Shown: piece by piece, positions 1 through 64,000 of the stretch
Numbering within the stretch: position 1 is the stretch's first letter
Layout of the letters: every line of letters begins with the position of its first letter
DNA from: Octopus sinensis
Taxonomy: Eukaryota
NCBI RefSeq assembly: GCF_006345805.1
Contig: NC_043008.1
Location: 33,294,001 to 33,358,000, forward strand
Direction of reading: 5' to 3'
Length of the DNA stretch: 64,000 nt
Notes under the pieces: generated by a model
What the model saw: only the letters and a program-made list of their open reading frames with translations
The model's database searches: none
What the model was told of the DNA's origin: nothing
Translations under genes and position numbers: made by a program

Positions 1-156
1 ACATGTTTACATTTTACTGAGTCCTATCATAAATATATTTACAAATTACTACAAGAAAGTTAGTGAAGTTTCAGTTGGTGGAACCTCACAACAGTGATGA
101 CAAGGGTTTGCAACAAATGGGAAAATGCTGTGCTGGATAAGACCTGTGCTATTTAA

Positions 157-366
157 TCCTTTTGATACTAAACTGCCCATGGTTCTTTGATACAAATTGC
201 CCATTTTTAAAGTAACTTATAACCTTCCATCAAACCTGCTTGTAAATATATGTTCTGACCACCAGCTTAATAATAGCAAAAGTTATTGTATTAAATTCTT
301 CATTACTTTCAAAATTAATTGAAACATATATCAGTATATTACAACAGAAATGTGGTAATAAAAGTG
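157..366. mobile_element. Degenerate piggyBac-type MITE (same family as 61734-61954, opposite orientation)
   Basis: TTAA at 153-156 followed by TCCTTTTGATAC; right end GGTAATAAAAGTG then TTAT. The reverse complement shares internal blocks (GAATTTA..A.AATAA, ATTAAGCT.GTG, GAACATA, TTTG.TGGAA) with 61734-61954. Confidence 0.6.
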
Positions 367-684
367 TTATACAAGCTTGGAAAAACCAACAAAATATGTC
401 AGTGGCAATGATGATGATGATAAGGATTATGATGATGTAAATGACAACAGTTGGACATGCAGATTGATAGAAACTTGTGACCCATAAATCCTTTGTTTTA
501 ATTCACATTTGTAGACATCACTTACATAAATGACCTCAAGAAATACAAAAATATCAAACATTATTTCTTTTCCACCTTCTCCATTCCTCCTATAAATTTG
601 AAATGTTGTATCTGAAGTGGGGGGAAAAAGTTTCTTTTATAACACCTCTTCTATAAGCCATAATTATGACCTTAACCCTTTAGC

Positions 685-800
685 CCCGTGGAACAAGCTA
701 CCACAAGATGTCATTCAACTGCCCACCACTCCCCTGTTCAAAGAGGCTCTAGACAACTGTGGCAACCATGCATAAAACTGTATATAACAATAACTATTTT
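685..800 (+). mobile_element. CR1/L2-group LINE 3' end remnant
   Basis: Translates PWNKLPQDVIQLPTTPLFKEALD*, matching the WNxLP..V......FK..LD C-terminal motif of CR1/L2 ORF2. Confidence 0.55.
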
Positions 801-811
801 TTTTTTGACAT

Positions 812-1210
812 GGAGTAGGAGTGGTTGTGTGATAAGTAGCTTGCTTACGAACCACATGGTTTTGGGTTCGATCCCACTGCGTGGCACCTTGGGCAAGTGT
901 CTTCTACTATAACCTCGGGCAGACCAAAGCTTTGTGAGTGGATTTGGCAGAGGGAAACTGAAAGAAGCCCATCGTATATATATGTGTGTGAGTGTGTATG
1001 TTTGTGTGTGTGTGTGCGTGTGTGTGTATGTTTGTGTGTCAGAGTTAGTCCCCCAACATCGCTTGACAACCGATGCTGGTGCGTTTATGTCCCCATAACC
1101 TAGCAGTTCGGCAACAGTGACCGATAGAATAAGTACTAGGCTTACAAAGAATAAGGCAGTGCTCCAGCATGGCCACAGTCAAATGACTGAAACAAGTAAA
1201 AGAGTAAAAG
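812..1210 (+). mobile_element. tRNA-headed SINE family B (CORE-like motif, internal (TA)/(GT) microsatellite)
   Basis: A-box-like GTGGTTGTGTGATAAG, B-box GGGTTCGATCCC, CCTTGGGCAAGT motif resembling the MIR/CORE domain, tail TGACTGAAACAAGTAAAAGAGTAAAAG. Further copies or fragments near 22160, 22350-22990, 23915-24240, 24425, 40370, 47190, 60400-60640 and 60925-61700. Confidence 0.8.
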
Positions 1211-1498
1211 GGCTTAAGCACATTGTGCTCTTCTGCCAATAAATTTGATTTGAAACCAGCCAAATCTGGCGAAAATATTCTTCTATCTGCTTCAAGTTCA
1301 AACTAATCAGATCTGGCTTCTAACACCTACCCTACAATGTCATACAAAAAATATACAATCACATCATCAAAATCTTGAAGGTACAGGATAATGCCTAATT
1401 AATTCAAAACAATGTCAATAAATAAGAATTATAATACAATTTAATCTGAATGTTAAAGGATTAATCGAGACATGTGCAGTATATGTTTTTTTCTAGAC

Positions 1499-1735
1499 CA
1501 GTGGTGCTCAACCACTTTTTGTCTATGGACCTCCATTGATTCCTATTTTACTCTATTGGACCTCCATAGCCATTCAATACATATTTAAAAAATCTTAAAT
1601 ATCATTAGGAATTGTATAAAAATATTAAAATATTTTGAGTATTGTAGATATATAAGCAATTTATTGCACTTAAATTTTAACAACCAAATCTTATATGAAC
1701 CCAAGGACCATATGAACTCCAGTCAAGAACCATTG
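1499..1735. mobile_element. hAT (Charlie-like) MITE
   Basis: Ends CAGTGGTGCTCAACC ... GTCAAGAACCATTG (degenerate inverted). Flanked by 8-bp TTCTAGAC (1491-1498) and TCCTAGAT (1736-1743), fitting the NTCTAGAN target of Charlie-type hATs. Confidence 0.75.
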
Positions 1736-2820
1736 TCCTAGATTACTACTTTTGTTTAATCACAAGTCAGCTTTGATCGCATAGACTCATAATTAAAGGC
1801 ATTCCAGCTATGGTCATCTTTTCTGTATTTGTTTCAGACAACATTATCCACTATATTATTTTTAAAGAGAACAGTGTGATATTGGGGAGATTTTGTTACT
1901 ATTTCTAGCAGGTCAAGCAACCACACAATCCCTACATAGTATTAGCAGGCCAAAGAAAACCAAGGCATAATCTTGTCTGTCTGAATTCTCCCACTGCTGC
2001 GATCAAATTCTCAATTTGAATCTAATGATGACTACTTTGTCCTTCTGACCAGTACACTGTCCTATAAGAATTCACTAAAACAATGTAGGGATGATAAAAC
2101 AAGCTTGACCAAAATGGGTGGATGACAGACCTAAAGCAACAGCAACAAGATGCGAGCGATATATTGTAAAATATTAATAAAAATTATTGTAATATATTCT
2201 TTAGTAGGATTCGTATTCAAAGATCAAAGCTAGTTAGTTAGTAGAGTCATTAAAGATGATGAATAGAATGTCTGATGGTAGTAGTTATTTCAAATCTGTG
2301 ATCTAATTTCAAATCCTTCTAATGACATACATAATGAATAAATATAAATATTATGTAATCAACTAAAACATATTTTATGCAAAATCTAAACTTCATTGCG
2401 AAGACCGCTGGTTCCTTCCTCCAACCCAATATTCTAGATATGATTTCTAACACAGGTACAGACCAAGTACTAGAGGAGAGAAATACCGCATTAGTTTTCT
2501 GTTTTCCATTAACAACTATGATAATCAATTGAGTAATATAATTGACTACAGTACTTTTGCAACATTTTGTCGATCCCAAGGAAAAGTGAATAACGTTAAC
2601 CTCAGTGGGATTTGAACTCAAGAAGTTAAGGATTGTAAATAAATTCTGCAATGCATTTTGACTGACGCTCTAACGATTTTACCAGTCCAGCACCAATAAA
2701 ATCGACTGTATCGACCGCCAAAGAATATACGGAACAGTGCGCACTTATTTTATCGATAAATAAACATTGTTTTTAATTTTTACGAGATTCGGTGAGGGAT
2801 GGGGTTATATTTAGGGTTAG

Positions 2821-3042
2821 CTGGCAGAAACGTTAGCACGCCGGGCGAAATGCGTAGCCGTATTTCATCTGCCGTTACGTTCCGAGTTCAAATTCCGCCG
2901 AGGTCGACTTTGCCTTTCATCCTTTCTGGGTCGATAAATAAAGTACCAGTTTCGCACTGGGGTCTATGTAATCGACTTAATCCCTTTGTCTGTCCTTGTT
3001 TGTCCCCTCTATGTTTAGCCCCTTGTGGGTAGTAAAGAAATA
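2821..3042 (+). mobile_element. tRNA-headed SINE family A, Tx1-tail subfamily, with target-site duplication
   Basis: A/B boxes (CTGGCAGAAACGTTAG, GAGTTCAAATTCC), central GACTTTGCCTTTCATCCTTTCTGGGTCGATAAATAAAGTACCAG, tail TATGTTTAGCCCCTTGTGGGTAGTAAAGAAATA. 15-bp direct repeat TATATTTAGGGTTAG at 2806-2820 and 3043-3057. Confidence 0.9.
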
Positions 3043-6000
3043 TATATTTAGGGTTAGCGGTGGGGTAAAATTAAAATAAATTGGGCAATTCCTTTGCAAT
3101 GTGTATTTTTCGTTAGTTTACCACTTCATATCACTATGCGGACACTAAACAGAGATCTCAAATAATAGATGTGGTATATAACATGCAACTTTAGTTCGTT
3201 AACAAACGCATAGTCGTATCCATATTAACTGTTGAAAGACCAGATAGGAAAAGATTATAAGCAACATAAGCCATTCATTGACAACGCAATATAATAAAAG
3301 AGAGTGAGTGACATTTCCACAGCTGTTGGTCAGGGTTATGGATTAAATTAAACTGCATGGAAGTGGAATTAAGGCGCAGGATAACCGTGTTTGCGCAGCA
3401 CCGCCCACACATAATATATAACATGCCAGAAGAGGTTTACTGCTACTGCCTTCCATCTCGATACTATGGGGAAAAAACTGGTGAAGGACATATATTGGTT
3501 CGACCAAGGATAAAATGCATCAACATTCCATTACGAAATAGTGTAGAAACCAGTATAATACATGCATATACACACATACATGTCATGCGCACGCACACAC
3601 GTGTGTGTGTGTATAAGATCATGTTGAGAGAGCCTTTCGCACTTTTTTGTCTCGGAACTGTTGATATTGCCGATGTTTAAATAGTAATAATAATAGACCT
3701 ATGATAAAAGGCTTTCCAGCTGTGACCATACTGTCTTTTTCCATGATACGGTGAAATTGAGGCCACAATACTCAATGTATCCTTTTCTGGGGCAGTAACT
3801 GAGGGAGATTTGGTAGCTACTTCTTGAAGGGCGAGCGACCAAAAAGGCTCGCTGTGGTTGTTACTGTTCAGTCCCACATTAGCCTAGATTTAGACGTATT
3901 TTCAAAGGCCTTCGTTTTGTGTTTAGAATGAGGATATCTAGAACTGTATCATTCAATGCCCTTACATATTTTAAGATGACGCGACTGGCGAGAGACTTGA
4001 TTGCTATTTCTAGCGGGATGGACGATAACATAGACTCCTACGTTGCTTCACAATGGTGCTGATTATTTAAAGAATTGATTTATAAAAAAGTATAAAAATA
4101 AATTAGATGTCTTAATATTTCAGGGTTTTTTAAAAATAGAATTTCGTCAAACCAGACTATCAGAAGTTTCGTGATGAAGTGAATATTTTGTGGTTTAGAA
4201 CAAAAACATTGGTAAATTAAGAAAGAAGCCTAAATCGGTTGAGCTTTCACTGTAACAGCAGATGAATAAGATAAGAAATATTACTCTATGGAAGGAAAAG
4301 GGAGAGATTTCGGACCTGATTATTGCCGGAGAATGTGCAGTGTTTGTTTTTTTCCCGTTAGGCTATGAGGCTGTAATGTGCGTCAATAAATTGTTACCTT
4401 AACGACACCCGAGTAAAGATAATAAGGTTCAATCCAATGAATAAAAGATCGATAACAGTTCTCCGTAAGATTACCCAAAACTACATTAAAATACAAATAC
4501 AAAACCGAAAACAGAAACATGAGCGAAGAAAGAAAAAAATATCAATTCAATACTAAATACTTCAATGGATCGCACACCTCAAGGTTTAATGGAACCTACT
4601 TAAGCAAACCAACACACTTAGGCATTATAAGCTACAAGATAAACGATGTCCTCCCTAGTTACATACACGTGGCTATACTTAATTCAACAATATGAAAATT
4701 AAAACAAAACAAAAACAGAAATGAAACAAAGATAGCAACAGTTTTATGCTGAGTGGACTATCTATAACAATGCAAAACAAAACTATGAAATTGTTATCAT
4801 TTGCTTTAGTGATGATTTCTTTCAGGGGCACAAGGTAAGAAAGATTTAATGAATTGCACTGAGAATTGCAAATCACAACATCAGGGGCAAAACTATACAC
4901 TGTCATCCTCTAACTTTACCGAACAATAATTTTTTGTACAAAAACAGAGAGTTTTGGATTTTTTACGAGATTAAGAATATGTGGTTTTCATACATTTCCC
5001 ATGGAACAGAGCCGCCTTAGTGACATTAAAGACCTTTAGGAAAACCAATGCCATGTGTCCGATAGTATTTGTTTATTATCAATTAAACAGTTCAGAATTG
5101 GGTCTCATAGGCTAATGAGCAACTGCCCAGTGTGTCCATGCCTTAAGTTGGCACTGCTGTGGAATAGCAAATAGAATTCGTTCAAATAGCCTGTAGGGAA
5201 GATCCTGTTTGAGACTAGACTGGAGTTTCGTTTGTCTAGGAAGCCAAACATCAGATACGTTTTGGGTGCGAAAAATCATTTCAATATCGCCATCGTAGAA
5301 TCGGTATTTCGCCAAGTCATTTCCAGAGTTCAATCCATCAAGGATGATAAAATAAGTACCAGTAATATATTGAGGTCGAGTGTACAAAGTAGTTTTATCC
5401 CCTCCCATATTTTCTTGGCCTAAAAATCATTTACAGAATCTGTAGAATGTCTGACAAAATAAATGAAAAGTTCTAGATGGGTTCCTTTACGTCCCGAGTT
5501 TAAATCGCACTAAGATCGATTTTGTTTTCAATTTATATCGATAAAATAAGAACCAGTTAAATATTAAGAATCAGTTAAGTTGACTACATCCTTTCCCACA
5601 AAGTTGTGGTTATTGTGCATAGTTAGAAAGCATTACTACCATTGGTTCCTTCCTACATAATTAACGTCGTACCGTTGACTGGATCCACACGAGCGTATTG
5701 CTGGTTTATCTTGATCTGAGAGGGCTGTGATGGGCAGTGGATATCAAAATCGTTACATCAGAGGACAAAATGCCTTGTGGCATTTAGTTTCAACCCTCTG
5801 CATTCTGAATTCAAATGTCACCAAGGTCAATTTCATCTTACATCCTTCAACGGAGGGAGAGATCGATAACACAAAGTATTAGGTACTAAGATCGATCTAA
5901 TATTTATCTTAGAAGAGGAGGGAATAAAAGAAAACTAAGGCCGACACTAGCGAGATTTAACTCCAAAGGAAGAGCAATGAAACTAAATACTATATTACAA

Positions 6001-6699
6001 GCGTTTATTATCATTTCTATTGTCTTCAATTACATTGCGGTTACCCGTAGCAAATACATGAAGGTCACAACATCTATTTGCCCTCACTTTGGCTTCAAGA
6101 AGTATTTAATTATGATCATCAAAGACCTGTTGTTGTTGCTATTTAGCCCCGTTGACAAAAGGTGTTTCAGCCGCCAGTCCTATATTTTTCAGGCATAGTG
6201 TATCTAAGACTACACTGTTCAGACACCGGAGTGTCCCGGTCAGATACATATTCCCAGTAGGTTATGAGAACTGTTAAAGGTTCCCTCGCTGGCCTGAGGT
6301 AAATTAGCTTTCTAGCCATGATGATCATCTTTTTAGGAGTGTATAGGACATTATTTACTCTCCTTTCTTTATGTAAGATAGCAGAGTGTGACCTGAGGAA
6401 TATTCAGCTACTATTTTCAGCAGATCGAACAACCCTCGATGGCAAGAGGAAGTTGTTTATGGTTGCCCATACAGTATTTCCGTAATACAATACACCAAAT
6501 TTTGGTGCCATTGTTATATCATGTTTAAAACCACGCCACAAGATCAAACAAATACCTGTAATACACATGGGGCTCTCGCTATAATAGACTATAAGACTTA
6601 CAATACATTTAGTCTCGTGTGAAGGTGTTTTTTTTATAGATGGAGAGAGAGATGTGGTACATGATAGAGGGCAAGGATACAACCAGCCAGAGTGAGACA

Positions 6700-6706
6700 G
6701 ACAGAC

Positions 6707-6757
<51 letters not shown>

Positions 6758-6775
6758 CAGACAGATAGATGAGAC
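6700..6775. repeat. (AGAC)/(AGAT)n microsatellite
   Basis: Direct reading of tandem AGAT/AGAC units. Confidence 0.95.
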
Positions 6776-7496
6776 AGTCATACGGACATACAGGTACACA
6801 GGTAGATATGGAGATAATTGAACCAGAAAGATGACTGGAAACATAAAACATGATAAACATACCCGCCACATGCTAACCTGCAACAACAAAAACTACTACT
6901 ACCCAGAAAATATAACTGAAAAGCAGGTTGGTGACATAGATAGATATATGAGCAGAATTGTTACAGAATTGGAGTGTTGCAATTAACGAACTTCAAAGAC
7001 ATTTCATCGCAATATTCCAAATACATAAACGTCGCTACAAAAGTAAAGAAATATGTACAAACCGAGTAACAGATGTTGAAATACTTGGTAATCGCATCAT
7101 CTTGGAGTATTTATTATCTGTAAGACTCCACCAAATCTAAGACATACAGAAGAGATTTGAAGTGATTAGTTTACAGAGTGAAGGAGAGAGGGTGGAAAAA
7201 AACTGGCAGGCTAGACAGATGTATTAGTACATACATACTCTACTAATGTTGAGTGAGTAGTCGAAGAAAAAATAGTGCGCTAAACGAAAATATTTATTCG
7301 TTCACTTGCTGCAGTAATTTAGTCGTTCTTTTTTTCTTTCAATTTTTGCAGTCTTTCTCTTGCTTTGGTATGTCCATTTAATTATCTACTTCATTCCCTC
7401 TCTCTCTCACACACACATAAACACGCGTACGCACACACATACACACCTACATATACATACGCCCTCGCACACACCTATATACATACACGCACACAC

Positions 7497-7565
<69 letters not shown>

Positions 7566-8239
7566 CAACAATTGAGGGTAAAATTAATTAATTATTAATC
7601 AATTTCACCAAGTATTCAGTATGTAAAGGGACCATAGGCGATAGTTGAAATTTATAGAAAGACAAAGACAGGTGTATGAACAACAAGCAAGTGTATTAGT
7701 TTTTGACGCTCGGAAAAATGAAAAAGTATTTTATGCTTTGAGCCTACACTTTTCAACATATATGTGCGTGTGTGTGTTAACGCGAAAAATGAGCGAAGTG
7801 AAATAACTCAATGGCCAGTGGCCTGTATATGAACAACATTGACAAGTACATGTATTTTAAATACTTAAATACTATACAACATAAACTCTTGATTTGTTAA
7901 AACTACCAAATGGCAATTCAGAATAACCCCTATGTGAAAAGAGGAGATAATTCTCAAGAATTAATCAATAATTCTACACACTTGACATGCCTCTAATACA
8001 AAGGACAGGCTTATATTCTGGAGGTAAAAGGACAGACGTGGAAACGTGTTTCTGCCTCAACAGGCGTCATTAGCATGTCAATTGTCCTAACCTGTCTCCA
8101 GCAACGGAGAGACATAAAGAGTGGAACACTTATGACCAGAAGTGTGTTAATATGTGTGTGTGATTGTATTAATATATATGTGTAGGTGTACATATAGGTA
8201 TGTATCAATATATAGATGTGTGTGTGTACATGTATGTAA

Positions 8240-8422
8240 CCGCGGTACTCCGTTAGTTATGACGACGAGGGTTCCAGTTGATACGATCAATGGAACAGAT
8301 TAGGTCGATTACAGTGCGTAAATGTTACTTATTTAATCGATCCCCACCTCCAAAAAAAGGATGAAAGGCAAAGCCGACCTCGGTGGAATTTGAACTCAGA
8401 ACGTAGCGGCAGACGAAATACC
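8240..8422 (-). mobile_element. SINE family A copy, head truncated at GGTATTT, with a different tail
   Basis: Central domain and B box are present. Tail (sense) CTGTTCCATTGATCGTATCAACTGGAACCCTCGTCGTC differs from the Tx1-type tail. The head stops exactly at AAATACC (plus strand, 8422). Confidence 0.75.
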
Positions 8423-8655
8423 TATTTCTTTACTACCCACAAGGGGCTAAGCACAGAAGGGACAAACAAGGACAGACGAACAGATTAAGTCGATTATATC
8501 GACCCCAGTGCGTAACTGGTACTTATTTAATCGATCCCGAAAGGATGAAAGGCAAAGTCGACCTCGGCGGAATTTGAACTCAGAACGTAGCGGCAGACGA
8601 AATACCGCTAAGCATTTCGCCCGGCGTGCTAACAATTCTGCCAGCTCGCCACCTT
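8423..8655 (-). mobile_element. SINE family A, Tx1-tail subfamily, full length
   Basis: Reverse complement is highly similar to 2821-3042 and most CpGs are retained. Confidence 0.9.
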
Positions 8656-8674
8656 CATAAGGCTATTAATAATT

Positions 8675-8840
8675 ATTTCTACTCTAGGCACAAGACCCTG
8701 AAAATTTTGAGGAAGGGGACTAGACGATTACATTGACCCCAGTGTTTCACTGGTACTTAATTTATCGGCCACAAAAGGATGAAATGCAAATTCAACCTCA
8801 GCGGAATTTGAACTCAGAATGTAAAGGCGGACAAAATACC
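8675..8840 (-). mobile_element. SINE family A ((ATT)-tail subfamily), head truncated at GGTATTT by the Tx1-B 3' end
   Basis: Tail CTTGTGCCTAGAGTAGAAAT, central domain and B box present. Ends at AAATACC (8840), directly abutting the Tx1-B tail. Confidence 0.8.
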
Positions 8841-11097
8841 AATTTCTTTATTGCCCACCGGGGGCCAAACATAGAAATGGACAGAGCAACTGATGGGATC
8901 AGTAATGCGGTATGATTTTACATAAAATGTGACTTTTAAAAATTAAATACAATATATAGAAAATCGAATGAAATTAACAATACAGAGACAACACAAATGA
9001 AGCGACGACCAGGCCACGCTCCGACCCCACAAGCCCCGATCTACCGCTGGTACCGTTTTTTATTCGTTCTTTTTTTTTTCCGTCTATTCACACGGTTCCT
9101 TGCACGCACAACTCTCGTGCAGCATGCTTCAATCTCTTTTGGAACGGACACTCCGACAGACACCTCTTCTCCAGCCACACCTTCCTTTTCAAATGAAAAG
9201 AAAAAATTTATCGTAAATTGTGGCCAGAGATAGTTGCCTGTCTTAATTCCTTTTATCCTAGTCTTCCATACTGCCTCTTTCGCTATTGCTACAACCGCGA
9301 GAAAACAATTCTTACCTTCGTTCGTTAAAACTCTCGGTGGGTCAGACTCATTCGACAGCTGTACTCTTATTCGCCGGACAACAAGTGTTCAGCATAAGCC
9401 CACATTTCAGATATCTCCGGACACTGAACAATAGCGTGAGGGACGTTTCTCTGTCACCCCGCATCTTGGACAGATCGGCGACTGACGCTTACCGTGTCTT
9501 GCGAGCTTATCCCAAACGGGCAAGGCATTGCCAGGTTAAGAACTTTTGGAAGTTGTCCAACGTTCTCAACCCGTATGTACGGTGAAAGAGACTGTCCAGC
9601 TGAATAAACCCGAGACCTAGTGTCGCCCCCAGGCCATCGTCGCATTGAGAATCTACCAACCCACTATTTAAAATCCATGTGGAACCCCCACCGCTGGCGT
9701 TGCCCGAGCGCCGGAATAGCAAGAGGGCCTTACGGCACTCTTTATGCCATTCACTCGACCTCGGTCTACGAGAACACCAGGCTTCCTGTTGGCAAAAACG
9801 TTTGAACTCGGGAAACATATGTCTGGCCAGCAGAGACCACAACCGTTCACTATCCAGGAGAATCCAGAGGTGGCTCAACCTCAACGCATGTCTGCGCATA
9901 ATTAACCAAGGCATCCCTAAACCTACCTTTAAAGGCTTTTGACAGCAGACAGAGCGTTTCAGAAGTGGCGACCTGCCCTTCCACAAATAGCGAAAGAGCT
10001 GTCTCTCCAACCTGATCAACCACGAATCCGGACAGGGCCCGACGGCCAGGCGGTAGGTAATGACTGATGCGATAAACACATTGGCCACCTCCGCCCTCCC
10101 TTTCAGGGATAGCCACCGCCAAGACCAAGTCTTGACTACTGCAACCACCCTGCTCAATACCTCCGTCCAGTTCTTCTCTATCTGGAAGCCTGGTTCAAAC
10201 CAAACTCCCAGCAACTTAACCGGTCCCTCCGTCCAGCGCCCAACAACGCTGTCTGAAGGCATCGACTTGCCAACCCAGGTGCCGAGCTGCAAGCCGACCG
10301 ACTTTTCCTGGTTAATCTTTGCTCCTGCCACCTCCTCGTAAGCCTCAATAGTCTTACCCACTCCACGCAGGCGTGCTACTGAGGTTGCGCTGACAGTGAT
10401 ATCATCCGCGTAAGCCGTAACAAACTCCTCTAGACCTGGTTTTCTCGGGATGCCACTCAACCTTCGCAGTAGGGGCTCGAGAGCCATCACATACAAAAGT
10501 GGTGAGAGCAGACATCCGTGACGAACTGAGCGTCTGATGCAGAACGGCTTCGAAAGGAAACCGTTCACCCGAACTATCGAGTCAATGATCTGCGGATAAA
10601 CCCATTCTGTTGCCTGTTCTCGTACACGTCAGCCAATAGATGCCCGAACAAGTCTGGTATACATTTATACAACTCGTGCGGAAGACCATCAAGTCCCGGC
10701 GACTTACCCACTTTACAGTCCACAGGTGTGATTGGCCCTTCGCAACACTCTGCATCCGACCCCGAGAGACACGACAGCCCGGCAAGAAAGTCCTCGAGGG
10801 CTCTCCCACCACCAGGACCGCCGTCACCCCCGAACAGCTGGGTGAAGTACTCCCGAAAGGCCTCACACATTTTCTCGGGTTCGTTTACCAAGATACCATT
10901 TTGATTCGTCAAAGACCGAATAGTGGAACTATTTCCTTGCCGAGCTTCCAGCACTCGGGCCCATCCAGTGGCCTTGATTCCTTCACTTCCCATCGCACGT
11001 AACTTAGCTCTGGCAATACTTCCCATGTTAAGCTTCAAGTTGCTGGTTTAACTCCAGTCCTTTTACCCTCGCTTGGTCCGCATTACCAGTCCTCCAG
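8841..11097 (-). mobile_element. Tx1-clade LINE copy B, non-inverted 3' part (degenerate ORF2 plus ~250-nt 3' UTR)
   Basis: ORFs 10574-11038 and 9507-10568 are collinear homologues of ORF2 at 54128 (GKSPGLDGLP, SVRHGCLLSPLLY, AYADD, KINQEKS, LSLKGRAEVAN). The C-terminal zinc-finger region at ~9230-9500 is frameshifted. Roughly 0.4 kb of RT is deleted at ~10575. Tail ends GGTGGGCAATAAAGAAATT at 8841. Confidence 0.92.
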
Positions 11098-11737
11098 GCG
11101 TAAGCCCCGATGTTTCCAATGTGGCCTACTGGGTCACATTAAAAAATATTGTAAAGAAGGTGAAGAAGAATCAGACGGTGAGGAGGAAGAAAGAGAGAAA
11201 GAAACTGAAGGAAAAATAAACAACAAAAGGAAAATGGAAGGCTCGAACCAGCAAGAGCAAAGTGAGCCGAGACAGAAAAAAAAAACAGCCAAGAGAGACA
11301 GACCGAGGATGGCGGACACGGTGACGAACAGAGGAATAGCTGCACTACACAGCAAAAACGAAGACTTAATGCGTAAAATAAAAACAAAAAAAATCAGCAA
11401 CTATGAATTTTACAAATTGAACAAAAAAAAAACGTATATCTTGTTTAACACATAGAAAATCGGTCTCAACATTGAGATTTGATTTTCATCAATCTATGTT
11501 TAGAGGCTTGCCATTTCCGACCCTAAGTCAAGAAAAGGTTGAGAGTCCCTCTCCACACGACGCCCCGATCTAAAAGGTAAGTCACGTCTATTCACATTGG
11601 TTGTATAAATGTCGTTGACCTGAGTTGGATGCAAGGGCGCTTCCTAAATGACATCAGGTCGAAAAATTTGGACGTAATTGTTGCAACAGAAATCCGGGTG
11701 AAGGGGCCAAGAAATCTACTCTTGTTATTTTCTGGGT
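11098..11737 (+). mobile_element. Inverted 5' segment of Tx1-B (ORF1 zinc knuckle to ORF2 start)
   Basis: Plus strand reads RKPRCFQCGLLGHIKKYC (CX2CX4HX4C, 11111-11152) in frame with ORF 11234-11455, then IHIGCINVVDLSWMQGRFLNDIRSKNLDVIVATEIRV from 11590, homologous to LRIGCLNVRGLGSPWKQGHLLNDLRFHDVDVAAISETRL of ORF2 at 54128. Confidence 0.88.
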
Positions 11738-12133
11738 CCTAGTAATAGTTCTCTCGATCGTAAGTGCTTGGTCAAAAGATTAGTATTCAGCACAAAAGTA
11801 CAAAATAGACAACAATCCCCAAGTGCAAATCGTGCAATGAGTTGACGGAACATAATTTTAAAATACGATTCTACATGCATAAAAATTCTTTATATTTCCA
11901 TCTGACCATTACACTTGATAGAAAGAGCGACCATCTCTCGTTCAAATCACATTATACATCTTCATGTATGTGTATGTGAACATGTGTGTATGTGTATATG
12001 AATGCATTAATCAACAACAGATTCTCTACATGGTACCCAAACCTATATTAAAATAGTAGTCAAATCTCTTTTAAATCATACTCAGTAGCATCAATATACT
12101 AATACACAATAAATCCAATGTACACACTTTGAC

Positions 12134-12137
<4 letters not shown>

Positions 12138-12182
<45 letters not shown>
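12138..12182. repeat. (CA)n microsatellite
   Basis: Direct reading. Confidence 0.95.
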
Positions 12183-12186
<4 letters not shown>

Positions 12187-12199
12187 AATTTGCACGAAT

Positions 12200-12740
12200 A
12201 CATATTAATAGTTTGTACTTCCCGAAACATGTTTACATGGGTAGTGTGCACAATTTTTGTTAATTTTCTTCAAACTCTTCTATTGTCTGAAATCGATGAC
12301 CTTTCGGAGTACATTTCAACTTCGGGAATAAAAACAAGTCTGTAAGTGACAGATCCGAAGAGTAGAGCGGCTAAGATGGGTGAGAATCATCTTGCTCTTT
12401 GTCAAAACCAAGGATAAGGAGTATCATGAGAGCACATGAGTTGTTGTGTTGCAGCATCATGTGAGATTTGCCCAGTCTTCAGGTTTCTTTGTCTGCAATA
12501 CCTCACCCAATATTCGCCTCAGGACTTCCAAGCAAGATTCTTTATTAGTCGTCTGATTACGAGAAACCAACTTAGGATAAAAGATGTCGTTCCAATCCTA
12601 AAAGACGATCAACATTTCTTTCATATTTGAGGAACATGACGTGCTTTTTTCTTTTTCTTTTTCTTTTCGGTGGTAGTGAAGGACTGCGACAATCGCTTTT
12701 TGTTTCAACATCGTAGCGTCAACACCCACGTTCCATCATT
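12200..12740 (-). pseudogene. Degenerate mariner (DD34D-type) transposase fragment
   Basis: Hand translation of the minus strand gives DGTWV..YDVETK (GDETW motif), KKARHV..NMKEMLIVF and PLYSSDLSLTDLFLFPKLKCTPKGHRFQTIEEFEEN (PYSPDLAPxDFxLF motif), with stops and frameshifts. TIRs not located. Confidence 0.8.
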
Positions 12741-14184
12741 TTGTATGGATCTTTACGGAAATTTTCCACCCATATTTTTAGATGAGGGATAAGTTCGATT
12801 GCATCAACTCTAGTGCTCAACTGATACTTATATCGACACAGAAAGGATGATAGGTAAAGTCAACTTTGGCTGAATTGGAACTCAAAACAAAATGGGTCTG
12901 AAGGTCTAATAGCATGCTTTTGTAACGGCTTTAAGTTGATTAGTAAACATTATATTGATGATGTCGAAGTCAACAGTTGTGATGATAAAAAGTTGTTGCT
13001 ATTATTGTTTACTGTAGCATGTGAAAGAAAGACAATGTATGAAGTTTTAATAAAAGTATTTATTTACCGTAACGTTACAAATACCTTGCCTCGACGGGCA
13101 GGTTTTGATACATCCAAAAGCATGCGAAGTAAAGTTTGAGTTTGGATTCTCTTCATTATCTAGTAGAAATTGCTGAGACAGATAGAATGATGTTGTAGAA
13201 CAGAATTAGAGCTAGAGAGAATTGTAGGGTGTTGTCTCATAGTTGCTGACAGTAATTTACATTTCTCTCGCTGACCATTAAATTTAGTAGAGGTATTCTT
13301 TGTGATCATGATTCTAGCAGTCCTCTCCTTAACTAATTGAGTCGTCACGAGCTACCTTGTTCAGTTGTCGACAAGTGATTAACTGATTTTTGCTTGGGGT
13401 GTGCTTGCTTATATAAAGATCCAGAAGGATAGATATATCATTGAGAACAATAGATTTAGTTGGTGATCTTGTTATCTCTATTCTAGCTTTTGGTGAAGTA
13501 GAAGAGGTTAGAAAGGGTCAAGTAGTGAAAACATTACTTCGGCCTAGCTAGAGGCATCTGGAAAATGTAAAACTGCTGTCAGAGAAAAACCATTGTTCCA
13601 CCATGGGAACAGTTCTGTTGCAGCGTTAATTTAAATTTGGCTATGGTGGATCGAATCCACTTCATGCATGCACGATTCACTACACTTTCAACTGCACAAA
13701 TTGTACAGTTGGCTTTCGTAAAACATTGGTATATGTGTCAACTTTTTCTGTTGCACATTTATGTAAACTTTATTTTAGTTCATGTGGTAAATTGAAACCT
13801 GTTATAGACTATGTTTAGGCTATTGTCCTATTTGAAACTTGTTTTCACGAACATGTACTGAAGTGGTGCGCCAATTGGACTGTCTAGCAAGGTCTACTTT
13901 GGTAGATATATGGAAAAAGAGAAAAACTTATATATATATCTTATTATGATTGTATTCTCTGAACTCTTATTTATTACCTACAGAATTATATAAACAAAAA
14001 TAGTCAAATTTAATCGCATCCGATGTAATGTGTCTTATTTAAAAAAAAACGAAATGACACGCTGTTTACCTGTAGTTTTATTAGTCACGTTTTTGATAAT
14101 ACGAGAAGCAAGTCTTCCAAAACTGTAATGTAAAGTGGGTGACATCTTCTCCTCTCTTTGTTTGTTTGTTTGTTTCTATCTTTT

Positions 14185-14245
<61 letters not shown>

Positions 14246-14265
14246 ATCTTTCTTTCTTTCTGTCT
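14185..14265. repeat. (TTTC)n microsatellite
   Basis: Direct reading. Confidence 0.95.
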
Positions 14266-14415
14266 ATCTTTCTGTCTTTAATTCTTTTTTTCTTTCTTTT
14301 CAAACCATTAAAGAGACACTGAAAATATACCAGATTTAACCATAAAATGAAAAACTTGAACTTATTGCTGAAAGCTAAAATATAGGTTTCATTTTCTGTG
14401 TGTGTGTGTGTGTGT

Positions 14416-14455
<40 letters not shown>

Positions 14456-15059
14456 TGTGATATGGATATTGGCAGTAAAGAGAAAGATGTGCAATTGAAC
14501 GACACGCAACCAGAGATCAACATTTAAGTTTCAACACTCATATCATTATCTTTCTCCTTACTCAATTAAGGTGAAAAAAATCATGGGTTCAGAACCTTGT
14601 AAAGTGTATCACGCAGTGAATACCCTTAGTTATGCGTACAGAAGTGTTGATTGTGGAATGAAAGTTGACAAAAGAAAGGGGGAGAAAAGATTCAGATGGG
14701 TATTGATATATTAGCTTCAAATTTTGGCACAAGGCCAGCAAGATTGGGGAAGAGGTAAGTCGATTACATCGACCCTACTTTTCAACTAGTACTTACTTTT
14801 TTTTCTTCCCTTAATTATTTATACAACTTTCGGAGTGCCGTAGACTGAAAGATAAAAATTCTCCCAATATTTTTATGGGATTTTTTTTTTGAATCATGGT
14901 TGATTTTTTTTTTTCTTAAAAGGGAAAATTACTAATCTATTTAAAATAAAATAATGATCTTTATCATCTTAATCAAGAAGAGAAACAGAGAGATTATCTC
15001 TTTATAGACGAAGATCAGTTGCAATGGGAAGAGTCGAGTCTCATAAGAATGGAAAAACA

Positions 15060-15620
15060 AAACAACAAATTAGTTGTACCTTATAATGAAACTCTTTTAA
15101 GAGCATTCGGATGCCACTGCAACGTTGAAATCGTTGCCTCAGTGAGGTCAGTTATGTACGTTATCAAGTACATGCCGAAAGGAAATGACCAACCTGCTAG
15201 TCAAATAATCAATAAGAACGGAATTAGTCAATATCTGAAGGTTAGGTATATTAGACCATCCGAAACATTTGCATCCATTTTAATAGCGAGACTGCAAGTT
15301 CATCTACCAGATGAACAAAAAATATTACTCAGAAGTAATGAAGATATATATGGATGTCAATGAACGACATATGAGAATAACATTGACCGAATTCTTTTCA
15401 TTGTGCATCAATGATGACTTTGCAAAAACATTACTTTATGATGAAGTACCCATGTATTTCATTTCGAACAGTAGTAACAAAAATAGCAAAGAACAAAGCG
15501 AGGGAAAAAGTTGAAGGCCATTTGAACGTTTTCAAAGAAGAAACACTTGGTCGTGTTTATGTTGTCACACCAAAGGCAGGAGAACTGTATTATTTAAGAA
15601 TTTTATTGCATGAAGTTTGA
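15060..15620 (+). pseudogene. Helitron RepHel fragment (end of Rep to linker region), frameshifted
   Basis: Overlapping ORFs give VVPYNETLLRAFGCHCNVE..SV.YVIKY..KG.D, ISQYLKVRY..P.E, RLQVHLPDEQ, TLTEFF.LC..D.FAKTLLY.EVP and LGRVYVVTPKAGELYYLRILL, all typical Helitron RepHel motifs. Confidence 0.85.
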
Positions 15621-15771
15621 AATAGTATTTTTTCTCCTTTGTTGCCAAGCATCGACATTTTCAATTTGGAGTGGTTGTGACTCAACGGGTCATGGGTACA
15701 TCTATACATACATACATACATGCATACATACATACATACATACATACATACATACATACATACATACATGG

Positions 15772-16024
15772 GGGACTCTCCCGTCGAAGACGACGAATGG
15801 ACGTTCAGCTTTTGCCGAAAGACCTGCACAAATGATTTGTTTATAGTGATCAAATGTATGTGCCGTACATTAGTTCACTTTCTTCATCAAATCGGCATTG
15901 TCTGAACAGGGGCACTTTGTGTCACGTTTTGCTCAAGAACACAACGCATCAGCCGGTCTAGGAAATGAAACCACTACCTTGCGATGGTGAGTCCAACACT
16001 CTAACCACTAGGCCACGCGCCCTC
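15772..16024 (-). mobile_element. tRNA-headed SINE family C copy, between (TACA)n tracts
   Basis: Head GAGGGCGCGTGGCCTAGTGGTTAGAGTG, TTCTTGAGCAA motif, tail GAACGTCCATTCGTCGTCTTCGACGGGAGAGTCC. Confidence 0.7.
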
Positions 16025-16280
16025 ATACACACATACACACACACATACATACATACATACATACATACATACATACATACATACATACATACAACATACA
16101 TACATACATACATACATAAAGACAGACAGACATTCATACATACATACGTACGTACATACATACATACATACATACATACATACATGCATTTATACATACA
16201 TACATACATAAAGACAGACAGACATTCATACATACATACGTACGTACATACATACATACATACAACATACATACATACAT
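16025..16280. repeat. Compound (TACA)n microsatellite
   Basis: Direct reading; contains a repeated AAAGACAGACAGACATTC sub-block. Confidence 0.9.
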
Positions 16281-16282
16281 TT

Positions 16283-16592
16283 GAGACTCCCTTCGGTCAT
16301 GCCTGACCGTGGTATTGCACCTAGAAAGCTACCCTCCCAGGCACAAGTCCGGGCAAGGTTGTTTATGGAAGACCAGCAGTTGCCCATAAATTCCGGCCTC
16401 CCCTCTCCACGCCACCAGTGTTATCCAGGGGAAAGGCAACAGCAGATACAGCTTGGCACCTGTGACGTCACAATTCATTTCTACAGCTGAGTAAATTGGA
16501 ACAACGTGAAATAAAGTGTCTTGCTCAAGAACACGACACGTAACCTCACGATCGTAAGCTCTACGCTCTAACCACTGAGCCATGCGCCTTCA
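16283..16592 (-). mobile_element. tRNA-headed SINE family C (second tail type); close paralogue at 35195-35530
   Basis: Head GAAGGCGCATGGCTCAGTGGTTAGAGCG, GTGTTCTTGAGCAAGACACT, tail GGTGCAATACCACGGTCAGGCATGACCGAAGGG. 35195-35530 aligns along its length. Confidence 0.8.
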
Positions 16593-17646
16593 TGTATATA
16601 TATATATATATATATATATTAAGGTATGTAGAAAAATACAACATGGACAAGAACGTATAACTCATAGAAGACGATACAATAAACATGGACAGGACATTCG
16701 AACCCCTCAGTCTTCAGTCAAGAACCGGATCATCGTAGTAATTTCGGCTGATTAATCTTGAGATTACTAGATCACGGCCAGCCCTCCAAGAAAAACTAAG
16801 CTGGAAGCGTAGATTTCCTGGAAGAAGGATCGAATGCATACGAACACCAGGACAGCAAAAGGGACAGATATAAAAAAAAAACAAAAAACAATAATGGAAT
16901 ACAGAAACATGAAATACAGAAGCATTAACGGTGAAAACAACAAGTGTCTTACGACTGATAACAAGCAAACAAATTTTTTCTCTGGCGCATTGGAAAAAGC
17001 CTTTATAGCGGCGGACGAAGAACAACGATGTTAACACGACGAGGGTCAGGAGCTGAAAGGCAGATTTCGGCCAACAGTCACGTGACAGAGAAGAGGGAAA
17101 AGAAAAGAACGAGAAATATATATATATATATATATATAAAGGAAATGAAGAAAATGCTGACAAATAATTGAAGTAATTTAAGTAATTTAATTAGGTGAAA
17201 GTTCTTTTTACCGGTTGCGCATTTGTTATGCTTATCAAAATATAAAAGAGAGATTAGAGTCTGTCTCTTATATGTGAAAAAAAGAGGCTCCAGAGTTGTT
17301 TTGGATTTGCTTGGTTTCGCGCCTAAAATTTTGATTGGTCATTATGAAGGGGTCACGTGAATGTTTGAATGGAAGTTGGTGTTGGGGTAAGAAAAAAGGC
17401 TCCAGAGAAGTTAAAATTTGGCTAGTGTCCCGCCTAAAATTTCTTATTGGCCATGTGAATGTTTAGAATTTTCGAAAATAGTGTTGTTGAAAATTCTTAT
17501 TGTTCAGGCTGGTCAGTAGACGTCATGTGGATATTTTAAATAGCTTTTTAGCGCGTAGTTAGGGAGTGTATTTTCCGCTTGACTGGATAAGTAAGTTCGT
17601 TTAGAACAGGGAGAGCTGTATGTATGTATGTATGTATATATTTAAG

Positions 17647-18405
<759 letters not shown>

Positions 18406-18432
18406 CATATGTATGTATGTATGTACGTATGT

Positions 18433-19246
18433 AAAAAAAACTGATGAAACTGCAGGACAGTTTTATGATGATCTAACACAATTACTGAGGAAAGTACCAA
18501 TTTCTGACAAGCTGGTTATATTGGGAGATTTCAATGCAAGAGTTGAAAAGGAATGTGCTTTATGGCCTGTTTTAGGCCGACATGGGATTGGAAAATGCAA
18601 TAAAGATAGAGTAGCTCTTTTGACGTTTTGTACTGGGAATAGCCTGGTTGTCACCAACACTCTGTTTAAGCAGAAAAATAAATATAAAACCACCTGGATG
18701 CACCCAAGATCTAAGCACTGGCATCTTATAGATTATATTCTGATCAGAGAACGTGATATGAAAGACGTTTCTAGCGTTCGGACCATGCGAGGGGCAGAGA
18801 GCTGGACTGACCATCATCAAGTGCGTGGAAAAATAATGCCTAAAAATCGACAGTCTGGTCCTAAGGTACGCAAAAAGTTAAATGCTGCCAACTTTAAATT
18901 ACCAAGCAACTTGCAACGATTTCACGATGCTATAGAAAATATCAATCTTGACCCAAACAATCTATGGGAAGATTTCAAAACAAAAGTATTTCAGGCTGCA
19001 AGTTCGTCAGCGGGGTTTAAATCACATATGTCCAGTGGATGGTGCTCAGATAGATCAGTAGAAATTCACGATCTACTTTTAGAAAAACAAAACTTAGGCA
19101 ATGCACTTCTTTCTCAGTCCTTGAACCCCAACTCAAGCGAAGCTTACAGAAAGCTGAAAAGGAAAATGCAGACTGCTCTTAGGAAAATTAAACAGGAATG
19201 GTGGAATGATAGAGCCAAAGGGGCACAAGAAGCAGCTGATAGAAAG
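18433..19246 (+). mobile_element. RTE-clade LINE internal fragment (endonuclease C-half plus linker), open reading frame
   Basis: ORF 18413-19279: FYDDL..LL.KVP..DKLVILGDFNARV, GRHGIGKCN, TWMHPRSKHWHLIDYILIR, GAESWTDH (RTE/BovB-like EN motifs). Both ends abut GTATGT repeats. Confidence 0.9.
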
Positions 19247-19614
19247 TATGTATGCAGTGTCGCATGCATATCTGAATGACAGCTGTATTAACGTTAGCAT
19301 CCCACTGTCACTCCATATTTGTCACTTACACAACGCTGTTCTCCGCTTCCCTGATATCAGTCACATTCACTATGCCCCCACATTTCCCTCACACTAACAC
19401 TCTTTGCATCTTTCTCATTTTATCAAATAATAAGGGGCCTCACTATAAATTTTTATTGAAATCTAATTAGCCTATAATTGAATTGGATGTTAGTTTAACA
19501 TGTATGCATAGTTTCGTCAAGATAAGTCCACTGGTGTAGGTAGATGGTAACAGACAGATCGACAGACAGAAATTGCCAGTTATGTGTTTATGCATGTATG
19601 TGTGTGGGTGGGTG

Positions 19615-19680
19615 TTTATGTATGTATGTATGTATGTATGTATGTATGTATGTATGTATGTATGTATGTATGTATGTAGG
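19615..19680. repeat. (TATG)n microsatellite
   Basis: Direct reading. Confidence 0.95.
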
Positions 19681-20326
19681 AACGTGCGTATATACATGTG
19701 TATGTACATATGTATGCGTATATTTATGTACGTATTTATGTGTAGGTACGTACTTATGTACGTTGTGCGTAGTGTTGTGGTTTGTGCGAGTGTGTGCGTG
19801 TGTGTGTGCCAGGAAATAAAGGGCTTTTAATAACAAATATTTGTCATTCAGCCCGTGAATACAACATAATATGTTGACTTGTAACAATAGCTTAGTTCCC
19901 GGACATGTTTGTTCAACACCAACTTCTGTCAATAGTACAGACAATTCACCATAGAAACCATAAAGTGTCCATTTTGCTTTCTACGTTTCAAATAAAGGAA
20001 CGAAGGAACCTCTACGTAGTCGCTCTGCTTGTTAGAAATAGAAACCAAAACATGTTCACACCATCTCTCTAATTATCGTTTTGGGGACATACCTATATAA
20101 GTGTACCTGTACTCGACTTTGTTTCCTCGTAACTCGCAGAAAAATTGATATGTTTTTTATTAGAAACTTTCTACAAATATCCTCCAGATAGTGTAGAATA
20201 CAATTATATCGGAATTTAATATGGAAAAAAAGAAGAAGAAAAAAAAAAAAGAAATTGGTAGACGCATGCACATACATACTGATACACATCACGGTGTTTT
20301 CCATATTTCAAGTTTCAGTTTCGTGG

Positions 20327-21470
20327 TGTTATGAGCCAGGCTGTCTTGTAGGGAAGGGCCGAAAGAGAGGGAGTAGACATGTCCTGTCAGAGGTGGGGCC
20401 TGTGGGTCCTATCGGAAGAGCCGCGGTGGACATGCGGAGACAGCGAAGCGCGAGCAGCCAGTTGGCGGCGGACAGCGCATGAGAGCAGGTGTGTCAGGCG
20501 GTACAGCGAAGGACAGAACACGTGGACGTTGTGAACGACTCTTTCCGGACCGACAGGTAAAACTACCGCAATTATCTCTTTGCTTCCGTCTTTTTCCTCC
20601 TTCACATCACAAGCTATTTCGGCTCAAAAAAAAGAAAAAAGAAAAAATGCTGGTTATGGTCCGTGTTTCGAACGAGACGGTTAGGCCATTTTGCGGCGAG
20701 GGAGACGTCACCGCTTGGCTGCAAAAAATTAAGTTGGTGGCAAGACTCTAAGGTATAGATGACCTAGCGACTTTCAAACCGTTGTACCTCAATGGATCGG
20801 CGTTGGCGCTATACTTGGAAATGGAGGAGAAGGACCAGTTAAGCGTAGAAAAAATAGAAGGCCAGCTGATGGAGGCTTTTACAGAAGGGCCATTTATGGC
20901 ATATGGTCAACTAGGGAAAGCGAAGTGGACGGGTGAAAAGGTCGATGTGTTTGCCAACAAAATCAGGAGATTGGCTAGACTCGTGGGATACTGGGACGAT
21001 GCATTGGAACAAACGGTTAAATTAACCTTTGTGACAGGATTTCCTGACCACGTATCGGTCGAACTGCAAAAGCTGCCGAATATTCACTCCATGGCGATGG
21101 GAGAGGTAATATCTTGGGCCAAAGCCATCGTCTCGTGTTGCAAGACGACACCTGCAGCAGCGACTGCAACAACGAGAGGGAGTCAAACAAAGAGCAGCGG
21201 AGAGGGGTCGAACAAGGAATGTGTGCAACTCTGCAAAGGACAATGTTTTCGGTGCCCCAGGTTTAGAGTAATTTGCTATCGATGCAGGCAAATAGGACAT
21301 GTCGCTAATGAATGCGTTCAAGGAAACGGTCTAAGGGAGACTACTGCGCTGGTAGTCATCCCGTCGAAAGAATAGAAGCGCGTATACAGTCGTTGCCAGT
21401 AATAGATTGTCGTAGTGAACGGAAAGTGTCACGAACCCTCGTGGACACGGGTTGCTCAACAACCCTAATG
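20327..21470 (+). mobile_element. Truncated Ty3/Gypsy LTR retrotransposon: candidate 5' LTR (20327-20611), gag and start of protease
   Basis: TG..CA-bounded GC-rich segment. Gag runs from ATG 20647 to TAG 21375 with one in-frame TAA (20749-20751) and a CYRCRQIGHVANEC zinc knuckle. Aspartic protease LVDTGCSTTL (DTG 21444-21452) lies in the -1 frame, with AGGAAAC (21321-21327) resembling a GGGAAAC slippery site. No RT/IN or 3' LTR seen. Confidence 0.8.
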
Positions 21471-22710
21471 ATTCCTTCACATCAGAACTTTATTTGTGTG
21501 TGTCTGACGATTTATGCAGCAATTGGTAGAGAAGGCATGCAGTTCTTGAGTTGGAAGGTCGCCAATATTTTAACGATGGAGTTGTAACGACAGTTGTTAA
21601 GGTGTTGGTTGTCAGTGTGCAAGATGGAAGAAGAAAAACGATTGAAGTTGTTAAGAAATATTTACTTACCGTTACTTTAATATTTGTAACACAACACCAC
21701 GACGGGTAGCTGTGTATAAGATATAAAAACAAGAGTTATCTTTTCTTGTATGTCGTTGCTTATTATGTTTGGTCAGCTGCTAGCTGCCTACCTAGGAATT
21801 AGAGGAAGATAGAGTAGATATTACTATCTGTTTCACATAGATTATTGCGCTTAGACAATACTGATGAAGCTTCAGACACGCTGGCTGGATGTACATAGCC
21901 TGTTTTATGCTCGAAGTACATATAAACATTAGGTGACCAGAGAAAACTGAAGAATTATATTTTCTAGATTGAAAAAAAAAAAAAGAGTTATTTCCCATGG
22001 ATTGTTGCATGTGATTCCAGAAATGGACGCAACATATTGTCAGAGTGAATATCTGTGCAGAAAGGTAGTAGCATCCGAATATGTTGCCTTTTGTGTTCAA
22101 GAAATGTGAATTTTTTTTAGAAGGAATTTATAACTGAAGTGTGGTTGTAAGCACAGACATAGCTGAGTGGTAAGAAGTTTGCTTTCCAACCACATGGTTT
22201 CAGGTTCAGTTCCACTGTGTGTTACCTTGGGCAAGTGTCTTTTGTAGCCTTGGGTTGATCTAATCCTTGTGAGTGGAATAGGTGGACGAAAACTGTAAGA
22301 AACCTGTCATATATTTATATGTATGTGTTTGAGTGTGTGCATGTCTTTTGTCATCTATCTTTTATTTGTTTCAATCATTAGACTGCAGTCATGAAGTGTT
22401 TTTAGTTGAATGAATCAACTCTAGGATTTTTTTTTAAGTCTGACACTTATTTTATTGGTTTCTTTTGCTAAACTGCTAAGTTATAAGGGCGTAAACACAT
22501 CAACACCAGTTGTCAAGTGGTGTTGGGGGATAAACACAGACATAAAGACACACACATATACACATAATGAGCTTCTTTCAGTTTCCATCTACCAAATTCA
22601 TTCACAAGGCTTTGGTCAACCCAAGACTATAGTAAAAGACACCTGCTCAAGGTGCAGTGCCATGCAGTGGGACTGAACCTGGAGCCATGTGATTGAGAAG
22701 CAAACTTCTT

Positions 22711-22945
22711 ATTTCTTTATTGCCCACAAGGGGCTAAACATAGAGGGGACAAACAAGGACAGACAAAAGGGATTAAGTCAATTACATCGACCCCAGTGTG
22801 TAACTGGTACTTACTTTATCAACCCCGAAAGGATGAAAGGCAAAGTTGACCTTGGCGGAATTTGAACTCAGAGCGTAATGGCACATGAAATACCACTAAG
22901 CATTTTGCCCGGCATGCTAACGTTTCTGTCAGCTCGCTGCCTTAA
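22711..22945 (-). mobile_element. SINE family A, Tx1-tail subfamily, nested in a family B SINE, with TSD
   Basis: AAGCAAACTTCTT (22698-22710) and AAGCAAACTTTTT (22946-22958) match 12/13. The host SINE B continues on both sides. Confidence 0.9.
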
Positions 22946-23269
22946 AAGCAAACTTTTTACTACACAGCAATGCCTGCACGTATTCTCTTTGCCTTGTCTT
23001 TAGATGACAGTTGGAAGTGAGTATCACTGTCATGTAAGTAGTGTCATTCATTTCCAATCTTCCATGAAAACATGTCTGGTCATGGGAAAATATCTTGCTA
23101 AGAAACAGGTGAGAGTTGATGATGATAGGAAGGGTATCTGGCTGTAGAAAATCCACCTCAACAAATTCTGTCTTTCCCATAGAAGCATGGAAAAGTGGAC
23201 GTTAAAACAATGATGGTGCTGTTAATATGACATTCGTCTTTACAAAATTAACCTTTAGAGCTCTATTCT

Positions 23270-23610
23270 AGATCCTACTTGCATATTTGGAACATTTGTT
23301 CTAATTCTTTGGACGGTCTTGCTGTGTGTTCTAGGCTGTGAACATATAGGAACTCTTGGAAGAGGTAGGCTTTACCTCTCCTGCCATAGCTTGGAGAACT
23401 TTGATAATCAGACGTGGGAAGAGAACTGAATCTTGATGGACACATTCGTACTTTAAATTCCTCAAAGATTTCGTTGCTAACTCTCATTTGCTGGTAGTAT
23501 CCCAGCATATGGCTTTCACAAACCATTCCGCTAACCCCAGTTTTCTAAGTGACTTTCAGACTATCAGAGGCAGAAATCTGTCAAAGCCTTCTCCAAATCA
23601 GCTAATGCTA
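23270..23610 (-). pseudogene. Degenerate RTE reverse-transcriptase fragment
   Basis: Minus strand, across frameshifts: DLEKA.D, LRKLGVSEWFVKA, RVSNEIFEEFKVRM, FLYVHSL (degenerate YADDL). Confidence 0.6.
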
Positions 23611-25300
23611 GGTATAATGGCTTATTCAACCTAAAAATTTTCTCTTGTGATTGCCTCATGAAAAAGAGGGAACTGGAGATCCCACATCTTAATACAGACT
23701 CAAATACATGTTAATTAAGTTTGTTATCTCTTATTAGATTTGCTAAACATGTCTCTGCTACTTGGCTTTTCAGTTTAATACCTCTGTAGTCAATTTGTCT
23801 GCCTTGCTCCAGTTTGGAGTCTGGTACTTATTTTATTGATCTCTATAAAAGCTTACATCTTACTAAGAAATGTAGAATAATTTACAAATTTATATTATCC
23901 TTACATTCTTTACTTACTTGTTTCAGTTATTTGACTGTGGGCATGCTAGAGAACTGCCTTTAGTCGAGCAAATCAACCCTAGGACTTATTCTTTTTACGG
24001 GGATGTAAACACACCAGCATCGGTTGTCAAACCATGTTGGGGGGGACAAACACACACATATATATATACATATACTACAACGGGCTTCTTTCAGTTTCTA
24101 TCTACCAAATCCATTCACAAGGCTTTGGTCGGCCCTAGGCTATAGTAGAAGACACTTCCCAGGGTGCCACAAAGTGGGACTGAACCCAGGACCTTATCGT
24201 TGGTAAGCAAGCTACTTACCACACAGCCACTCCTGCGCCTTATGCAGAAATACTTATAATCTTCTCTATATCAATTCAACATTTAGCATATGTTCTATCA
24301 AAGCTAGTATATATCATACATACTTATGTGTACACACATATCCTTAAATCCTTAAAAATGTTTTAGCCTGCGGCCACATATACAAACATTTTTCAAAATT
24401 TCAAGAACATGTTTTAAGTATAGACATGGCTGTATGGTTAAGAAGTTTGCTTCAAAGTCACATGATTTCAGGTTCAGTCCCACTATGTGGTTAGTGGTTT
24501 CTACTATAGCCCTTGGCTGATCATGGCCTTATGAATGGTTTTGACTGACAGAAACTGAGAGAAGCCTATCATGTATATGTATGTATGTATGTGAATGTGT
24601 ATATGTTTGTGTCTTCTTATCTTCACATCATGTGATAGTAGTAAATTATTGTCACTATCATCTTAGCAGTGTCATTCATTTCCAATATTTTGCAAAAATA
24701 TGTCTGGCCATGAGGAAATATTACCTTGCTTAGTAACAGGTGGGGGTTGGCAACAGGAAGGACATCTATCCTTACAAAATCTATCTTGATAAACTATCTG
24801 ACCCATGCAAGCATGGAAAAATGGACATTAAAATGATGATGATGATGGTAATGTTGTTTTAGTTTAAGTATCATCAATTTCACAAAAGAAAAAAAAGACA
24901 TCAAATACATCAAAAATGAAATTAAAGGAACTAAAAAGAAACAAAAAAAAAACTCCTGAAATGAAATTCAAGAAAGAAAAGTCGAAAATATATTTGTCTT
25001 TTAATTATTTTTAAAATTTATTTTCCAAATCAATATGAAAAGATCTGTTATAAAGCAAAGCCCCAAAAATCATAAATTCCATCAATTGTGTTTTCATTGA
25101 AAACAAGCATTGCACACATTGAATTGTTCAACACCGATGCCAGTTCTGTTTTTTAAGTTTTTTCCCTAAATTTTCGTTTGTTATGCACACACAATTTACT
25201 TGTGCAATATATAAATATATGTGTGAGCATTTAAATGTATGCCTAACAATATTTCATAGCAACAAAAAATCAATAGTAATCATATATTAATCATAATAAT

Positions 25301-25516
25301 GGTTTAAAATTTTGCCACAAGGGCAGCCATTTTGTGGGGGAGGAGATGTGTCGATTACATCGACCCCAGTGTTTAACTGGTACTTAATTTATCGACCCGA
25401 AAGGGATGAAAGGCAAAGTCGACCTTGATGGAATTTGAACTCAGAACGTAAGGACAAACGAAATGCTGCTAAACATTTTGCCTGGCGTGCTATCAGTTCT
25501 GCCAGCTCGCCGCCTT
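25301..25516 (-). mobile_element. SINE family A, (ATT)-flanked subfamily (tail GGCCCTTGTGGCAAAATTTTAAACC)
   Basis: Full head and central domain, with AATAAT repeats on both sides. Similar minus-strand copies near 26330, 32690, 36115 and 39455. Confidence 0.85.
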
Positions 25517-26068
25517 AATAATAATATCAATAATGATAATAATCAGAATAATCGTAATTTTTCACATACACACAGTTTAGTGTCAGGATGAGAGCAAAGT
25601 CGTTTAAATCTACACAAGTACCCATGTAGGCACCTTACATTATCAATACTGTGTGATTTGAAGTCAGAATATAAAGGGACATAACCGAATACCTCTCAGT
25701 ATCCTGCCTAATGTTCTAGTGAGTCTGTCAATCTGCTGCCCTCCTCCCATTAAGTAATGACAATAAGGATGATGATGATGATGGTTATTATTATGAAGAT
25801 GATGATGAAGATTAACACAGACACAAGGTGACAGACAATTCTGTGGAGGAGGGAGGACTATTGCTGCTTAGATCAACTGCATCTCAGTACTTGACTGGTA
25901 CTTTATTTTATCAAACCCTGAGAGGATGAAAGACAAACATCATCCCAGGTGAGATTTGAACTTACAGTATATAAAGAAATGTAACCTGATACAATATGTC
26001 ATTTTGCCTGGTATTCTGTTTCTACCAACCTCAGCCTTTTGCAAAATTAACAATAAGATGATACTGAA

Positions 26069-26103
<35 letters not shown>

Positions 26104-26310
26104 TCCTTTCTACTAAAGGCACACGGCCTGAAATTTTTGGGGTAGGGGTACTACTTGATTACATTGACCCCAGTGTTTCACTGGTACTTAATTTATCGAC
26201 CTCAAAAGGATGAACGGCGAAGTCAACCTTGGTAGAATTTGAACTCAGAACATAAAGACAGGCTAAGCATTTTCCCTGGCATGCTAACAATTCTGCCAGC
26301 TCTCCACCTT
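26104..26310 (-). mobile_element. SINE family A, (ATT)-flanked subfamily (tail GTGCCTTTAGTAGAAAGGA)
   Basis: (AAT)n at 26069-26102 and 26311-26327 on either side. Similar minus-strand copies near 26545, 28070, 32392 and 36865. Confidence 0.85.
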
Positions 26311-27142
26311 AATAATAATAACAATAATGCTTCAAATTTAGGCTCAAGTCAGCAATCCTGAGGGGGATGGGGTTAGTCAGTACCCTCAATCCCAGTACTT
26401 GACCTTAAAAAGATAAAAGGCAAAGTTGACCAACAGGATTTAAACTCAAAATGTAAAGTGCTGGAATAAATAATGCAAAGCATTTTCTCAATGCTCTTAC
26501 AGTTCAATGAGCCTTGCTACCCTAATAAAAATATCAATAATAATCATTTCTACTATAGGTACAAAGTTTGAAATTTTCAAGTTTAAAGGGTCGAATTGAT
26601 TGCATCAACCGCAGGGCTCAACTGGTATGTATTTTATCATACCTGAAAGGATGAAAGGTAAAGTTGACCTCGGTGGAATTTGGTCTCAGAATGTAAGAAA
26701 TGAAGCATTTTTGTCTGGCATGCAAGCAGTTCTGCTGGCTTGCCCATCTTAATAATAACAACAATAATGATAAAACATTTTGAACAGGCATGAAACATCA
26801 GGTTTACTCGGTTGGAGAAATAGAAAAATTGAAGCATTTGTGCTTGTTATTTTTTTTTAATTTTTAATTTGTGTAACATCTATGACAACAAGAATATTTT
26901 TTTATTTTTCTTTTTACTTTTATACAAAGATATGAAGCCTGAGATTTTTTTTAATGATTATAAGTATGTATGGGGAGGGAGAATGAGAGGTTGTAATCAT
27001 CATGCCTCTTCAGAGAAGATTATTAATGTAAGTGAAGCAAAACGGCTTCAATTCAGAATTGAAATCACATCACAGACTTCGCTCGCTAAAAACATATTGT
27101 CACAGCATTACAAACAAAATAATTACACAGGAGGCAAGTAAA

Positions 27143-27870
<728 letters not shown>

Positions 27871-28339
27871 ATATTGAGAGAGAGAGATAAACATATGTAT
27901 ATCTGTGAGTATATATGTGTGTGTGTGTGTGTATCTTGAATTCAAGAAAGGAACAGAAAACAAAAGAGAAATGATTAGATAATCCAAATCAAAAATTTGA
28001 ACTAAAATTCTCATGATATCTAAAATGTCAAGTGAATAAGCTTGGTTAACCTATATCAATAAATAATAATTCTTTCTATCATAGGTACGAAACCTGAAAT
28101 CTTGGGGAAAAGGTCTTTTTGCTTATGTCATCCTCAGTACTTAACTGGGTCTTATTTAATCAATCCCAAAGGGATAAAAGGAGAAGTCTACCTCAGTGGA
28201 ATTTGAACCCACAGTATAAAGACAGTGGAAAAGCTGTACTAACAATTCTACCATCTCACTACCTTAATGATAATGAGCTTATTGTAGACAATGCACTATA
28301 ACTCATTCGTTTCTGAGATCAGCTTAAGGTCACTCTCCT

Positions 28340-28560
28340 CTGCTGCTCCATTGACCCAAAGACCTGAGAGACAATCACCAAGGATCACACAAAGTGGTAG
28401 CATGTCATCATCAAGAGAATGAACCAGATGGAAATTAACAGATGTCAAGAGGCAGAGGTCAGAGGTCAAAAACGCAAAGAGTGGCTCATATTTCCTTGTC
28501 TCCCACCAACCATCTCCTAAGATAAATGCCTCCCCAAATCTTCTATACTGCTCTTGGCCT
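28340..28560 (+). pseudogene. Highly degraded RTE ORF C-terminus
   Basis: IDPKT*ETITKDHTKW*HVIIKRMNQMEINRCQEAEVRGQKRK resembles the I....WE..A.DR..WR....G....E..R...AE.KR.KRK end of RTE elements. Confidence 0.45.
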
Positions 28561-29278
28561 GAAGAGCCACCTTAGGCACTGGGTCCCTTTGCATCCATTA
28601 AGATGAAGAGGCTTAATCACTTGCTACAGATTAACTATGAGTTAATACCAATGACTACAACTCACTGGTAGAGGTTAAAAAATGGACAGAAAGCAGCCAA
28701 GAAAAGGAGAGAAAATCCAAAAGTACATACACTGTACACAGAATAAAACACAATAAGGTAGAAAAGTGAACAGTAAAAGGAAAGGAAAGGGAGATCCACA
28801 AAGAGAAAGGGTGCTGCCAAGCTTAATTACTAAAGGGAACAAAATATATATACACACACTCATACACACATGAAGATAGTAAAAGTATGCAATACATATA
28901 GTAGAGTTTGTTTATTCATTTTGAGCTGTTGATTCACATTGATGTTACTCAGAGTTTCTTATTATGTATGATACTTCATATTTTGCTACACAAAGAATTG
29001 CACTTATGACAGTGATGGAATAAATCAACAGTTTCAAGTAACAAATATACAAATATATCTGTCTGTCTGTCTGTCTATATCTATTATATATATATATCGT
29101 ACCGAGATTTTAATCCATTCTTGTTGCTTTTTTCCTATATATATATATAGAGAGAGAGAGAGAGGTTGATGGGTGAGAAGGATAAATGTTTAGTTAGTTC
29201 CATATATATATATATATAAGGGCGGTGCCCCAGCATGGCCTCAGCCGGATGGCTGAAACAAGTAAAAGAGTAAAAGAG

Positions 29279-29309
<31 letters not shown>

Positions 29310-29918
29310 GTTGATGGGTGGTAAGGATAAATGTTTACTTAGTTCCATTATTCACTGCCATTTCTGAATGTGAGAATTTTTAATCATAAATCACTCTATT
29401 CAACAACTCCTTTCATGAATAAATGAAAACAAGCAAAAGTGAAAGTCAAAGCCTTGAAAACTCTTCAGTATAATGTGAAATACACGAGATAATGCCATTT
29501 GTCTGGAAAACAACAAATCAAAACAAAGCCAGTAAACAATACAAAATTGATAAAACAAAGAAACAAACAAACAAAAATGGATAGTGATTAGTGTGTCATG
29601 AGAGAAAAATCCGACATTTCAGGTAGATTTGATGGCGAGGATATACAAAAAAAAAAAGCAGCAGTAGATATAATTTTTATTATCTATTTTTCAGAATAAA
29701 AGAAGAAAGTAAAAATAGTCACCATAAATGAGTCAAAATGAAAATTATAAGAAGTTAATGTTATCTGCAAATTGGAATAGATACAGGTAAAATAAATGTT
29801 AGTTACATTTAATATATATATATGTGTATATATATTTGTTCTGAAATTCTTTGGTTCCTCTTAACCATCATGGCTGAGTTAATGCTGACACAATACTTAT
29901 ACATATTATACATACATA

Positions 29919-29951
<33 letters not shown>

Positions 29952-29984
29952 GAAGGAATTTTGTGAAACAACTTATTCAAATGA

Positions 29985-30480
29985 TTGAATAATTTTAATT
30001 TACTCAAAATGCATTTCTTTGAATAATCTTAATTTACTGAAAAGTATTTCTTTGCATAATGTTAATTTAGTAAAATAGATTTCTTAAAATAATTATAATT
30101 GTCTGAAAAGTATTGCTTTGAATATCCTTAAGTTGAGGTTAGATTTTATCTGTCACTCAGTTTAAGACCACCACCTTACAGTCTATAGTAGACTAAATAT
30201 ACTGTTGCAAACATTTGAACCAGACCTCCATTTTGAACGTATCTGCCTTCCATCTTTCAGCAGTCTAAGCAACTCTTAATAGCACAGGAACAGCTCTTCC
30301 TCTTCATCTGATGTATTAAAAATTGAAGAAGAAAGATATTTAAAAGTATGTTTTTCAATAACTTCAATTTATGCAACTGATTTCTTTAATTGTTCTTAAT
30401 ATCGTTAAATGTATTTCTTTAACACACAAAAATATTTCTTGGAACAATCTTAACACACTCAAATTCATTCTTTGATTCCC
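29985..30480. repeat. Degenerate ~33-bp minisatellite, interrupted at ~30135-30335
   Basis: Repeating AATAATCTTAATTTACTGAAAAGTATTTCTTTG-like units. Confidence 0.55.
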
Positions 30481-30747
30481 AAGACAGTATTAATAAATCA
30501 CTGAATAACATTGATTAGTTTTTATACTGAAAGTTTTGTAAGCCAGTTTTGAAAATTCAGGACATTTGATTTGTTAGGAAATAATACACCTTATTGTTAA
30601 ATACCTGAAGATCCTGTATATCTACAGATGAAACTCATATTAATAAGAGGCTGACTTGACCAAAATAAAATATCATTAATCTCTAGCATGGTACAGAGTA
30701 CTTTTTTCCAACTTTTAATTCTAAATGTGTGTGTGTGCATATATGTA

Positions 30748-30800
<53 letters not shown>

Positions 30801-33722
30801 ATATATGTATGTATATATAAATATATGTATGTACATCTTTAGTTACCCCATGAAGAATATTACTCAGCTTGGGGTCATTGATGAAATACAGGTAACTATC
30901 AATAGACATAAAGTGTTTGTAGAGAATGTATAAGTTAACTAGTGGGACAGAGTATGTTTTATGTCTTAGACAATTTGTTTATTAAGCAAGCTATTCCTTA
31001 ATAACTAGGGGCACCCACCCCCAAAAATGCTGAAGATTGGATCCATTGAAGTGTTGTTGATTAACATATTGGGAATACTTAACAAGTGGAAGGTACCTCT
31101 AATGAGCTGAGGGAACTTTCATATAATTACTCAATGTACTGGAAATAACAGGCAAATATGCCCCAAACTTCACTCTCTTGTCTCATGAACAAAAGGGATA
31201 CATTAGATTGTGTGGTCCTGGATGCATTACCTGAGAGTAAAAAATGGGGCTGGTTATAGCTGGAATGCTTTTGATTGTTCGTCTACTTGAACAGAGCTGA
31301 TCTGGGGTTAAACTAGAGCAACAGTGTTAGTGGGATGATATAGGTTATAATTGTAATTGATTGTTCTTTCATATTTCATAATTTATATGGTTAATTCATT
31401 AAGCTGAAGGCTTTATGCATTCAATTATTTTAGCTAGAATAAGAAAATAAATACTATTATGGGTTACTCTATATTTTTGTAGAGTGTAAATTTATTATTA
31501 TTATTCTTATACAAAAATGTCGTTGACAAGGCCTTTGAAGTTTTGGTCAGTTAAGCCATTATCAATTTGATGATGGTTTAACTGGCTGAAACTTCGAATT
31601 TACTGTCAACGTTCTTGTATAAGAATAAGTTATTTTAAATATGTATTTTCAACTCTTGTTTTATTTATTTATTGTATATTTTGCAATTATTATTTTTGTA
31701 GTTAAATTGTTATTTAAAACACATACATACATTTGTGCATAGAGAAGAAGCATATATTTTCATGCACACACTTAACCCAGCCAAACACATGTCAACAAGG
31801 AAGCCTTTACATGGTCGTTTAATACACTAATAATAACAGTCAAATCTCTCTCAAAACCATCATACCGTCTTAAAAAGGACATGTTGGATAAATGTAATCA
31901 AGAAAACAAAAAAAAAAAAGAGTTGTCATGACTGGAACACCACTGACCACCGATCTGTTTAATAAAATGTCGACCCAAAACAACAGCAACAGGGAAACCG
32001 CTATGAATTTCTTCAGCCTATAAGAAATAGCAACCAAATCTCTTTCAAATCACACTCTGGTACTCTACAGCTTTCGGTGGGGAAAACATTAAAAAAAAAA
32101 AATGAATTGAAAGTTATTTCCCTTAGGTTTTCCTAAGGGAAATAATAATAATAATTTCCGACATTGGGGCAATTTGTTGGGGTTAAAGAATCATTGATTA
32201 TAACAACTGTAGTTGTTGTTGATAGTATATTTTATTGATCCTGTGAATGATATAAAGTAAATTTCCCCTCAGTATAATTAAAACTCAGAATGTAAAGGGA
32301 TATAACTATGTAACAAAACACTGATAGTCGTCTATGTACTGATGGTGGCTCAATAGATTCAGTCATTTTGCCTCCCTTCCTAATAATAATAATCCTTTCT
32401 TCTAAAGGCACAAGGCCTGAAATTTTGATGGATGGGAGCTAGTCAATAACGTTGACTCCAGTGCTCAACTGGGACTCATTTTATCAACCTCAAAACGATG
32501 AAAGGAATAATAAAAATAACAACACTCTTGGATGTTAAAAGCAGAGAAACACACACACAAACATAATATAGGACCAATAACAGAAAAATACTTTAAAAAA
32601 AAATAATAATAATGACGAACTTATTGTATACAGTGTTTTGGTGCACTACAACACGTCAGAAAATGTAGCCAAATGTGTATGAATAATAATGATTTCTTGG
32701 TACAAGGCCCAGCAAATTCAAGGAGTGGGTAAGTCAATTACATTGACCTCAGTGTTCAACTGGTACTTATTTTATCGACTCCAAAGGGATGAAAGGCAAA
32801 GTCAACCTTGGTGGAATTAGAACTCAGAACATAAAGACAGACAAAATGCCACTAAGCATTTGCTCCCAGATTCTAATGATTCTGCCAGAACATTGCTTTA
32901 AGTGCATGAATAATGATAATGGGTTTAACAATGAAAATATTCAAAATATTTGGTTGAAATACAAAAGCGATTTCTTTACTGACACAAAATGCAGAAACCC
33001 ATAACAGAATTAACAGTAAAGATAAAACAAGTTACAAGAAATCAGTGTGGACAGTAAATGAGACAAGATCAGTATAAATTCATGGTGTGGATGTTGTGAG
33101 ATTAGAAGGAAATGACTTCATGAAGACAATGAGTAAAAGATGGTGTCCAGAATTTCTTCATAAACCAATGTTTACTGTGTTTTGTGGCATATAAGTCAAA
33201 TTTTTCCAGGCCAAACTTTGCTGTTAAAATTAAGGTAGGTCGACTTATAGAACTTTGAAGTATCAAAGACTCCATGTGAAACACAGCAACATTTGGAAAC
33301 ATAGTGACACTGTTTGAATGATTACACTATAAATTATGTCCATTTGTATGCTGGGAGATACAGTAAAAGAACAAGAACCCTGTGAGGTAGGACAATGTGT
33401 TTAGATATGGAAAAGAAATATTCAAAAATTTTAATGGCTTAGTCAGGAAGAATGGTTTATACTCATGGTCTTCACAGTCCCTCCAAGATTAGTGCAGTTT
33501 ATAGTTAGCATGAACATCTTTAAGCTGACATTTGTTGAAAATTCCATGACAAAAAAAAAAAGCAGAAAAAGAAACTAAGAAAATAAACAAATGTTGGAAT
33601 ACATCAATGTACTGATTGTATGTATGTGACAATCACATTAATTGCAATAGGTTAATGGGGCAAAGAAATTAGTGAGGTTTAAAGACAAGAGGGTAAATGC
33701 AAGTATACAAGCTGTTGTGACA

Positions 33723-33828
33723 GAAAAAGTTGTCAGCAGACAGTCACAGGAAACGAACCCATACCCATCCGATACCAGCTGAGTACTCTACCATTAAGTT
33801 ACACTGCTGTCTGCTGACAACATTTTTC
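33723..33828 (-). other. tRNA-like pseudo-cloverleaf enclosed by a ~21-bp inverted repeat
   Basis: Minus strand: TAACTTAATGGTAGAGT (A box/D arm), GGGTTCGTTTCC (B box/T arm), imperfect anticodon arm around GGT. Arms GAAAAAGTTGTCAGCAGACAG (33723-33743) and CTGTCTGCTGACAACATTTTTC (33807-33828). Confidence 0.55.
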
Positions 33829-34600
33829 ATCTTATAAGGGTAAAATACCTAATCTTTCTGTTGTTTTCACGACTATACTGCATTCAAAATATTACTTTCT
33901 TGTCTGTAAAATATGAAATACATTTGACGCTCCCGAAGTATGTTTACAAAATGTTGTTGCATTCCAAAAGCCATTATATTTAGCATTTGATTTGATGATT
34001 ATATGTATGTGTATATATATATGTATGTATGTATGTATGTATATATACATACATACATACATATAATGGTTTGGTGATGCAAGCAAGAAAATAGAACACA
34101 AAAACATGAGTATATATACATATTTCTTTTCATTATTAATAATCAGCAGAAATTACAGTGACTTAGGGGCCAAAAGTTTTGTGCATTTGGTAAGTGCCAA
34201 AGAACGAAATGCTCAGCCCTTGAGTCACTCTGTAGCTTCTTATAATTATTAACTATATATATATATGTGTGTATGTGTGTGCATGTATGTATGTATGTAC
34301 ATTTATGTATGCATGTATTGCATATGTATTAGGATTGGTAGAACAAACAGGATAAACAGAACTTAATACATGATATATATTTTATATTATTTTTAGTCAG
34401 CAGAAAGTTATCAAATCAATTAAGGTGTGTAATTTTCATGAATGGCAGTTACCAAACTGACTTCAAATCTCGACTTTGAAGTCATTTGGTATGTAGCATG
34501 CATGACATTCTCAGCTCCTAAGTCAGCATTGCAACCCTCTACTAAAATAATAAAAAATACATATATCCTACACATACACTTATACATGCATACATGTGTT

Positions 34601-34641
<41 letters not shown>

Positions 34642-35552
34642 CATATATGTACATATAGCTACATGCATATAAGTTAGACAGAGGATTTGGGCCTACACCC
34701 ATCACCCTTGCAAGCTCTACCAGACAAAAGAAGTTGCAAATTTTAGAAAAAAAATCCCCACAAAATTAGAAAAGTCTAGATCCATCGGAATGGTGTTTAA
34801 GGCTTCTGACTTAAACAAGCAAGTTTTGGCTTATGATTGTAAAAGTGAAATGTAACAATAAAAATTATATTTTTATCAGAGCAATGAAAATAAACTAGAA
34901 GCTTTTATATTACTTGTATTGATTTATGTTTGAAGTAGTATGTGTGTGTGTGTATTACATACACAAATATTAGGACATATACAAATGTGGAGGTGGGGAG
35001 GCAAAGTGTACATTAATAGATTCCTAGCTTACTTAATGCACACCCCAGCCATCACTTGCAGTTAAGCTGAATATTTCTATAGAATGAAGCTTAAAATCCC
35101 AACCTTCTATTTCTCATCACCGTAAGCTATGATGATATTATATATATGAATATATATATATATATATATACTTATACAAGTGTATGTACATATATGGGTG
35201 ACCCCCTTCGGTCATGAATGACCATGGGATTGCACCTAGAAAGTTACCCTCCAAGGCACAAGTCCAGACAAGGTTGTTTATGGAAGACCAGCAATTGCCA
35301 TGCATACCAGTCTCCCCTCTCCATGCCACCAGTGTTATCCAAGGGAAAGGCAAAGGCTGATAAAGCTTCGCATCTGTGACGTTGCAACTCATTTCTACAG
35401 CTGAGTGAACTGTAGCAACGTGAAATAAAGTGTGTTGCTCAAGAACATAACATGCAGCCCAATCCGGGAATCAAACTTACAACCTCACGATTGTAAGCTT
35501 GATGCTCTGACCACTGAAGCATGCATCTTCACATGTACATATATACCTTTAC

Positions 35553-35583
<31 letters not shown>

Positions 35584-38500
35584 AATATAAACACATACAC
35601 ACTGAAAGAAAAACTTACAATTAAGTAAAGTGGGCAAGAAACAAGACGAAGAAATAACAAAATAGAATCTTTGCTTCCTCTCTAAAACTACATTCTTTGT
35701 TCTTTGTAGCATTGTCAGAACTTCCATCATAGATCACAGTTTCAAGAGGCTCTGAAAATCATACTTTTGATATTAAAATGTATGAGAAATCAAGAATCAA
35801 TCATAGAGTAGAACATGATAAAACTGATTAAAATATAATTATTTAAGGAGGCAAGACAGAGACTGTAGCCTTTTCTGGGCTTTTGCAGAATAGTAGGGTC
35901 AGTGGGGATGAGATTTTGCCGAAATTTTTGTGCTGTGAATATGCAGAGAGAGAAACAATTTGTACAGTTTTGAAGAGGAAAGATTGGGGGAAAAGTGTGT
36001 ATAGCATACAGGACCTGAAAGAAGAGACTCAAGTGAGATACACTGAATGATAAGAGAAGGACAGATAAATGTGTTGAGTGGCACTCAGTTTTTCTATTTA
36101 TTCTAGTTCAAATGATCAGAGGCCAGCAAGTTCAGGGGAGGGGATAAGTTGATTATATCGACCCCAGTGCTCAACTGGTACTTACTTTATTGACCCTGAA
36201 AAGTTGAAAGGCAAAGTTGATCTTGGTGGAATTTGAACTCAGAATGTAAAGAAGGACGAAATGCTACTAAGCATTTTGCCTAATGAATTAATGATTCAGC
36301 CAGCTTACCACCTTAGAGGCTGTTAAAATAATAATAGAAGGAGCAGTAAGTGGAGGACTAAAGTTTGCAATCATTTGGTTTTGTAGGGAAATGATTTAGT
36401 GTAGAATATTTGATGCAGTACTAACTTTGAATAATTTTTACAGAGATAGTTAACATCATATAAAATATTTTAATGCACTCTATCACATTTAAGTAGAATA
36501 TATTTTCATTAGTATGATTAAATACATGTTTTAGTATTGAATAAATTTCGCAAATGTCATTTACACACCAAAGAACTATATAAAAATAATTTAATGAATG
36601 AGCAGTTATAAATTCAAAATCATTTACTTTCAAAGCCATGGTTAAGTGTGCAAGACAAATGAGTCATTTCATTGTACATTTCTTTGCTTTAACATCATCT
36701 GTAAATCATTAAAGTAAAATCATTGCTTTTCAGTCGGAAAAAAATTTCAGAATTGATAATTCCTAATTTATAATGAAAATAAATGAAAACACAATTAATC
36801 TGCAGAGTTTAATTATATAGTGAAAATTAAAATCAAAATTCTTTATTACAAATATAATATTGATTTCTAGCATAGGCACCACAAGGTCTCAGTAGGTTAT
36901 ATTGACTCCAGTGCTTGACTGGTATTTTATTGACCTCAGAAGAATAGAAGGCAAAGTTGATCCTGGTAGAATGTGAACTCAAAACGTAGATAGATATAAT
37001 TAAATATCAAAGAACATTTTGTTCATGGCTGTTCTATTTTCTGTCAACCCATCTCCATCAATTAAAAATATATTAGTGAAATAAAAATATAAGCGACAAC
37101 TAAATCTAAGCTATTGCTATTTATCTCTTAATAAACACAAATAAATCTCCCATTCATACTATTTATCTTATAATATTGATTTATATCAACTGGTGCAAGG
37201 CCAAACATTTTTGTAAGAAAGGGTAGTAGGTGACAAATTGAACCTAGTACTTTACTACCACTTTATCTTATCATCCAACCTCCATCACAGACGGATGAAA
37301 AGTAAAGTGATTTTTTGACTTCAGGATATAAAGGGACATAACTAAATACTGCCTAGGCATTTCCCCAGCTCTCACAATCCACTATTCTCCTCCTTTACAC
37401 AACAATAATCATACAAGAAAATCCCTTTGTTGCTTATCTCAATATCCAAATTATTTTTACTACCTCTTCATTGAAAATTTCAATTAAATAGTATGTATGT
37501 GTGGTGGTGTTTGTGTGTATATATATATTTTGGCACAAGGCCAGTATTTTGTGGGGAGGGGATATATCAATTACAACAAACCCAATATTCAACTGGTACT
37601 TATTTCATCAACCTTAAAACTCGCCTTATATATATATGTGTGTGTGATTTAATTATATCATTGTTGAATTGCTACATGGTGGCTCTTCTCTAATTTATAC
37701 ACACACACACACACATATATTGCATGTTCATATGTACCTAGTAAACCTTCACTGCTAGCATTTAACACAGTGAAATACTTTGAAATAGGTTTTTTTGTTT
37801 ACAGGTTAGGTTCATCATGGTATTAGCCTTGTACTAGATCTTATTAGGTTAGAAAAGACAGATACAATGGCAGATGGTCAGATGATAAACTAAGAAAAAG
37901 CTTAATGAATAAAGACATCAAAATGTTAGTGGTTTTGGTATTTTCTGTTACTAATCAGAACTTTAGACTTTGCTATGCTCATCATTAAATTTTAACTTGA
38001 AAGCAACAATTTTTCTTATCAAAGCAATCATGAAATAAAAAATATGAACAACAAATCAATGGAGTTGCTTTATGGTATTATGACCTGTTAGAAATAGCAA
38101 CCAACACACTCTGAAACTACATTTTACTAGATAGGATGGATGATCATTATAAAAGTAATTTTGATTGTAGCTCTGTTTGATCTGGGACAACCTGGGGTTA
38201 TACAACAAGTTCATAGACAACTAAACAATTTCCTTTGAAATTGTTGTTATTGTTTAGTCCCAGATCAATCCTTTTTGATCATGCCTATGATCAAAGATGT
38301 TTAGCTGTTACCAGTTTGTCTAATATTTTTAGTCATTATCCAATACATCCTGCCTTTACTAAACTGATAGTGAGTGATTTAAGGAAAATTTGACTGCTAT
38401 CTCTAGCAGGTAGACAGAACATATAGAGGCTCACTCTTAGTTACTTAGGTAGCTATAGTTTGTTATCTAGTTAAAATATCTAAGTTATTAGAGTTTGTTG

Positions 38501-41500
38501 TGAAAATATAATAGCTTGACTAAAATAGAAGTTAAGATTTCTTACCTCTGTTAACATCTAAGGATACTCCTTCCTTACCCTTTGTAAAGAGTAGATCATC
38601 CAAAACATGTGTAAAGAGTATGATGATACATAGTATATAAGATATGGAGTTTCAATATTAAAGGCAGTAATAGAAAAATTGAGAGCACACAAGACAAACT
38701 ACAAACTGGTCATCATTAAAGACATTAGCTCCTACATGCAAAGAAACAAGAGCAGTTGTGCTGGAATGGATATGTCATGTGAATGGAGAAATGCTTAAAG
38801 TCTATCTATGCTTATGCGTATATGTCAGAGTAGTTTTGACATACTGTTCTTCATCAAGGATTTTAGTGCTCTTTAGCAAAAATGCTTCTGGACATATCAG
38901 TTACATTTCTGATGCAAACCTACAAGAGACCACCTCTGGTTTCATATGAAACTGCCTGATTATAAATGTTTGTATTTAAAATATAATTTTGCCTTTTAAT
39001 TTTTATGTCATAAAAATGGCAAAGTTAGTTATTGAACTAAATCTGGCCTTGCTTTTTAAAGATGTTTGGTTTTTTATTTCAAAATCATTTGGAGTACATT
39101 AAAAATATGATCATAAAAGAGATTAATCAGCCTAATGTTCCCATATTATGTCACATTTATACCTGTAGCTTCTGCTTTTTGGGTAGAATTATTTTACACA
39201 AACTAATTATTCCACAAATGTTTAAGTAATCCTCTTCAATTAGTTATGTAAACACATGTGCAATAATTAGAATGTGCATCTAATTAATTAAAAATATAAT
39301 GGATTATTGTACATATTAGGTTATCTCCAGCATAGCAATGGTGAGTGAACCATCAAATGTGTGCATAAACTGAATTGTTTCTGCTTTTACTGCCACAGGT
39401 TAATTTTGAGTTCCACACAGACATATCACAACTCTAACATTGAAATATATATTGATTTCAAATTTTGGCACAAGGCCAGTAATTTCAGGGGAGGGGTTAA
39501 GTTGATTACATCAACCTCAGGACTCATCTGGTACTTATTTTCTCAAGCCTGAAAGGATGAAAGTCGAAGCTGACTTTGGCAGAATTTAAACTCAGAACAT
39601 AAAGACAGACAAAATGCCACTAAGCTTTTCACCTCGTGTGCTAACAATTCTATAAGCTTGTCACCTTCACTGAGGTATAGATTAACAAGAATAGTAAATG
39701 GACATGCAGTATTAAAGCTTCGTTGCCAAAGTAAGGTAAATGGAAGCAGAGTCAAATAGAGACATGGCATCTCCTACACAAAGTCTGCATACACTGAAAC
39801 TGACTCTGTACCTGTCAAAACCTGAAATATATTGGTACCAGAGAAATCTGGAGGAAATGTATACCTTGTGAAGAGAGGAAGAATGTTAGTGAAGAATTTA
39901 TAAAGGCAGGTGAAGCAATGAAGCAATATAATACTGAACTCACCATAAAAATCAACAGTACAAAGACTATAAAATACTGGTTTTGAACAGGAACTCAAAA
40001 TCCAAGAGAGGTCTGGGTAGATGTAGCAGGGACATGATAGGATACCCCATTTGGTACAGTTTCGGGCTTGGAAGAAATCAAATGATAGGAGAGAAAGGCT
40101 CAACAAAATCAACCACACCCTACACCCATGCAGTCAATGTCATTGACTCTTCAATGCAAGAAATGGTTTACAGAGTCATCAACACCATCACCATAGTTTT
40201 CAGCAAAGAAGAAACTAAATTCTTGGATATGAGATAAAGCTGACAAGTAAGTAAGTAGAGGGTAGGAGACTCAATGTTGAGTATTTAGTGCAAACAATAT
40301 GTATTGAAAAGGAGCAGAGGAATCTCTGTTAGAGTGAGTGAGATCCAAGTTTTTAGCTATATAGTGTAGGCACAGGCATGGGTGTAGATGCAGGTGTGGC
40401 TGCATGGTAAAAACTTTGCTTTCTAACCACATGGTTTCAGGTTCACTCCCACTACATGGCACCTTGGACAACTGACTTCAACCAGAGCCCCAGGCCAACT
40501 AAACCTTGTGAGTGTATTTGGTAGATAGAAACTGAAATATGTATGCAGGTGTATATTACTGTCACCTTGACTTGATATCACGATAGTTGTAAACAAGCTT
40601 CACTGTTATGCGAGTGGTGTCCATTTCCAATCTTCCATGAAAACATACTGGGTCATGAGGAACTATTACTTTCCCTGTAAATAAGTGAAAGGCATCTGGC
40701 CATAGCAAAATCAGCCTCAACAAATTCCATCTGACTTATGCCAGTATGGAAAAGTAGATGTCAAGACGAGGATGTTGATGATTAAATGAGCAGGAGAAGG
40801 TAATCGGTAACTGCTTACATGAAATGATGTCTATAAATTTGACTCAGATGGATTGCTTGACATTGTTGATAGTTTTCTTTTTGTATTACCTCAGTGATCA
40901 AATAAGGGCAAGAAATACATGAAGTGAACATATAGCTAGAGTAATAAAGAGGTGAAAGGAGTGCAGAGACTTGTTCACCATACAAAAGCAGATTATATGA
41001 ACCATGTATAAGAAGTGCGAAGCTATATGTTTCACTTTATGGTGGATGAGGGACAGATATTGAAAACGTGAAGCCCAGTAGAGGTTGAGGAAAAATGAGC
41101 CAGGTATGACTCCTTGGGTGTATAATTTTAACTTTCTGCCTAAAAGGTAGTTCCGAGAGAGAGAGAGAGAAAGTGGGCAGGCATTAAAACATCAAGGGAG
41201 ATGACTGAGCTGGTGTAAAAGTATGATACAAATAGATAATAGCTGTTTGAGTAAAATAAGGGGCCATACACTAACAGTGGAACATACAGGGATATAAAGA
41301 GACCATGGGAGAAGAGCTACATCTAAATATCAAGATGCGACTCATTAATAGGATGTCACAGGATAAAGAGGAATGATATAAGTCATAAATGTAGAGTCAT
41401 CCTACTTATAATCAGCAGAGAAAACAATGATAATAATGATAAAAATGGGGACACAGACACACACTCACTCGTAGATACATATGTTATCAGTACTGTTTTG

Positions 41501-42885
41501 TCATTGAAGACTTGGTCTTTGAATTCCTTTGTTAGATTCTTAGTAATAACATCTGTTCAGGTTTTCTTTAAGTGCAGTCAGACTTCATAGTATAAAAATA
41601 TTTTTTTTTAATATCAGAATGTGAAGAATAAAATGTAGTTGAGAGGTGTCAGCCAATTAACACATATAGACACATACGCATATATATGTACATATGAATA
41701 AATACATTCATTATGTATATGACTATCTACATATTCACATACATTTCTATTATCACGTAGGCATCTATATATACATATGAATTCATACACAATATTTATA
41801 TACATATATTACACACACACACACAATCACATACGTATAGACATACACACAAGTAAACATATAAAGTAGGCATCATTTAACTCTGCAAAAACTATCCACC
41901 CCTATGAATTCAATTTCCACCCTTTTCTCTTTGCTTTCACCTTCTTTCCTTATTAGGGAAGATGTAAGGTTAAAGTTTTGTATGAAAAGCTTGTCTGACA
42001 AAATAGTGATACCAAAATATGACTCCCCTCTCCCACTGTTTAGTTTGTCTTGGTTGCTAAGAGAGAAGAGACAGTCATTTTCGTCTCTGCTATAAAAACA
42101 AAAATAAATAAAATAAAATAAAAATTTTGCATTCAATCACTGCTGTAGAATATACCTTTGCTGTGTTGAAATTATGAATATATCCTCATTATATTGTATT
42201 CATAAATATATCCATATTATTATTATTATTTGCTTATTGTGATGAATTCATTATTATTGAAAGAAGCCTTCAAAAGCAGAGATTAATACATGCTATTCTA
42301 TTCAGAGACAAATTAGTCAGGTTTCAGAGAAGTGATTGGACAGCAACTATACTTCATGGAAAGGTGATAAAAGACTATGTTTTGAGAAGCCCTAACTCAA
42401 AAAGAGCTTCTTCCTTTGTCTTTTTGTTGTGAATTTGAACAAATTATTTTACTCAGTCTAACAATCAGATGAGATTCTATTGATACATCCTAGTGTTGGT
42501 ACATAATTAATTATATGAGAGTGAAACAGCAGAAACTAAAAGATATGCAAAAGACCCACGCATATAAAGTTACAGCTGATATTTCCAACCATCTCAGAGA
42601 GAGTTGTAAGCTTGTCACACAAGAAAATCATCGCATCTATCTTTGGTGAGGCACTTGGCTATAATCTGAAGACATTCTGAAACACCAAATATCCTTCTGT
42701 TGACTGAAATTATTGGTACCAATAACCTATAGCTTCAGTTACATGATGCAAGTTACTAACTGCTAAAGGACATTTCTGAGTTTGTCAACTATAGATATTT
42801 GACAAGAATTACTTTCAAGTTTGAGGTCTGTTAGAATTACATAGTTTATATATATTATATATTTATATTACTAACTAAATATTCT

Positions 42886-43345
42886 CTGAATGCCTTACTT
42901 CCCTGGGCATGGATACATTGAAACTCCGACATCTGGCAGCTGACTTAGCAGACACCCATAAAATTATTAACCATCTTACAAACAATAACTCTGAGCACCT
43001 TTTCAAATTCCACCTGTCTAACACCCGTGGACATGTTTACAAAGTCAGAAAACAGCACAGCTCCCATGACTTTCAGAAACATTTTTTCACGCTAAGAGTT
43101 GCTGAAGTATGGAACTATCTGCCAGCATCAGTTGTTAGTTGTTGGAGCACTGCATCCTTCAAAACTTCTGTTTCCTCAGATTTGCCAACACTACACCTGA
43201 TTTTCTCCTCTCCATACATATGCAAGCATGTTCACTTTCCAGACATTTGTACATTACTGCATATGCTTTATATGCACCTTTGACAAGTTGTGGTGCACCT
43301 GAGTACTGTATGCAATAATTTCATCATCATTATTATTATTATTAT
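42886..43345 (+). mobile_element. CR1/L2-group LINE 3' fragment with (ATT)n tail
   Basis: ECLTSLGMDTLKLRHLAADL...HKII...TRGH..KV.....KHFFTLRVAEVWNYLP.SVV.....SFK, then GTGCACCTGAGTACTGTATGCAATAA and ATT repeats. A related tail lies on the minus strand at ~32600-32685. Confidence 0.85.
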
Positions 43346-45208
43346 GATTATAATTATTATTAAATATCTACTTTTAATAAGCTGTCTTCTTGTAACCAAG
43401 AAAATTATGAAAAAGAAATGGCAGGCTATAAAGAATTTCTCAAAACTATAAAAGTCTAAAAATTTAAATAAGCACCTGCAAATAAACATGACATGAAGGT
43501 GTTTGATGGTGAGATGGAAGTAATTTATGGAATGTTACTATTTGAGCCAATTTTGTTTTTGTTAGAGTATTCCTTGTTAGAGAATCAGTGGCATGATATT
43601 TCAGCTCCTCTTTTACAATGGACTTCCAAGTAACAAATTCTATTCCTCAAAATTTAATTTCTGAACAAACACTAGGAGAATAATCAGACCATTTAGTGAT
43701 AACTTTCAAGTAAGTTCTAAAGTGATGAGACCAGTTCTAATAAGGCAACTGAACATTTCCAAACTCATTGGAAAATGGACATTGAACCACAAGGCATCAA
43801 AAAATGTTACTAGAACCACTCCCTCCTCCCCTCTTTCACTCTAAAAACATGCATATATATATAATTTGATTAGAGGTTATGCTAACCTCATGAAGGGATG
43901 GTTTCATCCAACGAAATACGGGTTCAAAACTTAGTATTTTGGGGGAATTAATTTCCTTAAAATAATAGGTATATGAATAAAAACAGTTTATATTCATATA
44001 AAAGAAGAAAAAGAAAATGGAGATTGTGAAGTCATACACCAAAACATTTGACATTTAATTTATATTACATTATTAAGTGCAATATATAGTAAATGAATTT
44101 CAATTTTGATGCATGACTTTTGGTCCACTCTGTATATATGTTTCTGTGTGTGTATATATAAATACATACACACACACGATAGCTGAAGAAAACATTAAGA
44201 TAATCACTAAGGTAGAGTATGAACTATGAACTAGAAGGAAGATTCGTGCTATAATGATTGTTTGCCCCTTCGGGGACAATTTGTACTTGAATGTAATAGG
44301 AACCCCATAACATTGAAAATCCACTGATTATTGTCAAGATCTTCATATTCAAACATGTACCTGTATCTTTTTTAAAAATAAATTAACATCTTCAAATTGG
44401 CTAGTCAAATCAAAATCTAGTGTTAAAATTTCAATTATCAAATCATACAGTGTGTAAGAAGGCATAACTCCACAAACTTTCCATATAAGCAGATGGTATA
44501 GACCATTATATTTTACAACTGCTTCTTGGCTTGCCTTGCTTAAAAGAAGATGCACACAAAATACATTTAAATAATAGATTATAAAATTTCATTGCAAATA
44601 TAGAAAGAAAAAAAAATCATCCTTCAATCAATTCAATATTCACTCACACACACACACACACAACTGAAGACTACATGTTTCAGTGAACATTTTTAGAAGC
44701 AGACAATTAGGTTAGTAACAGTTTTAAGTAACTTGTCAAATGCTTCATAAGAACTTGCAATCCTTTCTGCTGACTCCTATTATTTCAATGATACTCAAAT
44801 AATTGCTACAGTCAAGGTTTTATCTCTATTGGAGATACTGTGTCATCATGTTTTATTTATGTAAAAATAACTAAAATCACTTAGAAATTTCTCTATTGTT
44901 TTAAATGTAATTGGTGTCTTTAGTGAGCATAAAAAGTGCACATGCACTGAGAAAAATATCTTTTCCATATTCTTTTGTTTGGAATGTGAGATGTGAGTCT
45001 AGCAACAGAAGAATTTATGACAGAAGATCATAAGATAAACTGTTAAACACAAAGTGTTCTCCCTAAGTAAAATATATAGACTTGCAAACCTTCATGAAAC
45101 CTCAGCATTGTAGAGTTGGTTTTAATCAGAATGGAAGACAGCTGCATTCCAGAAATCTTACACTATATATCTGTTGTAAGGAGTGAGATCTGTTGAGACA
45201 CCTATTTT

Positions 45209-45267
<59 letters not shown>

Positions 45268-45341
45268 CACACACACTCACATTTAAAAATATACATATAA
45301 ACCTACACACACATAGTGACAGAGGCAGTACTAGTATCAAG

Positions 45342-45439
45342 AGGTAATATTTATCCCCACCTTAAATGTGGATGTTCTATAAAACAATAGTTTGTTCCTC
45401 CAACAGAACATCCACATTTAAGTGGGATAAATATTACCT
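45342..45439. repeat. Short foldback element / hairpin (~36-bp arms)
   Basis: AGGTAATATTTATCCCCACCTTAAATGTGGATGTTCT versus the reverse complement of AGAACATCCACATTTAAGTGGGATAAATATTACCT; differ only by 2 extra C. Confidence 0.85.
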
Positions 45440-46209
45440 ATATATATATATATATATTTATATGCATATATTTTCATATATATATACAAACTCATGTATA
45501 TGATGGTTAAAATTTGATTTCAAGTAATGCCTTTGCTTGGTTATTCTCTGTAAACATGTATGACATGGTTGTGGCTTTTCAATTTTGCTTGGGGCCTGAT
45601 GTGGCAATGATGAGTGGCTCTTGCAGCAGGTATTCAGAGAGTTTACCACCTACGCTGGTACATGCCTTCATTCCATTATAGAAGTTTCTAGTCTGTGTTT
45701 TGCCTTCCTAAGTTAAAACCAGTTGCAGTACATAACACATAATAGAAATGTTAAAAATAAATCAATGCTTGTGCCTGAAGCTTTTTAAAGTGAGAAAAGA
45801 TACATACATACATCATACCTATATACATATATATACAAATACATACATATATACATACATACACATGATTAAAAACAGATAGATGCACATTTATGTACAC
45901 ACACACATTTGTATCAAATACAGTCAGACTCCATGTGCAACAAACTACGTTGAAAACTGCCATCAACTGAAATTATTCAAACAATTAACAGACAGAAACT
46001 CCCTATGACCTCTCTAATCTAAAAACAATAAGTAAGTTGAAAAATTAACTAAAAGAAGACTAGTTGAACAAAATTTTTGGAGAATTCAGACAATGTAGAT
46101 TGGAGTGAATCTGGTCTTTAAATACAATGAGTGAAAGTAACAGATGTGATTAGGTCTATGAGATCTCAACAGCAAAGCGAATTCTACTCAGTTAACAAGA
46201 CTTAGATTG

Positions 46210-46256
<47 letters not shown>

Positions 46257-46464
46257 ATGGTGCGAAACTGAGTATTACCATTTTGGCTGATAACTGATGA
46301 AAAATTAGGGATTCTCTGTGTCTGTCTCCCATCCGGTTGTACACTCAGTACATGTATATGTTTTCTTCATGTTGTTGTTTATTTACAATGCATTTTTTCA
46401 TTTATTATGTAACTATGCAATGCACACCCAACTTTTATCAACAGTAAGTTTTTAAATATATATA

Positions 46465-46782
46465 TAAATTAAATATAGAGATATTCTATTGACATTCAAT
46501 AATTTATTTATATTACAATATTACATTAAATACTATGAATATAATACATAATATTATATAAATAATTATAAAAACCATAAAAGTCCAACAAATTGTTTCG
46601 ACTTATATATATTTTTTTCTGATGTACATAATCACAGTTCAATTATATATAAATCCCTTCAGGGTTAATTTGGTTCAGAAAGACGAAATACTATGTTATG
46701 TATTATATTCATAGTATTTAATATAATATTGTAATATAAATAAATTATTGAATGTCAATAGAATATCTCTATATTTAATTTA
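46465..46782. repeat. Long inverted repeat (87-bp arms, 144-bp spacer)
   Basis: 46465-46551 equals the reverse complement of 46696-46782 with one mismatch. Confidence 0.9.
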
Positions 46783-49089
46783 TCCTTATTATTGAATTAT
46801 ACCAATATTAATATGGTATCCAACTGAAGTACCAGTGAATTGGATGTTTAACATATCCTTTTGAAGGATTTCTTTTCCTCAGTTTGTTACTTTAAATATA
46901 TATATATATATATAATTGCAAGGAATGTAATGATGTTGATTAACAATATAAACAGTGTAGTTGAGGGAAAAACCACCCAGGGAGTGTCCTGTATACTAAA
47001 TATAAATATGCAACATAATGAGCTGAAGCAGCTATGGTTAGCTGAGAATATACAAGTATTTAGTAGACAAAAGCTTCCTCTGTGTATGTTTAAAATCACA
47101 GAAGATAAATCTAATAAAACTAGTTGATCAATTTTTTTGATAATATAGGAATTGCAGATTGGAGTGGATTCCACTTAAATGGCAATATTAAGAGTAAGCA
47201 ATAGCTTACTTTGCAACCATGTGGTTTGGGGTTCAGTCCGACTGCATGGCACCTAGGGCAAGTGTCTTCTGCAATAGCCTCAAGCTAATGCCTTGTGAGT
47301 GAATTTGTTAAACAGAAATTGTGTGGTAGTGCATATCTTTGTTTTTGTCCCACCTCCATATGACAACTGGTATTGGTTTATTTACTTCCCACTAACTTAG
47401 CAATTTGGCAAATAAGACCAACAGAATAAGACCAACAGAAAATGGTACTGCGATAGATTTGTCAAAACCCTTCAAGGTGGTGGCCCAGCATGGCTAGTCC
47501 AATGACTGAAACAGGTAAAAGATAAAAGATATAGAAACAAGGGGAATGTAATTTTCAGTTCATTGTATTACATATATGTGTGCATTTATATATAAAAATC
47601 TGTACCATATATTTAACATAATAAATAGTCCCAATCTACTTACATCTCAGTCATATTGTTAATATTTGTTATCAGTATCACTACATTCTATCTCTATATT
47701 TATATAAATTGATCAGGCTTAGTCTAGCCATCTGAGTAGAATATACTTCACTGAGGTGGTCTAACAAGACCAAAACATGTCTGTTTTCACAAGTTAGCTT
47801 TCAAGATCAGATCTTCTCCAATGTGCATGTTTATGGTGTTGAAAAATTATTACTGTTGTCTCCTTTTTTCTTAATATGTTTTTTTAAATACTCCTGGACG
47901 AGGATTCATGTCAATTAATTGCATGGCTAATCACATATATTTAGCTTTATATGGTTTTACACAATCAGAGTTGTAATTAAACTAATTTTAGTCAAAATAA
48001 TTACCAATCAGTGTGCAAACTAAAACAATCGATTATAAAATGATAGTAAATAATTACTGTTTGTCATTCATAAAATATGTAATTTTTATATACTTCTAAT
48101 CTATTTCCAAAATGTGGTTGGGATTTTTTCTCTCTTAATGTGTATTTTTAAGAGCTTTGTAGTAATTACTTTCTGGAGGAAGTTAATTATTTTGCCTCTA
48201 TAAGAGATAAAAGACGATATAACTTATTTATTTTATTTTATTTTTATTCGTTGGGAGAAATATATATTTTTAATTGTTATCATTAAATATTTGCTATAAC
48301 AAAATATGAGTGGGTTTTTTGCGAATATAATGATTGATATCTACGAGGCCAGAACTGTCAGACAATATTATTTGCGAATTAGGAGAGTGGCATTTTTATG
48401 TTCCAGAAAAATAAATAGAAATAAAGTTTCTCATACCCAAACATCTTTCACAAAATATTAAAAATAATAATAATAACAAAAACAATTTGGCATTAAGTAT
48501 AAATTATTTCGTTTGTTATTGTGCTGTTATTTCTTTACTTAAAGGTAGATAACTTTTGTGAGCTTAAGTCAAAAGTGGGCATTTCCTTTCCTGTCAAAAT
48601 TTTCAAAATAAAAGATGTAAAACTATCTTGCTAAGTAAGCCAAGAGAAGTTTCTCTAAAATAATGGAATAGCTGGTATTTTACAGGCTTACTAATTCATA
48701 AATTTGCTCAGTTAAAAGAAAGTTTTTTCCCTTTTTTTTTTTCAAGATATAAATTGAATAATTTAAAATAAGCTTTTGGTAGCACAGTATTTGCGTATTA
48801 AAAACCCATTCTAACCTAAAATATAATAAGTAGAACTAACAAAGCCTTTTGTAATGCTTGACATTAAATATGTTCAAACAAAAACAAAAACAAAAAAAAA
48901 AACGAAAAACATAAAACTTCACTAACTTATAAATTTTAAGTTGAAGATTTTATAAATATAATGATGTGTTTTGTTCCGAAATATGTTAGCAGATATAAGA
49001 TACAAAAATGTTTCAATAATTTAATGTCGAAGAGCACCAAAACATAGTCACTCAGTGGAATTACTATCCAGTTTTCATTGGTCAGCATT

Positions 49090-50198
49090 TCAACCAAGCT
49101 CTTCTTCAGCTTGGCTGAATTCACTATCATCTATAATAGTGGAAAGACGCAACTCTTTGGCATCAACAGCATTTAAGACCTGCATGTTGACCAACCGTTG
49201 CTCAATATCACGGGTTAGCTTGCCAGTTGAATAATCTGACTGCAATTGTTGTAATTGATCTTTTGTCATACAAATATTCATAACAACTAACGTGTCTCTT
49301 CGAAGCGCACTCATAACAAGTGTTCCTCGATCTTGTTCGAAATATTTTATTAGGTTTGTATAGTGTGAATTTCCAGCACTATCAAAAAGGACATAAAACT
49401 TGTGAGCTTTCTCATCCAAAACCTCTCCATCACCACGCCATTCTTCTGTCAATTCAACTTTCCTAGATATTGATCTCCCTTGCTCCAGTGACATGAACAT
49501 ACCTTGTTTAGCAGGGGAAGGCCCAGGAAACATACTGTTTTTGCTTGAGGCAATACTATTCGAATCTCTCCTGTAGCCTTGAATCAAAACGGAATTACCA
49601 GAGTGTCGACTTTTTAAAGACTCAGGAGAGGAATAATGACTTTCATTCAAGGAATTTTTGTAATGAACAATATCAGTAATATTAGGATTCTCATTTCTGT
49701 GACTTTTGCTAGACTTTCTGTTCAGATAATATTTGCCATTTAGCGATGCCCTTTCCTCATGCCACTTAATGCGAGACGATGGAGAGCTGGTCACTACATT
49801 GGTATATCGTGAAATGTCTGGAGGAGTAACTTGTTGTGTCCGATCTCGACGATTTGTAACATTATGCTTCTTTTGTTTGGGGTCTTTTTTACGACGGAAT
49901 AGGCTTGGGAAGCAGATGCACCAGCATCTCTTTGGTTTGATGATATCATCATCATCTTCATGGCTGTAAGCATACTCTTTGATGAGATGTGGTTGAATAT
50001 TTGCTCCCTCCTCAGGTGACTCTAATAATGTCATATTTTCATAAGAACAGTGACGTCGTCGACTTGGAGAGAAGCTGATTTCGACACTGTGTGTTCCTGT
50101 GCTGCTACTAAGGTCTTCAACACTCACTCTATCCAAGAGTTCCATTTTTGGAACAAGTGCCTTAACAGCCTCCACCTGGATGCGTATAGCCACTTGAC
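49090..50198 (-). CDS. Terminal coding exon of a host gene: long S/R/K-rich disordered region with a Cys cluster, ending in a TRADD-N/DEDD-C-terminal-like domain
   Basis: 367-codon open frame ending in TGA at 49092-49090. Canonical acceptor TTTTTTCAATTTCAG|GT at 50199/50198 (phase 1). The C-terminus LVVMNICMTKDQLQQLQSDYSTGKLTRDIEQRLVNMQVLNAVDAKELRLSTIIDDSEF fits the pattern L..L..DY.SG.L...L.......L......L.L...I...EF that I recognise from DEDD C-termini and invertebrate TRADD-N-like domains. Upstream exons not identified. Confidence 0.8.
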
Positions 50199-50534
50199 CT
50201 GAAATTGAAAAAACAAAGATAAATATTACAAATTTTAAAACTAATTAATTAATATCTTGAAAAGCATAATTACATTTAAAACAAGGACATAAAAATGATT
50301 TCCAACACATAAAAGTTATTTTATTTTCACAATACACACACACAACATTTATAAATGGGTAATTTTGTGGATAGATTTCACAACTGATGACCTCACAGAA
50401 AAGATGTTGAACTATCAAAAATGAATTGTGTAATATTGCACAGTAGGTACATCCAACCTAATGTTGATATTAAATTAGATAGTTGAAAATAAAAACAATC
50501 TATTAGAACTGAATAAGTATGAAATACAAATCCC

Positions 50535-50800
50535 ATATACATTAGTGCTGTCAAAATAGTTATATATTAGACTGCAATAGTGACCATATATTTTAGTACT
50601 CCCATACTGTATATTAGTATTGTAATAGAGATCACGTATATTACATTGCAAAAGTGGTCATATATAACATATTAGTACAGTAATAGAAGCCATGTATATT
50701 ACACTGCAATAGTGGTGATAATATACAGGACTGCAATACAGTCATAGATAAGTCTTGTAATAAAGGTCATATATATTAATAATAGGTCACCTTTATTAGT
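50535..50800. repeat. Degenerate ~26-bp minisatellite in the intron
   Basis: About nine units such as ATATATTAGACTGCAATAGTGACCAT / GTATATTACATTGCAAAAGTGGTCAT / GTATATTACACTGCAATAGTGGTGAT. Confidence 0.65.
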
Positions 50801-51950
50801 ACAGGATGAATGTGCTAGCCTAGTGTGTTAGGGTGTTCAGCTTATGATCATAAGTTTGTGGGTTCAATTCTTTGACCAGGCAACCTGTTGCGTTCTTGAG
50901 GAAGGTACTTCATTTTAGTTTGCTCCAGTCTTCTGGACTTACCTGCTGTAGATGACAGATGAGGGTTCAGCAGCTTCTTGCTGAACAATCTGTACAAATG
51001 ATTTCCACAGTGGTCAAATGTTTGTACTGTACATTAGAGCACTTCCTCCATCAACTTGGCATTGCCTGTACAAGTGCTTGGTGTGCCACACATCATATGT
51101 TGAAGTGACTGCAGAGCAATGTGAGATGAAGTTCTCTACTCAAGCACGCACCACATTGCCCAATCCAGAATTTGAAACTACGATCTTATGACTGTGAGTG
51201 CGACACTAACCACAAGGCCACATGCCTCCACTAACAGTCTACTCTCCTGTAAATGAATACTAGCCAGATGCTAGTACAGCATTCTTTCTCTCTCTCTCTC
51301 TCTCCAGTTGTCATGTCTGAGATGTGCTGCTGGGTCAAGAGGGAGATGCCCAAGAGGGTGGCTATGTCTGTTCACAACTATCAAATTACTCAAAACAATT
51401 AGTGATAACATGGTTCATGTCACAAAGTCATACTCAGTCATGACTGATAGTTAACGGCTACACATATTTACAGCATACAAAAATAGATGTATAAAGATAT
51501 TGTCACTAAATTTAGCTCTATCAGAAATGAAAGATAGGATGTTATGGCTGGGATGCATTTGATTATAGATCAGGTCTAACTTCAGACTAAACAACAGCAC
51601 CTACAATATCCCTAGTCCCTTCAAATTTAAATGATTGCCTAAACTGAATGAGAGTTGGTGCTGCCATGAGCAGTGTTTTGTTCTTCTTCAAAGCTTGTGA
51701 TCTTCACTTGTTTCTATTCAACAATTCTTTAATTTACAATTCAAGGTTAAAATCCTCTTCACTAATGGTTAATGCATCTAGCTCTAGAGACTCATTAATC
51801 TAGAACATTTGGACTGTAAATGGTTTGTCATGTCCATAGTTTAGATACATTGTACACACTGTGAGAAAAGACATATCTATTTGAACTTAGGCTGCTGACA
51901 CATTGCTGCAAAAAGGTCTTTCTGTTACTGAAGTACGTTAGTATTATTAC

Positions 51951-51991
<41 letters not shown>

Positions 51992-52240
51992 CTTCCGACG
52001 CCGATGGACGTACGTGAATCAGCTCCGTGAATTTGACACCAATTTCATTGGAAATCTGTTGATAAGTTTTAATATTTTTTAATATTTTTGTAGCCAAACC
52101 GACCGGCTTCTTGCGGAGCTCGTCGGTTGGGCGAAATTTTGCCCCATTCGGGGTGAAATTACGTTTTAAAATTTTGAACATTTGACATTTTTCAACATTT
52201 TGAATATTACAACAAAAAAACATGGCTATGAAGCGAACAG

Positions 52241-54088
52241 TTGGCTGTTCCTTCCTTCAAGATACATTCCCTCCGCAAACACACAACTCGTCCAAAACAC
52301 CCACTTCACGCCTTAAAAGGCAACAAAGATCCTCCTTCCGAACCGGAGAGCATGCGCTCGGTTCAAAAGGAGAATGCAAGCCAGGACGTCGCGTTCGACG
52401 TAATTCTCGATTTTCCCCCTCTGCCTTCACCCAATGCTTTGGTACGGAAGGAGGAGGAAAAAAAAACAAATACAAAAATCATCACAAACATTGACACGGA
52501 GATAAAAGAAAAAACTTCCAACAATTTTGCTTCTGCTGCGAAGCAAATTTCGGAGGAAGTTAAGATAACTCTAGAAGATGTGAAAAGAGCGAAGGAGTTG
52601 TTGAGGAAGGATGGCAATGGCATCTTCCTCAATACTCCACAAGAGGTGATTGAAAGCACCAACAAGAAAACAATAATTTACAAAGTTTTCGACAGAAAAC
52701 TAAAAAGAATAACAAATGCCACACCCCAACAGTTGGAGATAGCTCTAAAGCCCATTTGGGCCCAAAAGAGCTACGTAACCAAGGGGAAGCGTTTTGGAAC
52801 CGTGGAGGTTCGCTTCCCAACAGAGGAGCTTGCAAGGGCGAACGCCATTTCGCCCTTGCAAACTGAGAATTTGTTACTAGTTCCGACCCACCTCGGGCGA
52901 AGAGTAACAAAAATAAAAATCGACCTCGCCCCCCCTGAGCTAGATATGTCATGGCTGGTGGCAGCTGTCCTCTATGATATAGAGGACACTACCACCATTC
53001 TAGATGTCAGGAGAGTGAGGGCGAAAAACTGGTTGGGGATGGGAGTGCTGCTTCTTGCGCAAATTCAGCAAGACAATATAAGTAAAGTCCCTGATTTCGT
53101 AAGTTTGCCGGACGGCACCAGGCTAAACGTTGCTGTGGAGGGGCGAAAGCCAAAATGTTTTCTCTGCAGCAGCGAAAGCCACTTAAAGAGGGACTGTCCC
53201 ATTCACAAAAAGAGGATGGAGGCTTTCAGCAAGAGGCAGCAGCAACAACAACAACAACAACAACACAAGCAACAACAACAGAAACAACAAAAACAGCAAG
53301 AAACACCAAAGGCTGCCACACCACCAACACCATCACCAACACCAGCACCAAGACGAACAACACCACCTCCAACAACAACAACCACCACCAAACCAACACC
53401 GACAACCACCACCAAACCAACACCGACACCAGTACCTCGAAGGTCGACAGCAGCGACATCAACAGTAACAGGAGCAGCGGCACCACCGATACCGGCGGAA
53501 CCAAAAACTTTTCGTCCTGCTACTGAAGCAGACCCCTCAACCATTCCTTTGCCGGATGAAGAGATCTCGGATTGTGCGAGCTCTGATGCCAACAAAGGAG
53601 AATGGAACATAGTGCCTCCAAAAAAGAAAAGGAGGAAAAAACAAAAAGATTTACAGGGTAAACACGAACAAATAGTACTTCCCAACATCAACAACAACAT
53701 CAACAACAACACACACTCACAACAACAAACAACAACAACAACACTTTCGACACCACTACTGCCACTACCACAGACACAAACAAACACAGACACAATTACA
53801 GACACGATTACAGCAGTGAATACAAGAAACCAGGAACTGGTTGAGTATTTGAAAAACAAAACAAGCACAAACATTACAGATTTCATAATACCTACACACA
53901 ACACACCACCAGCACACATTCTCACAATAAAAATAAACAAAACAGTTTACAACGAAATAAAACAAATATTCCCTAACGATGTGGGATCGTTAGGGAAAAG
54001 TTTCTCTCAGAAACTTTACAAAAATATTATTGAAGCACCCGTGCAAAAGCACAAGGGAGCCACCCCCACCACCAACAACAGTAAGTAG
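52241..54088 (+). CDS. Tx1 ORF1 (nucleic-acid-binding protein, CCHC zinc knuckle, polyQ and P/T-rich tail)
   Basis: 615-aa ORF with VEGRKPKCFLCSSESHLKRDC (CX2CX4HX4C), directly upstream of the EN-RT ORF. The upstream ATG at 52222 is out of frame. Confidence 0.9.
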   Translation: MAVPSFKIHSLRKHTTRPKHPLHALKGNKDPPSEPESMRSVQKENASQDVAFDVILDFPPLPSPNALVRKEEEKKTNTKIITNIDTEIKEKTSNNFASAAKQISEEVKITLEDVKRAKELLRKDGNGIFLNTPQEVIESTNKKTIIYKVFDRKLKRITNATPQQLEIALKPIWAQKSYVTKGKRFGTVEVRFPTEELARANAISPLQTENLLLVPTHLGRRVTKIKIDLAPPELDMSWLVAAVLYDIEDTTTILDVRRVRAKNWLGMGVLLLAQIQQDNISKVPDFVSLPDGTRLNVAVEGRKPKCFLCSSESHLKRDCPIHKKRMEAFSKRQQQQQQQQQHKQQQQKQQKQQETPKAATPPTPSPTPAPRRTTPPPTTTTTTKPTPTTTTKPTPTPVPRRSTAATSTVTGAAAPPIPAEPKTFRPATEADPSTIPLPDEEISDCASSDANKGEWNIVPPKKKRRKKQKDLQGKHEQIVLPNINNNINNNTHSQQQTTTTTLSTPLLPLPQTQTNTDTITDTITAVNTRNQELVEYLKNKTSTNITDFIIPTHNTPPAHILTIKINKTVYNEIKQIFPNDVGSLGKSFSQKLYKNIIEAPVQKHKGATPTTNNSK

Positions 54089-54127
54089 AGCCTTTTTTCT
54101 CCTTTTTTTTCCCCTAACTTTTGAAAC

Positions 54128-57100
54128 ATGGCAAATCTTAGAATCGGTTGCTTGAATGTGAGAGGCCTCGGGTCACCTTGGAAACAGGGTCACCTGTTAA
54201 ACGACCTGAGGTTTCATGATGTGGATGTAGCAGCCATCAGTGAAACCAGGCTCTCCGACCCGCAGGAACTCGCAGCCCTTTTCGGCGGATACGAGATATT
54301 TCTATCTCCGTGTAGGCCGGGAGCGGGCGGTGGTGGTACTGCGGTGTTGTTTCGGAAGGGCCTGGACCTGAAAATAAGGACAGTCTTCTTGGATCCGGAA
54401 GGTAAGTTGGTGGTCCTCGACGTCGACGGTAGTGACGGCGGTGCTTTCAGACTGCTGGCTGCCTACGCTCCGACAGGAGCAGGGCAGTCGGATTATTTCA
54501 AACGTCTGGAAGTTTTCCTGGGAACGTCACGCACTCTAGTACTAGTTGGGGATTGGAACGCTGTCTTAGACGAACGTTTCGATCGGGTGGGCAGGGGAGC
54601 GTCTGATAGGAGAGGGGGAGGGTGCAAGAGCCTCGCCAACCTACTCGGCCACTTTCAGCTGTCCGACAGGTTTCGACTAGACAACCCGAATGTGCCAATG
54701 TGGACTTGGACAAACCGCATCGGGTCGTCTAGATCGTACTTAGATAGAGTGTTTTGTAGGCCAGCGGATAAGGACAGCGTAGGGTGTCCACAATTCCACC
54801 TAGTCGAATATACGGACCACAAATTAGTGATCTGTACGGTCGACTTAGATAGGCTACATAGACAGGGACCCGGCTACTGGAAGCTGAACGCGTCGTTAAC
54901 GGCGTGCAAAGCTTACAGAGACCGGATTAGTTTACTAGTTAAGCGGGCGCTCACGGGGGCAATCATCAACAACAACTGGTGGTTTGCCCTCAAGAGAGCA
55001 ATTAGAGTAGAGTCGATTAGGTATAGTAAGACTCTAGCTATTGAACGTAGGAAGAGAGAGCGGGATTTAGTTAAGAAACTAGACGAGGCTCTTGACACTG
55101 GCATCGCGACCGACGTGTTGGCGGCAAGGTTGGCCCTCGACCAACACTTCGACGCCAAACACGAAGGCTGCGTTGTCAGAGCTAAGGCACGTTCGCTAAG
55201 CGGGGAGGGGACTAGAGCCGCTCGATGGGCCCGCGTGGCGGAGGCGAAGCGAGGCAACAGAGCAACCATTCGGTCTTTGGTGGACCAGAACGGGCGCGAG
55301 GTTACCCAACCGAAGCAGATGTGTACGGTGCTTCAGCGGCACTTTGCTCAACTGTTTGGGACGAGCGGTGGAACGGACACCAACGGTGCAGACTTCGGTG
55401 TGTACCTGGACGGACTGCCGCAACTCTCGGACAGCGAGGCAGAGTGCTGCGAAGGACCGATATCTGCCTGGGAAGTACAGGAAGCGATGAAGAGTTGCAC
55501 GAGAGGTAGATCGCCGGGTTTGGATGGTCTGCCCTACGAGCTTTACTTTTCAATGCCAGACTTGTTTGCGGACCTGTTGGCAAACGTCTACTGCAACTGG
55601 CAGCAAAACGGGAGAATTCCTGCTTTTGTCTGTCGAGGGGTGGTGGCTTTGCTAAAGAAGGACCCAAACAAGGGGGACGTTATAGGGAATTTCCGGCCCA
55701 TCACTCTGCTCAATGCAGAGTTGAAGATTTTGGCCAAGGTGCTAGCCAAGAGATTGGCCCTTGTCGTGGACAAGCTGGTCGGCGAGACGCAGACATGCAC
55801 CGTGCCGACCAGGTCGATACACGACAACCTCCATCTCATGCGCTACATCATAGAGAGGGTGGGTAATGACGCTGGCGCGGGTGGGGCTTTGATCAACTTG
55901 GATCAGAGTAAAGCCTTCGATAGGGTCGACCATCGGTACCTGGCAGCTGTCCTCAGGGCAGCCGACTTCGGTCCAGTCTTCCGCGGGTGGATCGCTGCTT
56001 TATACAGCAACATCTGCTCAGTGATACGGGTGAACGGTCACCTTTCGGAACCGTTCGACATCTCGCGTTCGGTCCGCCAAGGATGCCCTCTCTCCTCCCT
56101 CTTGTACATTTTGACTCTCGAGCCATTACTGCGCAAGTTGGAGGCTTTGAGGGGTATCCCGCGCGATCTAGGAGGCGGAAACAGCGTGTCTGCTTATGCC
56201 GACGACGTCACCGTGGTGGTGTCGAGCCACAGGCACATTGGCCTGATTGGCGAGACGCTAAACCAGTACGAAGCGGTGACAGGGGCAAAGATTAACGCGG
56301 AAAAGTCTGTGGGCTTGCAACTGGGCACCTGGAGGGGCAAGCCCATGCCGTCCAACAGCGTCGTAGGGCGCTGGACAGACGGACCCGTTAAACTGCTCGG
56401 GGTCTGGTTCGGTCCGGACCTCCAGGTGGATAAGAACTGGGAAGAGGTGACGAGCAGGGTGGCACGTCTCACCCAGAAATGGGCCGAGAGGAAGCTGTCC
56501 CTGAAAGGTCGAGCGGAGGTGGCGAATGCGTACATCGCATCCGTCATCTATTACCGCTTGACCGTCGTCCCTTGTCCCGACCGCTGGTTGGCCAAGCTGG
56601 TACGTCTGCTCTTCGACTTTTTGTGGAAGGGTCAGGTGCCACTGGTCAGGCGATCCATCTGCTGTCAACGACCGCTGAACGGAGGCCTTGGAATGCCGTG
56701 GTTACTGTTGCGCAGACATGCGCTCAGGCTGCGGCATCTCAAGCGCTTCCTAGACGGTGAACAGGTGTGGTCGTCTTTTGTCAGACGCGATTTTCCGCAG
56801 CTCGTCTCTTTGACGGAACTGCAGACCTGGATCAAACGTAGACCGAGAAAGGGCGCTTGGCACCTCGAGTGCCGTCAAGCCCTCTCCGCCCTCCGCCAGG
56901 CGGGCAATGCGGTCGGTTACAGCTCCACTCTAGCGTTCTATAGAGGGTTAGTGGAGGAAAAATGCGACGACGTTCTCGGGGAAACTCTAGGCGTTGAAGA
57001 TGACGAACTGTGCGGTCTGTTCGGGAGGACTTTTGGGCCGGGGCCGATGGATAATTTCCAGAGGTCTCTCGCTTGGCAGTGCTACCGAGGGGCTCTGCCT

Positions 57101-57561
57101 GTTCGAGATAAACTCTACCGGCACGGAAGTGCCGTCAGCCGGGCCTGCCCGAGGTGTTGCCAGGACGACGAACCGTTCTGCACGCACTCGTTCAGTGCCC
57201 GAGTATTGCTGAAATATGGGTTTATGTCGAACAGCTACTGTCACGTGTAGGACGGATCCGACTATCGGCCGAATCCATAGTGAAGATTGCCCCGCCGACT
57301 TCCTTTAACAAGGAGGGCGAGGCCGTTTTCTTGTGCCTAGTGGCTGTGGCGAAAGAGGTCGTGTGGTGGACTCGTTTGAAAGGGCTAAAGACAGACACTT
57401 TCCTCTTTGGTCAAGGCCTCATCAACTTTTTCAAGTTTCACTTGAAAAGGAAGAGGAGGTTAGAGAGGAAAGTGCTGTCCGATAGCAAGTTTTATGAAAG
57501 GTGGGTGAATTGTGCGAGACTGGCCTGTATAAATGGACCAGTTCTCAGGTTTCGCCTGTGA
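54128..57561 (+). CDS. Tx1 ORF2: APE endonuclease, reverse transcriptase and C-terminal zinc finger; single -1 frameshift at 57171-57172
   Basis: EN motifs LNVRG, SETR, YAP, GDWN, SYLDR, TDH. RT motifs SPGLDG, NFRPITLLN, DQSKAFDRV, RQGCPLS, YADD (56195-56206). Restoring one A in GAC GAC GA(A) ACC joins CPRC..DETVLHALVQC to the 57154-57561 frame. Confidence 0.95.
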
Positions 57562-60500
57562 TTTCAAAGAAAAAGGTAATGTAAAAGGAGAAGAAAGGGG
57601 ACTCTCTACACCCCCTTTTTTTTGACCAGGCTCCCGTTGGCTTTTGTAGGGTTTTTTCCACCAGGAACCTTTCGAAACGTCTCCCCCTTTTGGGAGTCTT
57701 TCATTGTTGAATTTTATAAGTTGTTATAAAGATTTTTACTCGATGTTTTTAAAAAAAACGGCAAAACCCTTTGTAACCTTTCGTCCTGTCTTGTCCCTTT
57801 ATGTAATCATGCGTGTCAGCCCTTGTGGCCAATAAAAAAGAATTGATTATTATTATTATTATTATTATTATCATTGGAAGGGTAAGATCTCTCATCTCAT
57901 CATCAAAAAGAAAAAAATAAGTAGATAAATAAAAAACCTAGACAAATTGTTAGTAATGCTTCAAATGTTCAACATTTAATGCACTCAGGTATTTTTCTGG
58001 CTTTCTCCTATGTTATAAAGAGCATCTTTTGCTCTTCTAGCTGTGTATATCACATTATATTCAATCATTTTAGTTTGTGTTGACATCTCAGTACATTATT
58101 CCTTTGAACGCAGAATGTAGACCTATCTGCTCGAAATTCTATTACTGTCAACTATGGAAAGTGGTTTTACTCCTCAATTTTTCAGATTTTCTAAATTTTT
58201 TCCTATTTCATGAAACATCTCTTTACAGAGCAAAAATCAAATACTTTTAATGGTGGATATGAGAGCTGTAGATACAACTTTCATATCCACCGAAATAAGC
58301 ATTGCAGAAACAGAAAATATCAATTCTATTTTTTGGTGGATAATTTATATCATTACAAGAATGACCATGAAATTTAATTACACAGTCAAATGTTTAATGT
58401 TTGTTTCTTATAACTTCATATAATTGCATAATTTCTAAAAAAAGATATTAAATTCTAGTATTCTAAACTGAAAACTTAGTGACAATTTAGTTTTAGCATA
58501 TTAAATGAGCAAAAAAGGAAAAAGTCACAGAAAACGTTCAATAAATGACATTAGATAAAATATTTCAATCAATATCTGAAATATTTTTTTCACTTGTATG
58601 TGAAAATATATTCTGTGTACAGGTTATGTATAACCAGTGAGTAAGTGATTTAAAATAATACTTGTTTATTTGTACTAACTATTATTTATGATGTATAAAT
58701 GAAATGAAACATTTTCCCTCTATCCAAAATTGTGACTTTTTCCCCCGTGTGACTTCATTTCTGTTCACTATTCACTCAGGTCAACGTGTTATTATTATAA
58801 GTTTCAATTTAATTTCGGTCACACTAACTTAGTGACACTAACAGGTTACATACTAAGCCAGATGTTGCATCTTCAATAAACAATGATAATCAATAAAAAA
58901 AAATACAGATTTTACATTGTTGTTTATCAATATTATTTTATACAGTTTGGAAAAATTGATCTCTTTTATTAACAAAACTTACAAGCAATGAATTAAAACT
59001 AAACCTGACAACTAAAACTTGGCTGTTTAGCAAAAACACCAATCAACTTAATTACTTTTTTATAATTTTAATATGGAATAAACCCATTATTTTTCAACAT
59101 AATTGCAGTAACTATAGCTCTTTAACACTTAACCAAAAATATTAGAAAAAACATTGGAAATTCATCTAATTTTCATATATGTATATTTTTTTAGTTTGGT
59201 TCTTGGTTTTAATAAATGCCACTCAACAATTTATGACTTGCTTAATAAAAACAACTGGGAACATTTACATGTCTCTCCCTAGAAAATATTTCACAGTTCT
59301 GATCTCCTGATAACAATGATGCCTTCAGCTCACTATTAGAGAATTCAGCACTATTATTTTCATTTCTAAATTTAAAGGGTTGCTTTGTGCATCATTCAAC
59401 AGTGGACAAACACTTATTTCTTTTTCCTTGCTAATATCTTTAAATTTCATTGATGTATAACCAACTAAGAAAATATAACTGCAGCTGTGACATACCTTAA
59501 GTGCATAAGTAACAGATGAACATAATAACATAATGCATTATTCTTTTATCTGTTAGTCACACATAATATGTATGCTGTTTATATCATTTGCTCACTTGAA
59601 ACAATACACCTAGTTCTGAGTGTGTATGTATGTGTGTATATGTATATATGTATGTGTGTGTGTATATATATATATATATGTATATAATTAAAAGAAATAA
59701 CCTCTATTAAGTAATTCAATAGTGAAAGACTTTATCTATATCATATAGAAAAATTTAAATATACAATAATAAATATTATTCAAAAAATCACTAAATTAAA
59801 TAAACATTAAAACGACCACGCATTTTGTGACTATATCTTTAAATCAATAATAATAAGATTGATACTATTAAAATTAATTTGATTTAAAAATATAGCCACT
59901 CTTCAGGTCTAAACAATAAAATAAATGTATGTATATTAACATAATAAACAAATATAGAAATATACGTATCTTAACTATAAATAAGCGAATAAAATATAAC
60001 GATATTAATGAAAAATAAAATTATAACGTATCTTATTGAAGAATTCCAGCTAACTGAAATATTAAACGTTATACTTAGAACCTAGTGTTGCTAAGAAATT
60101 TATCATGTGAAAACATGATGTAAATAATAACTATAGGATAAATAGATAGAAAAATGTATTTTAGCTATGAAAATAACAATATGTATTTTAGCTGTGAAAA
60201 TAAGAAATAAACTAGATGTAATATACCATTTACTGGAAAATTTCTAAAATCTCAATAATTTAAAACTAAAATACGTAAAATACATAAAATAAATTAAATT
60301 TCGATAACTTAATCTATATTTATCAATTTATTTATTTAATTTATAAACACCCTGGTTTAATCTTAATCCAATTATGTAATATACACAACATAATCTAGTG
60401 TATATTACACACCAGCATCGACTGACAAGCGATGGTGGGGGGACAAACACACACACACATATATATAAATATATATACACAACAGGCTTCTTTCAGTTTC

Positions 60501-60775
60501 CATCTACCAAATCCACTTAAAAGGCTTTGGTTAGCCTGAGGCTATAGCAGAAGACACTTGTGCAGGGTGCCATGCAGTGAGACTGAACCCGGGAGTATGT
60601 GGTTGGTAGGCAAGCTTCTTACCATACAGCCACTCCTACACCTCACTTGCCTCAACAGGTCTTTGCAAGCAGAGTTTAGTGTCCAATGAAGGAAAGGTAT
60701 GAATAAGTGGGCTGGTTACACCCCTGGCATAGGCCACGGGGTATGGTCTCATTTGGTTTGCTGAGTCTGTGTGTG

Positions 60776-60807
<32 letters not shown>

Positions 60808-61090
60808 AATATACACATATATACATACATATATGCATGCATGTATTTTATATATGTTATATACACACACACACATATTGTATATATGTTATACAATAAA
60901 TATATATTAGTCAGCAATACAAGGGTACATGTGTGGTTGTGCGGTAAGAAACTTGCTTCCCAACCACATGGCTCCGGGTTCAGTCCCACTGCATGACACT
61001 TTGGGCAAGTGTCTTCTACTATAACCTCGAGTTGACAAAAGCCTTGTAAGTGGATTTGGTAGTTGGAGACTGGAAGAAGCCTGTTGTGTG

Positions 61091-61127
<37 letters not shown>

Positions 61128-61134
<7 letters not shown>

Positions 61135-61399
61135 TAAATAAGGGTTAAATGCAACAAGTTGCTCAAAACCACATACCGAAAATATTAGAAATAGCAGCCA
61201 AAATTGGTCACCATTTCCTCTACTAGTAAAAAGTCTCCACAAACAAACAGAATTTGTAAGCTGTATATTACAAATTCTGTTTGTTTGTGGAGACTTTTTA
61301 CTAGTAGAGGAAATGGTGACCAATTTTGGCTGCTATTTCTAATATTTTCGGTATGTGGTTTTGAGCAACTTGTTGCATTTAACCCTTATTTATAATTAT
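61128..61399. repeat. Perfect palindrome: 132-bp arms, 8-nt loop
   Basis: 61128-61259 is the exact reverse complement of 61268-61399, with loop GCTGTATA. Confirmed by the mirror ORFs 61132-61323(-) and 61204-61395(+). Confidence 0.95.
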
Positions 61400-61493
61400 T
61401 ATAACCCTTACCAAATATGGTCTTTTCCATACCGATAAATCTACTAGGTGAAATTGATTAATTTTATTAAATTAATTATATTCCACCCTTTAT

Positions 61494-61554
<61 letters not shown>

Positions 61555-61733
61555 ATATCTGTCTGTGATAATGTGTTTGCGTTCCTGTAAGTTAGTGGTT
61601 CAACAAATAATGGGATCAATTTGTTTGACTAAAATCCTTCAAGGCAGTGCTCCAGTATGGCTGCAGTCAAATGACTGAAACAAGTAAAAGAATAAAAGAA
61701 TGAAGCTTCAGATTTACTGGAAAGAGAAATTAA

Positions 61734-61954
61734 CTCTTTCGTTGCCGTATTTATTTTGAGATGCTCTGAGTTTCTTTCAATTATTTTAAATATAACAAAG
61801 AATTTAGTAAAATAATTTAGTTATCATTAAGCTAGTGTTAGGAACATAACTTGTGACTAATGTTTGGTGGAAAATTTTAATTTAAAACTTATGAAAACAA
61901 AACATTTGTACTACAGAGCCAGAGCTGGTTTCAGCCGGGTTGGTAACGAAAGGG
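61734..61954. mobile_element. piggyBac-type MITE (221 bp)
   Basis: TTAA at 61730-61733 and 61955-61958. TIRs CTCTTTCGTTGCC and GGTAACGAAAGGG match 11/13. Confidence 0.85.
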
Positions 61955-64000
61955 TTAAGAGTGTTATGAAATTCTTTAGCAGTGAGTATTCTTTGTCACT
62001 GGATTTCATGAAGTATTGAAAAGAAATAAATTATAGACTGTTTATCATTTAGAAGCTGTGATAAAGTACTTTTGAAGAAGTATCTTTGAGGACCACTACT
62101 ATTTTTGTAGTAGTTATTAAACTTTAGCTTAAGGTCAGCCCAGATCCAGTAGACATAAATAAAAGTATTTCAGCTGTGATCACCAGTCTAATTAAGAACA
62201 TTATATGAGAAGCAACTCTACAGAATCTGTTAGTATCTATTTCCTCAGTTTGAAGAGCCATTCCTAGATATGAACAAGTGTTTGCAGTGTTGCAATAGCC
62301 ATTTCTTATAAAACAGGGTGATTTTTTGTTCTTGTTTAGTCCCAGATGAGCTCTGAATTAACAAATACATAATCAAAGGTATTCCAGTCACAACAACTCA
62401 TTTTGTATTTCAGGAAATGTATTTCAAACTATGAGTGGGACCTTAGAATCATAGGAAGTAAAATAAAAGCTATTTTTGATGACTTAAAAGTTGATAAAAA
62501 TACCAAAAAAATGAAAAAAAACTGATAATAACTCTGTTACTCAATATTTTTGTTCATTAATATTTGTTAGTTTGAAATATGAAGGCATGATTTTAAAAAA
62601 AAGCGTAGGTTTATTGAACTACAATAATGTATGGAAATATTCAATAATGAAAGCATTAACAAATGGAAGTATTCCACTGAAGAAACTTTCACTTTCTATT
62701 AATCAATTATTGAAGTCCATTTCAACTGTCATTCAGTGGGTCCATTTCATTTTAAAGATGATTTGAGGGAGTTTGAGCTGCTGTTTCTAGCAAGATGAAT
62801 GATCATGTGGTGGCTCATTGGCTTGGGCTGTTTCTATATAAATCAATGGTGTTACCCAATACTAGTTACCATACATGACATTGAATAATGGGTTTCATTG
62901 TCATGATATCAGGAGAATCAGCGCAGATTTATTAGTAGATAATTTTCAACAGATTACTCTGTCACAACTATTTACATACTCTACAAGTACATATTCAGTG
63001 AGTCATTAATTCCTTTAACAGAAGAATGTGATTAAATAAGTCAGAGCATGTAAGTTATGTGAACATTGATTCCACAGATTTGTAGAGAATCAGCGAGTAG
63101 GAACAGTAATGTTTTATACTAACGGGATATTGGAAAGCAGACATCAGAAGTGGTGAGGTGCTGGACAAAATGTCTTCAGTATTGAATTATATTCCTTAAT
63201 GTTTTGAGTTTAAATCCCATCAAATCAACTTTGCCTTTAATCCTTCTGGAGCTGATAAAATGAATACTTGTTGAGTGGGAAAAAAATGGAGCGGTGGCAA
63301 GTGAACACAAAATAATCCAAATCAGTTATTTGGAGTTACTGCTCTTCTAGATGAGTTTGTTGGAAGACATCATGTTCATATGTTCCATTTTGGCATGATT
63401 TCCATGGTAGGTTACCCTTATTAATGCCAGCCACTTTACAGAGTGTACTCAGGGCATTTTATCATGGCACTAGTATTAGAGAGGTTGTATTGGCCATGCA
63501 AGACTAAAGTGTCTTCTCCATTCTACATTGTCACCTTTTGTTCTCTACTCATTCAAAACAAACAACTGTTTGGTTTGAGTATGCATGTGAATATATATAT
63601 ATATAGGAGATAAATTGTCCCACTAATTGTTATCAGGCTCCTTTTTGGGTGTGGTATGATATTCAAGATGTGATGTTGATTGGGAAGCAAAGTATCCAGT
63701 TGTCTATGTCTGTTGTATTGTCTGAATGTCCTTTCAGAAATTAGCTCTTTGCTATAATACTATTTTGTAGCTATAAATTATTATTTGTTTACTCTTATGT
63801 TGTTACTTGTAGTAAAAGGTTATTGGATACTTGGGGAGCATTTATAATTTTAATGCTGTGGACACTGCTGGATTGAATGATACTGCCAATGTGTTGAAAC
63901 CATAGTGATATCCATTTGGGAAGCTGATGAGGGGAATGCACATACATTGTGCTCAATTGTGAATTTTATTATCTTATTCTAGGATTGTCCTTCATTCTTG

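Follow-up and report, generated by a model that had tools for sequence, protein, structure and literature searches.

A common 3′ hairpin in the tails of L1/Tx1-like LINEs and SINEs of an octopus genomic window points to a candidate LINE-SINE partnership

In the 64-kb stretch of octopus DNA analyzed here (the window), the L1/Tx1-like LINEs and every SINE subfamily finish in one small RNA hairpin. The interpretation supported by sequence comparison is a hairpin-tail partnership in which the SINEs would borrow the copying machinery of Tx1-like LINEs. The window appears to contain two L1/Tx1-like LINE families, placed with Tx1 by sequence likeness, and one SINE superfamily. The SINE has motifs resembling A and B boxes in its head, a conserved core, and exchangeable tails of putative LINE origin. 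The sample consisted of 13 SINE tails and 2 LINE tails from the window, together with one close LINE end and one set of related families from outside it. A partnership with Tx1 had originally been predicted for a single SINE subfamily; the partnership is supported, and the hairpin proved to be present in all four tail subfamilies.

Results

Two LINE families end in the hairpin

Tx1-A (51991..57845, + strand) is a full-length L1/Tx1-like LINE with a 3′ UTR of ~595 nt. Its ORF2 (54128-57250, +; EN, RT and zf-RVT) has an open, complete reading frame with the RT motif YADD, and its best relative of solved structure is human L1 ORF2p (E 1.6e-50). ORF1 (52241-54088, +; CCHC knuckle) is open over 615 codons; neither of the two upstream ATGs is in frame, and the first Met that is in frame is codon 38. 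On both ORFs this corrects the original description. The 3′ end (57818-57845) reads ...gtcAGCC-CTTGT-GGCCaataaaaaagaattg. Its terminal hairpin (57818..57830, +; 26.9 bits with the covariance model), (A)GCC-CTTGT-GGC(C) followed by AATAAAAAAGAATTG, has the same CTTGT loop as the SINEs, as originally noted, with only three clean pairs in this copy. An (ATT)n microsatellite lies immediately 5′ of the element as one half of the target (51943..51990, +), and another immediately 3′ (57846..57875, +) is either the second half or the element's own tail repeats.

Tx1-B (8842..11023, −; 3′ UTR ~535 nt) is a 5′-truncated LINE spanning ORF2 amino acids 347-1038 in Tx1-A numbering. The two share only 55% amino acid identity and belong to different families. 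The Tx1-B copy is broken as well as truncated. Its terminal 34-mer, TCTATGTTTGGCCCCCGGTGGGCAATAAAGAAAT (8842-8875, −), forms the hairpin GCCC-CCGGT-GGGC (8865-8853), in which the loop is mutated, and ends in AATAAAGAAATT without (ATT)n. The AATAAA of the LINE tails could be a mere polyadenylation signal.

Type I SINEs share the Tx1-B terminus

The reported match between the Tx1-B terminus and the tail of a SINE (22711-22744, −) was reproduced at 31/34 identical positions, with three mismatches; the chance expectation for a match to the 34-mer with three mismatches or fewer is 0 (none in 100 shuffles). In both sequences, as had been described, a GCCC/GGGC stem can enclose a 5-nt loop, with AATAAA following directly. 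Local alignment of the SINE tail gave z=18.7 against Tx1-B, z=10 against L002, a LINE copy from outside the window (61 columns), and z=6 against Tx1-A.

Three copies of this type I SINE carry the tail, as originally noted, with one correction of position: 2821 marks where the first copy starts on its 5′ side, not its tail. That copy (2822..3042, +; hairpin 3018-3030) ends in AAAGAAATA and is flanked by a perfect 16-bp TSD, TATATTTAGGGTTAGC (2806-2821 and 3043-3058), which begins right after AAAGAAATA, i.e., there is no poly(A). The reference copy, Y (8423..8655, −), has the hairpin GCCC-CTTGT-GGGT (8447-8435), and the third (22711..22943, −) has GCCC-CTTGT-GGGC (22734-22722) and a TSD of ~14 bp, A(A/G)AAGTTTGCTT(T/C)T. 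The type I copies are 87-91% alike, have TSDs of 14-16 bp and lack both (ATT)n and poly(A). Since their stem and target differ from those of Tx1-A, Tx1-A is unlikely to be their driver; of the proposal that "these Tx1 elements" mobilize them, the part that stands is that the likely driver is a family resembling Tx1-B in which the CTTGT loop is intact.

The similarity could also be a historical accident, in which the Tx1-B end captured a SINE fragment, or a SINE a LINE tail, by template switching or recombination, leaving copies that are dead relics. Such an origin would fit the truncated, broken and loop-mutated state of Tx1-B, the modest similarity among type I copies and the SINE fragments immediately 3′ of Tx1-B. 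One fragment (8665..8840, −), adjoining the Tx1-B terminus, begins at SINE position 50 and has a type II tail, whose hairpin GGGT-CTTGT-GCCT (8698-8686) is followed by ATT-rich sequence; another (8293..8422, −) begins at the same SINE position right where copy Y terminates. The Tx1-B tail, however, aligns colinearly with the Tx1-A and L002 3′ UTRs, in several blocks reaching the terminus; relative to the SINE tail it is missing 11 nt, and its loop is CCGGT. The tail thus belongs to the LINE itself and is no inserted piece of SINE, as originally argued. The presence of the hairpin, with compensatory changes, in all SINE subfamilies and in distant LINE families, the intact ORF2 of Tx1-A and a published list of octopus LINEs with recent activity that includes L1-Tx1 (PMC13282606) likewise make an accident very unlikely.

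SINE types II-IV retain the hairpin

Besides the fragment next to Tx1-B, four type II SINEs were found. One (26069..26310, −; AGGC-CGTGT-GCCT, 26129-26117) is followed by (ATT)11 (26101-26069) and has ATT repeats on its 5′ side too. A 5′-truncated copy (32382..32505, −) has AGGC-CTTGT-GCCT (32418-32406) and (ATT)4. The third (28075..28231, −) has AGGT-TTCGT-ACCT (28095-28083), with an innermost T-A pair where other type II copies have C-G. The fourth (26549..26744, −), flanked by ATT repeats, has the decayed hairpin AAAC-TTTGT-ACCT (26569-26557) and is the first of three SINEs in a head-to-tail array (26744-26069) linked by ATT repeats. A type IV SINE (25290..25516, −; TGCC-CTTGT-GGCA, 25325-25313) has ATT repeats on both sides. 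Type III is represented by one full-length copy (39458..39667, −; hairpin 39478-39466) and two 3′ parts (14717..14798, −, 14737-14725; 37523..37609, −, 37543-37531), all with TGGC-CTTGT-GCCA. A further SINE (32690..32888, −) has (T)GGGC-CTTGT-ACCA (32710-32698), with one pair broken, followed by ATTATTATT. Types II-IV keep the hairpin and loop without AATAAA.

The stem covaries

A 4-bp G+C-rich stem with a CTTGT-type pentaloop is present in every one of the window's 13 SINE tails, which fall into four tail subfamilies, and in its two LINE tails. The consensus module is this stem, a pentaloop C(U/C)(U/C)GU (consensus CUUGU), an A-rich AAUAAAGAAAU-type stretch and, in most families, (AUU)n. Hairpins combining a 4-bp stem with a CTTGT loop number 14 in the window vs 3.1 expected, 9 of them at SINE 3′ ends, and the covariance model scored 15 tails at 21 bits or more, the next match reaching 14.6 bits. 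Covariation of the stem had been proposed as a test, and double changes occur in all four stem pairs, and there are six distinct perfect stems (GCCC/GGGC, GGCC/GGCC, AGGC/GCCT, AGGT/ACCT, TGCC/GGCA and TGGC/GCCA). In a tail alignment anchored by hand on the loop, with 9 of its 16 rows taken from a scan requiring pairing, 90.6% of stem cells were paired vs 60.1% in shuffles (0/500), and the covariation score was 0.754 vs 0.235 in shuffles and ≤0.20 in slid controls. Common descent ties the sequences of each subfamily together, which leaves about six stems, not 16, as independent events. The folding energy of single sequences was not significant (z −0.5 to −1.7), and for two copies (3042 and 22711) a 63-nt piece folded at minimum energy into a different pairing.

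LINE ends outside the window carry the same tail

As the original prediction required, LINE 3′ ends beyond the window have the tail. L002, which is 80% identical to Tx1-A in amino acids, ends ...ccgGGCC-CTTGT-GGCCaataaaagaaatc(ATT)n. LINE families on unrelated contigs that are only 43-44% identical end in AGGC-CT(T/C)GT-GCCT, and their module "C-rich, AAAA, AGGC-CTYGT-GCCT" is that of the type II SINE tails. In these families the first hairpin is followed by a second with a covarying stem, and the covariance model, trained without them, selects exactly their LINE ends.

A LINE of another clade, absent from the window and with a better-matching tail, could mobilize the SINEs instead. The sample is just 64 kb, the window has further LINE-like ORFs (e.g., an endonuclease-like ORF at 18413-19279), and the window contains no LINE whose full tail closely matches those of types II-IV, the close counterpart coming only from the foreign contigs. 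Those contigs, however, encode relatives of Tx1-A and Tx1-B and no different clade, a search for a better match in a non-Tx1 LINE found no other LINE fragment or other sequence in the window that matches the tails, and the (ATT)n target is common to the SINEs, Tx1-A and L002. We regard this alternative as extremely improbable. Neither the tail nor the SINE core gave anything usable when public DNA collections were scanned for them.

A common (ATT)n target

Tx1-A, L002 and SINE subfamilies II-IV are all located inside (ATT)n microsatellites and thus have a common target, which provides independent support for the partnership. ATTATT occurs within 30 nt in 5/6 of the type II-IV SINE 5′ flanks vs 2.7% background.

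The same observation can be read differently: Tx1-like LINEs may mobilize the SINEs, but with recognition through pairing of the terminal (AUU)n/GAAAU with an ATT-type target, so that specificity is target-driven as in other site-specific elements and the hairpin serves RNA stability, 3′-end formation or as an AAUAAA spacer. The common (ATT)n flanks link the elements as strongly as the hairpin does, the Tx1-SINEU partnership was inferred from target preference alone (Kojima 2015, PMC4494074), and AATAAA comes after the hairpin in the LINE tails. Against this, type I SINEs and Tx1-B keep the hairpin without (ATT)n, types II-IV keep hairpin and loop without AATAAA, a pol II poly(A) signal has no known use in pol III SINE transcripts, and the loop and stem pairing are kept across LINE families that are 43-44% identical and whose remaining 3′ UTR is unalignable. 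Recognition by target pairing thus seems to us rather unlikely.

Discussion

We consider it probable, from these comparisons, that the ORF2 protein of Tx1-like LINEs recognizes the tail hairpin and mobilizes the SINEs. The protein, an endonuclease and reverse transcriptase, would bind the hairpin in cis on its own RNA or in trans on tail-mimicking SINE transcripts made by pol III. Its endonuclease would nick the target, an (ATT)n microsatellite in the case of the Tx1-A family and of SINE types II-IV, where the (AUU)n end of the RNA could pair with the nicked (AAT)n strand. Target-primed reverse transcription would begin just 3′ of the hairpin, and such priming would yield copies without poly(A). 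Type I SINEs, with 31/34 terminal bases in common with Tx1-B, no (ATT)n and TSDs of 14-16 bp, would be driven by a Tx1-B-like family.

The experimentally proven stringent partnership is that of eel UnaL2/UnaSINE1 and zebrafish ZfL2, of the L2 clade (Kajikawa and Okada 2002, as cited in PMC4494074; for tail recognition, PMC4176376). There too a LINE 3′ tail is copied by a SINE, with a short stem-loop, a conserved loop, short terminal repeats and no poly(A). The L2 clade differs in having a single ORF with no L1-like ORF1, whereas the window LINEs are L1/Tx1-like, and UnaL2 differs in its loop sequence, its (TGTAA)n repeat in place of (ATT)n and its lack of microsatellite targeting; its mobilization was demonstrated by experiment, whereas we infer that of the window elements.

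The view that L1-group elements recognize poly(A), from which the original prediction started, is too simple, as stringent L1-clade pairs with 3′ stem-loops (PMC3472496) and a class of Tx1-driven SINEs, SINEU (PMC4494074), are already known. The former, LINE1-1_ZM with ZmSINE2/3 in maize/sorghum and L1-1_CR with SINEX-3_CR in Chlamydomonas (Ohshima 2012, PMC3472496), also have a common L1-group LINE/SINE 3′ end and a stem-loop with compensatory stem changes and conserved loop bases. They come from plants and algae, however, and from outside the Tx1 group; poly(A) terminates their tails, no microsatellite serves as their target, and their motif differs (loop UCU, 3′ flank CGAG). In crocodilians, Tx1-group LINEs (Tx1-Mar) were likewise inferred to drive SINEs (SINEU) from a common target preference (Kojima 2015, PMC4494074), but SINEU has heads of U1/U2 snRNA origin and inserts into a Mariner transposon, and the case for a link was built on target preference and common 5′ heads, not on a common 3′ hairpin. 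Microsatellites of (TC)n, (TTC)n, (TTCC)n and (TTTC)n are the targets of other Tx1-group LINEs, namely Kibi, Koshi and Tx1 families of crocodilians (Kojima and Fujiwara 2004, as cited in PMC4494074). These have a specific microsatellite on both sides, as Tx1-A and L002 have (ATT)n; they differ in the repeat unit, and no partner SINE or 3′ hairpin is reported for them in the literature consulted.

Our literature search found no published report of such a tail-hairpin partnership in the L1/Tx1-like LINE group. A common tail together with a mostly common ATT microsatellite target is the classic signature of SINEs using LINE machinery.

A 3′ tail common to the LINEs and the SINE

The last 34 nt of the sense strand of Tx1-B, a LINE at 8842-11023(-), match the end of the SINE copy at 22943-22711(-) at 31 of 34 positions (8842-8875, minus strand, against 22711-22744), as the original prediction had stated, and none of 100 shuffles equalled this match. 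The prediction had also described a hairpin at this end in both elements. GCCC-N5-GGGC does stand directly before AATAAAG in both tails, and the hairpin folded for Tx1-B and for the SINE copy at 8655-8423(-), with energies that are non-significant alone. An outer stem (UCUAUGUU/AAUAAAGA) forms in Tx1-B and in this same SINE copy; since this A/U-rich stem is not general, nothing is based on it here. The full-length LINE Tx1-A was likewise found to end as expected, in ...gtcAGCC-CTTGT-GGCCaataaaaaagaattg at 57818-57845. The same tail is carried by three SINE copies, the two already mentioned and 2822-3042(+), which we refer to as type I. Compared with the SINE tail, that of Tx1-B has 11 nt missing and the loop CCGGT.

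The tail of Tx1-B had been taken as the LINE's own and not as a SINE fragment, and this is borne out by an alignment of its 3′ UTR with those of Tx1-A and L002, a LINE copy from outside the window: the three match in several blocks as far as the terminus. L002 lies on a host-contaminated metagenome contig, has 80% amino acid identity to Tx1-A and ends in ...ctgtccttgccttttgtatcgtccttaatgtttccgGGCC-CTTGT-GGCCaataaaagaaatc, after which comes a long (ATT)n. In local alignments, the type I SINE tail reaches z=18.7 against Tx1-B and z=6 against Tx1-A, and 61 aligned columns from CTGTCCTTG give z=10 against L002. Given the colinear LINE 3′ UTRs, the L002 tail and the tail alignments, the tail belongs to these LINE families and did not arise by a local accident. 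By the 31/34 match to Tx1-B and the three z values, SINE and LINE share the 3′ end homology of a stringent-type partnership.

Covariation of the terminal hairpin

When the 3′ ends of all SINE copies were read, a 4-bp stem around CTTGT was also found in the other tail subfamilies: AGGC-CTTGT-GCCT in type II (with a variant, AGGT-TTCGT-ACCT), TGGC-CTTGT-GCCA in type III and TGCC-CTTGT-GGCA in type IV. The window contains 14 hairpins with a 4-bp stem and a CTTGT loop where 3.1 are expected, and 9 of them are at SINE ends. Covariation was measured on an ungapped alignment of 27 columns comprising 3 LINE and 13 SINE tails, anchored on the loop by the analyst. In this alignment, 9 rows of which came from a scan that demanded pairing, 90.6% of the stem cells are paired vs 60.1% in shuffles (0 of 500 reach the observed value). 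Double changes occur at all four stem pairs, and the covariation score is 0.754, as opposed to 0.235 in shuffles and at most 0.20 when the partner is slid. The tails carry a stem-loop with compensatory changes in an alignment that is loop-anchored and has related rows. Because the rows are related within each subfamily, the real evidence consists of the six distinct, perfectly paired stems and the conserved loop. A covariance model built from the 27-column alignment retrieved only these 15 tails in the window at 21 bits or above, the next match having 14.6 bits.

The hairpin in distant LINE families

A protein-guided scan of prokaryotic genome contigs reached CAXXMW01, named 'MAG: uncultured Arenicella sp.' (L014-L067), which is mis-binned eukaryotic host DNA inside a public genome collection. 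In it, copies of a Tx1-like LINE are arrayed head to tail at intervals of ~6.39 kb; this LINE comprises several subfamilies and is 43-44% identical to the Tx1-A/L002 family. Several of the subfamilies end in ...cccttcccctccccaaaaacttcaAGGC-CT(T/C)GT-GCCT, and the module 'C-rich, AAAA, AGGC-CTTGT-GCCT' of the CAXXMW01 LINE ends is also that of the tails of the window's type II SINEs. The covariance model, which was untrained on CAXXMW01, selects exactly those LINE ends, and the hairpin is conserved across divergent LINE families. The tails of L016-L067 have a second hairpin ~30 nt after the first, of the type tCTGTGTA-cac-TACACAGa and directly before the terminal AATAAAG, the stem of which occurs in six compensatory versions. 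The type I tail of the window differs in that TCTATGT and AATAAAGA flank the CTTGT hairpin.

The full-length relatives L011 and L013 (~42% identity) have unrelated 3′ ends; L012 contains too little 3′ sequence, and L001, L003 and L004 stop short of the terminus. The tail pattern CCCTTGTGGSYARTAAAN{0,3}GAAWT gave 6 matches in JGI metagenome contigs, all of them discarded as chance matches in prokaryotic DNA with 48-57% G+C. No match to the SINE core was obtained in bacterial/archaeal genome contigs or viral contigs, and the protein-guided scan of viral contigs also gave no match. The database protein P0022, named a Herbaspirillum 'zinc-binding domain-containing protein', is a LINE ORF2 fragment.

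Insertion sites and element ends

An (ATT)n run surrounds Tx1-A, extending over 48 nt upstream of it and 30 nt downstream. Target-specific insertion is seen on only two LINE copies, Tx1-A and L002, and Tx1-B is outside (ATT)n. SINE types II-IV terminate in (ATT)n, and ATTATT occurs within 30 nt of the 5′ end in five of six such SINEs vs 2.7% of random 30-nt windows; (ATT)n is a target that these SINEs have in common with the Tx1-A family. At 26744-26069, three SINEs follow one another head to tail and are linked through ATT repeats, and of the ten (ATT) runs of at least 4 units in the window, four or five adjoin these retroposons. Kibi and Koshi are examples of Tx1-group LINEs known to target microsatellites (PMC4494074).

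There is no (ATT)n at type I SINEs or Tx1-B, and type I SINEs are also without poly(A). The copy at 2822-3042 ends in AAAGAAATA, immediately followed by a perfect 16-bp TSD (2806-2821, 3043-3058), and the copy at 22943-22711 has a TSD of ~14 bp. All SINE ends are of a non-poly(A) kind, a defined sequence in type I (AAAGAAATA) and short repeats, (ATT)n, in the other subfamilies. The 16-bp TSD contains TTAGGGTTAG, nearly two units of telomere-type TTAGGG, with related GGGGT motifs around it. The copy at 22943-22711 is nested in another repeat family (22590-22710, 22944-23100) that has its own B-box-like motif, GGTTCAGTCCC, with similar tRNA-like motifs near 879 and at 50820-51200; related copies are found at 24633-24730 and 40565-40666, and the other copies of this host repeat are too diverged for an empty-site comparison.

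The same junction occurs twice within 8293-8875(-). The Tx1-B terminus (...AAAGAAATT) is joined to a SINE fragment with a type II tail (8665-8840(-)), and the terminus of the type I copy at 8655-8423 (...AAAGAAATA) is joined to another fragment (8293-8422(-)). Tx1-B and this copy are the two type I-tailed elements that have SINE DNA behind them, and both fragments begin at exactly the same SINE position, 50 (GGTATTT), though they are from different subfamilies. The repeated junction could reflect a site in the SINE head where elements insert preferentially, reverse transcription that stops at a fixed point, or a switch of template from one RNA to another. At the other two type I insertion sites, (T/G)TTT is likewise located 3-5 nt into the TSD. 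Insertion of Tx1-B into a SINE whose head now lies upstream was considered and rejected, as no SINE head or TSD is present in 10.9-16 kb.

Classification of the elements

Tx1-A is full length (about 51991-57845, plus strand) and has the L1-type architecture of an ORF1 and an ORF2 with an APE endonuclease, a reverse transcriptase and a C-terminal zinc-binding domain. Its ORF2 of 1040 aa matches Pfam Exo_endo_phos (APE-type), RVT_1 and, weakly, zf-RVT, and ORF1 has a CCHC knuckle. The best solved relative of this ORF2 is human L1 ORF2p (E 1.6e-50), vs about 1e-23 for R2. Tx1-B is 5′-truncated and broken, and since its ORF2 is only 55% identical to that of Tx1-A, it represents a second family. 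We describe both as putatively L1/Tx1-like, a label given by architecture and similarity. The G+C content of Tx1-A is 50% (ORF2 56%) vs 36% for the window, and its ORF1 has long low-complexity stretches, Q-rich and T/P-rich. An inverted Tx1-like piece at 11100-11736(+), consisting of an ORF1 end with a CCHC knuckle and ORF2 aa 1-54, faces the truncated 5′ end of Tx1-B in a head-to-head arrangement. This topology fits twin-priming inversion, but ~290 codons are absent between the two pieces. Two retroelement-like ORFs on the plus strand, 18413-19279 with weak endonuclease matches (Exo_endo_phos_2) and 20782-21375 with a CCHC zinc knuckle, probably represent another LINE family.

The SINE is present as ~25 copies or fragments in 64 kb and is short, non-coding, multi-copy and TSD-flanked. 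By eye, its head has an A-box-like TGGCAGAATTG and a B-box-like GAGTTCAAATTCC, while ARAGORN found no tRNA in it, nor did Rfam match one with E values of up to 5 allowed. The U1/U2 snRNA head of SINEU elements was not found either, there being no Rfam snRNA match in the window. The G+C content of 36%, the SINE density and the L1/Tx1-like LINEs agree with published octopus genomes (PMC13282606, PMC8967140).

Discussion

That SINEs pair with LINEs by way of a shared 3′ tail is a long-standing rule with good support. As it is usually taught, the L1 superfamily departs from this rule, since it recognises poly(A). The case presented here has the same logic as stringent pairs such as UnaL2/UnaSINE1. 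Stringent pairs with a 3′ stem-loop have also been published for L1-clade LINEs of maize/sorghum and Chlamydomonas (PMC3472496); the published L1 exceptions are plant and algal. The precedent for the Tx1 group is only an argument from target preference, that of SINEU, a SINE class for which a Tx1 driver was deduced from preferred targets and heads in common (PMC4494074). Where Tx1 is named in a catalogue of 58 pairs up to 2013, no Tx1 pair is mentioned (PMC3747384). Our literature search, which had Repbase outside its scope, found no earlier description of a tail partnership between Tx1 and a SINE or of octopus SINE tails or partners. If true, this would be the first found case of a Tx1-group LINE and a SINE with a common structured 3′ tail.

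From the sequence comparisons we infer protein-hairpin binding and mobilisation in trans. The hairpin close to the 3′ end would be what Tx1-like ORF2 proteins recognise in their own RNA, and SINE transcripts with the same module would use these proteins in trans. The endonuclease would be directed to (ATT)n in the case of SINE types II-IV and the Tx1-A family, and the (AUU)n end of the RNA could pair with the nicked strand there. The type I SINE is likely driven by LINEs of a Tx1-B-like family in which the CTTGT loop is intact. A partnership of this kind would name the LINEs that drive a very abundant SINE superfamily and would tie these LINEs and SINEs to (ATT)n microsatellites. The 13-nt RNA element with its natural compensatory variants offers a small and defined probe of template choice by L1-type ORF2 proteins.

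A broader, joint reading is put forward only tentatively, as we consider it somewhat short of probable. Throughout an old Tx1-like subclade, with families down to 43% ORF2 identity, the CUUGU-pentaloop hairpin might be the shared element by which templates are recognised, and every subfamily of the dominant SINE might have repeatedly swapped tails among those LINEs while the hairpin was kept. Since the machinery would aim at (ATT)n and each insertion would add new (ATT)n, such a system would seed its own targets. If true, self-seeding would account for the SINEs arrayed head to tail and for a considerable share of the (ATT)n microsatellites, and it would supply a concrete mechanism by which SINEs could have undergone the large, lineage-specific expansion that has been reported in octopus genomes.
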